From positions 8,700,372 to 8,760,172 of the forward strand of contig JASCQW010000119.1 in NCBI GenBank assembly GCA_030264375.1: a stretch of DNA of 59,801 nucleotides. Direction: 5' to 3'. A program made the translations under genes and the position numbers. This document shows, one piece after another, positions 1-59,801 of the stretch. Under the pieces are notes generated by a model that saw only the letters and a list, made by a program, of their open reading frames with translations, was not told where the DNA came from and made no database searches. Numbering within the stretch: the stretch's first letter is position 1; each line of letters begins with the position of its first letter. Origin of the DNA: Carcharhinus longimanus. Taxonomy: Eukaryota.

Positions 1-99
1 ATCTGTGTTTTCATTTTATTTGTTGCTCGTTGATGATTTTAATGCGAATGCCTTCGCAAGGGATGGGTATTTCTGTTTCTAAATGGGTTTTTTCGTTTC

Positions 100-430
100 A
101 CTTCCTTGGGATGGTTTGCAACAAATGGTTAAAACAAACATTCCGAAATTTGCAAGCTATATTAATCTGTCATTTGATGAAGGGATGAGCATTTCGGAGA
201 CAGTTTCCAGTGACAGGTCAGCATATAAATTTGCCAGAAGCAAAGTCAGAATCCTTGGAAATGATGAGAACACAATGACAAATGAAACAGACTTATTTCA
301 CAGCACAGAAACGGGAGGGGAACAGCACGCCAATGGATTGAAACTGCTTGAATTCCAGGTAATTGAAACGGCAAAAATAACCATCGATTTTGAACACGCA
401 AACAAAAAAAAAACAAAAAATACAACTTAA
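100..430 (+). mobile_element. Very old CR1-like RT fragment
   Basis: Weak resemblance (TNIPKFASYINL) to the CR1 motif ISKFADDTKL and the sequence following it. Confidence 0.3.
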
Positions 431-1714
431 GCATTAGAAACGACGATGAAATATCAATTTCAACTTCAAATGAGGAAAGTAATTATTAAGTCTGGCAGTT
501 AAATAATGAGGGTAAGCAACTTGTCATCAGCAAAGGACGATTCTAGTTTTGTTTAAATATGGTTTGCCAACGTTTAGTGAGAGGAATGTTGATTTTTTTT
601 GTATGCATTCCAGAAAGTTGCTTCGTAAATGAAATGACCACAGTGGAATTAAGTGTACTTTTGTTCAAACGAAGTTGGTACGGAGAGTTAGTGAGCTGTT
701 TCATGCACGACCAAAAATAAATGTCTAGATATAGTGCTCAGGTGAAAAAAAAACGTTCACCAGAATCCTCTTGCAGCGGAATGCTCCTGTGTGCTGGAGG
801 TCGACCCGCCTGCAGCTTGCCGCTGTTGAGGACTGACGCGAATTTGAATTCCAATTTGCAGTGGCAGGACCAGAGAATACCAGCAATGACAAATAATGCG
901 CTGCATCCCGCCAGCTGTTTGTAGGGAGTGGGAGGCCAGAAAACCACGCCTCTTAAGTGCATATTGCCTGATACCATTCGACTGCATATAATACTTTCGA
1001 AATCTCGGCAAGGAAGTTCGTCAAACATACATTGAATTGTAAATGTTCAAAGAGAGTGAAATTGATAAATAGATACAAGACTTGAAAATAAATGAAATGC
1101 ATGATCCTAACACTGAAATCGTTATTTTGGAGGCGAGTAATATTTATTTGGCAAAGTAATTAGAAATCACATGGGTGGGCAGAACGTTAAAACTGCGGGA
1201 TTGCCAGTAAGATTGCCAGGCTTTTTATAAGTTAGCCCATCAAAGTTCGTGTTCCCACAACAGTTTCAGCCTGTGAGGTATAGTAATTGGGGAAAACAGA
1301 AATCCTCCACTGGTAACCGTAAAACATATTTTCTGGAAGATAATGAGGAAAATGATTTTCAGGCTAAAAAAAAGAAGCATATCAGGTTGGAAGAGAAATC
1401 AAATATGTCAGCTCGTTTCACGGTAATGAAAATTGGCACGCAAAGTCGCAGTTTCGGTGACTCCAGAAAAAAAAAGTCTGGGAAGGCAGAATGGGAAAAT
1501 AGAAAAATAAAATACTGCGTCTCTTCCGTTGAGCGAAGTGCACGAGTAAATTTACAGCGTAATGGCCGTTGATTGATGCAAAGTGTCAGATTTATCTGTC
1601 GACTTTTCTGGTGTGTTTAAGGTTTATGCAAGTTGACAGGAGAAGCATGTAAAAAAGTTAACATTTTTTTTAAAGGTACAGGAACAGTTGTCGTGAATGT
1701 AGAGAGATGATGAT

Positions 1715-3430
1715 CGTTGTTCAATTCATGAGGCAGAATGGGTGAGGCAGGTCAAGTCACGTCAAAGCAGGTCATGTGTATGTGGAACTGGACATTATAG
1801 AGATTACTGAGACATGGCTAAGGGAAGGACAGTACTGTCAGGTCAATAATTCAGGATATAGATGTTAAAGGAAAGATAGAGCAAGAGGGAAGAGAGGAGC
1901 TGGAGTTTGTTTGAAAAGAACATCACAACAGCTCTGAGAGGGGACAATTCAAACTGTTCGCCTCCACACTATGAATGGATAGTACTTTCAAATAAAGCAG
2001 TGGGATCACTGAGATAGAATTGTGTTGTCGGTCCCCAAAGGATCAGTGGGAAATTGAGGAGCAAACAAGTAAGGGAATGCATAGAGCTCCAAGAAATATA
2101 GTGCGCTCCTAGTAAGGGACTTTAAAATTCCTAACACTGACTGGGACAGCAATATTATTAGAGGCTTGGAGGCAAATAGTTTTGAGTGTACGCAGGAGGA
2201 ATTCTCATGCATTATGTGGATGGTGTGATTGGAGTGTTTGCAACAAGTGAGTTCTTTATTGAAAATAAGGTAGTGAAGATGGCAGAAGTGTGTGTGAGGG
2301 ATTACTTTGGACCAGTGACCATAAGTCCATCAGTTGAAAGATGGCTGTGGAGAATGCTCTGTCTGGCTCAAAAGTTAAAGTTCCACATTTGGATAGTGGC
2401 CAATTTTGATGGTATTAAACATGCAGTTTGAAAAGTTGATTGGATGAGTGTGTGTCCAAGCAAAGGAATGTCTGATAAATGACTGTCTTTCAACAACGTG
2501 TTAACCAAAGTTTAGGATAAAAGAATTCATTCCAGAGTGAAGAAGCATTCCAGAATGTTGGTAAACGTAAGGGACAATTGAGGACTAGCACGCTGTAGTC
2601 AAATTCAAGAACAGACTGCAGGCTTAATTCAGGCATAGACAGCTGTGTTTATGTGCATTCCTTGAAGAATAGAGCGGACATCAGAGTAGAGTGAAGAGAT
2701 AAATTATTAGGGCAGCGGGGGCACGAGTTCGCTTTGGCATACAAGGCAAAGAGGAGTCAAAAGATATTTTACAAACGCATAAAGGCAACAGAATCACCAG
2801 AGAGAGAATGCAGCACTGAAGGGTGGGCGTGCTACAACTTGACTAGTTCTCATTAGTATTTATTGTTTAGAAAGGTGTGGGTATTGGGAAACTTCGGGAA
2901 AGCATACTAATCTCTTGAGCACTCCAAGAGAATTCAAGAGCATTCCAGAGAAGGAAGTGCTGGAAACCATGAAACACATTAAGTTATATAAAAAATCTGG
3001 ACCTGAATAAATGTATTGCAACAAGTTTTGGGAGCCTAGAGCTGAAACTATGGTTCCCCGAGGAGAGATCATTCAACCATCTACAGCCACAGGTTAAGTG
3101 CCTGGCGTTTGGAGGGTGGCAACGATGTGACCCTTCTGTAAGAAGGGTTGAAAGGAAAAGAAAGGGTACTAAAGAGCAGTGAACATATCGTTTGTAGTTG
3201 GTAAGTTAATACGAATGTTATTAGGGAGAGGCAGGATCAAGAGTCATTTAATTGAGCAAGAATTGATTAGCGACAGTCAGCACAGCTTCGTGAGTGTAAA
3301 ATCGTGCCTCGAAACTCCTTTGAGATTGTGGAAGGGATAACCAAGAACGTGGAGGAGGGAAAAGCGTTCGACACTGCCTGCATGGACCTTAGCAATGCAT
3401 TTGACAAGGTATAACATGGCAATTTCTACA
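1715..3430 (+). mobile_element. Degenerate CR1/HER1-type LINE, ORF2 endonuclease to early RT
   Basis: ITETWLREGQ and GDFKIPNTDW endonuclease motifs; ends at MDLSNAFDKV (consensus DFSKAFDKVPH); many stops and frameshifts. Confidence 0.9.
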
Positions 3431-3444
3431 TCAGGTTGTCTCTC

Positions 3445-3935
3445 AAGATCCAGGGTGAGTCAGGTCAGAGGCATTTAAGTCAGGCGACCCTCACATATCA
3501 AGTAAATCCAGATCGATCGAACGAGATCCATCACAGATGCCGAAAGACAGTACCGGGCAAAGCTATAGTCACAGGCTAGCGATGCAAACCATTTACGACT
3601 ATGGCGAGATCTGCCAGTCATAGAGGCTACAAGATGAAAACATATAAATTGCCCAACTCCAACGCACCCCTTGCTGATGAGCACAATGAATTCTACGTCC
3701 GTTAAGAGCGAGATGTCTTCACCCTGGAAGCCTTGTATGGACCTATAAGTGAGATAATCCTTGCAGATGTCAGAGCAGCTTTTTTGAGAGTCAACCCACA
3801 GAAAGCAACAGGCCATATGGTGTACCTAGGCGAACACGCAGATCTTGCATGGGTCAGCTGGCGGGGATATGCACTGAAACCTTAACATCTCTTTGCAACA
3901 ATCTGAGGTCTGCATTTTCTTCAAAAAGACAAGAT
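3445..3935 (+). mobile_element. Rex1/Babar-type LINE fragment
   Basis: AFKSGDP, DAERQYRAKL, RVNPQKATG, SCMGQLAG and NISLQQSEV...FKKT match the Rex1 pre-RT region. Confidence 0.8.
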
Positions 3936-5012
3936 TGTTCCAGCGGAGCAGGCAGAGAGGTGGCACTTTTGAGGAGAGCTGATAGGTAAGAGTATTGATT
4001 CTTAACTTACTTTTTTTTTTCGGAGTTTTATGCAGACAACCAGAAGTAGGACCTTGGGAGACCTGGGAAGTTTTTCGTTCAAAAAAGAAGTTACTTCGAG
4101 GTTTAGACCTCATTATTCAAGGGGAACAGGCAGAGAGGCGATTGTTATGAGGACAGTTGATACCTAGGCGTGTTGATTCTTAACTTACCTTTTCTTCGGA
4201 GATTTCCTAGAGTACCGGAAGTAGGCACTAGGGAGACCAGGGAAGTTTTTTTTTGCCCAGTAAGTTTGAACGGGGGGGGGGGGGGGGGGTGTAGGTGGAA
4301 TACCCCACACAACACGTGTGGACTCTCCCTCCTCTAACGAGAACAACAAAAAAAATCGTGGCGTGAGAGCAGATAAGTTTTTTTTTCCCTATTTTTCTCT
4401 TTCACTTCGTAGTAAGGGAATTTAGTAGGGATGGCAGTGCAGGCAGTGCAATGCTCCTCCTGTAGGATGCTCGAGGTGATGGACGCCATTCGTGTTCCTA
4501 GTGAATACACTTGCATGAAGTGCACGGAATTCCAGCTCCTTGGGGTTGGTGATAGGGAAATAGTGGCTGAAACAAAAACTATAATTTGAGTGCTTTAGAT
4601 GGGTCAATTTTTGTCCGATGTGTGCAGGAGACTTTCCTGACACAACATGTAGACATGTTAACAAGAGATGAGGTTTCTTTGGATTTTGTAATTGGTAATA
4701 ACCAGACCAGATTTTAGGGTTGGAGATAGGTGAACACTTTGGTGATAATGACCACAAATCAGTTATGTTTACATTGGAGGTGGAAAGGGATAGTAATTAC
4801 CACAGGGCACGAGTTATAGGAAATTATGTTGTCATTAGATGAGATTTAGTATGCATAGGGNNNNNNNNNNNNNNNNNNNNNNNNNNNNNNNNNNNNNNNN
4901 NNNNNNNNNNNNNNNNNNNNNNNNNNNNNNNNNNNNNNNNNNNNNNNNNNNNNNNNNNNNGAGAGAATGGCCCAAATGGTCTTCCTCTGCACTGCAGTGA
5001 TATCCTGTGTTC
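3936..5012 (+). mobile_element. CR1-type LINE: 5'UTR, ORF1 zinc finger, endonuclease piece, gap, 3' tail
   Basis: ORF1 MAVQAVQCSSCRM...YTCMKCTEFQLL starts at 4431; FVRCVQETFLTQHVD and GEHFGDNDH follow; tail ggcccaaatggtcttcctctgcactg lies after the gap. Confidence 0.85.
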
Positions 5013-6786
5013 CTTTTGGGAAGGAAGCGGTGATGAAGACATCCTTAAATTATAAGCTTAACTAGGTTTGGGGAAATATTTTCTATTGGCGCTGAAAGCA
5101 GAGCTCACTTATCATGGAAAATACATGAGTTTGAAAGTTTAGCTTTAATTTTATTTTCGTGTTTTTCTTGCATTCAAATTCTATTTCGTTTTTAGTCGTG
5201 GTTCTATTCGAATGCAATTTCAGTGGTTTAAATTATATGCTCAAACCTATCATTGCCAAAAAGTTAAGAACGTTATTTCTGATAATTCCTGCCAATAACC
5301 CTGCATTATTTTTAACCAAAAAAAAAATACACAATAACCAAGTCAAAATTCATTGATAAGAATGTATCTGTGAATATTGGCATGCTTCTTCAGCTCTCAG
5401 CCTCCAGACAAAACTAGCATGAAAAAGTGCAAACACATAATGAATACGTATTTTTTTTTCCAGTGGAATATTTTGCACATCATAAAGACTTCCATAGTGG
5501 GCAGCGGGAATAGCGAATCAGTCACCAGTGGCTGAAATTTATTTTTAAGCCGGGAAGGAATCGTTTCAGTTTTTCCATTAGTATAATTACTGTTTATTGC
5601 ACCACGTTATTCGGTAGTGGAAAAATTTTAATATGTAATGGAATGAATAAATATCGTGCTGCATTTCATAAAGCTATGTGCATATTTTTCTTCAAAGATA
5701 GATTTCTATAGATAACGATAAATGCATTCTCCACTATTGCCTCATATTAATTAACGGGGGGGGGGAGTGGTGGAGGAGGGGAAGGAAGTATTTTATGCAA
5801 CACTTGATGGTTTCTTTATGATCTAATATAGATACATCTGTTGTTGCAGAGTCAAGTGTTTTTTTTTCGTTATAACGCTAAGCCGAGGTTCGACAGAGCC
5901 ACCGATTCACCACTATTTCAATAAGTATTACAACTCATGCTTAATTCTCTAACGTGCCCGACTGAATTGATTTCAATTTAACGACCCATCTCTGCTTCCA
6001 TGATCGGCAATGAGATGCAATCACTATCAGGTACTATTCCATCTCACTTGCGCCCCGAAATTCGAGGTTCAATCCTTAAACAGATGTTTGCTGCTCGGAA
6101 TATGAATATTTGCTTAAAGGGAAAACTTTATTTTCCTTCATTGCCTTATATTCATGTAGGTCCCAAACAAATCACGACTCACCTCGAGTGCGGAACATAA
6201 CTAAATGTAACATTCTTCACCCTTCATCTCAAGTGTTTTATTGTTCACTCTTCATCTCCAGTGTGGAACATTAGTAAATCTAATATTCTCGGCATCATGT
6301 ACTGTGTCGACTGTCCTGCAATCTGAAAACAAAAAAAAACACAACTGGCATCATTCATTTTCATATACCATCAGTTTGTTTTTAATGCTCAGTGACATTG
6401 ATTCTTCAGTTGCATCATCATTTATGTGAACACATTTTTACCTGTGATTTTCCAAACATGTTCTATCAATCCTTGTAGACGAAACAATCGAAAGCCCATC
6501 ATCAATTTCAAGGGAACTTCATAAAACATGTCAAATGAAGTAATTAATCACGATTATTTTAGAAACGTGTGTTCCAAATTTGTATTATTTTGAGAGACTG
6601 GTTGAGTTTTGTTATGCATCCAAGCCTCTTTCCTTAATATTTTACCTCGAGAAGGAGGCCAACCAGCATCAGTAAACTACCATTGGAAATTCCCGTAGTT
6701 CCGCTTTTTTTTTAGTTTTGTTGCATTTGCATACCTCGAAACATTTATATTCTGACTCATCTATCGCAAACAGTTTTTTTTACACA

Positions 6787-6813
6787 AAACAACAACAACA
6801 ACAACAACAACAA
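6787..6813. repeat. (CAA)n microsatellite
   Basis: Direct reading. Confidence 0.95.
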
Positions 6814-9555
6814 TGCTTGAGAGCCTGAACAAATTTGACCTCATCGGTAACATCATTGTGATCAGATTGGAGCCACATTTTCGAACCCGGATGAACATCG
6901 CCAGAGCTTCGGTTTCTGCTCAGATTCCAGTTTATCTTTGGTTCAGATTCCAGCATCCACAGTATATTGGTTTCATCCAAAAACACGTTTTTGTTATTTT
7001 TTTTGGGATTAAGGATGGTGTTCTATCTCTAAACACATTGTACTTAACGATCTGTGTTTTCAACAGTCCAAATCAGGAGACTTACCAGAGGAAACACAAC
7101 CATTTTTACCTGTCCTTTCTGCCAACTAATTTCCTCTAAGAATTCAGCGTTCACGGAAATAGTGTTAGCAGTGTTTTTGATCGTAAAAGGCTATTAAGTA
7201 GCATATTGATATGGTAGCCTCAGTAATTTTCTTTGTTGAGCAAATTTTCGCTTTTTACTGGGCCATTACTGAGTTGAAGCCAGCAGATTTTTTTTATGTT
7301 ATTGTTATCCCTGCAGCCACTCTAGTCTCAAGAACTTTACTGGAAAGTCTGATTAACCATCTGACTATGCGATATTTCATGTGCCATTAACTTCAAAACG
7401 TCAATTGATTTACAAATTAACAACGTTTATTACTTGTTCTGAATACTTCATTGACATTCAAAGAGGCTTGGAGTTAATTTGAACAGCCGTCAATTCATGA
7501 TTGGTGGCATCTGCTCCTCCACAAATCCTCATTTTTAAGACATGTTTCTCTTTTGCGCTTTGTTCCCCTCAAATACAGGGATATCGCTCACATGGCAGGG
7601 AGTTGGCCCACTTCCACGATCGATTTTCTATGCCTATTTCCCCCCTTTTTCATATTCACTGCCACTCTATAAGATTTGGGACGGTGTCCCGTGAATTAAA
7701 TGCCTCACCAAAAGCACTCCCGACCACAGTTGCAAAATTTCACGAAGTAACAATTTATAAAATGTCCTCATGATTCTGCATTGGTTAATTTCGTGAATGC
7801 ATTTCCACGGAATAGAAATTTATATCGGCGCTGTTCATTCACCATTACGTAGAAAACAACAATGTAATGGTTCGCTATAGAAAAGACTTTGCATTATATT
7901 TGTGATGTTCTCGAAGAGGTCTGTGCTCTGCCGTTTTTCGAACAATTTGATCAGATCTCACAGAGTAACGCTACACTTCATTTCCTTCCTGAAATGTTAG
8001 CAAATGGTTTTTGTGTGTTTTTTTTCTGTCAACAGCAGTCTTTTTCCCCCTCGGACAATCATGCTACTCTGTCCTTCATTATTTTCCAACAACATACAGT
8101 TTTCACATCCGTGCGTGTGATGCACCGATGCGATAGCATTTTAACTCATGACTCCTTGAATGCTCACACTGACAAAAAAAAACATTTGTGGAGATATGTG
8201 ATTCCACTAATCAAGCTGAATCAACAGATATTCTAATTCTGCATGTTGCGCTGGAAAAGCTGAATTTGAATGCCCAATGTTCATTTCACTACAGTATCAT
8301 TTTCTGTATTATTATTTTTTTAATTATTTCCACATCATGCATCGCATCCCTGCAACTTTAGTTTGCATTCAATTAATCCCAATGGTGCATCTGCATTTGA
8401 GATACTTGTCAATTAACTATGTTGGCACCACGCCTTTCTTTTGTTCTGTAACTTCTACAGAAGATATTTTCTCACTTTGTGAAAAATCAAAATGCTCCAA
8501 TAAAGCATAATTTGCCACAGAAGATATCAATTCCTCGCAATCGTGTTGCTGCATTTATTACTGCACAAGACTGTGATTCAAAGCTATGAAGTTCTCTTTT
8601 TTTTTCTGCCTCGATGTACAAATTTTAGTCCATGAGCTAACCATATGCCTTCGTTATTGCAGACGCGGCTCTATAAAACTTAAGTTTGCTCTTGTTATTC
8701 AGATTTTTTTTTTCTTTTTTCGTACACGTTCATGCCCATCATTCAGAATTGTATCGGATTGTGAGATGTGTTCCAAAGCTCTTCCAGGGGGGAAATTGAA
8801 TTAGGAGCTCCTGAAGATGGAATCAAACACGTCATCTTGATATTTTATTGTACAATACATCGGCAACGCTTCACTTCGCCTCCTTGTATTTGGCTTCAGT
8901 TGCCATGGCGTTCTGATTATTCATGTGGTCTGAAATTAATTGTGTAAATGTGTCTTCATCGTCAGCTGCCTCCAAGCACCTTTGCATTTTAGAGCTTCTT
9001 CTTCTGTTACAGATGGCAATTCACTAATCTGAAATCTTAATTTGTGGTCGATTTTTGAATTCGTGATCCTGGAAAGACATTCCCCGTAACAATATTTGAT
9101 GATGCCTGGTCGGTGCCACACACATATCTGTGAACGATAAACTTACGCCCCTGAATTACGAGTTTGAACTGCTGCAATTTACCGAACTTCCTATAAGCAT
9201 TTTCCTCTACCTTCGTGAAATTTCGTCCATATTGCAAACAATACAACCGGTCCCCAAATATGCTGTGACCAAAATATTTTTTTTTAATGCATGTGTTCTG
9301 CTCGATCCGTTTTTCAATTAATGTTCTTAAACGATTTTCGTGCTAATTCACCTGTTAATCGGCTATTTGTGATGTCATTCCGTCACCGGACATAGTCACT
9401 CCTGCCAGAACTGTCTCAAAAATCGTCCATTTCCTCTATTGCAGGCAATATGTGTGTGCTCGAAATCGAAACACAAGTCTAATGTCTTCTGATGTGGGTT
9501 TCTTGGCAACTATTTATGTTAGTATTTGCCACTTGCATTGTTTTGCCTTTCACAG

Positions 9556-9582
9556 AAGAGAAGCTGGACGCGAAATATAAAG
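9556..9582 (+). CDS. Microexon 1 (27 nt, EEKLDAKYK); donor site apparently mutated
   Basis: Strong acceptor ttttgcctttcacag; peptide matches the 27-nt class; followed by atttgc instead of GT. Confidence 0.5.
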
Positions 9583-10379
9583 ATTTGCTTGGGAAGAATT
9601 AGCTAATGAGATAGCCAAATCTCGAATTTATCTTAAGATTTCAATTTTGTCTTTTTTTGAGTATTCCAGCTGAGTACTCTGCGGTGGCATTTAATTATAA
9701 TGTGAACTATATATTAACTATATATTTACTGTAACAGTGTCGCTTTCCGTCCAAGTGATCAGGCTGGAAGCATGTGATGATAATATAGGCTAATACATGG
9801 CTGCACATTGCAGAGGAATTTTCATCATCAGGTTGATATATCTGGAAAGAACCAGTGCATTGGACTGAGTACGATAGGACTGAACACAAAACGATCAGTG
9901 GGCAGTTTCCACGCAAACATATCTCATTCAAAAAGCTCTGCCTCTTTCACTTCTATGGGCGACATACTCATCTATTCATGTCGAAGTTCATTTGTTTTTT
10001 TTTCTCTATTCAGATTATTGTTCAATTCATTTTGATGCAGATATTTGAACTTTTACCATCAGGAAATTCAATGTTTGCAACTCATGTTGTCTCCGTTTGG
10101 AACTAACCCGAAATAGGCACATAGAATGCTGGGGAACTTGAAGTAGGATAGAGGACATTCAGGTCGTAGTTTGCATCGACTCCGCATGTGTGCTGTATTC
10201 TAATCACTGATTGTTGCTGAGCTCCAGTGTTTTGTGCGGGAAGAATAGATCTAAGAAAACAATCACAGATAATTGAAGGAGGGACTTTTGAGGAACAATT
10301 GCTGATGATTTCACTTGAAAGAAAATAAAATGGAAAACTGGGAGAAACATGAGGTTCAGTTTTAGACTATTAAAATTGA

Positions 10380-12205
10380 GTCAAAAAAGGCAAGATAAAC
10401 TTCGAAAGGGAACTATTATAAATATACACATCGACACCAAAAGTTTATTCAGTACGTAAAAAGAAATAGAATAACAAAAGTAAATGTTAGCCCTTGAGCC
10501 CAAAGTACTGGTGCGATGATCATGTGAAGACAGAGATGGTGGATGCACGAAACCAACATTTTCTCTCTATTCACAGGAGAGAATTGTAATTATTCCTCAA
10601 AAATGCCGTTAATGCAGAGGAAACTTCGAGGCAGTAGCTTTGAATAAACGAAGGGTACTAAAGGCAAATTCGTATCTAGGACGACCACCCTACTCTGTTT
10701 AAGGAAGCTTCAGCAGAGATTGTGAACTATTCGTTGGCGAGACATTAAACTTTTCGGATTCTATTATGGCTGCTGTTGATTAGAGTATGTTAAATATGAA
10801 GCCAATATTCAGAAAGGGAGAGACACACATATTTATGAGGAAACCAGTTAGATTGACGCCTTTGGTGGAGGAGTTTCTGAAAGCAATCGTTAAGGATCAG
10901 GTGGCATAGCAGTTCAAAACAGAAAGTGCAATATAACGTTGTTAGAGTGGTTCTATGACGGGAAAGTCATGATTGACAAATGTGTTTCAGTTCCCTACGG
11001 ACAAAACCAGCATGGCAGAGAATGAAGAACATGTGGTTGCCATGCCTCAGAGCCTCAAGAAGCTGTTTGACAGGGTGTTGCAAAGAAGGTCACCCGGAAG
11101 GCGAGGTTGCAGGTGATTTGGTTTAGACTTTTGGATTATATTAAGGATTGGCTCGCTTACAAAAGCAGAGAGTAGGAATAAACGCATCCTTCTCTGGTTG
11201 GCTTATTGTAGTGGGGGAGTAACAGAGGGTTAGTCTTCGCAACTCAACCTTTTACAATGCAAACGAATGATGTGCAAAAAGGGACAAACAGTAAGTTAGT
11301 AAAAATTGCGGATGATACTAAAATTGGGGGAATTCAGATACTGAAAATGGCAAAAGATCAGCTCTGAGAATGGACCAAAATTTACAGAGTGCAATGTGGG
11401 TAAATGTGAGTTCATTTATTTTGACAGAAAAAAAAAACAAAGAGAGACAAATTATTCCGTAAAGCAGAAACGCGTCGGAATACTCCTCGGCAGAGATCTG
11501 ACTGTCTTTGTTCTTGCATAGTAGAAATTCTGTTAGCAGGTACATTTGATAAACAAGGCAAATTGAAAATGGCATTTATTGCAAAAATGACCGGAGTAGA
11601 ATATTTGAGAATATATCTTGCTGCTGTATGGTGTGTTGTTGATACCATAACTTGATCAATATTTTTTTCTTCAAGTTTCAGCCTCCTTATTTGATGAAGG
11701 ATGGAGTGGAATTGGACAAATTACGGAGGAGATTCAAAAAATCCGATCCACATATTAAGGAGTTGACAAACGCGGAGAGATTAAGCAATTTTCGTTGTTT
11801 TTTTTCTCAGTGGAGATTACATGTATGTGCAGGATCTGGCAGAGATATCTACGATTGCAAAAAGTTATTGATAGACTAGATCAAACGTTTCTTCCTATGG
11901 GACAAATAGAACAAGGTTTTGGAGGCATCAGTTGGGAGGCTGTCGATATAAAACGGAGATGAAGAGGAATTACTTTTCACCAAGTGTCATGAATTTCCTG
12001 AACTTGCTGCCATCGAGTGATGAAATCTCAATCGTTACATTGATTCAAGAAGGAAATAAATGCATATCGGTTTTAAAAAATGGGATAATGTAATCGAGGG
12101 TGCAGGTAAGGAGATCATTTCAGACAAGGGAGTGATCAGACATAAAATTGATTGGCTTAGCCGGCCCAAATTGTAAACATGCGTACTTCTGTTCCTTTCG
12201 CCTAC
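10380..12205 (+). mobile_element. Degenerate CR1 LINE, RT to 3' end
   Basis: KLFDRV, SGGVTEG and KIADDTKIGG motifs; CR1-type 3'UTR near 12,100-12,200. Confidence 0.85.
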
Positions 12206-13155
12206 GTTATCATCGGCATTTGCACTGCTAATTTAGTGCTAATTTAGACTCGAAATGCCATATTGTGTTATACTTCTCCAATGTTCCAACAACATTAATT
12301 TTCCCACGCCATACTGTCTTTAGCCTTGTTCCTTTCTCACTTCATCCTTACTCTTCATTTCTCTAGTTTCTACAATCCTTATTTGACCACGTGGTTTTGT
12401 CTTAACTTGTCACTTTCCTTTTTTCTGGATAAATTCCATTTCCAGAGATACATGGGCTGTCCTTGTGATCATTTTCAACAGTTGCCTTCACTTTGAGGGC
12501 TACATTTTTTTTTTGTATGTAAGTATCATCAAACCATCCCTGGCAGCTTCTTATTCGTCATATTAATATTCGTACAATCCGACTATTTATTCAAAAACAA
12601 CCTCAGAGATGAAAAACATATTAGACCGTTGCACGTAGTCTTAAACTTGGCATTGTTCAGTAAGCCTTGGAAATGAAATCTGCATTTTTTTTTCGAATCT
12701 GGCAAATGGTATTATTGTGACGATTCAAGGGATATGTATTGTACTAAAAAGAAACGGTACATAATGACGCAAATGAATCGAATGATATGAATTCGAATAA
12801 AATAGATTAGCTCAATGGGCGTCAAAATAACCTGATGAATGCTGAAATGGAGGTCATTCATATTTGATCAGAAAGCAGAATTTATTTGAACAGTAAAAAA
12901 AAAGTAGCAAGGAATAAACGTAAATCTCAAACATGTCCGCTTATTAGGGTGAAAGATGCTCAGATGAAATGTGCTGATGCAAAAATGGTCTGTTTTACAA
13001 ATATCCCCTTCTAATCTGTTGCTCGTTTTAACAAAGTACAAATGTTTTGGAATTCACTCCAAGTCTATTGTCGGCTCAAATATACACAATAACTTTATCT
13101 TCTCCACGCACCCACCCCCACTCCCCCTCCCCCTCACCTCCATAGTTTCATGCAG

Positions 13156-13191
13156 AGCTGAAGAAATACAATGAATCATTGGAAGTGCCCA
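13156..13191 (+). CDS. Microexon 2 (36 nt, ELKKYNESLEVP)
   Basis: tttcatgcag|...|gtgaga; EL start; Tyr (TAC) at the Cys position; L at position 9. Confidence 0.7.
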
Positions 13192-14149
13192 GTGAGAAAA
13201 AAATGTTTTTCATAAACATTTCATTGTTGTTTCAAAACAATGTGTACCGTCTGACAGTGGCAATAGCAAAATCCCCAGCACATTCTGTAGGTTATGAAAC
13301 ATAAATCTGTTCTTCAAAACTTTTCGAATTTAAGATTAGTATTTGCCCTACAAACGTTTGTATTAATATGAAATGTTTCGGGGTATAGTTTGAATGTTTT
13401 GCTGTATAGTCTTCGGGTACATGGCAATTATGTTCTGGGGAAGCCCTGCTCAAAGTCGTAATGTAAGAGTTGACCAGCATTTTATACAGAAGGTCTGATG
13501 TCCGGTGCACAATGCAAGAGGTGGCGAAATTGGGTTACGTTCTTTACTGAAAATTGATATGGCCGTTTCAATGACAGCACTCTGCGAAATCTGTAAGGGA
13601 AATGTATGTTTCTAACTTCCCAATAACCACTTGAAAGTCCAAGGCTGAGCCCAGCATCAGACACCGCCACAAGTGCATGACTAACAAGAGACATTGCAAA
13701 CCACCTCATCATCGATGAATGCCCGCCCCCAACATCTGTCCAACCCTGAAACATGCTGCCGCCAATCAAAAAATGAGGTTAAGCGCGATCTTGATTATGC
13801 ATCTGTCATGTTCCAAATAAATTTCCGGTCGATAGCTCAGACGGATTCGTCAATGACCTACCACGTCCAACCTACCCGGCAACATAATCACGCAAAACAA
13901 TCCACCATGGAATAAAACATACATTTGCATGCAGACACCCCCTTACTCGGGGGATAGACTCAGTGTGCTTACTTCCGTGATTCAAAACTGCATTAATAAT
14001 GACATAACCTATAGACAACAATGACGGTATGCAGGAAATGGAGAACATACAGGAAACAAACTGATTATTCAGGAAAAGGTATCCCTACCGGTTCACAAGT
14101 TCCAGCATTTGTCCGTGTACTTGGGCTGCGGCTAACACATGTTATGTTT

Positions 14150-15560
14150 ATCTCCTATCAGCACAAGACCAAATGACTCAGAGATAGACCTTTTCGCCCC
14201 GAAATTAGGTTCTAACATTCAGTGCCATAATAGCTGATCAATTATCTCCCATGATCATTTTCAAACGCTTCCCCAGGACTTTTGATTTCTTGACTGATCA
14301 TAAATATATCTCGGTCAGCGTTAAATGTAAAATTCGCCCCAGTTTGGCAATGAATCGTAGACACTCATAATCGTCGAAGAGTAGAAACTCCTCTGAATCA
14401 TATCATTAATTTATCTCCCCTTTAGTCTGAAGCAATGCCATGTGTTCCTTAACTTTGCCACATTCGCCAAGTGGCTGCAGAATTCGATATTTTTGAGTGT
14501 TGTAGTCTTGCAGACTTCTGAGTTCCGATAAGCAGAGTCCTACTTGGTTCACATTTCCTTGAAAAAAAAAATCCTCCATATCAGGGATAATCTCAATATT
14601 TTGTTTTTTATGTATTGTCTCCAATAACAAAAATAAACGCGTTTCCTAATATGCGAGGTGAAAATTGCAACGCACCTCGGAGGAGTTCGCCCTACTATTT
14701 TGTGCAACAATACATTAATTGATTCCAATTTCTCCACTCTTTCTGAAAAAAAACATATTATGAAAAATCTCAGAAAAAGAAATCAGAAAATGAATCGCCT
14801 CTCACGGAACATTGTCTACCATTCTTAGTTTGATTACGTATTTCCACATATCATGTTATTACATCCTTAATAATTGATTCATTGTTTTTCAAACAATAGA
14901 TGTCAGTCTCACTCGTTTATTGTGTCTCACCCCATTTTGATTAGGAGTGCCTTTTTTTTTCAGTTATCCAGTCCTCGGCTAGTAACCCAGAGCGCAAGGA
15001 TATTTTGGAGAATTACAATCAGTGCGTCCAGTTTCTGTGTCCCTATTCTTTATTAAAATTGAGCAATGCAAGCCACAAGATGAGATGAATTATCTATCTT
15101 TAGTCTCATTAGTTTGCTACTTTTCTAATGTCACCAAAGACAATGGATCATACCACAAATCGCTCTCGATCATTCTTGCGAAGTACTTTCATTTCATCTC
15201 TTTATATCGTGTTTAGTCCTCCTTTACTGAATTCTGAAATTGGGATGATCCTTGACCTTAACTTCCTGAAATGCGTACTTTCTCTATCAAATACAATGTC
15301 CTTTTAACTCCTCGGTTATTCACTTTCTTTTTCATTTTCGCGTTTCCAAGAGAAAAATATAATCCTTCTTATTGGACATCATTTTTGCTTTGAGTAACGT
15401 GCTGCATCCATTAATGTCTGCAATGCTTCCTTGTCTTCTTTTCAATTTACCTGTCAGTCCACTTCAGTAAACGAAGCCCTCACATCATCTCTGTGGTCAT
15501 TACTAAATACAATCGTTCCCGACGGAAGATTCATGCCATCACACTGAATAGTAAATGATA
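14150..15560 (-). mobile_element. Highly degenerate CR1 LINE
   Basis: Reverse-complement CR1 3'UTR pattern at 14,170-14,340, followed by eroded ORF2-like sequence. Confidence 0.6.
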
Positions 15561-17429
15561 TCATGGAATCCTTCGTCTAAAACTTTACTGAGATAAACAG
15601 GAGCGTTGCGACTGGAATAATTATCCGGAGATACGGGATAAAGTGTGAGGGATGCAGGATCGAGTATCATCATGGCTGGCGGTGAGATTAATATACATAA
15701 TGGAAATAAATATCTACAAATAACAATGGAGTGATTCTTGATCGTGGGCCATCGATATTTTTCGAGAAAGATAGAAGTTACCTTTACTTGCTCTTGGCAA
15801 TATTCGCTTCAAGTACACAACTGAACGTTTACACATAAATGTTCTCAAATAAAACGTGATGATCCAGCCAGAGATGCTTTCATCCAGAAAATGGATTGAA
15901 TGAAAAAAAAAATCCGGGTGCAAGACCCTCACAGACCATCAACGGAAATCTGGACAACGGATATATATGTCTAGAATATGCAATGAGAATCAACTTTTCA
16001 TTTCTTTTTTCGTTATTACGGTGCACTAACCTTCACACGTGGTTTAAATAAATATTTCCACACGAGACTGAAATCTCAACTCCACGTATATCGCATATTC
16101 AAGATGCATGCAATCTGCATTACTGCAAATTAGTCAAACTTCTGCAAGAAAGATGGACTTGATGGCCGTAAATATGGCAGGTGCTATAGTGCTGTATACT
16201 GAATACTGCAAATAAATGAATCAATCTTTTTTTTTTCACAAATGCGTTTTCATTGTTATCTGTGATGTGGACTCTCACCACAGATCCCTATCTGGTGAGA
16301 CATTGAAAGCTAAGGAAAACGATTATTGTTGTTGCACATATTTAATCTTTAAACAATAAAGGATGCTTCATATTGTTCAGTATTCCTTGGTGTGAAGAAT
16401 TCTTTGACAAGGAGTCTGCAATATCACAAAAACTGGAAGAGTTATCATGGTTAATTGTTTATCCTAGAATGAGACCGATGGCCCGGGACGTGCAGATTTA
16501 ACGTTATTTCTCAAGTTGCACATTAAGGGTCCATAAGCGGCCTTCGAAGACTTTAGTAATGAATGTGATCTAAATCGTGCAGTAGGAGAATTGTTTCATA
16601 ACCGTTTAAATATACCACTCGATGGGATCACGTTTGGTCTTCTTTCATAGACTGAAATAAGTGCTCAGTTCCATAATGTTCCACGTTTTGCAAAACAATA
16701 TCAGTCGACAGAAATAAGAAGAGCTGACTTTGCGTTGCAAATATTTCCTTCCTTCTGGAAACATTTTACATCATTCAATTAATTTCTCAAATGCTAGTGT
16801 TTAGGTTTCGATGACAATATAGGAGCAAAAACAAAATAATGCTTCAGCTTCAGTCAGCAGGTTTTCAGTAGCGCAACGAAGACACCAAAGAACATCATGT
16901 ACATGTTACACTGAGAGTCCGCAGGGCAATGGCGAATTATTGTTTTGCTTGTTCTCCGATATTTCATTTGTTTCAATGAACGGAATACCAATGTGATTCT
17001 ATATTTTGTTGTATTTAATTAGCTCTGAAACAGTTTCTTACTTGCACAATTTGCATCACATTCATATGATTTACTAGTTCGCTTTCTAGACGTAAGTATA
17101 CATTTTGAGGCTCCATTACGTTGCAGCAATGATATCACTAATTGTTTGAGTCTTCAATGCAAACTACTGAAAACATTGCGGTACTAGATGGGAGAACACA
17201 CGAAAATGATTCATGCAGGCATTTGACTAGGTAACATATGTGCAGAAAAAAGCATGGTTCATCTCCAGCACTGATAATTGAGTGGTGATTACTTTGGGCT
17301 GGCAAGGCGTTGCCTTGTTAAGATGTTATTTCAAAGAACATCTGCAAACATGTGGACCGACTGCCCTCGTTCTGCATTCATGGGATCATGTGATTCGATG
17401 AATCTATCTGCACGCTCACAAATAACCAC

Positions 17430-17702
17430 ATGTTCAGATGCGCACAAAACATGCAATACACAAACACACAAATATATTTGCATATAAACCCGGCTATGCA
17501 GAGAGATACAAAGGCATGCGAACACAAGCGAAGATACGTGGAAACACATACACCTTGCAAACAAAAAACAATGAAAGCACATACACAAGCAAACACATAT
17601 ATACACACAGTCGAAGGCACAGACACAAACTTGCACACGGCGGCCGAAACAAATGTATCCACATCTGATGAGAAAAAAAAGATCTGCAAGCACAAAGAAA
17701 CA

Positions 17703-17742
<40 letters not shown>

Positions 17743-17760
17743 CACAGAGGCAGGCACACA
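17430..17760. repeat. (CA)n microsatellite with degenerate CA-rich flank
   Basis: Near-pure CA run at ~17,700-17,740; it explains the THTHT/CVCVC ORFs. Confidence 0.95.
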
Positions 17761-19119
17761 TTCTGAATGAATCAGGAACAGAAGGAAAAAGAAACAGCTC
17801 AATATAATTCATACGTAATTTTCATAGGTATCGGAAGACTGCAACAACACACCTGTGCACATAGAATTGGATAAACACAAACATATTCGCATGGCCACAT
17901 ATCCATGTATAGTTACGTGAAACTCAATCTTCACTGACCTTTTCGCAAAGATAACTAAACGCAGAGTTGATAGCAACTTTGTCTATGCATAATACTTTGT
18001 CTTAGTCTTAATATCTGTTCTGTCAAATATTCCAGATAGCCTGAAGCATGATATCATTGTCACTACAGCACGGCGTAAATACTTCACTACTTTTTGAATG
18101 ATACACCGCTGATTCGCCAGGTGATGAAAAAAAAAACACGCTAGTAACGTTCTATCTCACACAGCGTCCCTATGGAGACATACAGTGATGTGTTGCAGAG
18201 TTCCGCTCAAAGTTTCATAGGGAATGTATTAAAGCCCACTCGTTTAATCACCTCATCCAATTCGATCATACCCCAATTCCGAACATAAGTTCTTCTCCCA
18301 GACTGGAACATATTTCCTCACTCCATGATTGTACCTATACCCAATAGCCAAGTCCACAAAGATCCAAAACTCTACCCCATGGAAATGGGATAGCAATTGA
18401 ATCCCCCTCCTTCTTAATGTGTGCAGAATGTGTGCTGGAGCACGCTCAGAAGCGAATCTCACCCATCGAACATATCAGACAGAACCCTTCCCAGCCACTA
18501 ACTAAAAGGGATGCGTACGATTATCGTAATATACCCCAGCAAATTCTATGGATCAAACTGGAAATTGCCTGCTTGATGGTATTTCAGTTTCACCGAAATA
18601 TTTATGATAAACCACATTTCAACAGCCAGTTTACTACGAAAAAAAGAGCCGCCATTCTAAGTTAGTTGGATTTGCAAGTCACTGCGTCGTTTCGGCAGTA
18701 TTTAGCTGTCGGCTACAAGCGGAGTTTTCAGATTTTATTTTTGGCATATCTGGTAATTGCACTGCAAACTCTTGGAATGCCAATGGACTTTACATTGCAG
18801 AGTGCACCACATCTTCCATCGTCTGACTTCGAGTACGAAGAACCACATATATTCTTCCTGACTGATGAGTGTTCCACTTGCTGACAATATTTTGTTACAA
18901 TAAACGCAGAACGCGTCACTTCAAAAAAAAAAGATAGAGAACTTTTTTTTTATCTGGGTACATTGCAGCATATAGTCCAAAACATACATGGATATAGGTG
19001 GCCTATTTAGCTGAATAGTACTAATATTTGTATCGCATCTGCCGCTATATCGACACTCAAGATTTGCGAAAAATCAAAACAGCATATCTGTTCCATGCAT
19101 ACCATGCATAGTCGTTACC

Positions 19120-19440
19120 CGGGTGACATGGTTACACATGGTTAGCACTGCTGCCTCTCAATACCAGGATCACAAGTTTGGTTACCACCTTGTTTTCTGC
19201 CTGCGTGGATTTTGAACATTATCCTCGTTTCTGCGAGATATTCCTCCGGGTGCACTGGTTTCCCACCAGAGTCCAAAGATGTGTGTGTTCGCTTGATTGG
19301 CACGGCAAATTTTCCCTTATTGTCAACGGGCTCTCAGTGTAAATAATTTGGCTATAGTGATGGGATCTGGGTGGATTTGTGGCTGATGCAGTCTCGAATG
19401 TCTGACTGACGTCCTTCTGCACTGTAGGGGTTCCAAAATT
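19120..19440 (+). mobile_element. HE1-like tRNA-derived V-SINE
   Basis: tggttagcactgctgcctc head, ctccgggtgcactggtttccc..gtccaaagatgtg V domain, and gcagtctcga...tctgcactgtaggg LINE-derived tail. Confidence 0.9.
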
Positions 19441-19760
19441 CCGTTCAATTCAATAGTCATAACTTCTAATGTATTAATATAACGTTTTGTTCACTTACAT
19501 CGTTATTTATATAAGAACTTCAATTTGTTTGCGCTAACTGAAAATAATAAGTCAACCTTGTTAATTAGACATTGTTTGTAAAAAAGGCCATTACACTGTT
19601 TGTATTGTTAAATCAAAACTGGGAACGTGAACAGACTGAGAAGCACACCATGAAGAAATAAATTTTAAAAAGTTTCCTAAAATTTACATATTTATGCGAT
19701 GCAAGAAACCATCCAGCATTACATTGTTTCAATTTGGATGTGTCATTTTTAATCTCACAG

Positions 19761-19787
19761 AAAATAAATTGAAATCGAAAGTCAAAG
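19761..19787 (+). CDS. Microexon 3 (27 nt, K/ENKLKSKVK)
   Basis: ttttaatctcacag|...AAG|gtaagc. Confidence 0.85.
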
Positions 19788-20992
19788 GTAAGCAGTTTAC
19801 GAAAAGAAACTCGAAGTCCATCTGATAACTCCATAAAACGATGAATGCTCCTTTTCTTAATAATCATTTTTTCATAAATTTAACTGAAGTTTACAATCGC
19901 ATTATCAAGACTGTTTCACCAAGCTTCACCATTCATGAGCGATTCCACTGACAGTAGTGAATTTTTTTACGATTATTCCCTAAATCTTAGCTTCAATCTG
20001 AGGATGAATATACCCAACAACGTAGGTTATCAACAAATTGCTTCAACGATAATCCGTTCTAGTCTGGGAATTGCGATCCGAGAGCTGACCGGCTTGCAAA
20101 CTACGGCACAGAAGAAATACGTTTCAGAATGCATATCGTGGAAGTAAGGAGATTTCAATATACGAGGTTGGAGACGACGGCATGCAATTGCAAAGACCAG
20201 AGTTGAGTCTTTACGCGAGAAGAGGCTAAAACGTCTTTCTTCCAAAGTATGTTTATGTGCACTTAACACATTGCATCCTCAGATCTGTTTCTTATTGTTA
20301 TTGCTTGATAGTCATTTCATCATGTTTCGGATATGAAGGATGGAGGAACATGTATTGTTGTCATAGGACAACATTTAGTATTGGCTGCTGACAGCTTCAG
20401 TTATTTGTTTCCACACTCAAGCTTCCTCTACTTGAAATAATTTCTCCTCTTCACTGCACGGAGGGGAAAAAAGAAAACAAAAGAACAGATCTTTGGAATT
20501 GCTTCAATTATTGGGAGTATTTCAAAGCATGAATTGCATGTAATTGTGCCTTATATGTACACAGCTAATGGTGCCTTGGTGAAACATTGTCCGCATTTGA
20601 GTGCAGTGACAAATTGCAACATCAACATTGAACAAACGTTTATTAGTTAGCTTGGAGACATTTAAACAAGAGCTAAATGTCTAAAACGAAATTGTAGCAG
20701 ACTGCACGACCGTTTTGTGAAGCTTAGGGGAAAATGATAATAGCCGAAGATTTGGGCATCTGTCTTCCAAATCTTATTTATTTTAGACTTCATTACCTTC
20801 GCAATTGGAGAAAATAACCCAACGAATTGCAATGACTGACATGATTCCCATTAATGTTAGATCAATTGAGAATGCTGAGATGACATTGGCCACTCTGACG
20901 CTAACTGACAAAAAAGGCAGGAAAGCATGAAGTAGCTGGATATTTTCTTTTTTAAATATAAGTGCTTCAACACAAATGATTCTCATTCCCAG

Positions 20993-21028
20993 AATTATCC
21001 GAATGTGAAGGACGATCAGAAGAATTAG
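20993..21028 (+). CDS. Microexon 4 (36 nt, ELSECEGRSEEL)
   Basis: ttctcattcccag|...TTAG|gttggg. Confidence 0.85.
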   Translation, partial: NYPNVKDDQKN

Positions 21029-21618
21029 GTTGGGAAATAATCCGATTTTCTATCTAATTTTGTTTAATAATTTGTTAAATATCACATCTTATTTTCCCCG
21101 CTTCACTTTAGACTTGTACTATTGATGTAACTTTTCATTGTGCCATTCATAGTCCACATTGCAGAGAGAGAGAAAAAATGGAATGCGTAATAAAGCAAAA
21201 CATGAAGAAAATAGTGTATAAATGCGAGCAATGTAACGTGGCTGTCTGGTTGACTATCTACTACATCAGGTTCAACATTGAACATTTGTGATCCTGCATA
21301 TCATGCGTTTTATGTGTCAGATCATTTCCACATTGTCGACAGTCCTTGCACAAATGCCAAGAACGAAGAAAAAAGTCGCCACATATCTGGTTTCTATGTT
21401 ACGTTTGGACGTAGAATAACATTGTGATAACATTAGACAATGTGTTGCCTGTATAGCAACGACATCGGACGAGTTATGTGCGCTTGGAAGCATGATATTT
21501 GTTAATTTCCTTGATTGACCACTCATGAAGGCCATCGGCACACAGATTCCAATTCTGCCAATACGCATTGTCCTAATTTCTTCTGACTTGCATCGTTAAA
21601 CGTTTCCTTCCGCAACAG

Positions 21619-21645
21619 ACGAAATGTTGAATGCAAAAGTGAAAG
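21619..21645 (+). CDS. Microexon 5 (27 nt, DEMLNAKVK)
   Basis: tttccttccgcaacag|...AAG|gtattt. Confidence 0.85.
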
Positions 21646-22066
21646 GTATTTTCAAAACATATTTGAGACCTTTAAAATTAATACAGAAACACATGTTGAA
21701 AGAGATTGTCTGTGGTCCTTGTGGGACATGAAAAACACTTGGCTTGAAACAATGTAAAATGCAATATGTCAATCACCCACTAATTTGGCTTGTTGTTGAA
21801 GAATTATACCCGATTCTTAGAGTACAGGCCAGGGATAACGTCAAAGCATTGACAACTGGTATAAGATATTTAATAGCAGCGTTATAATAATGATGTATGT
21901 TATTTGTGAAAGGTTGGCAGCAGGCTTTCAACTGAAGGGTTGTTGCTAGAAAGTAATGCATGATCAGATATTAAATGACTGTTTTCGTAGGAAAAAAGAA
22001 ATGAAAACAAGTTTTTTTTTGCAAAGCCAGAACGAGTCATTACAGGGATTGCTGAATAAAATATAT

Positions 22067-22160
22067 CGTGTGTGTGTGTGTGTGTGTGTGTGAGTGTGTG
22101 TGTGATTATTGCGTGTGTTTATTGTGTGTGTGTTTGGGGTGTGGGGGCTGGGAGGCTGGG
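22067..22160. repeat. (TG)n microsatellite
   Basis: Direct reading. Confidence 0.95.
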
Positions 22161-22169
22161 AGGTGGAAG

Positions 22170-22990
22170 GTGTAGGCAGAGTGTGATGACAATATGTTTC
22201 GGACATTGCCAAGAACATGTGGTTTCAGAAATTTGGTTGAAAGGATGGTGGACAGGGAAGACTTACAGGTAACTTGATGCATGTGAATTGGAATTTTACA
22301 AGACTTGGTGGTGCTTGGAAAATAAGGTGCAGGCGACACAAAGATTGGCCGAGTGGTTCTAGTGTAGAGGATAGCTAATAGCTACAAACGTTAACCGTGG
22401 TTTGGTGGAATGGGAGGGAAAACACAGCTGGTTTGCAATACAGATAACTAAAATGAGAGAGGTCAAACAAAAGAAAAGACTACGCAATCAATGGAAAGAT
22501 TCTAAGAATGCTGGATAAAGCGAGAGATATTTGCGTCCAAATGGCCAGACCCAGAAATGTGGCACTTCATGGTGAGAAGTTTATGTGCACGACATTTGTT
22601 AAGCTCTCCTCAATGGCTGAGTTATATGATTTAATGTCAGGTTGTGATGGTGGAACCGAATAAAACACTGGTGAGAGCATCATTAGAGTTTTCTTTTGTA
22701 CAGCTCTGGCTGTCATATTTTAGGATGGAGGTAATTGTTCTGGAGATGGTGCAGAGGATGTTGCCATTTGTTTTCCACAAAAGGTGGTGGATGTATCAAA
22801 TGTACTCCTTGAGTTGATGGTTGAAAGAGAAATACTACACTATTGTCAGAAGTTCTAAGATATGCAGCTTGTAAGAGTCATTGTAATGAGCCGGATTCAG
22901 TGAGGGTGATTAAACATGACATCCAGAGTTCTCAAGCTATCATTGACAAGATGGGACTAATGTCACCCATCTGTGACTAATCTAGAAACT
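22170..22990 (+). mobile_element. CR1 LINE 3' fragment, internally deleted
   Basis: DTKIGRVV, KTLVRASLE and LEMVQRM motifs, then 3'UTR. Confidence 0.8.
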
Positions 22991-23370
22991 GACTGTGATT
23001 GGGGGATGCGGAGGGGGCAGGGTGAAGGGGGTGTATTGTATTTTTAAGGCATTGTTGCGATTTTCTGGGTTACATCAGAAGCTGCTGTGAAATGGCATTT
23101 GATGATAAAAATTTGAAAGCTTACCGTCCGTTGCGTGGATCATTGCAGTGTAGGTATTGTAATAATTGACAAAGAATGACATACCGTTGTCTCCGCTTTT
23201 ACATCATTCCCAAATCCTTCTATTTGAATATCAAAAACTGTTGTTTTATTTTGTTCGTTATTGAAGAGGTGTAACAAAATGATTCCCACGAATGTTACAT
23301 CTGCGCCAGTGTGATCAATAAACAACTGCATTCCAGACGAGGCTGAAGTATTGCTGTTTCAATGCTGTAG

Positions 23371-23406
23371 GACAGAAGAAGTTGTCAGACTATTTAAATG
23401 AATTAG
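23371..23406 (+). CDS. Microexon 6 (36 nt, GQKKLSDYLNEL)
   Basis: tgtttcaatgctgtag|...TTAG|gtgaga. Confidence 0.8.
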
Positions 23407-25506
23407 GTGAGAAATTACTGCATGTCTCTTTGAAACATGGACCTAGATGCTTAATACAGAATAAAACAAAAATAAAGACCTTCAAATGTGCGATCAGATG
23501 AAGGAGTAACCTTCTAACATGTGGTGAAAAAATGATAACATACGATGCGTCACCTCTTATGTACACGTTGTTTCTTTTTTATCTGAACATCGTCACCATG
23601 TAGAGCACCATTATAATCCATAATCTATTCAAAATAGCCAGGTTCGAACAATAGAGGCATGGGAACGTGATCAACTGAAAATTCCCCTCCAAGCTAAGTT
23701 GAATATTACTCAATTCTTTCGCAATCAGTGTGGCAATGTTGCGTGCCTACACGGAAGGATTCACTGTATTCCGACAAGACATTTGCTGTAACGTACAACG
23801 AATAAGGCCGCGACTATCTACTGAATAACATTATGGAGGTGGAAATTCATGTTAGTTTATGGAGGGACGCATGGATCCCATGATCGAAAACCAAAGTCAA
23901 ATATGTGGGATCAATTAACATAGTTTCAAACACACTTCAACGATGTAAATGGTAATACATCATTAGTCAGATTACATTTCGAAATATCTCCCGATCGATA
24001 TTCTCAATTCGAATTTAAATATACCAGACGATAACCTGAATACAAGTAGGCGGCTCCTTCTCGGACTGCATGTCAAAATCCAAAATGTGCATCCCTTAAC
24101 TGGAACTATTCAATCCCAGTGTAATTCTTTTCGTAGTCTTGTTGAAACAAGTGTCCTGCAAATTTCACATCATATCCATCAAGCGGTTTGCATCAAAGAA
24201 TAAGAACTGATATACAAAAACAATCCATGTCCAAGAATCTCAAATGAAGCCATGAATTCCAACCTTCCGATAGAATTGGGAAACCCCTCGGAACTTCGCA
24301 ACTAAACGTGTGGAGGACTTCGCCTAATGATAGCAAACTCCTCCATGAAATTGCGGTGCATAAAAAAAACAATTTGCATTTGTTTCCAATTCCGCTAGGC
24401 CAATTATTATTTCGAAACAAAACAAAAAAGAGGTCTACCTTCTGAGCAACCATTCCAATGAATCAAACCACAGTCTAACGGTTAGCATCAACCTACAACT
24501 TTACACAACCAAAAAACCCTCATGGACAACAACGGATGTGACTGTTGCCACCCCCCAATAAACAATAGCATGCATCGTTCTATGAACTCGGAATACATGG
24601 CATTTTCCAGAATCTTAATGAAGAGTAAGGAACAAAAAAAACAATGGGCCCACTCTCAAACCGAATTCTAAGGCAATTGCCAGACCAAGGAATTTATGTC
24701 TCATTTGCCAATGGTTTCCATGCTGCAAATTGATGCCTGGATCACAGCCATTCCGATTAAGTTGCACTAAGGAAATAATGAACCTCTCTGGCACGAACTT
24801 CCTGACGAATTACAGGTGAACCCGGAATCCTCAACCAGGGAGTGATGAACTTTTAGTTATTCTGCCAAACATAGACGAGATTGTGCAAATGCATGACGCA
24901 TGATAAATACTTCGAATTTCTCTAAGGCTTGCATTCAAAAATACACTGACATCAATTTGGCATTATAATTCGGAATCACTGTGTATTTCAGCACGAATGC
25001 GAGAAACTAAATACATTTACACACAAGGCTTATTGTCTTGCAACCGAACGTGCGGCACGGTGCTGTAACACGTAAAACTACACCTCTATGGAAGCAATGT
25101 CCTGCATTTCTGAACTTGTCAATGATTTTACCAATCATTGTGGCATGTCTAGATTGCTCTGAGCAATATTTTCGAATGTAATCGTTCCGTATTGCATTCT
25201 CTATTACACAGAATATACCACTGCAAATCCTCCTGCTGAGCAATCAACCTTCGTTGTCATGCATGTTCCATTTCTTGTAATATAACTTGGAACGCATAAG
25301 ACAAATATTTTCGCTATTACCTTCCTTGTTTGAGCAATGCTCAAATTCTACGTCACCAAGAAATTTCATGCGTTTCTTCATTAAATGTGTCCGTGCAAAT
25401 TTCGCTGCCCGGTTTAAATATTGCCTCTATGCGTATACTTTTTCATGTAATGATCAAAACTATCGCGCTTTGAATGAAAACAAATTGTATATATTGTTTT
25501 CATAAG

Positions 25507-25533
25507 GTGGGAAGCTAAAAGCGAAAAATCAAG
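25507..25533 (+). CDS. Microexon 7 (27 nt, GGKLKAKNQ)
   Basis: ttgtttttcataag|...AAG|gtaact. Confidence 0.8.
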
Positions 25534-26056
25534 GTAACTATTTGTACGTCCACTATTGTACAAGGTACTTCATACTGACTTTTTTTATTTTTTTTTACGA
25601 CTGTTTAAACAGATTTCACTGATCTTCAGGAAGCATGTCTTGATATAGGAAATGATATTCGCGCAATTATCTTCATTGTTCTGCTTTCAAGACGACCAAG
25701 ATTAGAAGGGGTTCTGCATTCAGACGATGAATGCACCATCTTGATCGGAAATCACAACAATGCTTTTATTTTCAGATTGCTGAAAGCAAATATTGTGTCC
25801 TAATGTACACATTTACAACTCGGGCAGAAAATGCACAGACTCAGCACCATTATGCTCCTATTATCCGAATCGTTATCCAATAATGTTAACATCTTTGTTG
25901 AGCGTGGCAGTTCTAATAGTGAATAATTTGGGACAGTTTCAAAGGACAATGAATGCCAATTGCTAGTTTGCTCTTCGGGAAACAAGAAGGAACAATAACA
26001 AGTCATTTTATCTGCATTAATCGAGAAACCAAAAAAAAAAAAATTTTCATTTGCAG

Positions 26057-26092
26057 AGCTAAACAATTGTCAGCAATATTTAGAAGACTTAG
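26057..26092 (+). CDS. Microexon 8 (36 nt, ELNNCQQYLEDL)
   Basis: ttttcatttgcag|...TTAG|gtaaga. Confidence 0.9.
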
Positions 26093-26274
26093 GTAAGAAA
26101 AACATTCAGCTCCTAACATTAAAGTTTGTACATTTCCCAGAAATAAAACGCGAATCTTTTGTGCGTATCAACTTCAAAATACATTTGCAAAGTTCGGCGT
26201 AAAGCAGATAGTATCTGATATTGGTCTCATGGAGAATATCGTGAGGCCAAAAATTGCTCTCTGCTCTTTGAATA

Positions 26275-26600
26275 GGTTGGAAGTCTCACAAGTCCAACAA
26301 GTTTATTTGGTAGCATATGCCACCAGCTTTCGGACCGTTGACCCTTCGTCATGTGAGTGGGATTTCAATTCACAACCAGGACATATAAGGACACTAAGTT
26401 ACGAAATAATAGTTGGAATGCGAGTTTAACAGTTAATCATGTTTCAAAGGTACAGACAAGGCCAGAGGTCAAGACTAGAAGACAAGAAAGAGAAGAACTT
26501 GTCTATGCCAGAAAGTCGGCAGTTCTACCCTTCTTTCAGTGAGAGTCCGAACTCAACCTCATGATTCAGCTCGCCCAGATATTTGCCGCCGAATTTCACA
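26275..26600 (-). mobile_element. Penelope-like terminal-repeat fragment with degenerate hammerhead core
   Basis: Minus strand reads cacatgacgaagggtcaacggtccgaaagctggtg...accaaataaacttgttggac. Confidence 0.6.
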
Positions 26601-27796
26601 AAAAGGCTGCAACCCTTTATTTCCAAAGCATTGTGAACGGTGCAATGGCAGCCGTCCCTAACCAACCGGCACCGTATAATTTTTCATTGGCACAATGAAT
26701 GGGCTCAGGATGATGTTCAGTCGTGATGTCAGAGTGTGACTTCTGAGAAAAGGTGTTTGATTACTGCCATAAATTCTGTTCATTAAAGATATGAGCAGTT
26801 CTCCGTTCAACACAATCAGAAAACATGTCTTACAAGGTTACATTCGGTTTGTTTTGCTGAGTAAAATAGCGAGATTATTTTGAGAACAACTAATGGGCAG
26901 TAAGCCAACCTCATGGTAACGATTGGCCGCGGTACAATAATATCACTTTGACTGGCGTCCGTCAGCAAACCATTTGGCAGCGGGTAAACGAACGTGGTTT
27001 CGATGTGGAAAGCAAATTGTGCCGTGCAAAATTGAAATTTTGAAATGACGCTCGTTTTATGTTCCAACCGTCCTCGACCTGCCCTCTTACCTGCCCTCTA
27101 ACGGCGGCAAAATGTTTGGCATTATCTTTCTCGAGATTTGGAAAACTCATTGTAGTCATTATGTGCTGAATAGCATTTCACTTTTTCAGCCAAGGTGATG
27201 GTGGAAATAATTGTCCAATATTGGCCATCTTACAAACGGTCGAATAATTGCCGCTGAACCTTGTAGTGAAAAGAAATGTCCGAAATCCTGATGAGGGCTT
27301 CCAGCAGTGACACATATGCACATTACCAAACTCCTCCAAACATATTATGTTAATCTGATGCCAATATTCGCTCAGCGTTAGCTCATTGCTTCATGGGGCA
27401 AAATTTCAATTTGTGGAATTTTATTCCGTACGTCATTCTGCACTTTTAATTCACCTCAGCAAATCGTTGAAAGAAAAACTATCCAAATCTGTCCGTTTTC
27501 TTTCATCACCCGCAATATGTTACGTTCTTGAGAATTATTGCACTATTTGTTTCAGCAGTTTAAATTTTATTTTAAAAATGTCCGTGTCTCTAGTGACAAT
27601 AATTAATCAAATTGCACATTACTTTCCATTATCAAAAATTATGTGGAAACCGGGGAGCATTTTTACTTTAAAATGTTCCCTCTACATGGTCTTCTGAAAG
27701 TAAGTAGCAGATTGCTTTTGTTTGATAACCTTAAAATGTTCGCTAATGTATCTTTAGAGTTATATATTTATAAAATCAAATGTTTGTCTAATGAAG

Positions 27797-27823
27797 AGAG
27801 AAAACTGAGGGAAAAAGAGAAAG
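27797..27823 (+). CDS. Microexon 9 (27 nt, ERKLREKEK)
   Basis: tgtttgtctaatgaag|...AAG|gtacat. Confidence 0.8.
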
Positions 27824-29093
27824 GTACATGGCTTCCAATATTTACTTAGTTAATATTTAATAGTTTTTGGCTCATTCGTAATACCGTTCAATATGTAATT
27901 GTTCTTTTCCAGCATATTGCACATGCAGTGATCGTAATTAAAATGTAAGCAGCGTGCTGCCTTATGCAGAACGCTGAGTAATTAATTGTTGCAATTTTAT
28001 TTGGTCCATATGATGGAGCAAATAAGATAATTCTGTCAAACTTTTTAAAAAAAATAGAACAAACAGTGGCCGAACGGGCACAGAAACATTTCCACCATTA
28101 ATTCCGAGCAGAACTGATCNNNNNNNNNNNNNNNNNNNNNNNNNNNNNNNNNNNNNNNNNNNNNNNNNNNNNNNNNNNNNNNNNNNNNNNNNNNNNNNNN
28201 NNNNNNNNNNNNNNNNNNNNNNNNNNNNNNNNNNNNNNNNNNNNNNNNNNNNNNNNNNNNNNNNNNNNNNNNNNNNNNNNNNNNNNNNNNNNNNNNNNNN
28301 NNNNNNNNNNNNNNNNNNNNNNNNNNNNNNNNNNNNNNNNNNNNNNNNNNNNNNNNNNNNNNNNNNNNNNNNNNNNNNNNNNNNNNNNNNNNNNNNNNNN
28401 NNNNNNNNNNNNNNNNNNNNNNNNNNNNNNNNNNNNNNNNNNNNNNNNNNNNNNNNNNNNNNNNNNNNNNNNNNNNNNNNNNNNNNNNNNNNNNNNNNNN
28501 NNNNNNNNNNNNNNNNNNNNNNNNNNNNNNNNNNNNNNNNNNNNNNNNNNNNNNNNNNNNNNNNNNNNNNNNNNNNNNNNNNNNNNNNNNNNNNNNNNNN
28601 NNNNNNNNNNNNNNNNNNNNNNNNNNNNNNNNNNNNNNNNNNNNNNNNNNNNNNNNNNNNNNNNNNNNNNNNNNNNNNNNNNNNNNNNNNNNNNNNNNNN
28701 NNNNNNNNNNNNNNNNNNNNNNNNNNNNNNNNNNNNNNNNNNNNNNNNNNNNNNNNNNNNNNNNNNNNNNNNNNNNNNNNNNNNNNNNNNNNNNNACATG
28801 GTGGTAAAATTATAAACAGGAATTTCAAATTCAAGATTGTAAGTTTTTTTTCATCACTTCGCATATTTCAATAACGCAGCATTTTTTACTAATGTTGTGG
28901 AATAATTTTTGGCAAACACTTCCTTCTCAAAAATTTCAGTTCATTCAACTGTGTGAGTGGAATCCAGATTTCTGAAGAAGAAAATGAACACCGACTTTTG
29001 TGTTATGACTATGCCAGAGATATTGCAAAATAATTTTGTTTGAAGAATAAATATTCGGGAACAAAATTTGACATGCCGTTTGTTGTGTTGCAG

Positions 29094-29129
29094 AGCACAA
29101 CGCCTGCCAATATGTATTGAAAGAATTAG
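29094..29129 (+). CDS. Microexon 10 (36 nt, EHNACQYVLKEL), GC donor
   Basis: tttgttgtgttgcag|...TTAG|gcaagt (GC-AG type donor with otherwise consensus context). Confidence 0.8.
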
Positions 29130-29883
29130 GCAAGTGGCATGGTTTGCAATTCTTTGAAATTAATATTTGTGCTCATTGATCCACCATGTTTGCAATGTTT
29201 GCAGGACTTGTCACTCGCTGAAATATAATTTTGTTTTCACCCTCGAACAACAAATTTTAATATATTGATGAAAATAAAATGATTTGGATTAACGTGGTCT
29301 GTTGTATTACCACCACAAAATGTAGCACGTAACATTCCCGCCGAATGTACATATGTTCGAAAGGTTCGTGCTCATTTATGCAAAGAGGACATGAAACTAC
29401 GTTCAAGCTTGCCAGCAACAGTAGTATAATGATTGTTCTATCGGCTGTATTGTGATTTATCACAGAGCAAAGAGACCACTTGCACTTCGAAAATGTAATT
29501 GAATGACCTCCTTCCAGAAAAGGTGACAATTGTTTTCGAAATGCATTGCATTGAAATGTGAAACAAGCAGGCAGCTGTACCTATTCATTCAATTGTCTAT
29601 GGAGTTAGATTAAAAAAAAAATCAGAGGTGGATAGAACTAGCATCTGAACAATGTTTGAATCTGAGGATCGATGCATCCATGAATAGTACGGTGAACACT
29701 TTCAGATATATTTGTCAACTTTCTCACCCCTACGAAGTTATGCCAAAGCTTCAGGGGAATTATGTAATACTAGAGAGCAGTCACACTATGCGTACATTTA
29801 ATCAGACTGGAAATAGTGTCGCGGATTTCGTGAAATACCAACTAATCTGACTCAATAACAGTTATATTTCTATACTCTGGTAG

Positions 29884-29910
29884 AAGAAAAGCTCAATGGA
29901 AGAAACACAG
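29884..29910 (+). CDS. Microexon 11 (27 nt, EEKLNGRNT)
   Basis: tttctatactctggtag|...CAG|gtagct. Confidence 0.8.
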
Positions 29911-30064
29911 GTAGCTGTTTTTACGTTGTTAATTTGTCAGTTTAAATTTTCTCACTGAAATTGACATATTCTGCTCAGTGGTGGCAAGCAGTACTTTGTG
30001 AAGAGGAAAGATGGCTGCTGCAACTGGGAATTAAATGTTGGCATTTCCGCAGTATGCAACATGT

Positions 30065-30270
30065 CCAAGTCCAAAGATGTGCAGTTTAGTTTTATTGGAC
30101 ATGCTGAAAATTAGTCGCTTAGCTTCCTGTGATGCGTAGTTTAGATGAATTAGTGGGTAATACATGTAGTGACATGAGGATAGAGCCTGGGTGGGATTGT
30201 GGTCAGTGCAGACTCGGTGGACCGAATGTCTCTCCCTGTACTGTAGGGATTCTATGATTCTATAATTCTA
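30065..30270 (+). mobile_element. HE1-like SINE, 3' half
   Basis: gtccaaagatgtgcag...gtgcagactcggtggaccgaatg...ctgtagggattctatgattct. Confidence 0.9.
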
Positions 30271-30611
30271 GAATGAGCAGTCCTTTAACTTTTGTCTCGG
30301 AAAATGGGCTGCAAAAAGACAACCATGATCGTGTAAATGCAGAAGGAAACAAAGGGACTGTGAGCAACGAGTAAATTGAAACATTCATCAACATGGAGTG
30401 AATTAACTGCGTGACATGGTTTAAATGTTACATATGTTCATTTTCGAAGAAGGAAAATGGATAATTTTGCAAAATATGAACATTGCGAAGGAACACATAG
30501 ATTGTCTAAATCTTCGTTTATTATGATGTATCAAATATATTTAAACAGTTGGAGAACATTGACAATTAGTCACCTCATAAATGTTACATTTTTTACCAAT
30601 TTTACTTGCAG

Positions 30612-30647
30612 AATTGGCGAACTGCGGAGTTGCTTTATACAATTTAG
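30612..30647 (+). CDS. Microexon 12 (36 nt, ELANCGVALYNL)
   Basis: ttttacttgcag|...TTAG|gtcaga. Confidence 0.85.
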   Translation, partial: NWRTAELLYTI

Positions 30648-32351
30648 GTCAGAACGTTATTTCTGTCGATTTTCTCGACACTTTTCAAAGATAATTGATT
30701 TATGTCTTCGCTGGACTTAATACGAAATAAAAAAAAACTGGATCTATGNNNNNNNNNNNNNNNNNNNNNNNNNNNNNNNNNNNNNNNNNNNNNNNNNNNN
30801 NNNNNNNNNNNNNNNNNNNNNNNNNNNNNNNNNNNNNNNNNNNNNNNNCACGCACGATTGTTCAACAAATAATGTGCAAAGGTGTGTTCAAAATGCAGTT
30901 GTTAACTAGGGATGTAAGGCAACAATCCTGCTTTGTCAACAGCACGTTTATAAATATTACCTTTATTCTAGGGAAGAAACAAAACCACTTAATCGAGATC
31001 CTGCTCATTATATTTTACTGTGACTTCAAAATGAATTGATTACAACGACATTGTGTAACAACAGAAAACATAATTGTATCAAGCAGAATTTTAGCGGACT
31101 AATTGCTCATGTAGTATGCACAACAATATTTCACTATTTTCATCGAATCCCACTTGGTATTAAAGGGAGAGTCTAGTTTGTTCTTTTTTATATTGATAGC
31201 ATCAAGATAAAAAAAAATATATTGGAGTTAGCCTAAAACTCAAGCAGTTCTAATTTATGTTATTTTGGCGTTTGGTATTACTGCAAACAAAATATTTTCA
31301 TCCCAACTGTGATTCTATTGGCTCACTCGGATGTTTTTAATTAAAGCAAACTAGTTACAGCACAGTTAAAATACAGTTAAAACATGATTAGTCAATGCAA
31401 ATGCATACAAAATAAGAATGTATACTTTCTAAAATCTAGCTTTCTATTTTGGTCCAATTTAAGCAGTAACCCCACCGCGATAAATTGCCCTTCCAAATAG
31501 TTTGCACGAAATAAATAGATTGACGCTGACGCTTGTTGTCCAGCATATCATTCCTTCTTGACAGAGCTACGGAATTATACCTGCCTTCTGATTCCCATGC
31601 GTAAGCCTCCAGAGAAAGATATAATATGTATATTTTAATGTATATTTTTTTCAAGCAACAGTAATCCAAAGACGAACTGACGTCCGCGGAGAGCAGACTC
31701 TTCAAAACTTGAGACAGACGAAGTTAGTCGCAGAGCGCTCCTTCCGCCAAACAATTTCCAGAATCAAAACATTATTTTTCTACGTAAGAATGCAGAATTG
31801 AGTCACTTTTAAAAAAAATACTGTCAAACAACATAATCAAACTATACACTGAAAAAAAAAACTGAGGGTGGAAAAATCATAACTGCATCAGTGCTGTTCA
31901 ACGCAAAAATGGTACCAGTGTAAGAGAAATCTGTATTAAATATTATACCTGAGCTGGGTATGGAATTCGGAATCATAGATATTAGTGAAANNNNNNNNNN
32001 NNNNNNNNNNNNNNNNNNNNNNNNNNNNNNNNNNNNNNNNNNNNNNNNNNNNNNNNNNNNNNNNNNNNNNNNNNNNNNNNNNNNNNNNNNGACTCTCTGT
32101 TTCAATCGGGTTAAATAAGTGGTCGTCTTGGGGAACCACGACACCAGCTCGGATCAGATATGCTTCCACAGAAATAGTTTTTTTTTAGTAGCCAAACTTA
32201 TACCATGTGGAAAGAACAGATTGATATAAAAATACCTACATAAGAAACACGACAAAAATGTGTTTTTGAAGGCGTAAGATCGTCGAGATATTTAGAATGA
32301 ACTATTTCCATTGCATTCTCTCTCTGAAATTAATAATATATTCCATCACAG

Positions 32352-32378
32352 AAGAAACAATTAAAGCAAAAAAACAAG
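32352..32378 (+). CDS. Microexon 13 (27 nt, EETIKAKKQ)
   Basis: atattccatcacag|...AAG|gtatct. Confidence 0.8.
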
Positions 32379-32928
32379 GTATCTAACGATGAGAGTCAGT
32401 TTTTTTTTAACAAGTTAAACATCTTCTCTGAAGATAATTGAAAATGTGAACACACAGCAAATATATTTGAACTGTTTTTGTCCATACAATTTCACTGCAC
32501 AGAATCATAGCAAATATCTGAACTGTAAATTGTAAAACTAATTATGTACGCTGATGATATGCTGTAATTTCCAGCAACCTGTTGGCAAAGTCTACCTGAT
32601 GTTGTCCTGGGTCCTATGAAGCAGCAACATGAATATTGTGGGTTTTTTTTCAAATTGCAAAATAATTTAGTTAAGCTTGGATTTGCAGGGAAAATCGCTG
32701 CATCCAAGTCACAGTGTTGATTGTAAGAGACTCTATCCCCTGATTTTAAATTAATAAGCACTGTGTCTAGACGTGGTATAAGGTATGGACCTGTTAAGGC
32801 GGGCGTCATGTCTGGCTACTACTCATATTTCTTGCAGCACTAAGCCATGAAGTGAGAATCCCTAACATTTTGAGTGCTACCAGAAGTTAATTCAATATTA
32901 TCACTCTTCGTGTATTTTTTTTTCGAAG

Positions 32929-32961
32929 TTGCAAAACGTGAAACACATTTGCTGGTGGAAG
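32929..32961 (+). CDS. Microexon 14 (33 nt, VAKRETHLLVE; 36-nt class with shifted acceptor)
   Basis: ttttttttcgaag|...AAG|gtagct; lies at the expected 36-class position; Arg (CGT) at the Cys position. Confidence 0.65.
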
Positions 32962-33599
32962 GTAGCTATTATTTAAGAGCGACAGGTTTTTTTTTGGAAA
33001 GTGCAAAGACATACGTGCTTTCAACTGTTCACACGTACCTGACATTCAAACACTGCTACTGCAGGCAGGGAATGAATACCTGATAGAATGCTGTTTTGAG
33101 CCCCATAAGGACGAACTTAAAATAAATGAAAACGAACGCTGTAGTTAACACAAAGATACGTAATGACGTAATGTGGAACAGACAAAAAAGTTGAAATAAT
33201 TTTGTGGAAGGGGATCTGATGTCCCAAGATTCGTGGGATTTGTCAAATCTACAAATTATTTTGCCTTTGTACAGTACATATTTTGTGTATGTCTTACTCA
33301 ATTTAAACAAAAAAAAATTGTTACTGAATACATCATTCACTAATCGTCTCAGTCGATATTAATGTTTGTTGAAATCAATGGTCAGGATGTAAATACATGA
33401 TGCTGAATTGGTAGCCAATTATGTTTCAACAAGTTTAAATGCCACTTACGTTAGTGCATGAGGTGCTAATGAAAAAAGTCCGCTTTGAACTGCATGCCAC
33501 AATGTACTGCTGTTGATTGGGGCTGTGAAACCACTGTCCCTGTTATGATGTACCACTGATTGTCGATATATAAAAATAAGGTATTTGGACACTGAAAAA

Positions 33600-35135
33600 G
33601 CTTCAAACACGATAGGTTCGCAGGGTCTCATGGGATCGAGCACATAATACTGAGGGAGGCAATTGGGGAAAGTGCTGAGGCCTTGACGTTAATTGGTCTA
33701 CCCTAATTGGCTACAGGTGAAGTTCCAGAGGGTTGGACGATATCCAACGCTGTTTTTTTTTAAGGGCAGCAGGGATAATCGAGGAAATTATCACATGGGG
33801 AGCCTTCCGACATTAGAAGGAAAATAAAACATTGAAACAAGTTCTTAGGGAAAGTGTTTACTCACATTTGATAACAGAGGGACTTATGAGTGATGTACAG
33901 CATGGTTTTGTGAGGGACGGGTTAGTTCCTCGCTAACCTAATCGAGCTTTTCCAGGAAGAGATGAAGATGATAGATGAGGAAAGGCAGAGAATGTTGTAT
34001 ATATGGATTTCATTAAAGTATTTGGCAAAGTACGTCATGGTGGGCTTGTACGAATGGTGCTGTTGCACGTGATCGAAGGGGAGCTGTGAAGGTGGATATA
34101 GAACTGGCGTGGCCTTAGACGACTGGTGGTAGAACTATAGGGGGTTTGTAGTGGAGTTTTTTTTTGAATGGAAGGTTGTGACTGTCCCTGTTCCTCAGGA
34201 ATAAATTCGGTAACCTTTCTTGTTTACAGTATATGCAAAAGTTGTTGATAGTGAAGAGGATTGTCATAGCACCAGCAAGACATAGGCCGCTTGGAGACTA
34301 GGACGGAGAAATAATAAATGGAGTTTAATCCGGACAAGTGTGCGATAATGCATTTTGGAGGGTCCAATGCATCTAGCAATTATACAGGAAACGGTGGAAC
34401 CCGAAGGGATATTGAGAAGCAGTCAGTTCTGAGTACACATGCCCACTGATCACGGAAGGTGGCAACGCAGGTGGAGAAGATTTTCAAGAAAGCATACGGG
34501 GTGCATGCCTTCAATTTGCGAGGAATTTAAGATGAAACAAAAATGGCAGAACATGCTCCAGTTGTACAGAACCTTAGTTAGGCATCATTTGGAATGTTAT
34601 GTACAATTCTGCTTGCCCCACTACCTGAAGGATGTGGATGATTTGGAAAGGATACAGAAAATGTTTACGGGAATGTTGCTTTGGCTGGTGGGTGTTAGCT
34701 TGACGAGAGATTGGCTAACCTCGATTTGTTATCACTGGAACGACGAAGTTGGAGGCTTGACCTTATTGAGGTCTACAAAAAAAATGGATGACGTAGGTAG
34801 AGTGGATCGTCAGAAGCTCTATCCTAAGGTAGTAATGTCAAGTCCTATGGAATTATGTTTAAGGTGCTTGGGAAAAAAAATTGGAGCAGATGTGTGGGTC
34901 TTTTTTTTTACACAGAGGATGGTGAATGGTTGAAATGCGCTGCCGAGCCAGGTGTTGCTTACAGATTCCAATGACGGCATTTAAGGAGAAACGAGACAAG
35001 TGCATGAAGAGGATGGGGATGGAAGGACTAACTCTCTATAAGTGCGTCTGATTTTAGATGAGACAAACATCGTGATCCGCACAGACTAGGCGGGCGGGAA
35101 GGCCTGTCCAGGTGTTGTAATTCCCTTTGTTCATT
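33600..35135 (+). mobile_element. CR1 LINE, RT to 3' end
   Basis: QHGFVR, YMDFIKVFGKVRHG, LYRTLVRHHLECYVQF and FFTQRMVNG motifs. Confidence 0.92.
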
Positions 35136-35441
35136 TTTCCTTGATTCTCTTTTCCAACTGAACGCACAGAGGAATGCAACAAATGAGATTCAGATAAAAT
35201 CTGAGTGCTCATTTTATGCTATGCTGTTTTCTAATTGTGGATTTAATTGAAGATGATGTAAAGATCTCATTGTGCCAAATAGTCTTAAAACACAGAACGA
35301 AACCAATTGACGAAGATGGGGAGGATTTTTTTTTTGTATTAATTTCTACAGTTCTGGTATTTAACCGCAGGAAAGCTAGAATTAAATGACAATGTTGATT
35401 TTCTTTTTCACGGAGATTCCTAATGTTCAGTCGTATATATA

Positions 35442-35740
35442 GCGGCTAAGTGGCACTGTGATAATCCCTGCTTCTCCACAGCTCCATGCATCCGGAAACA
35501 TCCCAGCCTCGAGTCGCTATTGGAGTGTAGTTGGTACCTTCTCTTCATGTCTGCATGGGCTTCCTCTGGGTGCTCCGATTTTCCCCCAAAGTCCAACGTT
35601 GTGCTGGTGCGGCTGACTGGACATGATTGATCTTAGCATCAAGAGATCAGCAGAGGTTACGTGAATATGACCTGAATGGGATTCAGGTGGGTGCAGTCTC
35701 GATGGGACGAGTTGCCTCCTTCTGAATTGTGGTTCCCGTA
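35442..35740 (+). mobile_element. HE1-like V-SINE (diverged)
   Basis: tgtctgcatgggcttcctctgggtgctccgattttcc..agtccaa V domain; gtgcagtctcgatggg tail. Confidence 0.85.
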
Positions 35741-36699
35741 TAACAAATCCCTCAAATTGTGGACGAAGTCAGCGGGTGGTGGTGTTTTAATTTTTTAAAA
35801 AAATGGCACAACCTCTTGCATTTAGATGAACCACATTCATAGAGAGAACGTACGAAAGTGCAACTTGGAAATTGTTTGAAGGGCAGTGTTGATTAAAATG
35901 TATCTAACAGGAAGCTAGACAGAAACAGAAACAGAGAAGAAAATTAGTGTAAATGTACTGCAACAGAGATCTATTAAGAGGGAATAATTAGAACATTCTA
36001 TTCATTAACACACTCTGGCACATTCCGACTGGAACGTGCATTCAATTATTTAATTTTAGAAATAATACGAACGAAATCAAATGTGATCACAGATTTTCTG
36101 AGAGAAAAAAATACATTAACGCATACGTTGCTATCTTGTAGAGCAAAACGTTTGTGAAACGTTGCTAAATGATGCAGGTGAGATATTATTTCTGCAATAG
36201 TTTTGACATAGTTGCGCCCAATTTTTGAAGTTGCTGCTGTGACAAAACCAACGTAAGCAGAATATACAGAAACACTTTTCTGAAATGATTCCACTTACGG
36301 CCTGCCTAAATTATACAATAGTACAGAGGTGAACAGACGATTTGTTGGATTGAAATATTGGAGCTTCTCCCGAAGTCTTTATGATCCACTATGACTTTCT
36401 TCCTGGCAGGGTAATACCTGTTCTTCGCGTCACCATTTTTTTTGAACTATCAGGCCACATTTTCTTCCATCAAAAATGTTAGAATTACGCAAAAGCACAA
36501 CTCAGGAACTATGTTATCACATCTTCCATTTGGTTGTTCTTCTGGTACATGTATTAGCTTACCCTCTGCAAATATTGTCATCAGTAAAGAAATCTCTGTT
36601 GAATCCCTCGATAAATTTGTTGGTCTGCGTGTGAAATTTACTTTCTCTTCTTTTATTTAGACATCCTGTGCCTTGCAAATTCATTAAGGGATGCGTGTC

Positions 36700-36950
36700 T
36701 GGTGACATTGATCATTGATCCCTTGCCATATGTTCAACATACACATTTTCCATGAGCTTGTTGATGAGAATCAAGACAAACATATAATCTCCCACCCAAG
36801 GTGGCCAGATTGCAGGTCTAACATTTTCACTAGGGGTGTTAAAATGTCCCCCATTATCGTTACCTTGGTTGACATTCATCACTATTATTTCAGCTTTCCT
36901 TCCGAACCTCAGCTTCTTCATGATTCTAAACCATTTAATCATGAGTGCTG
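36700..36950 (-). mobile_element. Old CR1 endonuclease fragment
   Basis: VTIMGD...FN resembles the CR1 motif VIMGDFN; heavily eroded. Confidence 0.4.
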
Positions 36951-37159
36951 GTTGCTTCAATGTCAGCATGGTTGGGGGCTTAATATTCATCATTTTCTGC
37001 AACAAGAACTTCGTCGTAGAATCAAGGGCGTGCAGAAGAACATTCAACTACTGAACATGCACCGAAAACAGTCCCATCCACGTTTTGACCCCATGGAACC
37101 AAATAATTACTATGCTAATTCCTTGGCACAAAGGGTGCCAAATCGAAGTAACATTTTTC

Positions 37160-37296
37160 AACTTTGCAAGGAAACTGGCGCACCTGGACAAATGCACGCA
37201 AATTGTAACAACGCCACACAAATTGCAACCTAAAGCCAGATTAGAAGCATGGCCAATGGCGCTGTGAGGTCGCAGTGCTAACTACAATGGCGCCCT
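37160..37296 (-). mobile_element. V-SINE 5' fragment
   Basis: ggcgctgtgaggtcgcagtgctaac is the reverse complement of the HE1-like tRNA head. Confidence 0.7.
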
Positions 37297-38290
37297 TACT
37301 ATGCCTACTGTTCATAACTGACAGTGTGCTCATATTCCTTAGCTTTATCTCCGCAATCCATCTGTGGCCTCGACAGCCCTGATCTCTGTCATCACCGGGA
37401 AGGATGCAATTTGTTGGCCATTCTTGATTTTTATCTTCTATTGCAGTTGTGGAATGTTGTTTCGCAAAGGAACAGACTGGTGTTGTGGCTTAGGAACCAA
37501 GTGGCAATACCACTGTGCCACCAATTCCCCCACGGTGGCAGCCCCTTCCTCTTGAAACAACATGCCATTCAGAGAAAACAGACATGAGTATTAGATTGTG
37601 TTTTGCTGTAAACGGGATATAGAGTCACATTTCCCTGAATGTTCACTCTTCAGTGAAACCTTTCGTCATTGTAAAATCTCCTTGAAACCTAGTTAAATGA
37701 GTTTTTTTCGGAATACCACATCATTTGTTGTATGTCATGCAAATATTCACATTTCGAGCTATATTCGTTCGAGCATCAACAACGTAAAATATAATAATTT
37801 GTTTGCTGTGTAAATTTAAGTAGTGTTCAATTATTATTATTTTTATTATCATTATTATTTCATTGGAATTAACTTTGCGGCTGTTCCATCATGTATTGTC
37901 AATCCCACAATGCCATTGACTGAGTAATCAAGTTTGAATCATAATGCTATGTATAAGGAGTCACATTTCGCTATAACTCAGTCAAGATGGCCAAATTTAT
38001 TTGCTAAATTCCAATGCAGAAACACAGTTTTCTTTTTTCCCTGCAATTGGCAATTATATTTTGGTCGAGATTGCAGTTTTCATTTTTTATTTTTCGCCTT
38101 TTTTTCACTGAGTTCGAGTTTCAGTAACTGAATAAGAATCTGAGGAAAATGGTTGTTGGTTCTGTGCTAGTGTTCCAATGCCAGTACTAATACAACACTC
38201 TGTTCCATTAGAAAATAAGCATTATACCTGTCATCAGGATGTGCAATGTCTCGTCAGGTTTCACCACCATTTGTTTAAATATACTTCCAG

Positions 38291-38317
38291 AAACAAAACT
38301 AAAAGCCAAAATGCAAG
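38291..38317 (+). CDS. Microexon 15 (27 nt, ETKLKAKMQ)
   Basis: atatacttccag|...AAG|gtaatg. Confidence 0.85.
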
Positions 38318-41257
38318 GTAATGCCATTTTAGTTTTGAACGAAACAACCAACATCACGTCTTCACTTATTTTATGCATTTTTTTTCAGCATTTCAGTTAG
38401 TTGTTATTTCGAAAACTGTAAGCGTCAGAAGGTGAAGGGTCCTTGAGTAGGAGAATAAGAACATTGACAGAAATATGATATTCCAACTGTTGGAACAAGT
38501 TAAATGTAAAAAATGCTAAAGTGCACAATTTAAAGTATCATAAATATTTGAATAGGTTCTGACTCATGTGTCAAATATAATCATCATTCAAACTACCCAA
38601 CATGTTCAAGCAAAGGACATGGGTTCACTTACGGCGCCACTGCCTACAAATTAGTAGTAATATCCAAATCTGTCAATGTGTCAAGTTGTTACCAATATTT
38701 CAATATTCACTCAGACATTCAAATCCTGAACACCGTCAAATTCCACAACTGATTTTGGATGTGGATGCAGCCTGAGTCATGCTAAATTGAAAATGCGCTG
38801 CATAGGAGGTTTTTTTTTTTCAGGGCAACTGGTTTGCCATCCCAAATACTGGATTTCAAAATTAAATGTAATAAAATACTTAACAGTCGTCTCCTCCATG
38901 AGATGAAAAGAAAGCATGCGATATGTTAAATATCTAATGTGTTCCCCTCATATTCTCACAGGCACAAAGGTATCAGTGAAGTCGAGATTTGGGAAATAAA
39001 AGACAGCGTAGGATAAAAAAAAAAACGAAATGCTAAAAATTCTCCATCGGATTTCACTGCATGTAAATTTGACCTCATTTCATTCCTTAAAAGAAAAGTG
39101 GACAATATTTTCGAAACAGATCAATTCTGCCAGGCAGAGGCATGTGATGCGCAAACGGTTATGGGACATCAACAAGAATTGATGGGTAAATTAATCCAAC
39201 TACATGCTAGCACGCATATTAAAGACTGACATGGACAGTGTGTTTAAGGCCAACAACAGTATATTTGGATGTAAAACAAATGGTAAACTGTCCCCCGTAG
39301 TTGGCTGTTGACACCGGCGAACCATGATGCATTTAGCTAAAACGAGTGCATGGAACATGAATGAACCTTTCAGAATCATGATATTACCACGCGAAAGAAA
39401 AACCTGCACATTAAACATAAGGCGATTTGTTTCCTGATGGAAACAAAAACTGCTCAGATGCATGCTTCTAGCACACAGCTATCAGCTTCGAAATAGACAA
39501 TCTGCTCTTTGGTCTGGGAAACATTTTCTGAAGGATTCGGGTATTTTGGTCGACATAAACTCCCGTTGAATCTCAGTGAGACAATTTGCAGAATGAAGAA
39601 ACAAGTGTACTGTTTCCCAATTAATGCAAGCGAACAATCACACCCTACTGAAAATTTTCGAAATCTTCAAAACTACACAACTCAACGGATCATTCTCAAA
39701 CTGCAGATCCAATAGTTTAGCATTCAGACACGGCCAATTTTCAAGCTGCAAATATAGATAAAACAACAAAAACTGAAAAGACCGACCTATTGAAAGGCAA
39801 ATTTCAATTTTCAACGATAATATTAACTCCACTTTTCTTTGAGGAATTTAGACTTCCTCGATGCCCACCGTCTGCAAGGCCAGTGAATACACATAAGCAA
39901 ATGATAATATTGGCTAATAATCCACGCCAGCAACCAATTCCTCCATGATTACAAAAAAAAAAATGCTCAATTGCATTCACTTTAATTCAAGGACCCGCTT
40001 ACAAAACACAACTATCACATTGATTTCATTGATGATTGTAGTAAAGAAAAACAAATAAAGTGTTTAAAAGAACAATTAAAGTAGAGAATAGTTGTTTAAC
40101 GCCAATGACGCTGCATGATACTGTCAAGTGCCATACAATTTCATAGAACCTCACAGAAGAACACGTTTGGGAAATTATCAGGCATACTCCTAATTACAAA
40201 AGGACGAAAATAGGAATGGAGATGAAGGAGAACGTTGGATCAATATCTGTTCTTCTTTCTAAAATCTTTGGAATTTCCTTCTCAGGGATTAATTCCTCCT
40301 GAACGAGACTTATGCTTTAACTGAGGGAATTCGCCATCGTGGGGCCTGGCTATCGTTGCTTTCATTTCCACAGTATTATCTATTTAATTGGAAGCTCTCA
40401 AGCATTTGCAAGATTAATGATTATTGAAAGAATCAGGTAAAGATGCTAATTGTCTGCTTATACATCATTTTTTTAATGAATTAATTCGAATAAGAATTGA
40501 TCGTGGTGCAATTTCTCTGTGTTAAATATATGTTTTTGGATACAACGTTATCTGATCAGTGATCGACCATTATGTGCTTCCTATATTCGCCTTGCTTATG
40601 TGAACCTGACTAATGTGCATTACACGTTGAGTTTTTTTTTTCCGCTATGTGTTCAATTCGCGTTATTCAATGTGCCTTTAGCACTGTAACAGCTCCAGTG
40701 TCGATGTCACAGGAGAATGCTCTATCATTCGACTTGCAACAGCAAAATCACATTTAACAATGAACTGTTTCTTCCTCGACCACATCACCGTGTCATTGAA
40801 CAATTACACGGTGCCACAATATCTGTGTCATATAATTTTATCATTATATTTCGGAATAAATTATGTCAGTGGTAAGGCAAAATGCCACGAATCCAAAAGC
40901 AAATACAGCTCAATGACCTCAAAAGGCAAATGCATACAGTGTCTCCTCATAAAGGAAAGCAATGCTCACTACCAGGACTCACTGTTCCTATTGCATTCCC
41001 AGGATGAAAATTCAATCATTGATCCAGAAGATAAAGTGAACATATGGGGGCTTTTATACACGCAATGCTAATTCTTGACTTTATTGCACACTGGTCATTA
41101 CTGTGAACAATTTGCATTTTATTTCAGCCAGTAAAAACTATGTTAAACTAATGTGTCTTCAGATTCACTCAATGAGGACATGATGACCTCTCTCTCTGTC
41201 TCTCTTTCACTGTCAGTGTTCCCTCTTTAAAACGAAATTATGTTTATGTTACTCCAG

Positions 41258-41284
41258 AATATCAGAACCTTCAAGCTAAGTGTA
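41258..41284 (+). CDS. Microexon 16 (27 nt, EYQNLQAKC; resembles a shortened 36-class exon)
   Basis: tttatgttactccag|...TGTA|gtaagt; aligns with EIEHLKAKV of exon 18. Confidence 0.7.
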
Positions 41285-41799
41285 GTAAGTACTGGACTGT
41301 CCAACATTTTCAAATTCTTAACAGTTACATTCGGTTGTTCAGACATTCCTTTTAGATTCAGCGTCTCTGTGTGGTACGGCAGGGACAACGTTTATCAGCA
41401 CCAAAGTTAATGCGACAAGCAATGACACTCAACGCTGATCAATCAAACTTTAAGAGATCTTCGCGAGGGCATTTTACTGGCTGGAGCAATAACGAAGAAA
41501 ATCCATTATGTTTGTTGTTATTGGAATTCAGGTGCCATAAATGAACTGCAATGCAGTTTTTCCGCATGTGATGGCTTTAATCAGGCAACTGAGATTGGTC
41601 TGCATGAAAATGAACTCCCTGACTGAAGGCTATAAAAAAAACAAATCCGTCTTTGAAGCCGAATTGATGGTCCGATTAGACATCTCCTTCAACACCAAAC
41701 AAATAAACAAACTCAAATTAACTTAGGGACAAATTAAAAGGGACAGCTCCCCAAAACGAAGGGCACAGACGAAACAACAAAAAAAAAGTCGAAAGGAAA

Positions 41800-42060
41800 C
41801 TTAAAATATGAAATCAAAATGTGATTGTCGGGGTCTATAACACACCCCAGTCCCTGTGGTGCCCACCGGGGCGGGAGGCATCAGTTGCACCCGCGGACAT
41901 CGCATCCTCCATCTCCAGGAACACCTGGCCACGAATGTAGCTGCGTTAGCGTGGAAGACAGTCAGGACGGACGACCCCATCGATCGCCCGCTGCCTGGAC
42001 CTATCGATGGCGCGTCTCGCTAGGCCCAGGAGCAGGTTCACGAGGAATGGTCCAATTAGT
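41800..42060 (-). mobile_element. Tx1-clade (L1-like) LINE, ORF2 C-terminus
   Basis: LVNLLLGLARRAIDRSRQRAIDGVVRPDCLP...WAPQGLGCVIDPDNHILI. Confidence 0.8.
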
Positions 42061-43330
42061 CAGCCCCATGTTTTTTTTTGTTAAAAGAAGTGTGCCCGTC
42101 CCTCTGCACCCCTGATGTTGACTGCATACTGAGTGCACTCTGTATGCAGTCTGATGGCTGCCAGTGCTTTGTTTTCAGCCCCGTTCGAGTTATCACTGAG
42201 GTGAATAAAGGTATCTGTGTCCAACAACAGAGCAGGGTGTTGGTATTGAGTGCTACTGTTGTTGTTGTGTCTTGGAGCCTGATACCTGGAGCGAGGGGTT
42301 CTGAGCAATGGTCCTATGATTCCAGCCATATGTTTTTTGCCCTGTCTTCATTGCATTATATGTCTGGAATGAAGAAATTAAGGATTTTTGTTTGTTCCCA
42401 TTGCCAGTGTTAGTTGGAGTCATTTGTCCCTTTGATATCAGATAGTAGTTTCCAACCATCTCCGCTAAGCTGATTCAAACCTTCTCCTTGAACTCAGTCA
42501 ATTCCTACTCCCGAGCCTTTCTTTGATTCCTGTCTGAAGACCAAATAGTGTTTCCATCTGTTTGGGACTTGTGCAAAAACTTTCATCTCTGCTGCACGTA
42601 TGAGAGGCGATGTACCATTTGACACTCAGTTGTATTGCAAGGCGTGGCCAGGAAGGCTCAACTCTGCAAGACCCAAGCCAGGCAGGTGTACCCCAGAAAC
42701 TGTCGTTCAGGAAGGATCTTTCCCGAAGGTGCAAACCCGAAAGGTATAATCCTAGCAGATAATTCCTCTGAAGATCTGGCTGTGCGGGGTGGCGCCTTGG
42801 AAAAATTTGGATGAACATTGCAATTTCGGAAGACGTAAACTTGCAAGGTGAAAACGCTGAAAGGGGAACGCCCGGGAATGTTGACATACTTTGTTGTTGG
42901 AAAAAGACTGCTAATTGTCGTATGGTGAAGCTTTTGGTATTGCATTAGTTTCTTGGCTTGTCCTTTTTTTTCTTCCTTCCATGATTTGTAGAGAGGGGTC
43001 GTCCGCCATGGATAGAGAACATACACTGTGTGTAACATCCGGTTAAGGAGAGCTCAGGTTGGTGATGCACTGCATGCAGTAACACTGGAGATTCCTCAAT
43101 CTCTGACGGAAAGTCTACAAGTGTGTACCCAGACTTAATAGCCCTCGGGATCGCCACTCATCTTTATCACCACGGCTGAAAATCCAAACTCAAACTCCAG
43201 AGAGTAGTTCCACAGTGAATTTCCCAAAAACCCTCCCCCCCCACCTTCCCCGCCCCATGCCATGCCGACAGACTGTAACGTGCAGCTGCCGGACACAAGT
43301 AACTCCGAAGAGACGACCCCCCCCCCCACA
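42061..43330 (-). mobile_element. Probable degenerate Tx1/L1 ORF1 region and ORF2 start
   Basis: CNVHPNF...RIIPFGF...ERQF resembles Tx1 ORF1 (SNVPPF..IPLG..RRQ); VNIRG resembles the endonuclease start LNING/NVRG. Similarity is weak. Confidence 0.35.
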
Positions 43331-44069
43331 ACCAAGGTATTATTGTTGCANNNNNNNNNNNNNNNNNNNNNNNNNNNNNNNNNNNNNNNNNNNNNNNNNN
43401 NNNNNNNNNNNNNNNNNNNNNNNNNNNNNNNNNNNNNNNNNNNNNNNNNNCGGCATAGCTTTATTTTCTTTTACGTCGACGGAGAAGCACAATCAGGACA
43501 TACAATCGGACTGTCCCGAAAGCGCTCGAAAGACTCCCCCACAACGGGCCACAGTTATACCTGAACTTCGCGTTTCAAATGCAAATCCATTATTTACAGT
43601 ATTTGACTTCACCCATCCTGTTTCGATGTTTTCGAGTGTTGGTGCAATTGTTTTAAGTGTGTGTTAATCATTTTTGTCTGGTTGGTTATCAATGGTCTAG
43701 AATCTTTGGGGTTTGAACCATAGGTGTGTTATTGATCTCAGAGAGGTTTGAGGGGCCAGGGACGTTTCCTTAACTATGATAATTTTAGGTGTCTCCATGG
43801 GTTGTTTGACTGGTTTAGAAGTGCTGATTTTGATGGGGCGGGGATGTGTTATTTCAATTTAGTTCGTGTAGGTGCCATCCTGTCCAATTTCCCTCATGTG
43901 CTAGCCCTTATTTGCATTGTAAAAGCATGCTCTTGCCTACTGATCGGTGTCTGTTACTTTGTGATTTTAGTGGAGGACTCTGAGGATCGCTTTAGTTTGC
44001 TTCAATTTTGTGTGCCCAATTTCATAAAATTTGTTGTCCGATAACAGCTGGTTCTATCAAAGGAGGGCA

Positions 44070-46455
44070 AAACAATGTCACGATAGCTTCAGCGCTGGGT
44101 ATTATTACTGACAGCATATCAATATCGCTTGTTGCACGAGCAGGGGTCTCGAGTGCCCCTAAGCAGGCTACCATTACCAGAGACCCCACCATTGGCACTA
44201 GAGTTGAAGAAACGGTGATGACAGAAATGTTATTGGATCACCTCCCGATGGCAGTACACAACATGAGCCGTGCACAAAAAAAGATCCAGTATCAACAAAG
44301 GCAATGTCCCTGCTGCTAATTGACGTAATGGAAAGGCCTGTTCAGAGGCAATTCCTTTTGGAGCAAAACAGCAGTTTACTGCGGAAGACAGGACCTGCTA
44401 TGGGTGCAGGATCATCGGTGCAAGACAGGGTCATCGTGTCATACTGGCTGAATTACACCATGGGCATTCTAGAATCTCCAAAGTGAAGACATTGGCCAGG
44501 AGTTATGTCTGGTGGCCAGATCCCGATGCAGCCGTAGGAGAATTGATGCCAGAAATGTCAACATGGGTACACGGTGCCACCCAGAGCCCCGACGCACCCA
44601 TGGGAATGGCCAGGTAGGCCATGGTCGCCAAACCATGTCGAACCTGCAGGCTGGTTTCGGGGATCCATATTTTGGGTAACAGAAGACGCTCATTCCAAAT
44701 GGTTGAGCATCTAAGGATTATAATCAGCAACACAACCACAACGTTCAGAAACTGACCAATATGACTGCAATGCACGGGTTTCCAGAGGAGTTAGTTTCGT
44801 ACAACGGATCCGTTTGGACCAGCCAGGATTTCACAAAATCATGAAATTGTACGGGAGTCGACAAGTAAGGACAATACCAAAATACCGTTGCTAGCACCGC
44901 AGTCTGTTTTAAGCCTTAACGGTGGCAAATAATTTTGAGTAGGCGTCTTGTGAGTACAACCAATATTTATTTAAACCCACACAATCAATAATCACCCACT
45001 TGATCAACAATAAGTCATCTTACAGAAAATAATAGACTTCAAGTCCAATACAAGTCCTTGAATTAGCTTTGCATGACTGTCAAGTGCCCAAGCAAGTAGT
45101 GGCCTGTATTTGTGCCCTGGACTGGGTAGTCGTCTACGTAGTCTGGACCTTTGATCTGATCTGCCACTTTGGCTGTGGTCTTCCTTCCTTCTTCTCGGAT
45201 GTGGTGGCTCTCAACGTACTGGCCAAAGCTGGCGATGTTCACAAGTGTTGTAGCTCCTTCGTGGGGTCAGAAAGAGAGAGAGGGGGAGAGAGATTCCTGG
45301 TTGAACAGCATCCTTTATACCCCGTTGAGTTTCACGCCCCTTTTTGCCATTGCCAATCAGTTGACCAAGAAGTGATCCTCCTATTGATGCGGGACAAATT
45401 AGGTGCTACCACACCGACCTCTGGTTGTATTGCCAACGGTCATGTCAGTATGCGATAGAGGCACCCATGTCACATACCTCCCTCCTAAATAGGGGTTCAC
45501 GGTGCCCTTATGTCTGGTGTGCAACCCAGTGTGACCATATATTCCGTTCATCCGGGAGATGACCCATATCCTGTTTGTTCACTCGCCAAGGTTGCAGCCT
45601 GTTTGTCTCTGTCTTTACACTGCAGCCTGTAGTTTTACTTCTAGCCCAATTGTCCGATTTACAAATCGCCATTTTAAATGGTCCGTTTGGCCACATTACC
45701 AAGAGTTAAATGACTGAGCGGAGAAAGCAATCCAGGCCCTAAAAGTCGCGCTGAAAAAAAAACTGTCAGTGGCGTCAACAGGAACCAGACTTTCGCGCTG
45801 ACAATTTGACTTTTAGAATATTCTGCACGCCACCACGGTAAAACTACTAGCAGAATTATTCATGCGAAGGTGACCTCGCAAAAGACTGACCCTGCTTGTC
45901 GTTCCAAATGTGGGATGGAAGGTGGAATTCAGACCTAGAAGCCCAATGCGGAGACAATTGGGAGGAAAGAGAGTTTGACATCGGTGAGAAACTCTGGGTG
46001 AGAAATTAGACAAATGTTCCCCGATGGATACCAGGAACGGTTGAGTGCAGAATGGGACCAGGAACGTACCAGGTATGCATGGGCAAGGCCATCCTAAGAA
46101 AACACCTGGACCGGGTCTGTGCCTCAAACTGACCAGACCTTCCCAAGCCGAGTCAGCCGTGCTGTCCTCGGGATGAGAAGATAATTTCTCGAAAGCCAGC
46201 TCGGACTTCCCAATTGAAAACCCCTGGTGGGAAGCTTAGAATCCAAGATAGACACAGAGGACGAAAATGCAGCAGTTCCCTTGCCACCCGAGGGTCGCAA
46301 CAAACCAACCCTTCTGCATTCGCTACAGAAGAGACGGCAAAATGTTACACCCTGCCAAACGCAGGTTGGAGGATGCGGACCTGGCGCTCAAACGGAGGGA
46401 AAGAGCCATAAGGCAATCAAGCCGTTCGAATTCCTCAGACTTTGAGGTGTGGTGA
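44070..46455 (+). mobile_element. Gypsy/Ty3 LTR retrotransposon pol relic (RNase H end, integrase), split by a solo LTR
   Basis: LQRWVLLLTAYQY, LAELHHGHSRISKVKTLARSYVWWP, HPWEWPGRPWS, DAHSKW and HGFPEELVSYNG; after the insertion AEKAIQALK, WIPGTV and RKHLDR. Confidence 0.93.
44886..45695 (-). mobile_element. Solo LTR (~810 bp) inserted antisense into the Gypsy integrase
   Basis: Minus strand TG...CG (CA eroded); flanks atac/ttac (4-bp TSD, one mismatch); CCAAT-type box ~45,352; TATAAA at 45,314-45,319; AATAAA at 44,966-44,971; integrase sequence resumes across it. Confidence 0.85.
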
Positions 46456-46457
46456 GT

Positions 46458-46751
46458 GGAAAGGGGGAGGGGAAATGGTGTTGTTTGATTACTTTAACCA
46501 ATCAATTGGGTTTGGCCTGCTTCAATACGATCTCCCTGATTGAAGGTGTAAACAAAACAAAATAAATCCCAGATTGAAACCGAATTAATGGTCCAAACAG
46601 AGAACCCCATATTCTGTACTTAAACATAAATGTCTATCGCTCTGCCCTCTTGATGTACCCTGCACAATAGAAGCTTTATGGTCTTGTTGGATCTTGAAAA
46701 TAAATAAATTCTGGTGACAGGACTTTCGCCCGAAATGACTTATTAAACACA
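46458..46751 (+). mobile_element. Polypurine tract and 3' LTR of the Gypsy element
   Basis: ggaaagggggaggggaaa followed by TG at 46,476; AATAAA near 46,700; probable ...acaca end. Confidence 0.7.
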
Positions 46752-47875
46752 CGTTTGGGACACGGGAGTAGTGTATTCACAACGTTGAATTAGACTTTTT
46801 TTTCATTTAACATTTCATGGATAACTATTAAATGCAGCAAAGTGGATTTTACAGAGTACATTTCATCGAACCCCTGAAAGGAAACCTTTGTGAAGCATCA
46901 GGGGATGTTGAAGATTTGCACATTTGCATTGAAAAATTGAGTTACAATTCCGACAGACATAAATGCATCGAGACGACCAAAGGTTTGCAGCGCACATCGT
47001 TCCGCCAATTCTAATGCGTGTCTGTTTTGGGACTTTAAAGGGAAAAGGCGTGCCTAATATTCTGCACCAATAACACACCGATATGCTCCATTCCAGCATC
47101 CTCGCTAGCGCATTCGAAAGTGACGTTGTTTCTCTGGCCATCGATACCACGCAGTCTGTGTGCTGGCTTTAGCTGTATTGAAAGTAGCCGATAATTGTTT
47201 TGCACTGACTTCCGAAAACTTGGGCCCAACATAAGTCGGAAAAGTTGACAACCTGTACTAAACTTGCACTGTTTAGAAGTAAACCCCTCAGTGCATATCG
47301 TTTGCTATAGTGCAAAACTCATGCCCAATTAGAACTGCGAGACAATGAATGTCAACATCTTCTTAAGCTAAGAAAAGCAAACCCTCATTTTTCGCTGATG
47401 GACCGAAACACTTCAGAAATAATGTGCAGTTTGTCTCTGAAATGAAATAAAAATCATGGCATTTTACGAACTCTTTCAAAATGATTTGTGTCTGTGGCCC
47501 TGGCTTAGACATCCAAACGCCATCACACAACTGGAGACGTTGCATTTTCAAATTCTAACTTCTCTTATCAAATTGATTGATATTATCAGCAATGCCAAAT
47601 GTCTTTCAAGTTTTGAATAACAGGCAACAGGTTTCACAGATAGGACTAGAGATAATACGTTTCACTTGCTATTTCCTATGGATTCGTTTCAAAATAATCC
47701 ATTTTGCATTCTAGGTGAATTCCCAAGTTGCGCGTACTACCGTAATTAGGTGTTGGTCGTTTCGGCAATTATTATATTCAATGTACTATTCGATATAATC
47801 AGCAACGGCACACATTGTATTGTGCGTTATACCTGCATTAAAATTCCAATTTGATCTTTTTGTAATCTCGTCCAG

Positions 47876-47902
47876 AAAAAGAGCATGGCGAAAACAATAT
47901 AG
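47876..47902 (+). CDS. Microexon 17 (27 nt, K/EKEHGENNI)
   Basis: ttttgtaatctcgtccag|...TAG|gtaaaa; the peptide fits the motif less well than other 27-nt exons. Confidence 0.65.
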   Translation, partial: KKSMAKTI

Positions 47903-48519
47903 GTAAAATCTATCATGTAGACTTACCCGCACTATTTTCATGAATTTTGAGCGCTGAAAATATAATCAAATTAACTATGTTCCTGTCGGGAGTATTATGG
48001 AGTGGAGCAGTCTTAAATTAAAAAGGTATATGTACCATCATCGCACAACAACAACTAATGTCAACGCCCTCAATATATTTTTTTTGACAGTTGAGAGACA
48101 ACAAAGCATAATTTGGTATTTCACACCTGAGCTGAAAAAAAAACATAAGCAGAACCGACTCCTTTCACTGTTACTTTTTTTTATGGTACAGTGTCTATCC
48201 GAAACTAAATAATACATGCAGTATTACAAATCTGTATGATATTTGTGTTGGCACAATTAATTTCAATAGCAAAAAAAAACGTTGCTGCATTTCCATGAGG
48301 ACAACAGTAATAGCACGTCAGATGATTCTGATTTGTTTTAATGCCCGGGGGTCATGACAAGACGAAGGTGATGAGTCGCTTCATGTGTCAAATTTGAAAC
48401 ATGAATCTGGAAGGATTGAAGCGATAAAATCGTTAAATCAATGCTATTCAAATTCATGATTGCAGATCGAAAATAATTGAAATCGTAAAGCATTATCATT
48501 GTCAGGTTTGATGTTTCAG

Positions 48520-48555
48520 AAATAGAACACTTGAAAGCCAAAGTGACATCATTAG
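48520..48555 (+). CDS. Microexon 18 (36 nt, EIEHLKAKVTSL)
   Basis: tttgatgtttcag|...TTAG|gtgagc. Confidence 0.85.
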
Positions 48556-49169
48556 GTGAGCAAAATATTAAAACAGATCTAAAAGTATCGCAGCTGTGCT
48601 TCACTCACATAATACGATACAGCAAAGCATATTTTGTCAGTATGAGGAGAGCATCAAAAAAAAAAAATACTCTATGAAGCGCATCTTCAGTGAACATGGG
48701 ATGTTAAAATAAAGCCATCTTGGTCTAAATGTCATTTTGACTCAGATGTAATTCATGCCGTAAAGACATCTATAACATCGGAGCATGAGTGACAATGCTG
48801 CACAAATGAATTGCGTAGTGTGGGGGAAATTATGTATGGCTGCAATAGCAAATCGGTGTCGTTCCCCTGCGATGTATGCATTTTCGGTCAATAAAACATT
48901 GATGCAGTCAGATCATTTGAGAAACAAATTTATTTTAAATCGGATACATCAATATTGCTGAAATAAGCAATGCATTGCAAATGCATTCTCGGTTGCTGTC
49001 TGAATGTGAACGCCTGTGTCTGGTATGTAGTCTTAGAGTCATATCGGCAGAAAAAAAAAATGAAGAAAAACACGCTTTGGTCCATTGTGTTTGTGACTAA
49101 TACATGTGCGTCTCAAGGTGCAAAAATCCCATTCCGAGGACTTGCCACATATCTTTGAATGATGTCCAA

Positions 49170-49640
49170 ATATTTTAAAATGCCTTTGAGTTTTCTAACC
49201 TCCACTAATTTTGAAGGCCGTGCAATTAGTGTTTGAGAGCCTCTGAATCACTTCTCCGTTACGCTTGATCAATGTCCCCCGCCCTTAGGATTTCTCATTC
49301 AAATACGAAAAACAGCGGCTCCTTGCTCAGCCTGTCCATAACTTACATAACATACACCTCAATCCTGTCCCTTAGAATTCCTTGCGCTAAAGAAAATAAT
49401 CTGAGCCTATCTAGTCTGTTCTTAAAGCTGAATTGCCCAATACAAGCTGACATCATTTGAGCATCCCCTGTACATCCTATCGTGCTACAATATTTTTCTT
49501 ATATAAGCTGAACTGAACTACACAAAGCACTCGAGGGGTTGCATTTCCAATACTCTTTCCACAAGCTCAGCATTACTTGTTCCTCTTGTCCTCTTTTATA
49601 CGAATGATGGAAGTAGTGGCTCATGTGTTTTCTATACTAA
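49170..49640 (-). mobile_element. Degenerate CR1 3' fragment
   Basis: Resembles the better preserved minus-strand CR1 at 50,900-51,300. Confidence 0.65.
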
Positions 49641-50184
49641 CATATTAATTTAATCACTCACTGTGGCAGCAATGTACTCCCGGCGCACATGACCTTTTTG
49701 TTTTCATTTAACAATGAAGCTCATATGTTAATAGTTTACCAACGAGATTGATTGTATGATAATTGTCCCATGCTCTCGCTGTTCCTCTGAGATTCACAGT
49801 GTCCTGCCATTGATTAAACATTTCATTTCTCTCGTTTTCTTCTCCATGAAAGGCATGTTTTTTTTTCTGCTCATAAAAACAAACATTTCTCACTCTATGC
49901 CAATACGTGCGAATTACTTGTTAGGCAGGTAACAGAATTTGCTGTTCCTTCACAGAAAACTTTTCAGCATCAACCTCACTGTCGTGTCTCTGCAGACAGT
50001 TCGCTGAAATATATGAGTTAACCGGAGAATTGTATTACACTTGTTAGTAGTCCAGAAATACTACCTCTACACCATCACCTTTTTATGCTAGATCCTGCAA
50101 GCGAATATAGCAGCATTAATATTAATATACCTAGACTTAGTGGAATCATTGATACCGCTTCTATTACAATATTCTCGAAAGATA

Positions 50185-50510
50185 ATATTACAAAGAACAA
50201 AGAACGACACAGCCCGGGAAACAGGCCCTTTGGCCCAACGAACCCGCGCCGCCATTTTAACATTATGAGTCCCCTCTCCACCAATGACCCTTGTCTATGA
50301 TTATGGCATTCCACATTGTGGGAAGCATTTAGGGGGGATTTGTTACACCAATCAGCCTAACAGCATATCTTTTGAGTGTCGGAGGATATCGGAGCAACCG
50401 TAGAAAACCCACGCAAGCACGGTGAGAATGCGCAAACTCCCGCAGTCACTGGCCCAAATCAATGTATCTGCACAACAAACAGTGATAGTCACTGAGCTGT
50501 CAAGTTGCCC
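50185..50510 (-). mobile_element. V-SINE with CR1-type tail
   Basis: acaaagaacaaagaac...aacaggccctttggccc tail; ggagcaaccgtagaaaacccacgc...gagaatgcgcaaactcc reverse V domain. Confidence 0.8.
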
Positions 50511-50769
50511 AGCATCTGGTCCAGTTTAAACGTAGACTAACGACGTGACGTACTAAGCTACTCTCAAAACAACCAAGAGCAGCCCTCGTACGACCCACTG
50601 CGTGTATGCCCCTTGTTGGACAAGAAGGCGGACCAAAACACCTGTCGATTAAAAGAGAAAAAAAAGAACATCAGTATCATCCACTTCCTTATACACACAT
50701 TCAATGGAGTCCCCCAGTGAAACAAGTGAGCCAGAAAATATGTTGGATGTTCCATACGAATCAATTGAT

Positions 50770-51985
50770 TCCCAGGGACGTCCCAAAGCTCCTGAACCTT
50801 ATTTGAAACAGACTCCTAAATCCCTCCATGTCCATCCCGCTCATGTGTCGACCTAAGTAACTCTAAAACAACTCCAGCGTGCCTGCCTCCACCACCTTGC
50901 GTGGCAGAACATTCCATACCCCCGCTACCCTCTGTGTGAAAACCCTCCCGAATTATACCTCGCCTCCCTCACCCTAAGCCCGTGGCCCCTCGTAATGTGC
51001 GTTTCCAACTTAGGAAAAAAAAACTTACAACTGTTTACTCTATCTATACCCTTCATAATCTTATATACTTCTCTTAGATCTCAACTCAGTCGCCGCCTTT
51101 CAAGGGAAAACAACCCCAATTTGCCCAACCTTTCCTCATAACCCTTCCATACCAGGCAGCATCCTGGTAAACCTCCTCTGCACTCTATCCGGTGTCTCCA
51201 CGTCCGTCCGGCAGTACGGCGACCCGAACTGGACGCAGTACTCCAACTGCGGCCTAACCAACGTTCTATACAACTGCAACGTTAGACTCCAGCTCTTACA
51301 CTCTATGTCCCTTCCTATAAAGACTAACATACCATAGCTTTCTTTGCAATCTTCTCCAGTTGTGCTGCCATCTTACAAGACTTGTGCATTTGCACCCCCA
51401 AGTCACTCTGCATTTCTATGTTCTTAATAGGTCTACACTTTATCATCTAACTCCCCCTACATTATTTCTCCCAAAATGCATCACCTCACATTTATCGTGA
51501 TTAAATAGAATCTGCCATTTATCTGCCCAATATACCAGCCTATCTATATCCCTTTGTATTGCCTGACACTGCTCCTCACTGTCCGCCAATCCAGCCATCT
51601 TAGTGTCACCTGCAAATTTGCTGATCACACCACTTACTCCCTCTTCCAAGTCATTTATGTATATTACAAAGAGAAGAGGTCCCAGCACTGAGCCCTGAGG
51701 CACACCACTATTGACAGACCTCCAGATAGAAAAGGACCTTTCCACTACTACCCTCTGTCTCCTCTTACCAAGCCAGTTATCAAAACATCTATATACCTGA
51801 CTTTATATTCCATGAGCCTTAAGCTTGTCAACCAACATACCATGAGGGACTTTGTCAAACGCCTTACTGAAATCCATATAGACGACATCAACGGCTCGTC
51901 ATTTGTCGACGGTTTTTGTCACCACCTCAAAAAATTCTACCAGATTCGTAAGGCAAGACTTCCCCTTAACAAAGCCGTTGTGGAC
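50770..51985 (-). mobile_element. CR1 LINE RT to 3' end (best preserved copy)
   Basis: SGVPQGSVLGPLLFVIYINDL, KFAGDTK, KCEVMHFG and LYRTLVRPQLEYCVQF motifs. Confidence 0.97.
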
Positions 51986-52434
51986 TTTGACATTATGATG
52001 CGTTATAAGCTATGAAATGCTAAGTCAACGTCTTTGTTTAATTTCGTTTAACATATGTTGATTGCAACACTCGAATAGTCCACTAATAGTTGAATAATGT
52101 TGCATACCATCACAACGCATTCCATTCATAACCATGACAATTAAGTGGACCAACACAACGCAGGTGAGTTTAACAATTGTTAAGACTTTTTTTTCATATT
52201 GATTGTATGTGAAAATAAAGTAAGCAAATGGCATCGATAGATCTCCCAGTATTTTTTTCAAGATAATGGACCGGAAAAATCCGCGGCTGCAATCATTTGT
52301 TGTAACATGGTCGACATTAAAACTGAGGGTTTATTTTTGTTGTTGCATATTTGCATACTGACGTCCAAAGTGAGAGTAGAACATGATGCAATTCCGCCTG
52401 CTTTCACTTGAGATAAGTCTATTCTTAATTTCAG

Positions 52435-52449
52435 ATAAAGTATTGAAGG
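52435..52449 (+). CDS. Microexon 19 (15 nt, DKVLK)
   Basis: tattcttaatttcag|ATAAAGTATTGAAGG|gtaagt; consensus splice sites, 3n, open in phase 1. Confidence 0.65.
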
Positions 52450-54384
52450 GTAAGTTACTTCATGATACGCTGGGTTGAATTAACAACGCTTGACTGAACG
52501 TATTAGGAGTTTCTTTTTTTTCCATTCTGCAAGTAAAAGTATTACTGTTGCCCACAATTAACATTGTTCATGTTGCATTGTTTTTTTTTATCTTAATGTT
52601 GTTAGAGCATGCACTCCTCAAAGACCAAAAAGAAAACTAAATGACTCAAAGCATGGTGTTTATTTTGATTCGAGTGTTTGCATCCCAATATTTTATTCTT
52701 TCCATTAACTGCTCAGACCGTTACGGCTGGGATCTTTTGCAGAGGCCTTTTACACCTGAATTACTCGGGGTTATTTCAATGTTAGCAAAAACAAAAATTG
52801 CATTTCTAAAGGCGGACCTTAAAATTCACTCTCCAAATATCTAATTGTTTAGTTATGTGTAAATGTGTCCTTTATCATTGCAGTGAAAATCCCTCTGGGG
52901 TTTCATAACAATAAAAGAATTAGGAAACCGTCACTATCAATTCACGTTATGATTTCAAGATGCAATACTATCCTGTAATCAATGATAAACATGTTAGTCG
53001 AAGGACATGCTGACATATTGTGTCTTGGGGTTTGTCACATGTGGGTCAACTACGTTGCAAACACATCAAAAAGGAGTAAAGAAAACGCGAATGTGCAGAA
53101 ATTGGGCGTGATATAATGATGTTTTCAGGGCAATTGCAATTTTTTTTTAGGAAAACACTTCTCACTGAAATTGGCAGCATTCTCGAACGATTGGCAATTA
53201 TCTTTCAATAATTGGCGGTGAGGTAATGCAGCATTCCATGTTCTGCAGATAACAAATGTTGCTGAAATATAGTAAGGATTCAGGCCCAGTGACTGTGCAG
53301 AGAGCGCACGTTAAAGCGAATAAGTTGAATGGCATCTTGAAGATCGTGAGCTTGCACAGTTTTCTTTAATGTATTTCGTTTCACATGTACAGTCTCGTCG
53401 TTGAAAAAAAAACGTCAGAACTTTGCAAAACAATTTATGGCATGATTTCCAAGTTCATCGCGTTGGTGAGGAGCCCCACTTCCGCCGACGTGGTTTTCAC
53501 CCTTCGGATTCTCTTGGCGGGTGTTGTGATAAATATAAAGTAACATGCACAATCACAAGAAGTGGCGACGGGCGTCTGAATGGCACCGGACACGTCGAAT
53601 CTTGGCAAATGAACGTATTGGGAGTGGAAAATTACGCCATTTGACTTTAGCTACCTTTTTGTTTGACTTGGTTGTACTGATATACTACTATCAAGCTTTT
53701 CCCACAGATTTTAAATGATCTGTTTTCGGCGCTACACACTTGGGAAAAGCGGCCACCAATTATTCAGTATAGCTTATGTTCTAATTTGCACCTTACGCTC
53801 ATTAGCCAACACCATAACTTATTAGTTGTGTTTGCAGGAAGGAAGGCCATCAATGATTTAACAGTGGATAGCCATGTGAAACTATCCTTGTAAAATCGTG
53901 CACTTGGTGTTATCGTATTTATAACCATCATTTTTACTGTCTGCCTTAACATAACCTGTAACTCTAACATTTGTACTCCACGCTCACATGCGCACCTGCT
54001 TCCAATTCACACTCATCTGAATGACACTTCCACTCAGGTCATGCAAAGTCAAACATTGCACTGACTTCATGGAAAGTCACTCTCACCTCGACCTGACATC
54101 GATCACGTTGTTGCATGTTTGTCAGTTCCCATGGAAGATATTGTCTTCCTGTCTAAAACTTAAAGATTGTCTCTGATGCCAATGCTCATTAGTAAGTGCT
54201 AACCAGAAATGCAAAAAAAAAATCTTCCATAGATTTTCAGTATTCACCTATGGTGCAGCAAAAAAAACAAAGAATTTTTTTTGTTTTGACTGAGGAAAAT
54301 CCGTAAGTTGACGAAAATTCCATGCTGCCTGAAACAAAGTCCACAGTTGCATCTGCTGGAACGAGCTTTTGCAGATCTGTCCCA

Positions 54385-55325
54385 TGGTCAGCTGAGTCAA
54401 GGGACAGCTTTCCGAAAGCTCATGCTATCAAATAAATATTTTGGACGGAAAAATGGGGTTGTGAGAATTACTTCTCTGCCTACACAGTCCAACGCCAATA
54501 CCTCCACAGTCTGGTTTAATNNNNNNNNNNNNNNNNNNNNNNNNNNNNNNNNNNNNNNNNNNNNNNNNNNNNNNNNNNNNNNNNNNNNNNNNNNNNNNNN
54601 NNNNNNNNNNNNNNNNNNNNNNNNNNNNNNNNNNNNNNNNNNNNNNNNNNNNNNNNNNNNNNNNNNNNNNNNNNNNNNNNNNNNNNNNNNNNNNNNNNNN
54701 NNNNNNNNNNNNNNNNNNNNNNNNNNNNNNNNNNNNNNNNNNNNNNNNNNNNNNNNNNNNNNNNNNNNNNNNNNNNNNNNNNNNNNNNNNNNNNNNNNNN
54801 NNNNNNNNNNNNNNNNNNNNNNNNNNNNNNNNNNNNNNNNNNNNNNNNNNNNNNNNNNNNNNNNNNNNNNNNNNNNNNNNNNNNNNNNNNNNNNNNNNNN
54901 NNNNNNNNNNNNNNNNNNNNNNNNNNNNNNNNNNNNNNNNNNNNNNNNNNNNNNNNNNNNNNNNNNNNNNNNNNNNNNNNNNNNNNNNNNNNNNNNNNNN
55001 NNNNNNNNNNNNNNNNNNNNNNNNNNNNNNNNNNNNNNNNNNNNNNNNNNNNNNNNNNNNNNNNNNNNNNNNNNNNNNNNNNNNNNNNNNNNNNNNNNNN
55101 NNNNNNNNNNNNNNNNNNNNNNNNNNNNNNNNNNNNNNNNNNNNNNNNNNNNNNNNNNNNNNNNNNNNNNNNNNNNNNNNNNNNNNNNNNNNNNNNNNNN
55201 NNNNNNNNNNNNNNNNNNNNNNNNNNNNNNNNNNNNNNNNNNNNNNNNNNNNNNNNNNNNNNNNNNNNNNNNNACTTCTCTGCCTACCCAGTCCAACGCC
55301 AATATCTCCACATTATGGTTTAATC
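54385..55325 (+). mobile_element. Penelope-like terminal-repeat fragment(s) flanking an assembly gap
   Basis: ctgagtcaagggacagctttccgaaagct..caaataaatattttggac..cagtccaacgcc; the last ~50 bp recurs after the gap. Confidence 0.55.
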
Positions 55326-56180
55326 TGTTCATTGAATCAGCGTCTAATTCTACACACATCAGTAATGCATTCAGAATGGTGTCAGGTGTTTAATAAGTGT
55401 TCTCTCAACTATTACGATCTAGTGCTTGAAATCAAGTGGAGGAACCTCTAATGATTGTGCCTTTGAATCTTACATTTTGGCACTTCAATTGTCGGGCGCT
55501 TTAGTTCAAGAAAAAAAAGTGTTTTTTTGACAAAAACTGTACGTTTCTGTCTTGTCCTTTGAACTGATTTTTTTTCCCGAAGGTGACCATCCATCGTGGG
55601 TCAGGATGAATATTGAGATGTCACTTATCAACGGTCGCCCCTACGAATACGAAGCCAGCAACTGGGAGTTCCGAATATATCTCAGTTAGATTTCAGTAGC
55701 TTAAGAAAAAAACATGTTTAATTGAGGAGCCTCCTGAATATTAAATACCATTTTCTGAGTTCCAGTGATGCAGCATTACATGAATAAGTCCTAACTTATT
55801 AATCAGTTTAAGAGTTAGAACATAGACATGAATTAAAATTTGCATTAGTGACCGCCGTTCAATGTTTGACTACTCCACAGATGCAACTGAATGTCAAAAA
55901 GCATTGAAAGATTTAGGTGCGTATCCGGCTTTTATGCTTCCACCATATGTTCGTCGAGTTATTGTCGAATTGTGATAATGCAACAGAAATACAAAATGAA
56001 TAATTGTGTTTCTTATCACTCTACTTAATTTATGACAATTGCATTGTTTGCATTGATGCATTATTTCAGAAACAAACAACTCGGATGCAATACCTTTTAA
56101 GTCAAATCCAGAAACCCATAGATTATGGCAAAATATAGTCCTTAATTACAAAATTGTTGGCTTTATTTGTCTCCCCATAG

Positions 56181-56210
56181 CAACACAAATGTATAAAGCA
56201 AAGGAAATGG
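56181..56210 (+). CDS. Microexon 20 (30 nt, ATQMYKAKEM)
   Basis: ctttatttgtctccccatag|...TGG|gtaaat; 3n, open in phase 1. Confidence 0.6.
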
Positions 56211-58289
56211 GTAAATAGATGATTACATCATCCGTAAATATTTTAAATGTTTCCGCTGGTTATTTTTATTGAAAACAACATAGTAATTACTGTAAACGAA
56301 TGAGAGGTATTAACTATCCAGAGCTTCTTAAAGGCAAGGGAGTCATTGAATTATCTAAAGATGCATTCAGAAAAAGTGTCTTGTACGCTGCAACACAGTT
56401 TATATCGGGACAACATGCAACGTTACATGATTGACACCACAGTTAGATTGATATGGAGGTTAAAGGTACTCTTGGAACAGACCAGAGGAAGGCATACTAC
56501 TACCACAGTTGAGTGTGGTAGATCAGAAGGGAAATGTTCAAGCATCACTACTAGCATGATTAATCCTGAACAATGGTCAGAACATATGTACGCTGAATAC
56601 ACAATAGTAGCTTGCAAGATCAGCAGATAATTATACCTAGTCTGATTGTAATCTCTAATTTAGATCACGCCTAATTTAGTTAATCTATGAACTCCTTGCA
56701 ATCCAGTGAACTGCCAATGTCTGCCAATGAATGTTCGAGGATTATACTTCCAGCAAATTGTCAGGAACGGTTGGAAGGATTTACGTCCTTGGAGAGGAGA
56801 ACGCATGACGTCAGATTTTCGCTGTAAACGGTACACACTATATTATTGAGCAAAGACTTTGATTACATTTTAAATCACATATGCTATTATCAAAAATGGT
56901 AAACGTTCTATCTCAACCATCCTTCTCCAAAAATGCCAACAACGATACACTTCAATCAGATATGGTATTCCTTCTTCGCAATTGAGCAGAAACATGCCAG
57001 ACAGTCGAATCTTCCCTCCGAAGCAAATACACACTTACTCGAATTTGTTGGTGAACTGTTTGCGCCTCCGCCCTCTGCCCAAACAATTACATGTTTCCAT
57101 TAGACGAGGTTGATAACACTGTTTAGATTATGACAATTGTGAAATCACTGGCACACGATTGCAGGAAAAAAAAAACATCCATGAATCACTGAACTCGCTT
57201 CTTCCCACTACCGATATTCCCATTGAAATATCTCTTTAATTATTGATGTGCCCGCCTACTAACCCTGCATGTTTCATGCAGTAGGACAACCACGTCCATC
57301 TGCGGCTGATATGTGTTGCATTTTTCACCAGGAAGGTTTGCCAGTGCTGCACTGGAAGGGTTGCTTGCAGCGGCCAAAGCCTGAGAACCAGAGCTGCAGT
57401 TAAGAGAGAGTAAAGATTGCGGGAAAGTAGATTTTAGGACTGACATGTTTGGCAAGAAAATGGCAGGCACTGACAGTTTAATACACACAATGGGACCGAT
57501 AACTGATGTATATTTATTTCAACTTAATGAATATTGCCGGCAAAGCAGCTGATCCTTGATCCTGGGTCAGTGTAATAGGCTTTGATGTTTGATTTGTACC
57601 CTGAAATATTAAGCACAGACGACGATTCAAGAAAGGAAATCATAACAGCTTGGACTCCAAAGGCCACTGTAATACAAGTCTTGATTCGGCCTCAGTTGTA
57701 TTTTTAAGTTCAGCCCTCGTCGCCATACTACCAGACTGCGCGGTGAATGTTGCATGATTGAGAGGAAAGATGCTGACGTTGGGTGAAACCAGCGAGCGGT
57801 ACGCTGCAAGGAGCTAAATCGTCATTAAACCTGCATTCAGTGTGATCTAAATTCGTTCTTACTTGGGAAGTTAAAAGCTGAATTTAGTGCACCCCTGCAG
57901 CAGGAATTAGCTGAGTCAGCTCTCAAAATAACCTGGCTGGCTCTTTGTACAACTATTTAAATGCAGTTTCAGGGCGTTGTAAATTGGGCCTAGAGTGTTG
58001 TTCTGACTGCACGATAGCACTGCCTGACAAAAAGGAGTGTTTTTTTGAGTTGGGGTGAAAACAGGGAGTTAGATGGAAAACGCAGCGGTGGCTGCAAGGG
58101 AGAGTGCTAATTGGTCAGCAAGTGTATTTTTTATTTTACTTTTTATTCTTGACATTGTTGTTGTTGTAATTTGCAATAGTGTGTCTGTATTGTTTATGAG
58201 GTTTATCATTTGAAAAGTTTATAATTGGTAGTAACAAGAAAATTGGATATAATCTGAAACAAAACATCTTTCAAAGGCTTAATTTAAAG

Positions 58290-59801
58290 GGATAAAACAT
58301 GAGAGGAGCATTCCAAGCCGTGGATTGCCCCTCTTGCCCCATATGCCAGGCAGGGGCTGTTCCAGTCCCCTGGGTCAGCACGTATGCAGGATGTGTCTCC
58401 AGCCACAGCTCCTACAAGCGCGAGTTTCAGAGCTGGAGCGGCGGCTGGAGAAACTTGGAACATCCAAGGGTCAGACAGTGTCGTTGATAGCACGGTACAA
58501 GAGTTCGTCACAACACAGGCAGAAAGGAAATGGGTGACCACAAGACCAACCAAGATAGATAGGCAGGTCGTGCAGCAAAAGCAGCAAACGTTTCTACCAA
58601 TATATAAAACGAAAAAGAGTGACTAAAGTAAACATTAGTCATTTCGAGGATGAGAAGGGGGATCTCATAACTGAAAATGAGAAAATGATTGAGGCATTGA
58701 ACAGGATTTTCATTTTGAGTCTGTCTTCACAGTGGGAGGCACAAATAAGAAGTCAAAAAATGATGACAGGAAGTCTATGGCAGGTGAGAACCTAAAGGCG
58801 ACTCTTATTGCGAACGAGGTAGTGTGGAATCAACAAATGAATCTAAAAGGTAAACAAATGTCCTGACCCTGATGGAATGCATCCCGCGTACTAATGAAGA
58901 TGCTGGGAGAAATAGCAAACGCACTCGTGGTAATTTATCAATATTTGCTGGACTCTGGGCTAGTTCCCGTAAATTGGGAAATGGCAAATTTGACGCCACT
59001 TTAAAAAAAAAGTTGCCAAAAGGCATATATCTATAGGCTGGTTAGCTTAACGTCTGTAGTAGAATCTATATGCTGGAATCTAAAATCATGGAACAATTAG
59101 CGAGAAATGTGGTTATGCATTGTCCAGTTTGTAAGATGCAGACGGGTTCGTGAAGGAAAGGTCATGTTTGACGAATTTGGTAGAATTACTTGAGAACTTT
59201 ACACGCATGTGGGGAACCTCTGGATATGGATATCTGGATTTCGAGATGGCATTTGGCAATGTGCCATTCCAAAGACTGCTGCATAAGATAAACGTGCGCA
59301 ATGTTACGGGTGACGTACTAGCATGGATAGAGGATTGATTAACTAACTGAAAGCAAAGAGTGGGGGTAAAAGGTTTTTTTTTTCTGCTTGGCGATCAATG
59401 ACTAATGGTGTGCCTCAAGGATTTGTATCGAGACAACAATTGTTTACGATTTACAGCGACGATTGGGTTTTGGGGACCAAGTGTAATGTGCCAAAATTCG
59501 TAGAGGACACTAAGATGAGTCGCTGGTCAAAGTTTGCAGACTACGTTGAATGTCTGCAAAGGGATATAAGTAGTCTAACTGAACGGGGAATGGTCCGGCA
59601 AATCGCGTACAGTGTTAGTAAAAGTGAGGCATTCCATGTTGGTAGGAATAAAGCAAAATGGATAATTATTTAAATGGTAAAGCAATTGCAACGTGCTGCT
59701 GAGTAGAGGGATGTGGCTTGCGTTGTGCTAGAACCACAGGGGGTATTTTTTGCAGGTGCAGCAGGTAATTATGAAAGCAAATATAATATTGTCCTTCATT
59801 G
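58290..59801 (+). mobile_element. CR1 LINE: ORF1 zinc finger/leucine zipper joined to ORF2 RT, runs off the window
   Basis: AVDCPSCP, HVCRMCLQPQLLQARVSELERRL; then ERSCLTNLVE, YLDFEMAFGNVP, NGVPQG and KFVEDTK. Confidence 0.93.

What the first reader, a model, noticed from the sequence alone, without database searches (positions are those of the whole stretch)
9556..56210. Hidden gene built from ~20 alternating 27/36-nt microexons encoding a 21-residue coiled-coil repeat
Seen: about 20 tiny exons 0.5-6.6 kb apart, with splice consensus sequences, lengths divisible by three, all phase 1, and 27/36 alternation (27+36 = 63 nt = three heptads). They splice into 200 stop-free codons. Amino-acid motifs recur although I see no similarity between the introns. 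Established: chicken BG and butyrophilin tails use 21-nt heptad exons, and the CD23/FCER2 stalk uses 63-nt exons for 21-aa repeats. I do not know of a described gene with a split 27+36 unit. Inference: an old tandem amplification of a two-exon module, held by purifying selection. ORF finders and ab initio annotation would probably miss it, so it may be an undescribed chondrichthyan coiled-coil protein, possibly an immune surface receptor.
Basis: partly seen in the sequence, partly recalled or inferred. Interest (0 to 1): 0.9.

Follow-up and report, generated by a model that had tools for sequence, protein, structure and literature searches.

The report
Giant microexon coiled-coil B30.2 gene
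The tiny 27- and 36-base segments are the middle of an array of about 100 likely exons spread over 420,000 bases of a cartilaginous-fish genome, which would splice into a very long helical rod tipped by a B30.2 binding domain like that of butyrophilin immune proteins, in a gene family that databases hold only under generic automatic names.

Summary
The array is real but is a slice of something larger. In the window a model trained on outside exons finds 16 plus-strand 27/36-nt exons against 1 on the minus strand and 0.16 per shuffle. The array runs from about -103 kb to +315 kb: 102 called phase-1 microexons, then an intact phase-1 B30.2/SPRY exon at +317.8 kb whose best solved match is BTN3A1. 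Paralogues lie beside it, colinear, with dN/dS about 0.4. Their B30.2 domains form a 100/100 clade whose named members are all sharks, rays and chimaera. No Ig, transmembrane, RING or lectin exon was found, and the 5' end was not located, so 'surface receptor' is unsupported but open. Corrections: the first exon (9556) has no donor site, strict alternation holds for 11 exons only, and 15- and 30-nt exons occur. No RNA of this gene was obtained. Best reading: a cytosolic coiled-coil tether carrying B30.2, related to butyrophilin and chicken BG tails. This scan already found the family on other DNA.

The parts
9556..9582 (+). 27-nt exon body with a good acceptor but no donor (AT follows): probably a dead, skipped exon copy
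   Evidence: same letters in contigs of run X1
11525..11539 (+). candidate 15-nt phase-1 exon (or 18 nt from 11522); uncertain
   Evidence: score 19.7
13156..13191 (+). candidate 36-nt exon with a weak donor; uncertain
   Evidence: profile 16.6 left-out score; score 10
19761..19787 (+). 27-nt phase-1 microexon (NKLKSKVK), first of the strictly alternating core
20993..21028 (+). 36-nt phase-1 microexon (LSECEGRSEEL)
21619..21645 (+). 27-nt phase-1 microexon
23371..23406 (+). 36-nt phase-1 microexon
25507..25533 (+). 27-nt phase-1 microexon (weak acceptor)
26057..26092 (+). 36-nt phase-1 microexon (LNNCQQYLEDL)
27797..27823 (+). 27-nt phase-1 microexon (weak acceptor)
29094..29129 (+). 36-nt phase-1 microexon with a GC donor
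29884..29910 (+). 27-nt phase-1 microexon
30612..30647 (+). 36-nt phase-1 microexon
32352..32378 (+). 27-nt phase-1 microexon, last of the strictly alternating core
34916..34951 (+). doubtful 36-nt candidate at the end of a LINE-like ORF; may be chance
   Evidence: donor score 2.7
36142..36177 (+). 36-nt phase-1 microexon
38291..38317 (+). 27-nt phase-1 microexon
41258..41284 (+). 27-nt candidate of another sequence type; moderately supported
   Evidence: score 16; pairs with a gene A exon
46329..46364 (+). 36-nt candidate; moderately supported
   Evidence: score 15.5
47876..47902 (+). 27-nt phase-1 microexon
   Evidence: score 22
48520..48555 (+). 36-nt phase-1 microexon (IEHLKAKVTSL), 6 of 11 residues shared with a gene A exon
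52435..52449 (+). 15-nt phase-1 microexon; 7 such exons are called in the gene
55881..55916 (+). 36-nt phase-1 microexon (ATECQKALKDL)
56181..56210 (+). 30-nt phase-1 candidate exon
   Evidence: score 16.9
1..59801 (+). the whole window lies inside 'gene B'. Called microexons run from about -102,800 to +314,600 in window-relative numbers (G000:C119, window start = 8700372). The terminal phase-1 exon coding an intact B30.2 (PRY-SPRY) domain and the stop lies outside the window, at window-relative 317,828-318,348 (L037:8027-8547)

Best explanation
The window is the middle of a 420-kb array of about 100 phase-1 microexons followed by an intact B30.2 exon, which likely splice into a cytosolic protein predicted to form a two-chain coiled-coil rod of at least 1,000 residues with a B30.2 ligand-binding domain at its C-terminal tip. 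Shown by sequence: every exon length is a multiple of three with phase 1 at both ends; a 27+36 pair adds three heptads in register, with Leu at the a positions and Lys, Cys and Leu at the d positions in the window's core; the B30.2 exon has a phase-1 acceptor. Inferred: any exon can be duplicated, skipped or lost without a frameshift, so the rod grew by old tandem exon duplication, is still turning over (dead exon copies such as 9556) and can vary in length between isoforms. Inferred function: a long spacer or tether that holds paired B30.2 domains at a distance from an anchor, like an extremely stretched butyrophilin or BG cytoplasmic tail (1,000 residues at 0.15 nm each would be about 150 nm; textbook rise, recalled). 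The ligand, tissue and N-terminus are unknown.
For: Exon reality: (66 versus 0; no stops in the coding frame). Heptad period. B30.2 exon directly after the last microexon, same strand and phase, and the same layout in paralogues A, C and D. Selection: 53 colinear B-A exon pairs (score 686, shuffled order at most 405), dN 0.47 / dS 1.19, mismatches 192/140/247 at codon positions 1/2/3 of 488 codons; B30.2 dN/dS 0.42/0.99 (B-A), 0.35/0.89 (B-D). Splicing of coil to B30.2 in relatives: RefSeq models XP_038671249 (945 aa), XP_042192744 (1697 aa) and XP_038668997 join K/E-rich coil to this B30.2 type. Five exons of gene C match XP_038668997 in order. Gene B's exon order fits XP_038671249 better than all 60 exon-order shuffles (503 versus at most 434). 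A Logan contig holds an unbroken 586-codon frame of family-type coil (P0225), which I read as a spliced RNA contig. Three RefSeq isoform pairs differ by exactly 9 residues. Cytosolic: no Ig, C2-set, TM or RING exon found; N-glycosylation sequons at chance level (4 observed, 4.3 expected); no Cys among the 20 invariant B30.2 columns; BG cytoplasmic tails also carry Cys (PMC5938342, passages).
Against: No RNA evidence for this gene was obtained. The 5' end was not found for B, A, C or D, and the 68 kb before B's first exon holds seven 100-N gaps of unknown size. The V-set search scored only 150 of 928 candidates and the RING search 150 of 312. dN/dS of 0.4 is moderate, and the exon pairs were chosen by amino-acid likeness, which lowers dN. 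The exon order beat all shuffles for 1 of 5 family proteins only, and for none when the window's 21 exons were used alone. Ray isoform differences were 8, 8, 11, 12 and 23 residues, so 9/12 is not the only module. Four RefSeq models begin with a hydrophobic stretch.
Confidence: 0.6

Rival explanations
1. It is a true butyrophilin/BG-like type I membrane protein: Ig domain(s) and a transmembrane exon lie at the unlocated 5' end, and the microexons are a giant cytoplasmic tail.
For: Best solved match of the B30.2 is BTN3A1 (E 2e-18). Butyrophilins have heptads then B30.2, and BG tails have 13-36 small exons (PMC4046983, passages). Phase-1 exons suit Ig-family genes (recalled). The 5' ends lie beyond or inside gaps.
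Against: No C2-set_3 exon on C119 between 5 and 12 Mb (57 of 57 candidates scored); no V-set there among 150 of 928 scored; no Ig motif in 1.06 Mb; 0 of 70 upstream ORFs with an Ig family; 0 of 8 family proteins carry an Ig domain; the family B30.2 forms its own clade apart from the BTN rows.
Confidence: 0.17
2. It is a secreted, possibly disulfide-linked rod protein with a signal-peptide exon; the Cys at d positions would cross-link chains outside the cell.
For: Cys at exon position 4 in 13 of 19 36-nt exons between +19 and +155 kb, 0 of 21 elsewhere. Hydrophobic N-termini in XP_055510696 and XP_042192744, and basic RxKR-type sites in some relatives. One candidate phase-1 leader-like exon at -111,874.
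Against: Leader-like candidates arise at chance rate (3 starts on plus, 2 on minus in the same 81 kb). The hydrophobic starts end in residues that pyrimidine-rich acceptors would encode, so I infer intron read-in (not checked on those genomes). Sequons are at chance level.
Confidence: 0.08
3. It is a TRIM-type protein with RING and B-box exons at the missing 5' end and an expanded coiled coil.
For: TRIM21, TRIM58 and TRIM7 are among the B30.2 matches. Two family B30.2 exons lie in the TRIM/BTN-rich stretch of contig C81. Automatic names call relatives TRIM39-like or A33-like.
Against: No RING or B-box motif in 1.06 Mb; no PF15227 hit on C119 between 2.6 and 43 Mb among 150 of 312 scored; 0 of 8 family proteins have RING or B-box.
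Confidence: 0.07
4. Gene B is a silent or decaying partial duplicate; only its paralogues are expressed.
For: B starts in the middle of the array that A and D carry (B -96 kb matches A -514 kb and D at C119:6.724 Mb; A goes on to at least 7.76 Mb and D to 6.93 Mb). No promoter-like CpG island upstream. Several dead exon copies.
Against: At dS near 1 from A and D, the B30.2 frame is intact, 0 of 66 splice-defined exons carry an in-frame stop, and dN/dS is about 0.4. A long-dead copy would not look like this; only a recent loss would.
Confidence: 0.08

Closest known systems
Butyrophilins (BTN3A1, BTN2A1; PDB 4n7i), intracellular part
   Same: Heptad repeats followed by a C-terminal B30.2 (PMC4046983 and PMC8813856, passages); best solved match of this B30.2.
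   Different: A few heptads in BTN against about 140 here; no Ig or TM exon found; separate B30.2 clade. The BTN3A1 His of the phosphoantigen pocket (role recalled) is not kept in the alignment.
Chicken BG proteins and the soluble 'zipper protein'
   Same: Long coiled-coil tail spelled by many small exons whose first codon is split, with heptads running across exon borders, Cys in the tail, alternative splicing and gene-cluster expansion (PMC4046983, PMC5938342, passages).
   Different: BG exons are 21 nt (some 18 or 24), 13-38 per gene, behind IgV and TM, with no B30.2. Here the exons are 27/36/15 nt, 100 or more per gene, over 400-800 kb, and end in B30.2.
Automatically named coiled-coil + B30.2 proteins of cartilaginous fishes (XP_038671249, XP_038668997, XP_038672308 catshark; XP_069775385 ray; XP_055510696 skate; XP_042192744, XP_042191567 chimaera)
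   Same: Same B30.2 clade (100/100), same coil type, shared microexon peptides for gene C. This is the family the gene belongs to.
   Different: The models are mostly fragments under names such as 'TRIM39-like', 'A33-like', 'nuclear-pore anchor-like', 'golgin A6-like'. None is a close orthologue of this gene's B30.2 (at most 38.5% identity of 10 tested).
Guinea-pig enterophilins (recalled; paper not held)
   Same: Recalled as cytosolic proteins with an extended leucine zipper and a B30.2 domain and no RING or Ig: the same domain plan.
   Different: No sequence or exon structure was available to compare; no relationship shown.
TRIM-B30.2 proteins (TRIM21, TRIM39, TRIM69; fish RING-less 'A33-like')
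   Same: Coiled coil plus a terminal B30.2 exon.
   Different: No RING or B-box found; the coil is many times longer; the teleost A33-like and TRIM rows fall outside the family clade.

Membership tests
Butyrophilin (BTN/BTNL) | C-terminal B30.2 (PRY-SPRY) domain | tested here: met
   Pfam SPRY 42 bits, cut-off 26.3; BTN3A1 B30.2 E 2e-18 over residues 2-163
Butyrophilin (BTN/BTNL) | Cytoplasmic heptads coded by small exons before B30.2 | tested here: met
   102 called phase-1 microexons, period 3.5; far more than in BTN
Butyrophilin (BTN/BTNL) | Extracellular IgV and IgC2 domains | tested here: inconclusive
   None found, but the 5' end is unlocated, gaps lie upstream and the V-set search scored 150 of 928 candidates
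Butyrophilin (BTN/BTNL) | Signal peptide and transmembrane exon | tested here: inconclusive
   No convincing exon in -171 to -95 kb; candidates at chance rate; assembly gaps
Butyrophilin (BTN/BTNL) | B30.2 groups with BTN B30.2 domains | tested here: not met
   17 family rows form a 100/100 clade on a branch of 1.01 that excludes the six rows labelled BTN; deeper relations unresolved
Chicken BG | Tail of 21-nt exons, one heptad each | tested here: not met
   1 of 102 called exons is 21 nt; 93 are 27 or 36 nt
Chicken BG | Single IgV plus TM and no B30.2 | tested here: not met
   B30.2 present; IgV and TM not found
TRIM | N-terminal RING and B-box | tested here: inconclusive
   Not found in 1.06 Mb by motif, by PF15227 (150 of 312 scored) or in 8 relatives; 5' end unlocated
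CD23/FCER2-type C-type lectin receptors | C-terminal C-type lectin domain after the stalk | tested here: not met
   The terminal exon is B30.2; no lectin exon by motif scan of 660 kb
Chondrichthyan coiled-coil-B30.2 family (unnamed) | B30.2 of the family clade, with the W-x-x-hydrophobic-hydrophobic-W-N signature | tested here: met
   the signature is in 22 of 220 proteins held: this gene's own domain, 20 family proteins and 1 lungfish TRIM
Chondrichthyan coiled-coil-B30.2 family (unnamed) | Long K/E-rich coil built from phase-1 microexons, spliced to the B30.2 exon | tested here: inconclusive
   Layout met in DNA; splicing seen only in database models of relatives, not in RNA of this gene
Enterophilins | Sequence orthology to guinea-pig enterophilin | not testable with these tools
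   no sequence or paper available

The most novel reading that the evidence does not exclude
An ancient cartilaginous-fish family of giant rod-B30.2 genes, 0.4-0.8 Mb each and shared by sharks, rays and chimaeras, works as a splice-programmable molecular ruler: 100-200 frame-neutral microexons set the distance between an anchor and a B30.2 sensor. Because gene B lacks the 5' half that its paralogues carry and sits 68 kb behind gene A's B30.2 exon on the same strand and in the same phase, A and B may form one transcription unit of over 1.2 Mb with two alternative B30.2 tips.
Probability: 0.15. Interest if true: 0.85.

Novelty: new variant of a known kind. Interest (0 to 1): 0.62.

Why it matters
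If expressed as modelled, these are among the most exon-rich microexon genes I know of in vertebrates, and gene finders record them only as mislabelled fragments, so shark, ray and chimaera immune-gene inventories lack a whole B30.2 clade. The family joins the long many-exon tail of chicken BG to the B30.2 domain of butyrophilins. That bears on how those tails arose and on the open question of what BG tails do; PMC8813856 (passage) asks whether orphan B30.2 domains act on them. It is also a natural test system for how 27-36-nt exons are recognised across 2.5-kb introns a hundred times in a row, and for exon birth and death in a frame-neutral array.

Tried and rejected
RNA: no RNA holder listed. 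Run X1 was laid on 19001-39000 and 8500-14500; it covers introns evenly and its listed joints do not fall at exon borders, so it says nothing on expression. Long ORFs in the window are LINE-like fragments, simple repeats or gap-spanning frames. Motif scans for IgV, IgC, C-type lectin, fibrinogen, SRCR, C1q, TNF, RING and B-box gave no credible exon in 660 kb, and missed the divergent B30.2, which was found as a long ORF. A single-sequence search with the B30.2 among longer proteins found nothing; the 8-sequence profile did. tblastn of eight relatives against 1.26 Mb found only the B30.2 exons at significant E-values in the part shown; the output was cut. Search for 5' ends: gene A's array was still running at C119:7.76 Mb, gene D's at 6.93 Mb, gene C's at +632 kb, so no start was reached. 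A leader-like exon at -111,874 was rejected as no better than chance. No CpG island marks a promoter. No structure model or dimer model was obtained: no verdict, no evidence either way. ESM Atlas lists SPRY-bearing clusters of 1,277-1,802 residues (55, 137 and 79 members, one named 'isoform X51'), with taxa given only as Chordata, so a bony-fish counterpart is not excluded. Paper searches: no paper held all terms. One search gave one chicken genome report (listing only). One search gave 161 papers with at least 4 of 5 terms; the 15 listed were on TRIM proteins, apart from one bycatch paper (listing and abstract starts). The library lacks most subscription journals; no supplements were read. 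That TRIM and BTN genes have a 27-nt exon before the B30.2 exon is recalled; I could not confirm it.

Full report
Checking the observation. Scans with generic splice matrices already showed an excess of 27- and 36-nt AG...GT units on the plus strand, and iterated profiles recovered two exon classes. A model trained on 37 exons outside the window found 16 plus-strand 27/36-nt units against 1 on the minus strand and a mean of 0.16 in 100 dinucleotide shuffles; the training set was first seeded from window exons, so this is not fully independent. Over the whole gene span, splice scores alone give 41 units of 27 nt and 25 of 36 nt on plus, none on minus, and at most 7 for any other length. None of the 66 has a stop in the phase-1 frame, against 37 and 29 in the other frames (up to 40 may be training exons). 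Exons resemble each other and their intron flanks do not.

Exon 9556-9582 has no donor: AT follows, and reading on meets a stop; contigs of run X1 agree with the assembly there. Strict alternation covers 11 exons, 19761-32378. Exons of 15 and 30 nt are part of the chain, one donor is GC (exon 29094), and four candidates (11525, 13156, 34916, 46329) are uncertain. Twenty of my 24 candidates join into 621 nt without a stop, and none of the 276 possible forward junctions among the 24 creates a stop.

What the window belongs to. The window is G000:C119:8700372-8760172. In 1.26 Mb around it the array continues both ways. Gene B, which holds the window, has 102 called exons from -102.8 kb to +314.6 kb (53 of 27 nt, 40 of 36, 7 of 15, 1 of 21, 1 of 30; 3,027 nt; 5 calls on the minus strand as control; median spacing 2.5 kb). 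This is probably a lower bound, as the span holds 41,123 N in 64 gaps. Three kilobases after the last microexon, at window-relative 317,828-318,348, lies an intact exon with a phase-1 acceptor coding a B30.2 domain and the stop. Its best solved match is BTN3A1, followed by other BTN and TRIM domains.

The cluster. Six related B30.2 exons lie on C119 (6.33, 8.53, 9.02, 9.09, 10.68, 11.29 Mb) and two on C81. Gene A (plus strand, B30.2 at -171 kb) has microexons back to at least 7.76 Mb, gene C (minus, B30.2 at +385 kb) to at least +632 kb, gene D (minus, 6.33 Mb) to at least 6.93 Mb; parts of A and D were only sampled. B and A align exon by exon in 53 pairs (score 686; shuffled order at most 405), with dS 1.19 and dN 0.47; the B30.2 exons give dS 0.89-0.99 and dN 0.31-0.42 among A, B and D. 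These are old duplicates under moderate purifying selection. The window's own stretch is an expansion in B of a Cys-bearing 27+36 unit: Cys at exon position 4 in 13 of 19 36-nt exons between +19 and +155 kb and in 0 of 21 elsewhere. B begins in the middle of the array that A and D carry. Its 5' half is either lost in gaps (seven 100-N gaps lie in the 68 kb upstream), replaced by a short new start, or supplied by gene A through read-through.

Relatives. A profile of eight own-genome B30.2 exons found catshark, basking shark, epaulette shark, ray, skate and chimaera proteins under generic names. In a tree of 37 B30.2 rows, 17 family rows form a 100/100 clade that excludes the 20 TRIM, BTN, teleost A33-like and other rows. 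Eight family proteins scanned carry SPRY but no Ig, RING or B-box. Gene C's B30.2 is 76% identical to XP_038668997, and five of its microexons match that protein in order. Gene B's exon order fits XP_038671249 better than 60 shuffles, but not the other four family proteins tested. Three isoform pairs differ by exactly 9 residues; ray isoforms of another member differ by 8, 8, 11, 12 and 23. These are automatic models; I take their isoforms as indirect evidence of splicing, not as proof.

How it most likely works. In the 21-residue module, a positions are mostly Leu and d positions Lys, Cys and Leu, and the register runs on across exon borders, as described for BG tails (PMC5938342, passages). 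I infer a parallel two-chain coiled coil of 1,000 residues or more with B30.2 domains at the tip. Because all exons are frame-neutral, copies can be added, skipped or die without harm to the frame; several decayed copies are visible. Skipping one 27- or 36-nt exon alone would break the heptad register, whereas a pair would not. I favour a cytosolic tether or scaffold (0.6): no Ig, TM, RING or convincing leader exon was found, sequons are at chance level, and the butyrophilin B30.2 follows the transmembrane region on the cytoplasmic side (PMC4046983, PMC8813856, passages). Membrane-anchored, secreted, TRIM-like and silent-duplicate readings stay open because no 5' end and no RNA were obtained.

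Comparison and novelty. It works like a hugely extended butyrophilin or BG cytoplasmic tail, but fails or cannot be shown to meet the defining features of BTN, BG, TRIM and CD23. It is a member of an unnamed cartilaginous-fish coiled-coil-B30.2 family. Papers seen: passages of PMC4046983, PMC5938342, PMC8813856 and PMC3137616; search listings otherwise. Ten searches of the held library showed no paper on this family; the library lacks most subscription journals. I reached the B30.2 reading before looking at earlier notes (one search showed none near this window); searches then showed that this scan has reported the same family for other members in this genome and in others. Particular to this window are the 5'-short state of gene B, the Cys-rich expansion and the donor-less first exon.

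Verdict. Observation partly confirmed, interpretation partly supported. New variant of a known kind; interest 0.62.

Noticed in passing
window-relative 75367, 88395, 222127, -16831, -32831, -292395 (G000:C119): Exon-like bodies with a lost acceptor or donor, one with a stop: decayed microexon copies like 9556, pointing to exon birth and death.
   Followed up: no
L155 (G000:C119:7320001-7330000): Three plus-strand 27/36-nt exon calls with no family B30.2 found nearby: a further member, or the far 5' part of gene A.
   Followed up: no
G000:C119:7.76-7.83 Mb (L165-L171): A different exon style in the upstream array: exons ending in A and near-identical 18-nt exons, suggesting a recent local amplification.
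   Followed up: no
window-relative +318 kb and +385 kb: Genes B and C end tail to tail, their B30.2 exons 67 kb apart on opposite strands.
   Followed up: partly
G000:C81:85-102 Mb: A dense cluster of B30.2, RING, V-set and C2-set_3 exons (TRIM and butyrophilin type) that also holds two family members at 91.99 and 94.27 Mb; possibly the family's place of origin.
   Followed up: partly
G000:C119:1.1-3.6 Mb: V-set, C2-set_3 and RING exons on the same contig, 3-5 Mb from the cluster.
   Followed up: no
window 34433-34933 (+), 51443-51802 (-), 59347-59673 (+): Reverse-transcriptase-like LINE fragments in introns, recognised by eye from the translations.
   Followed up: no
window 54470-54520 and 55274-55324: A 51-nt near-duplicate on both sides of a 753-N gap, probably an unmerged assembly overlap.
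   Followed up: no
database proteins P0221, P0224, P0005: Two adjacent cloudy-catshark models overlap different parts of the 945-aa small-spotted-catshark model, so that model is probably cut short at its 5' end by more than 500 residues.
   Followed up: partly
window-relative -175 kb to +330 kb: CpG observed/expected is 0.65 over the region, which seems high for vertebrate introns (comparison recalled).
   Followed up: no
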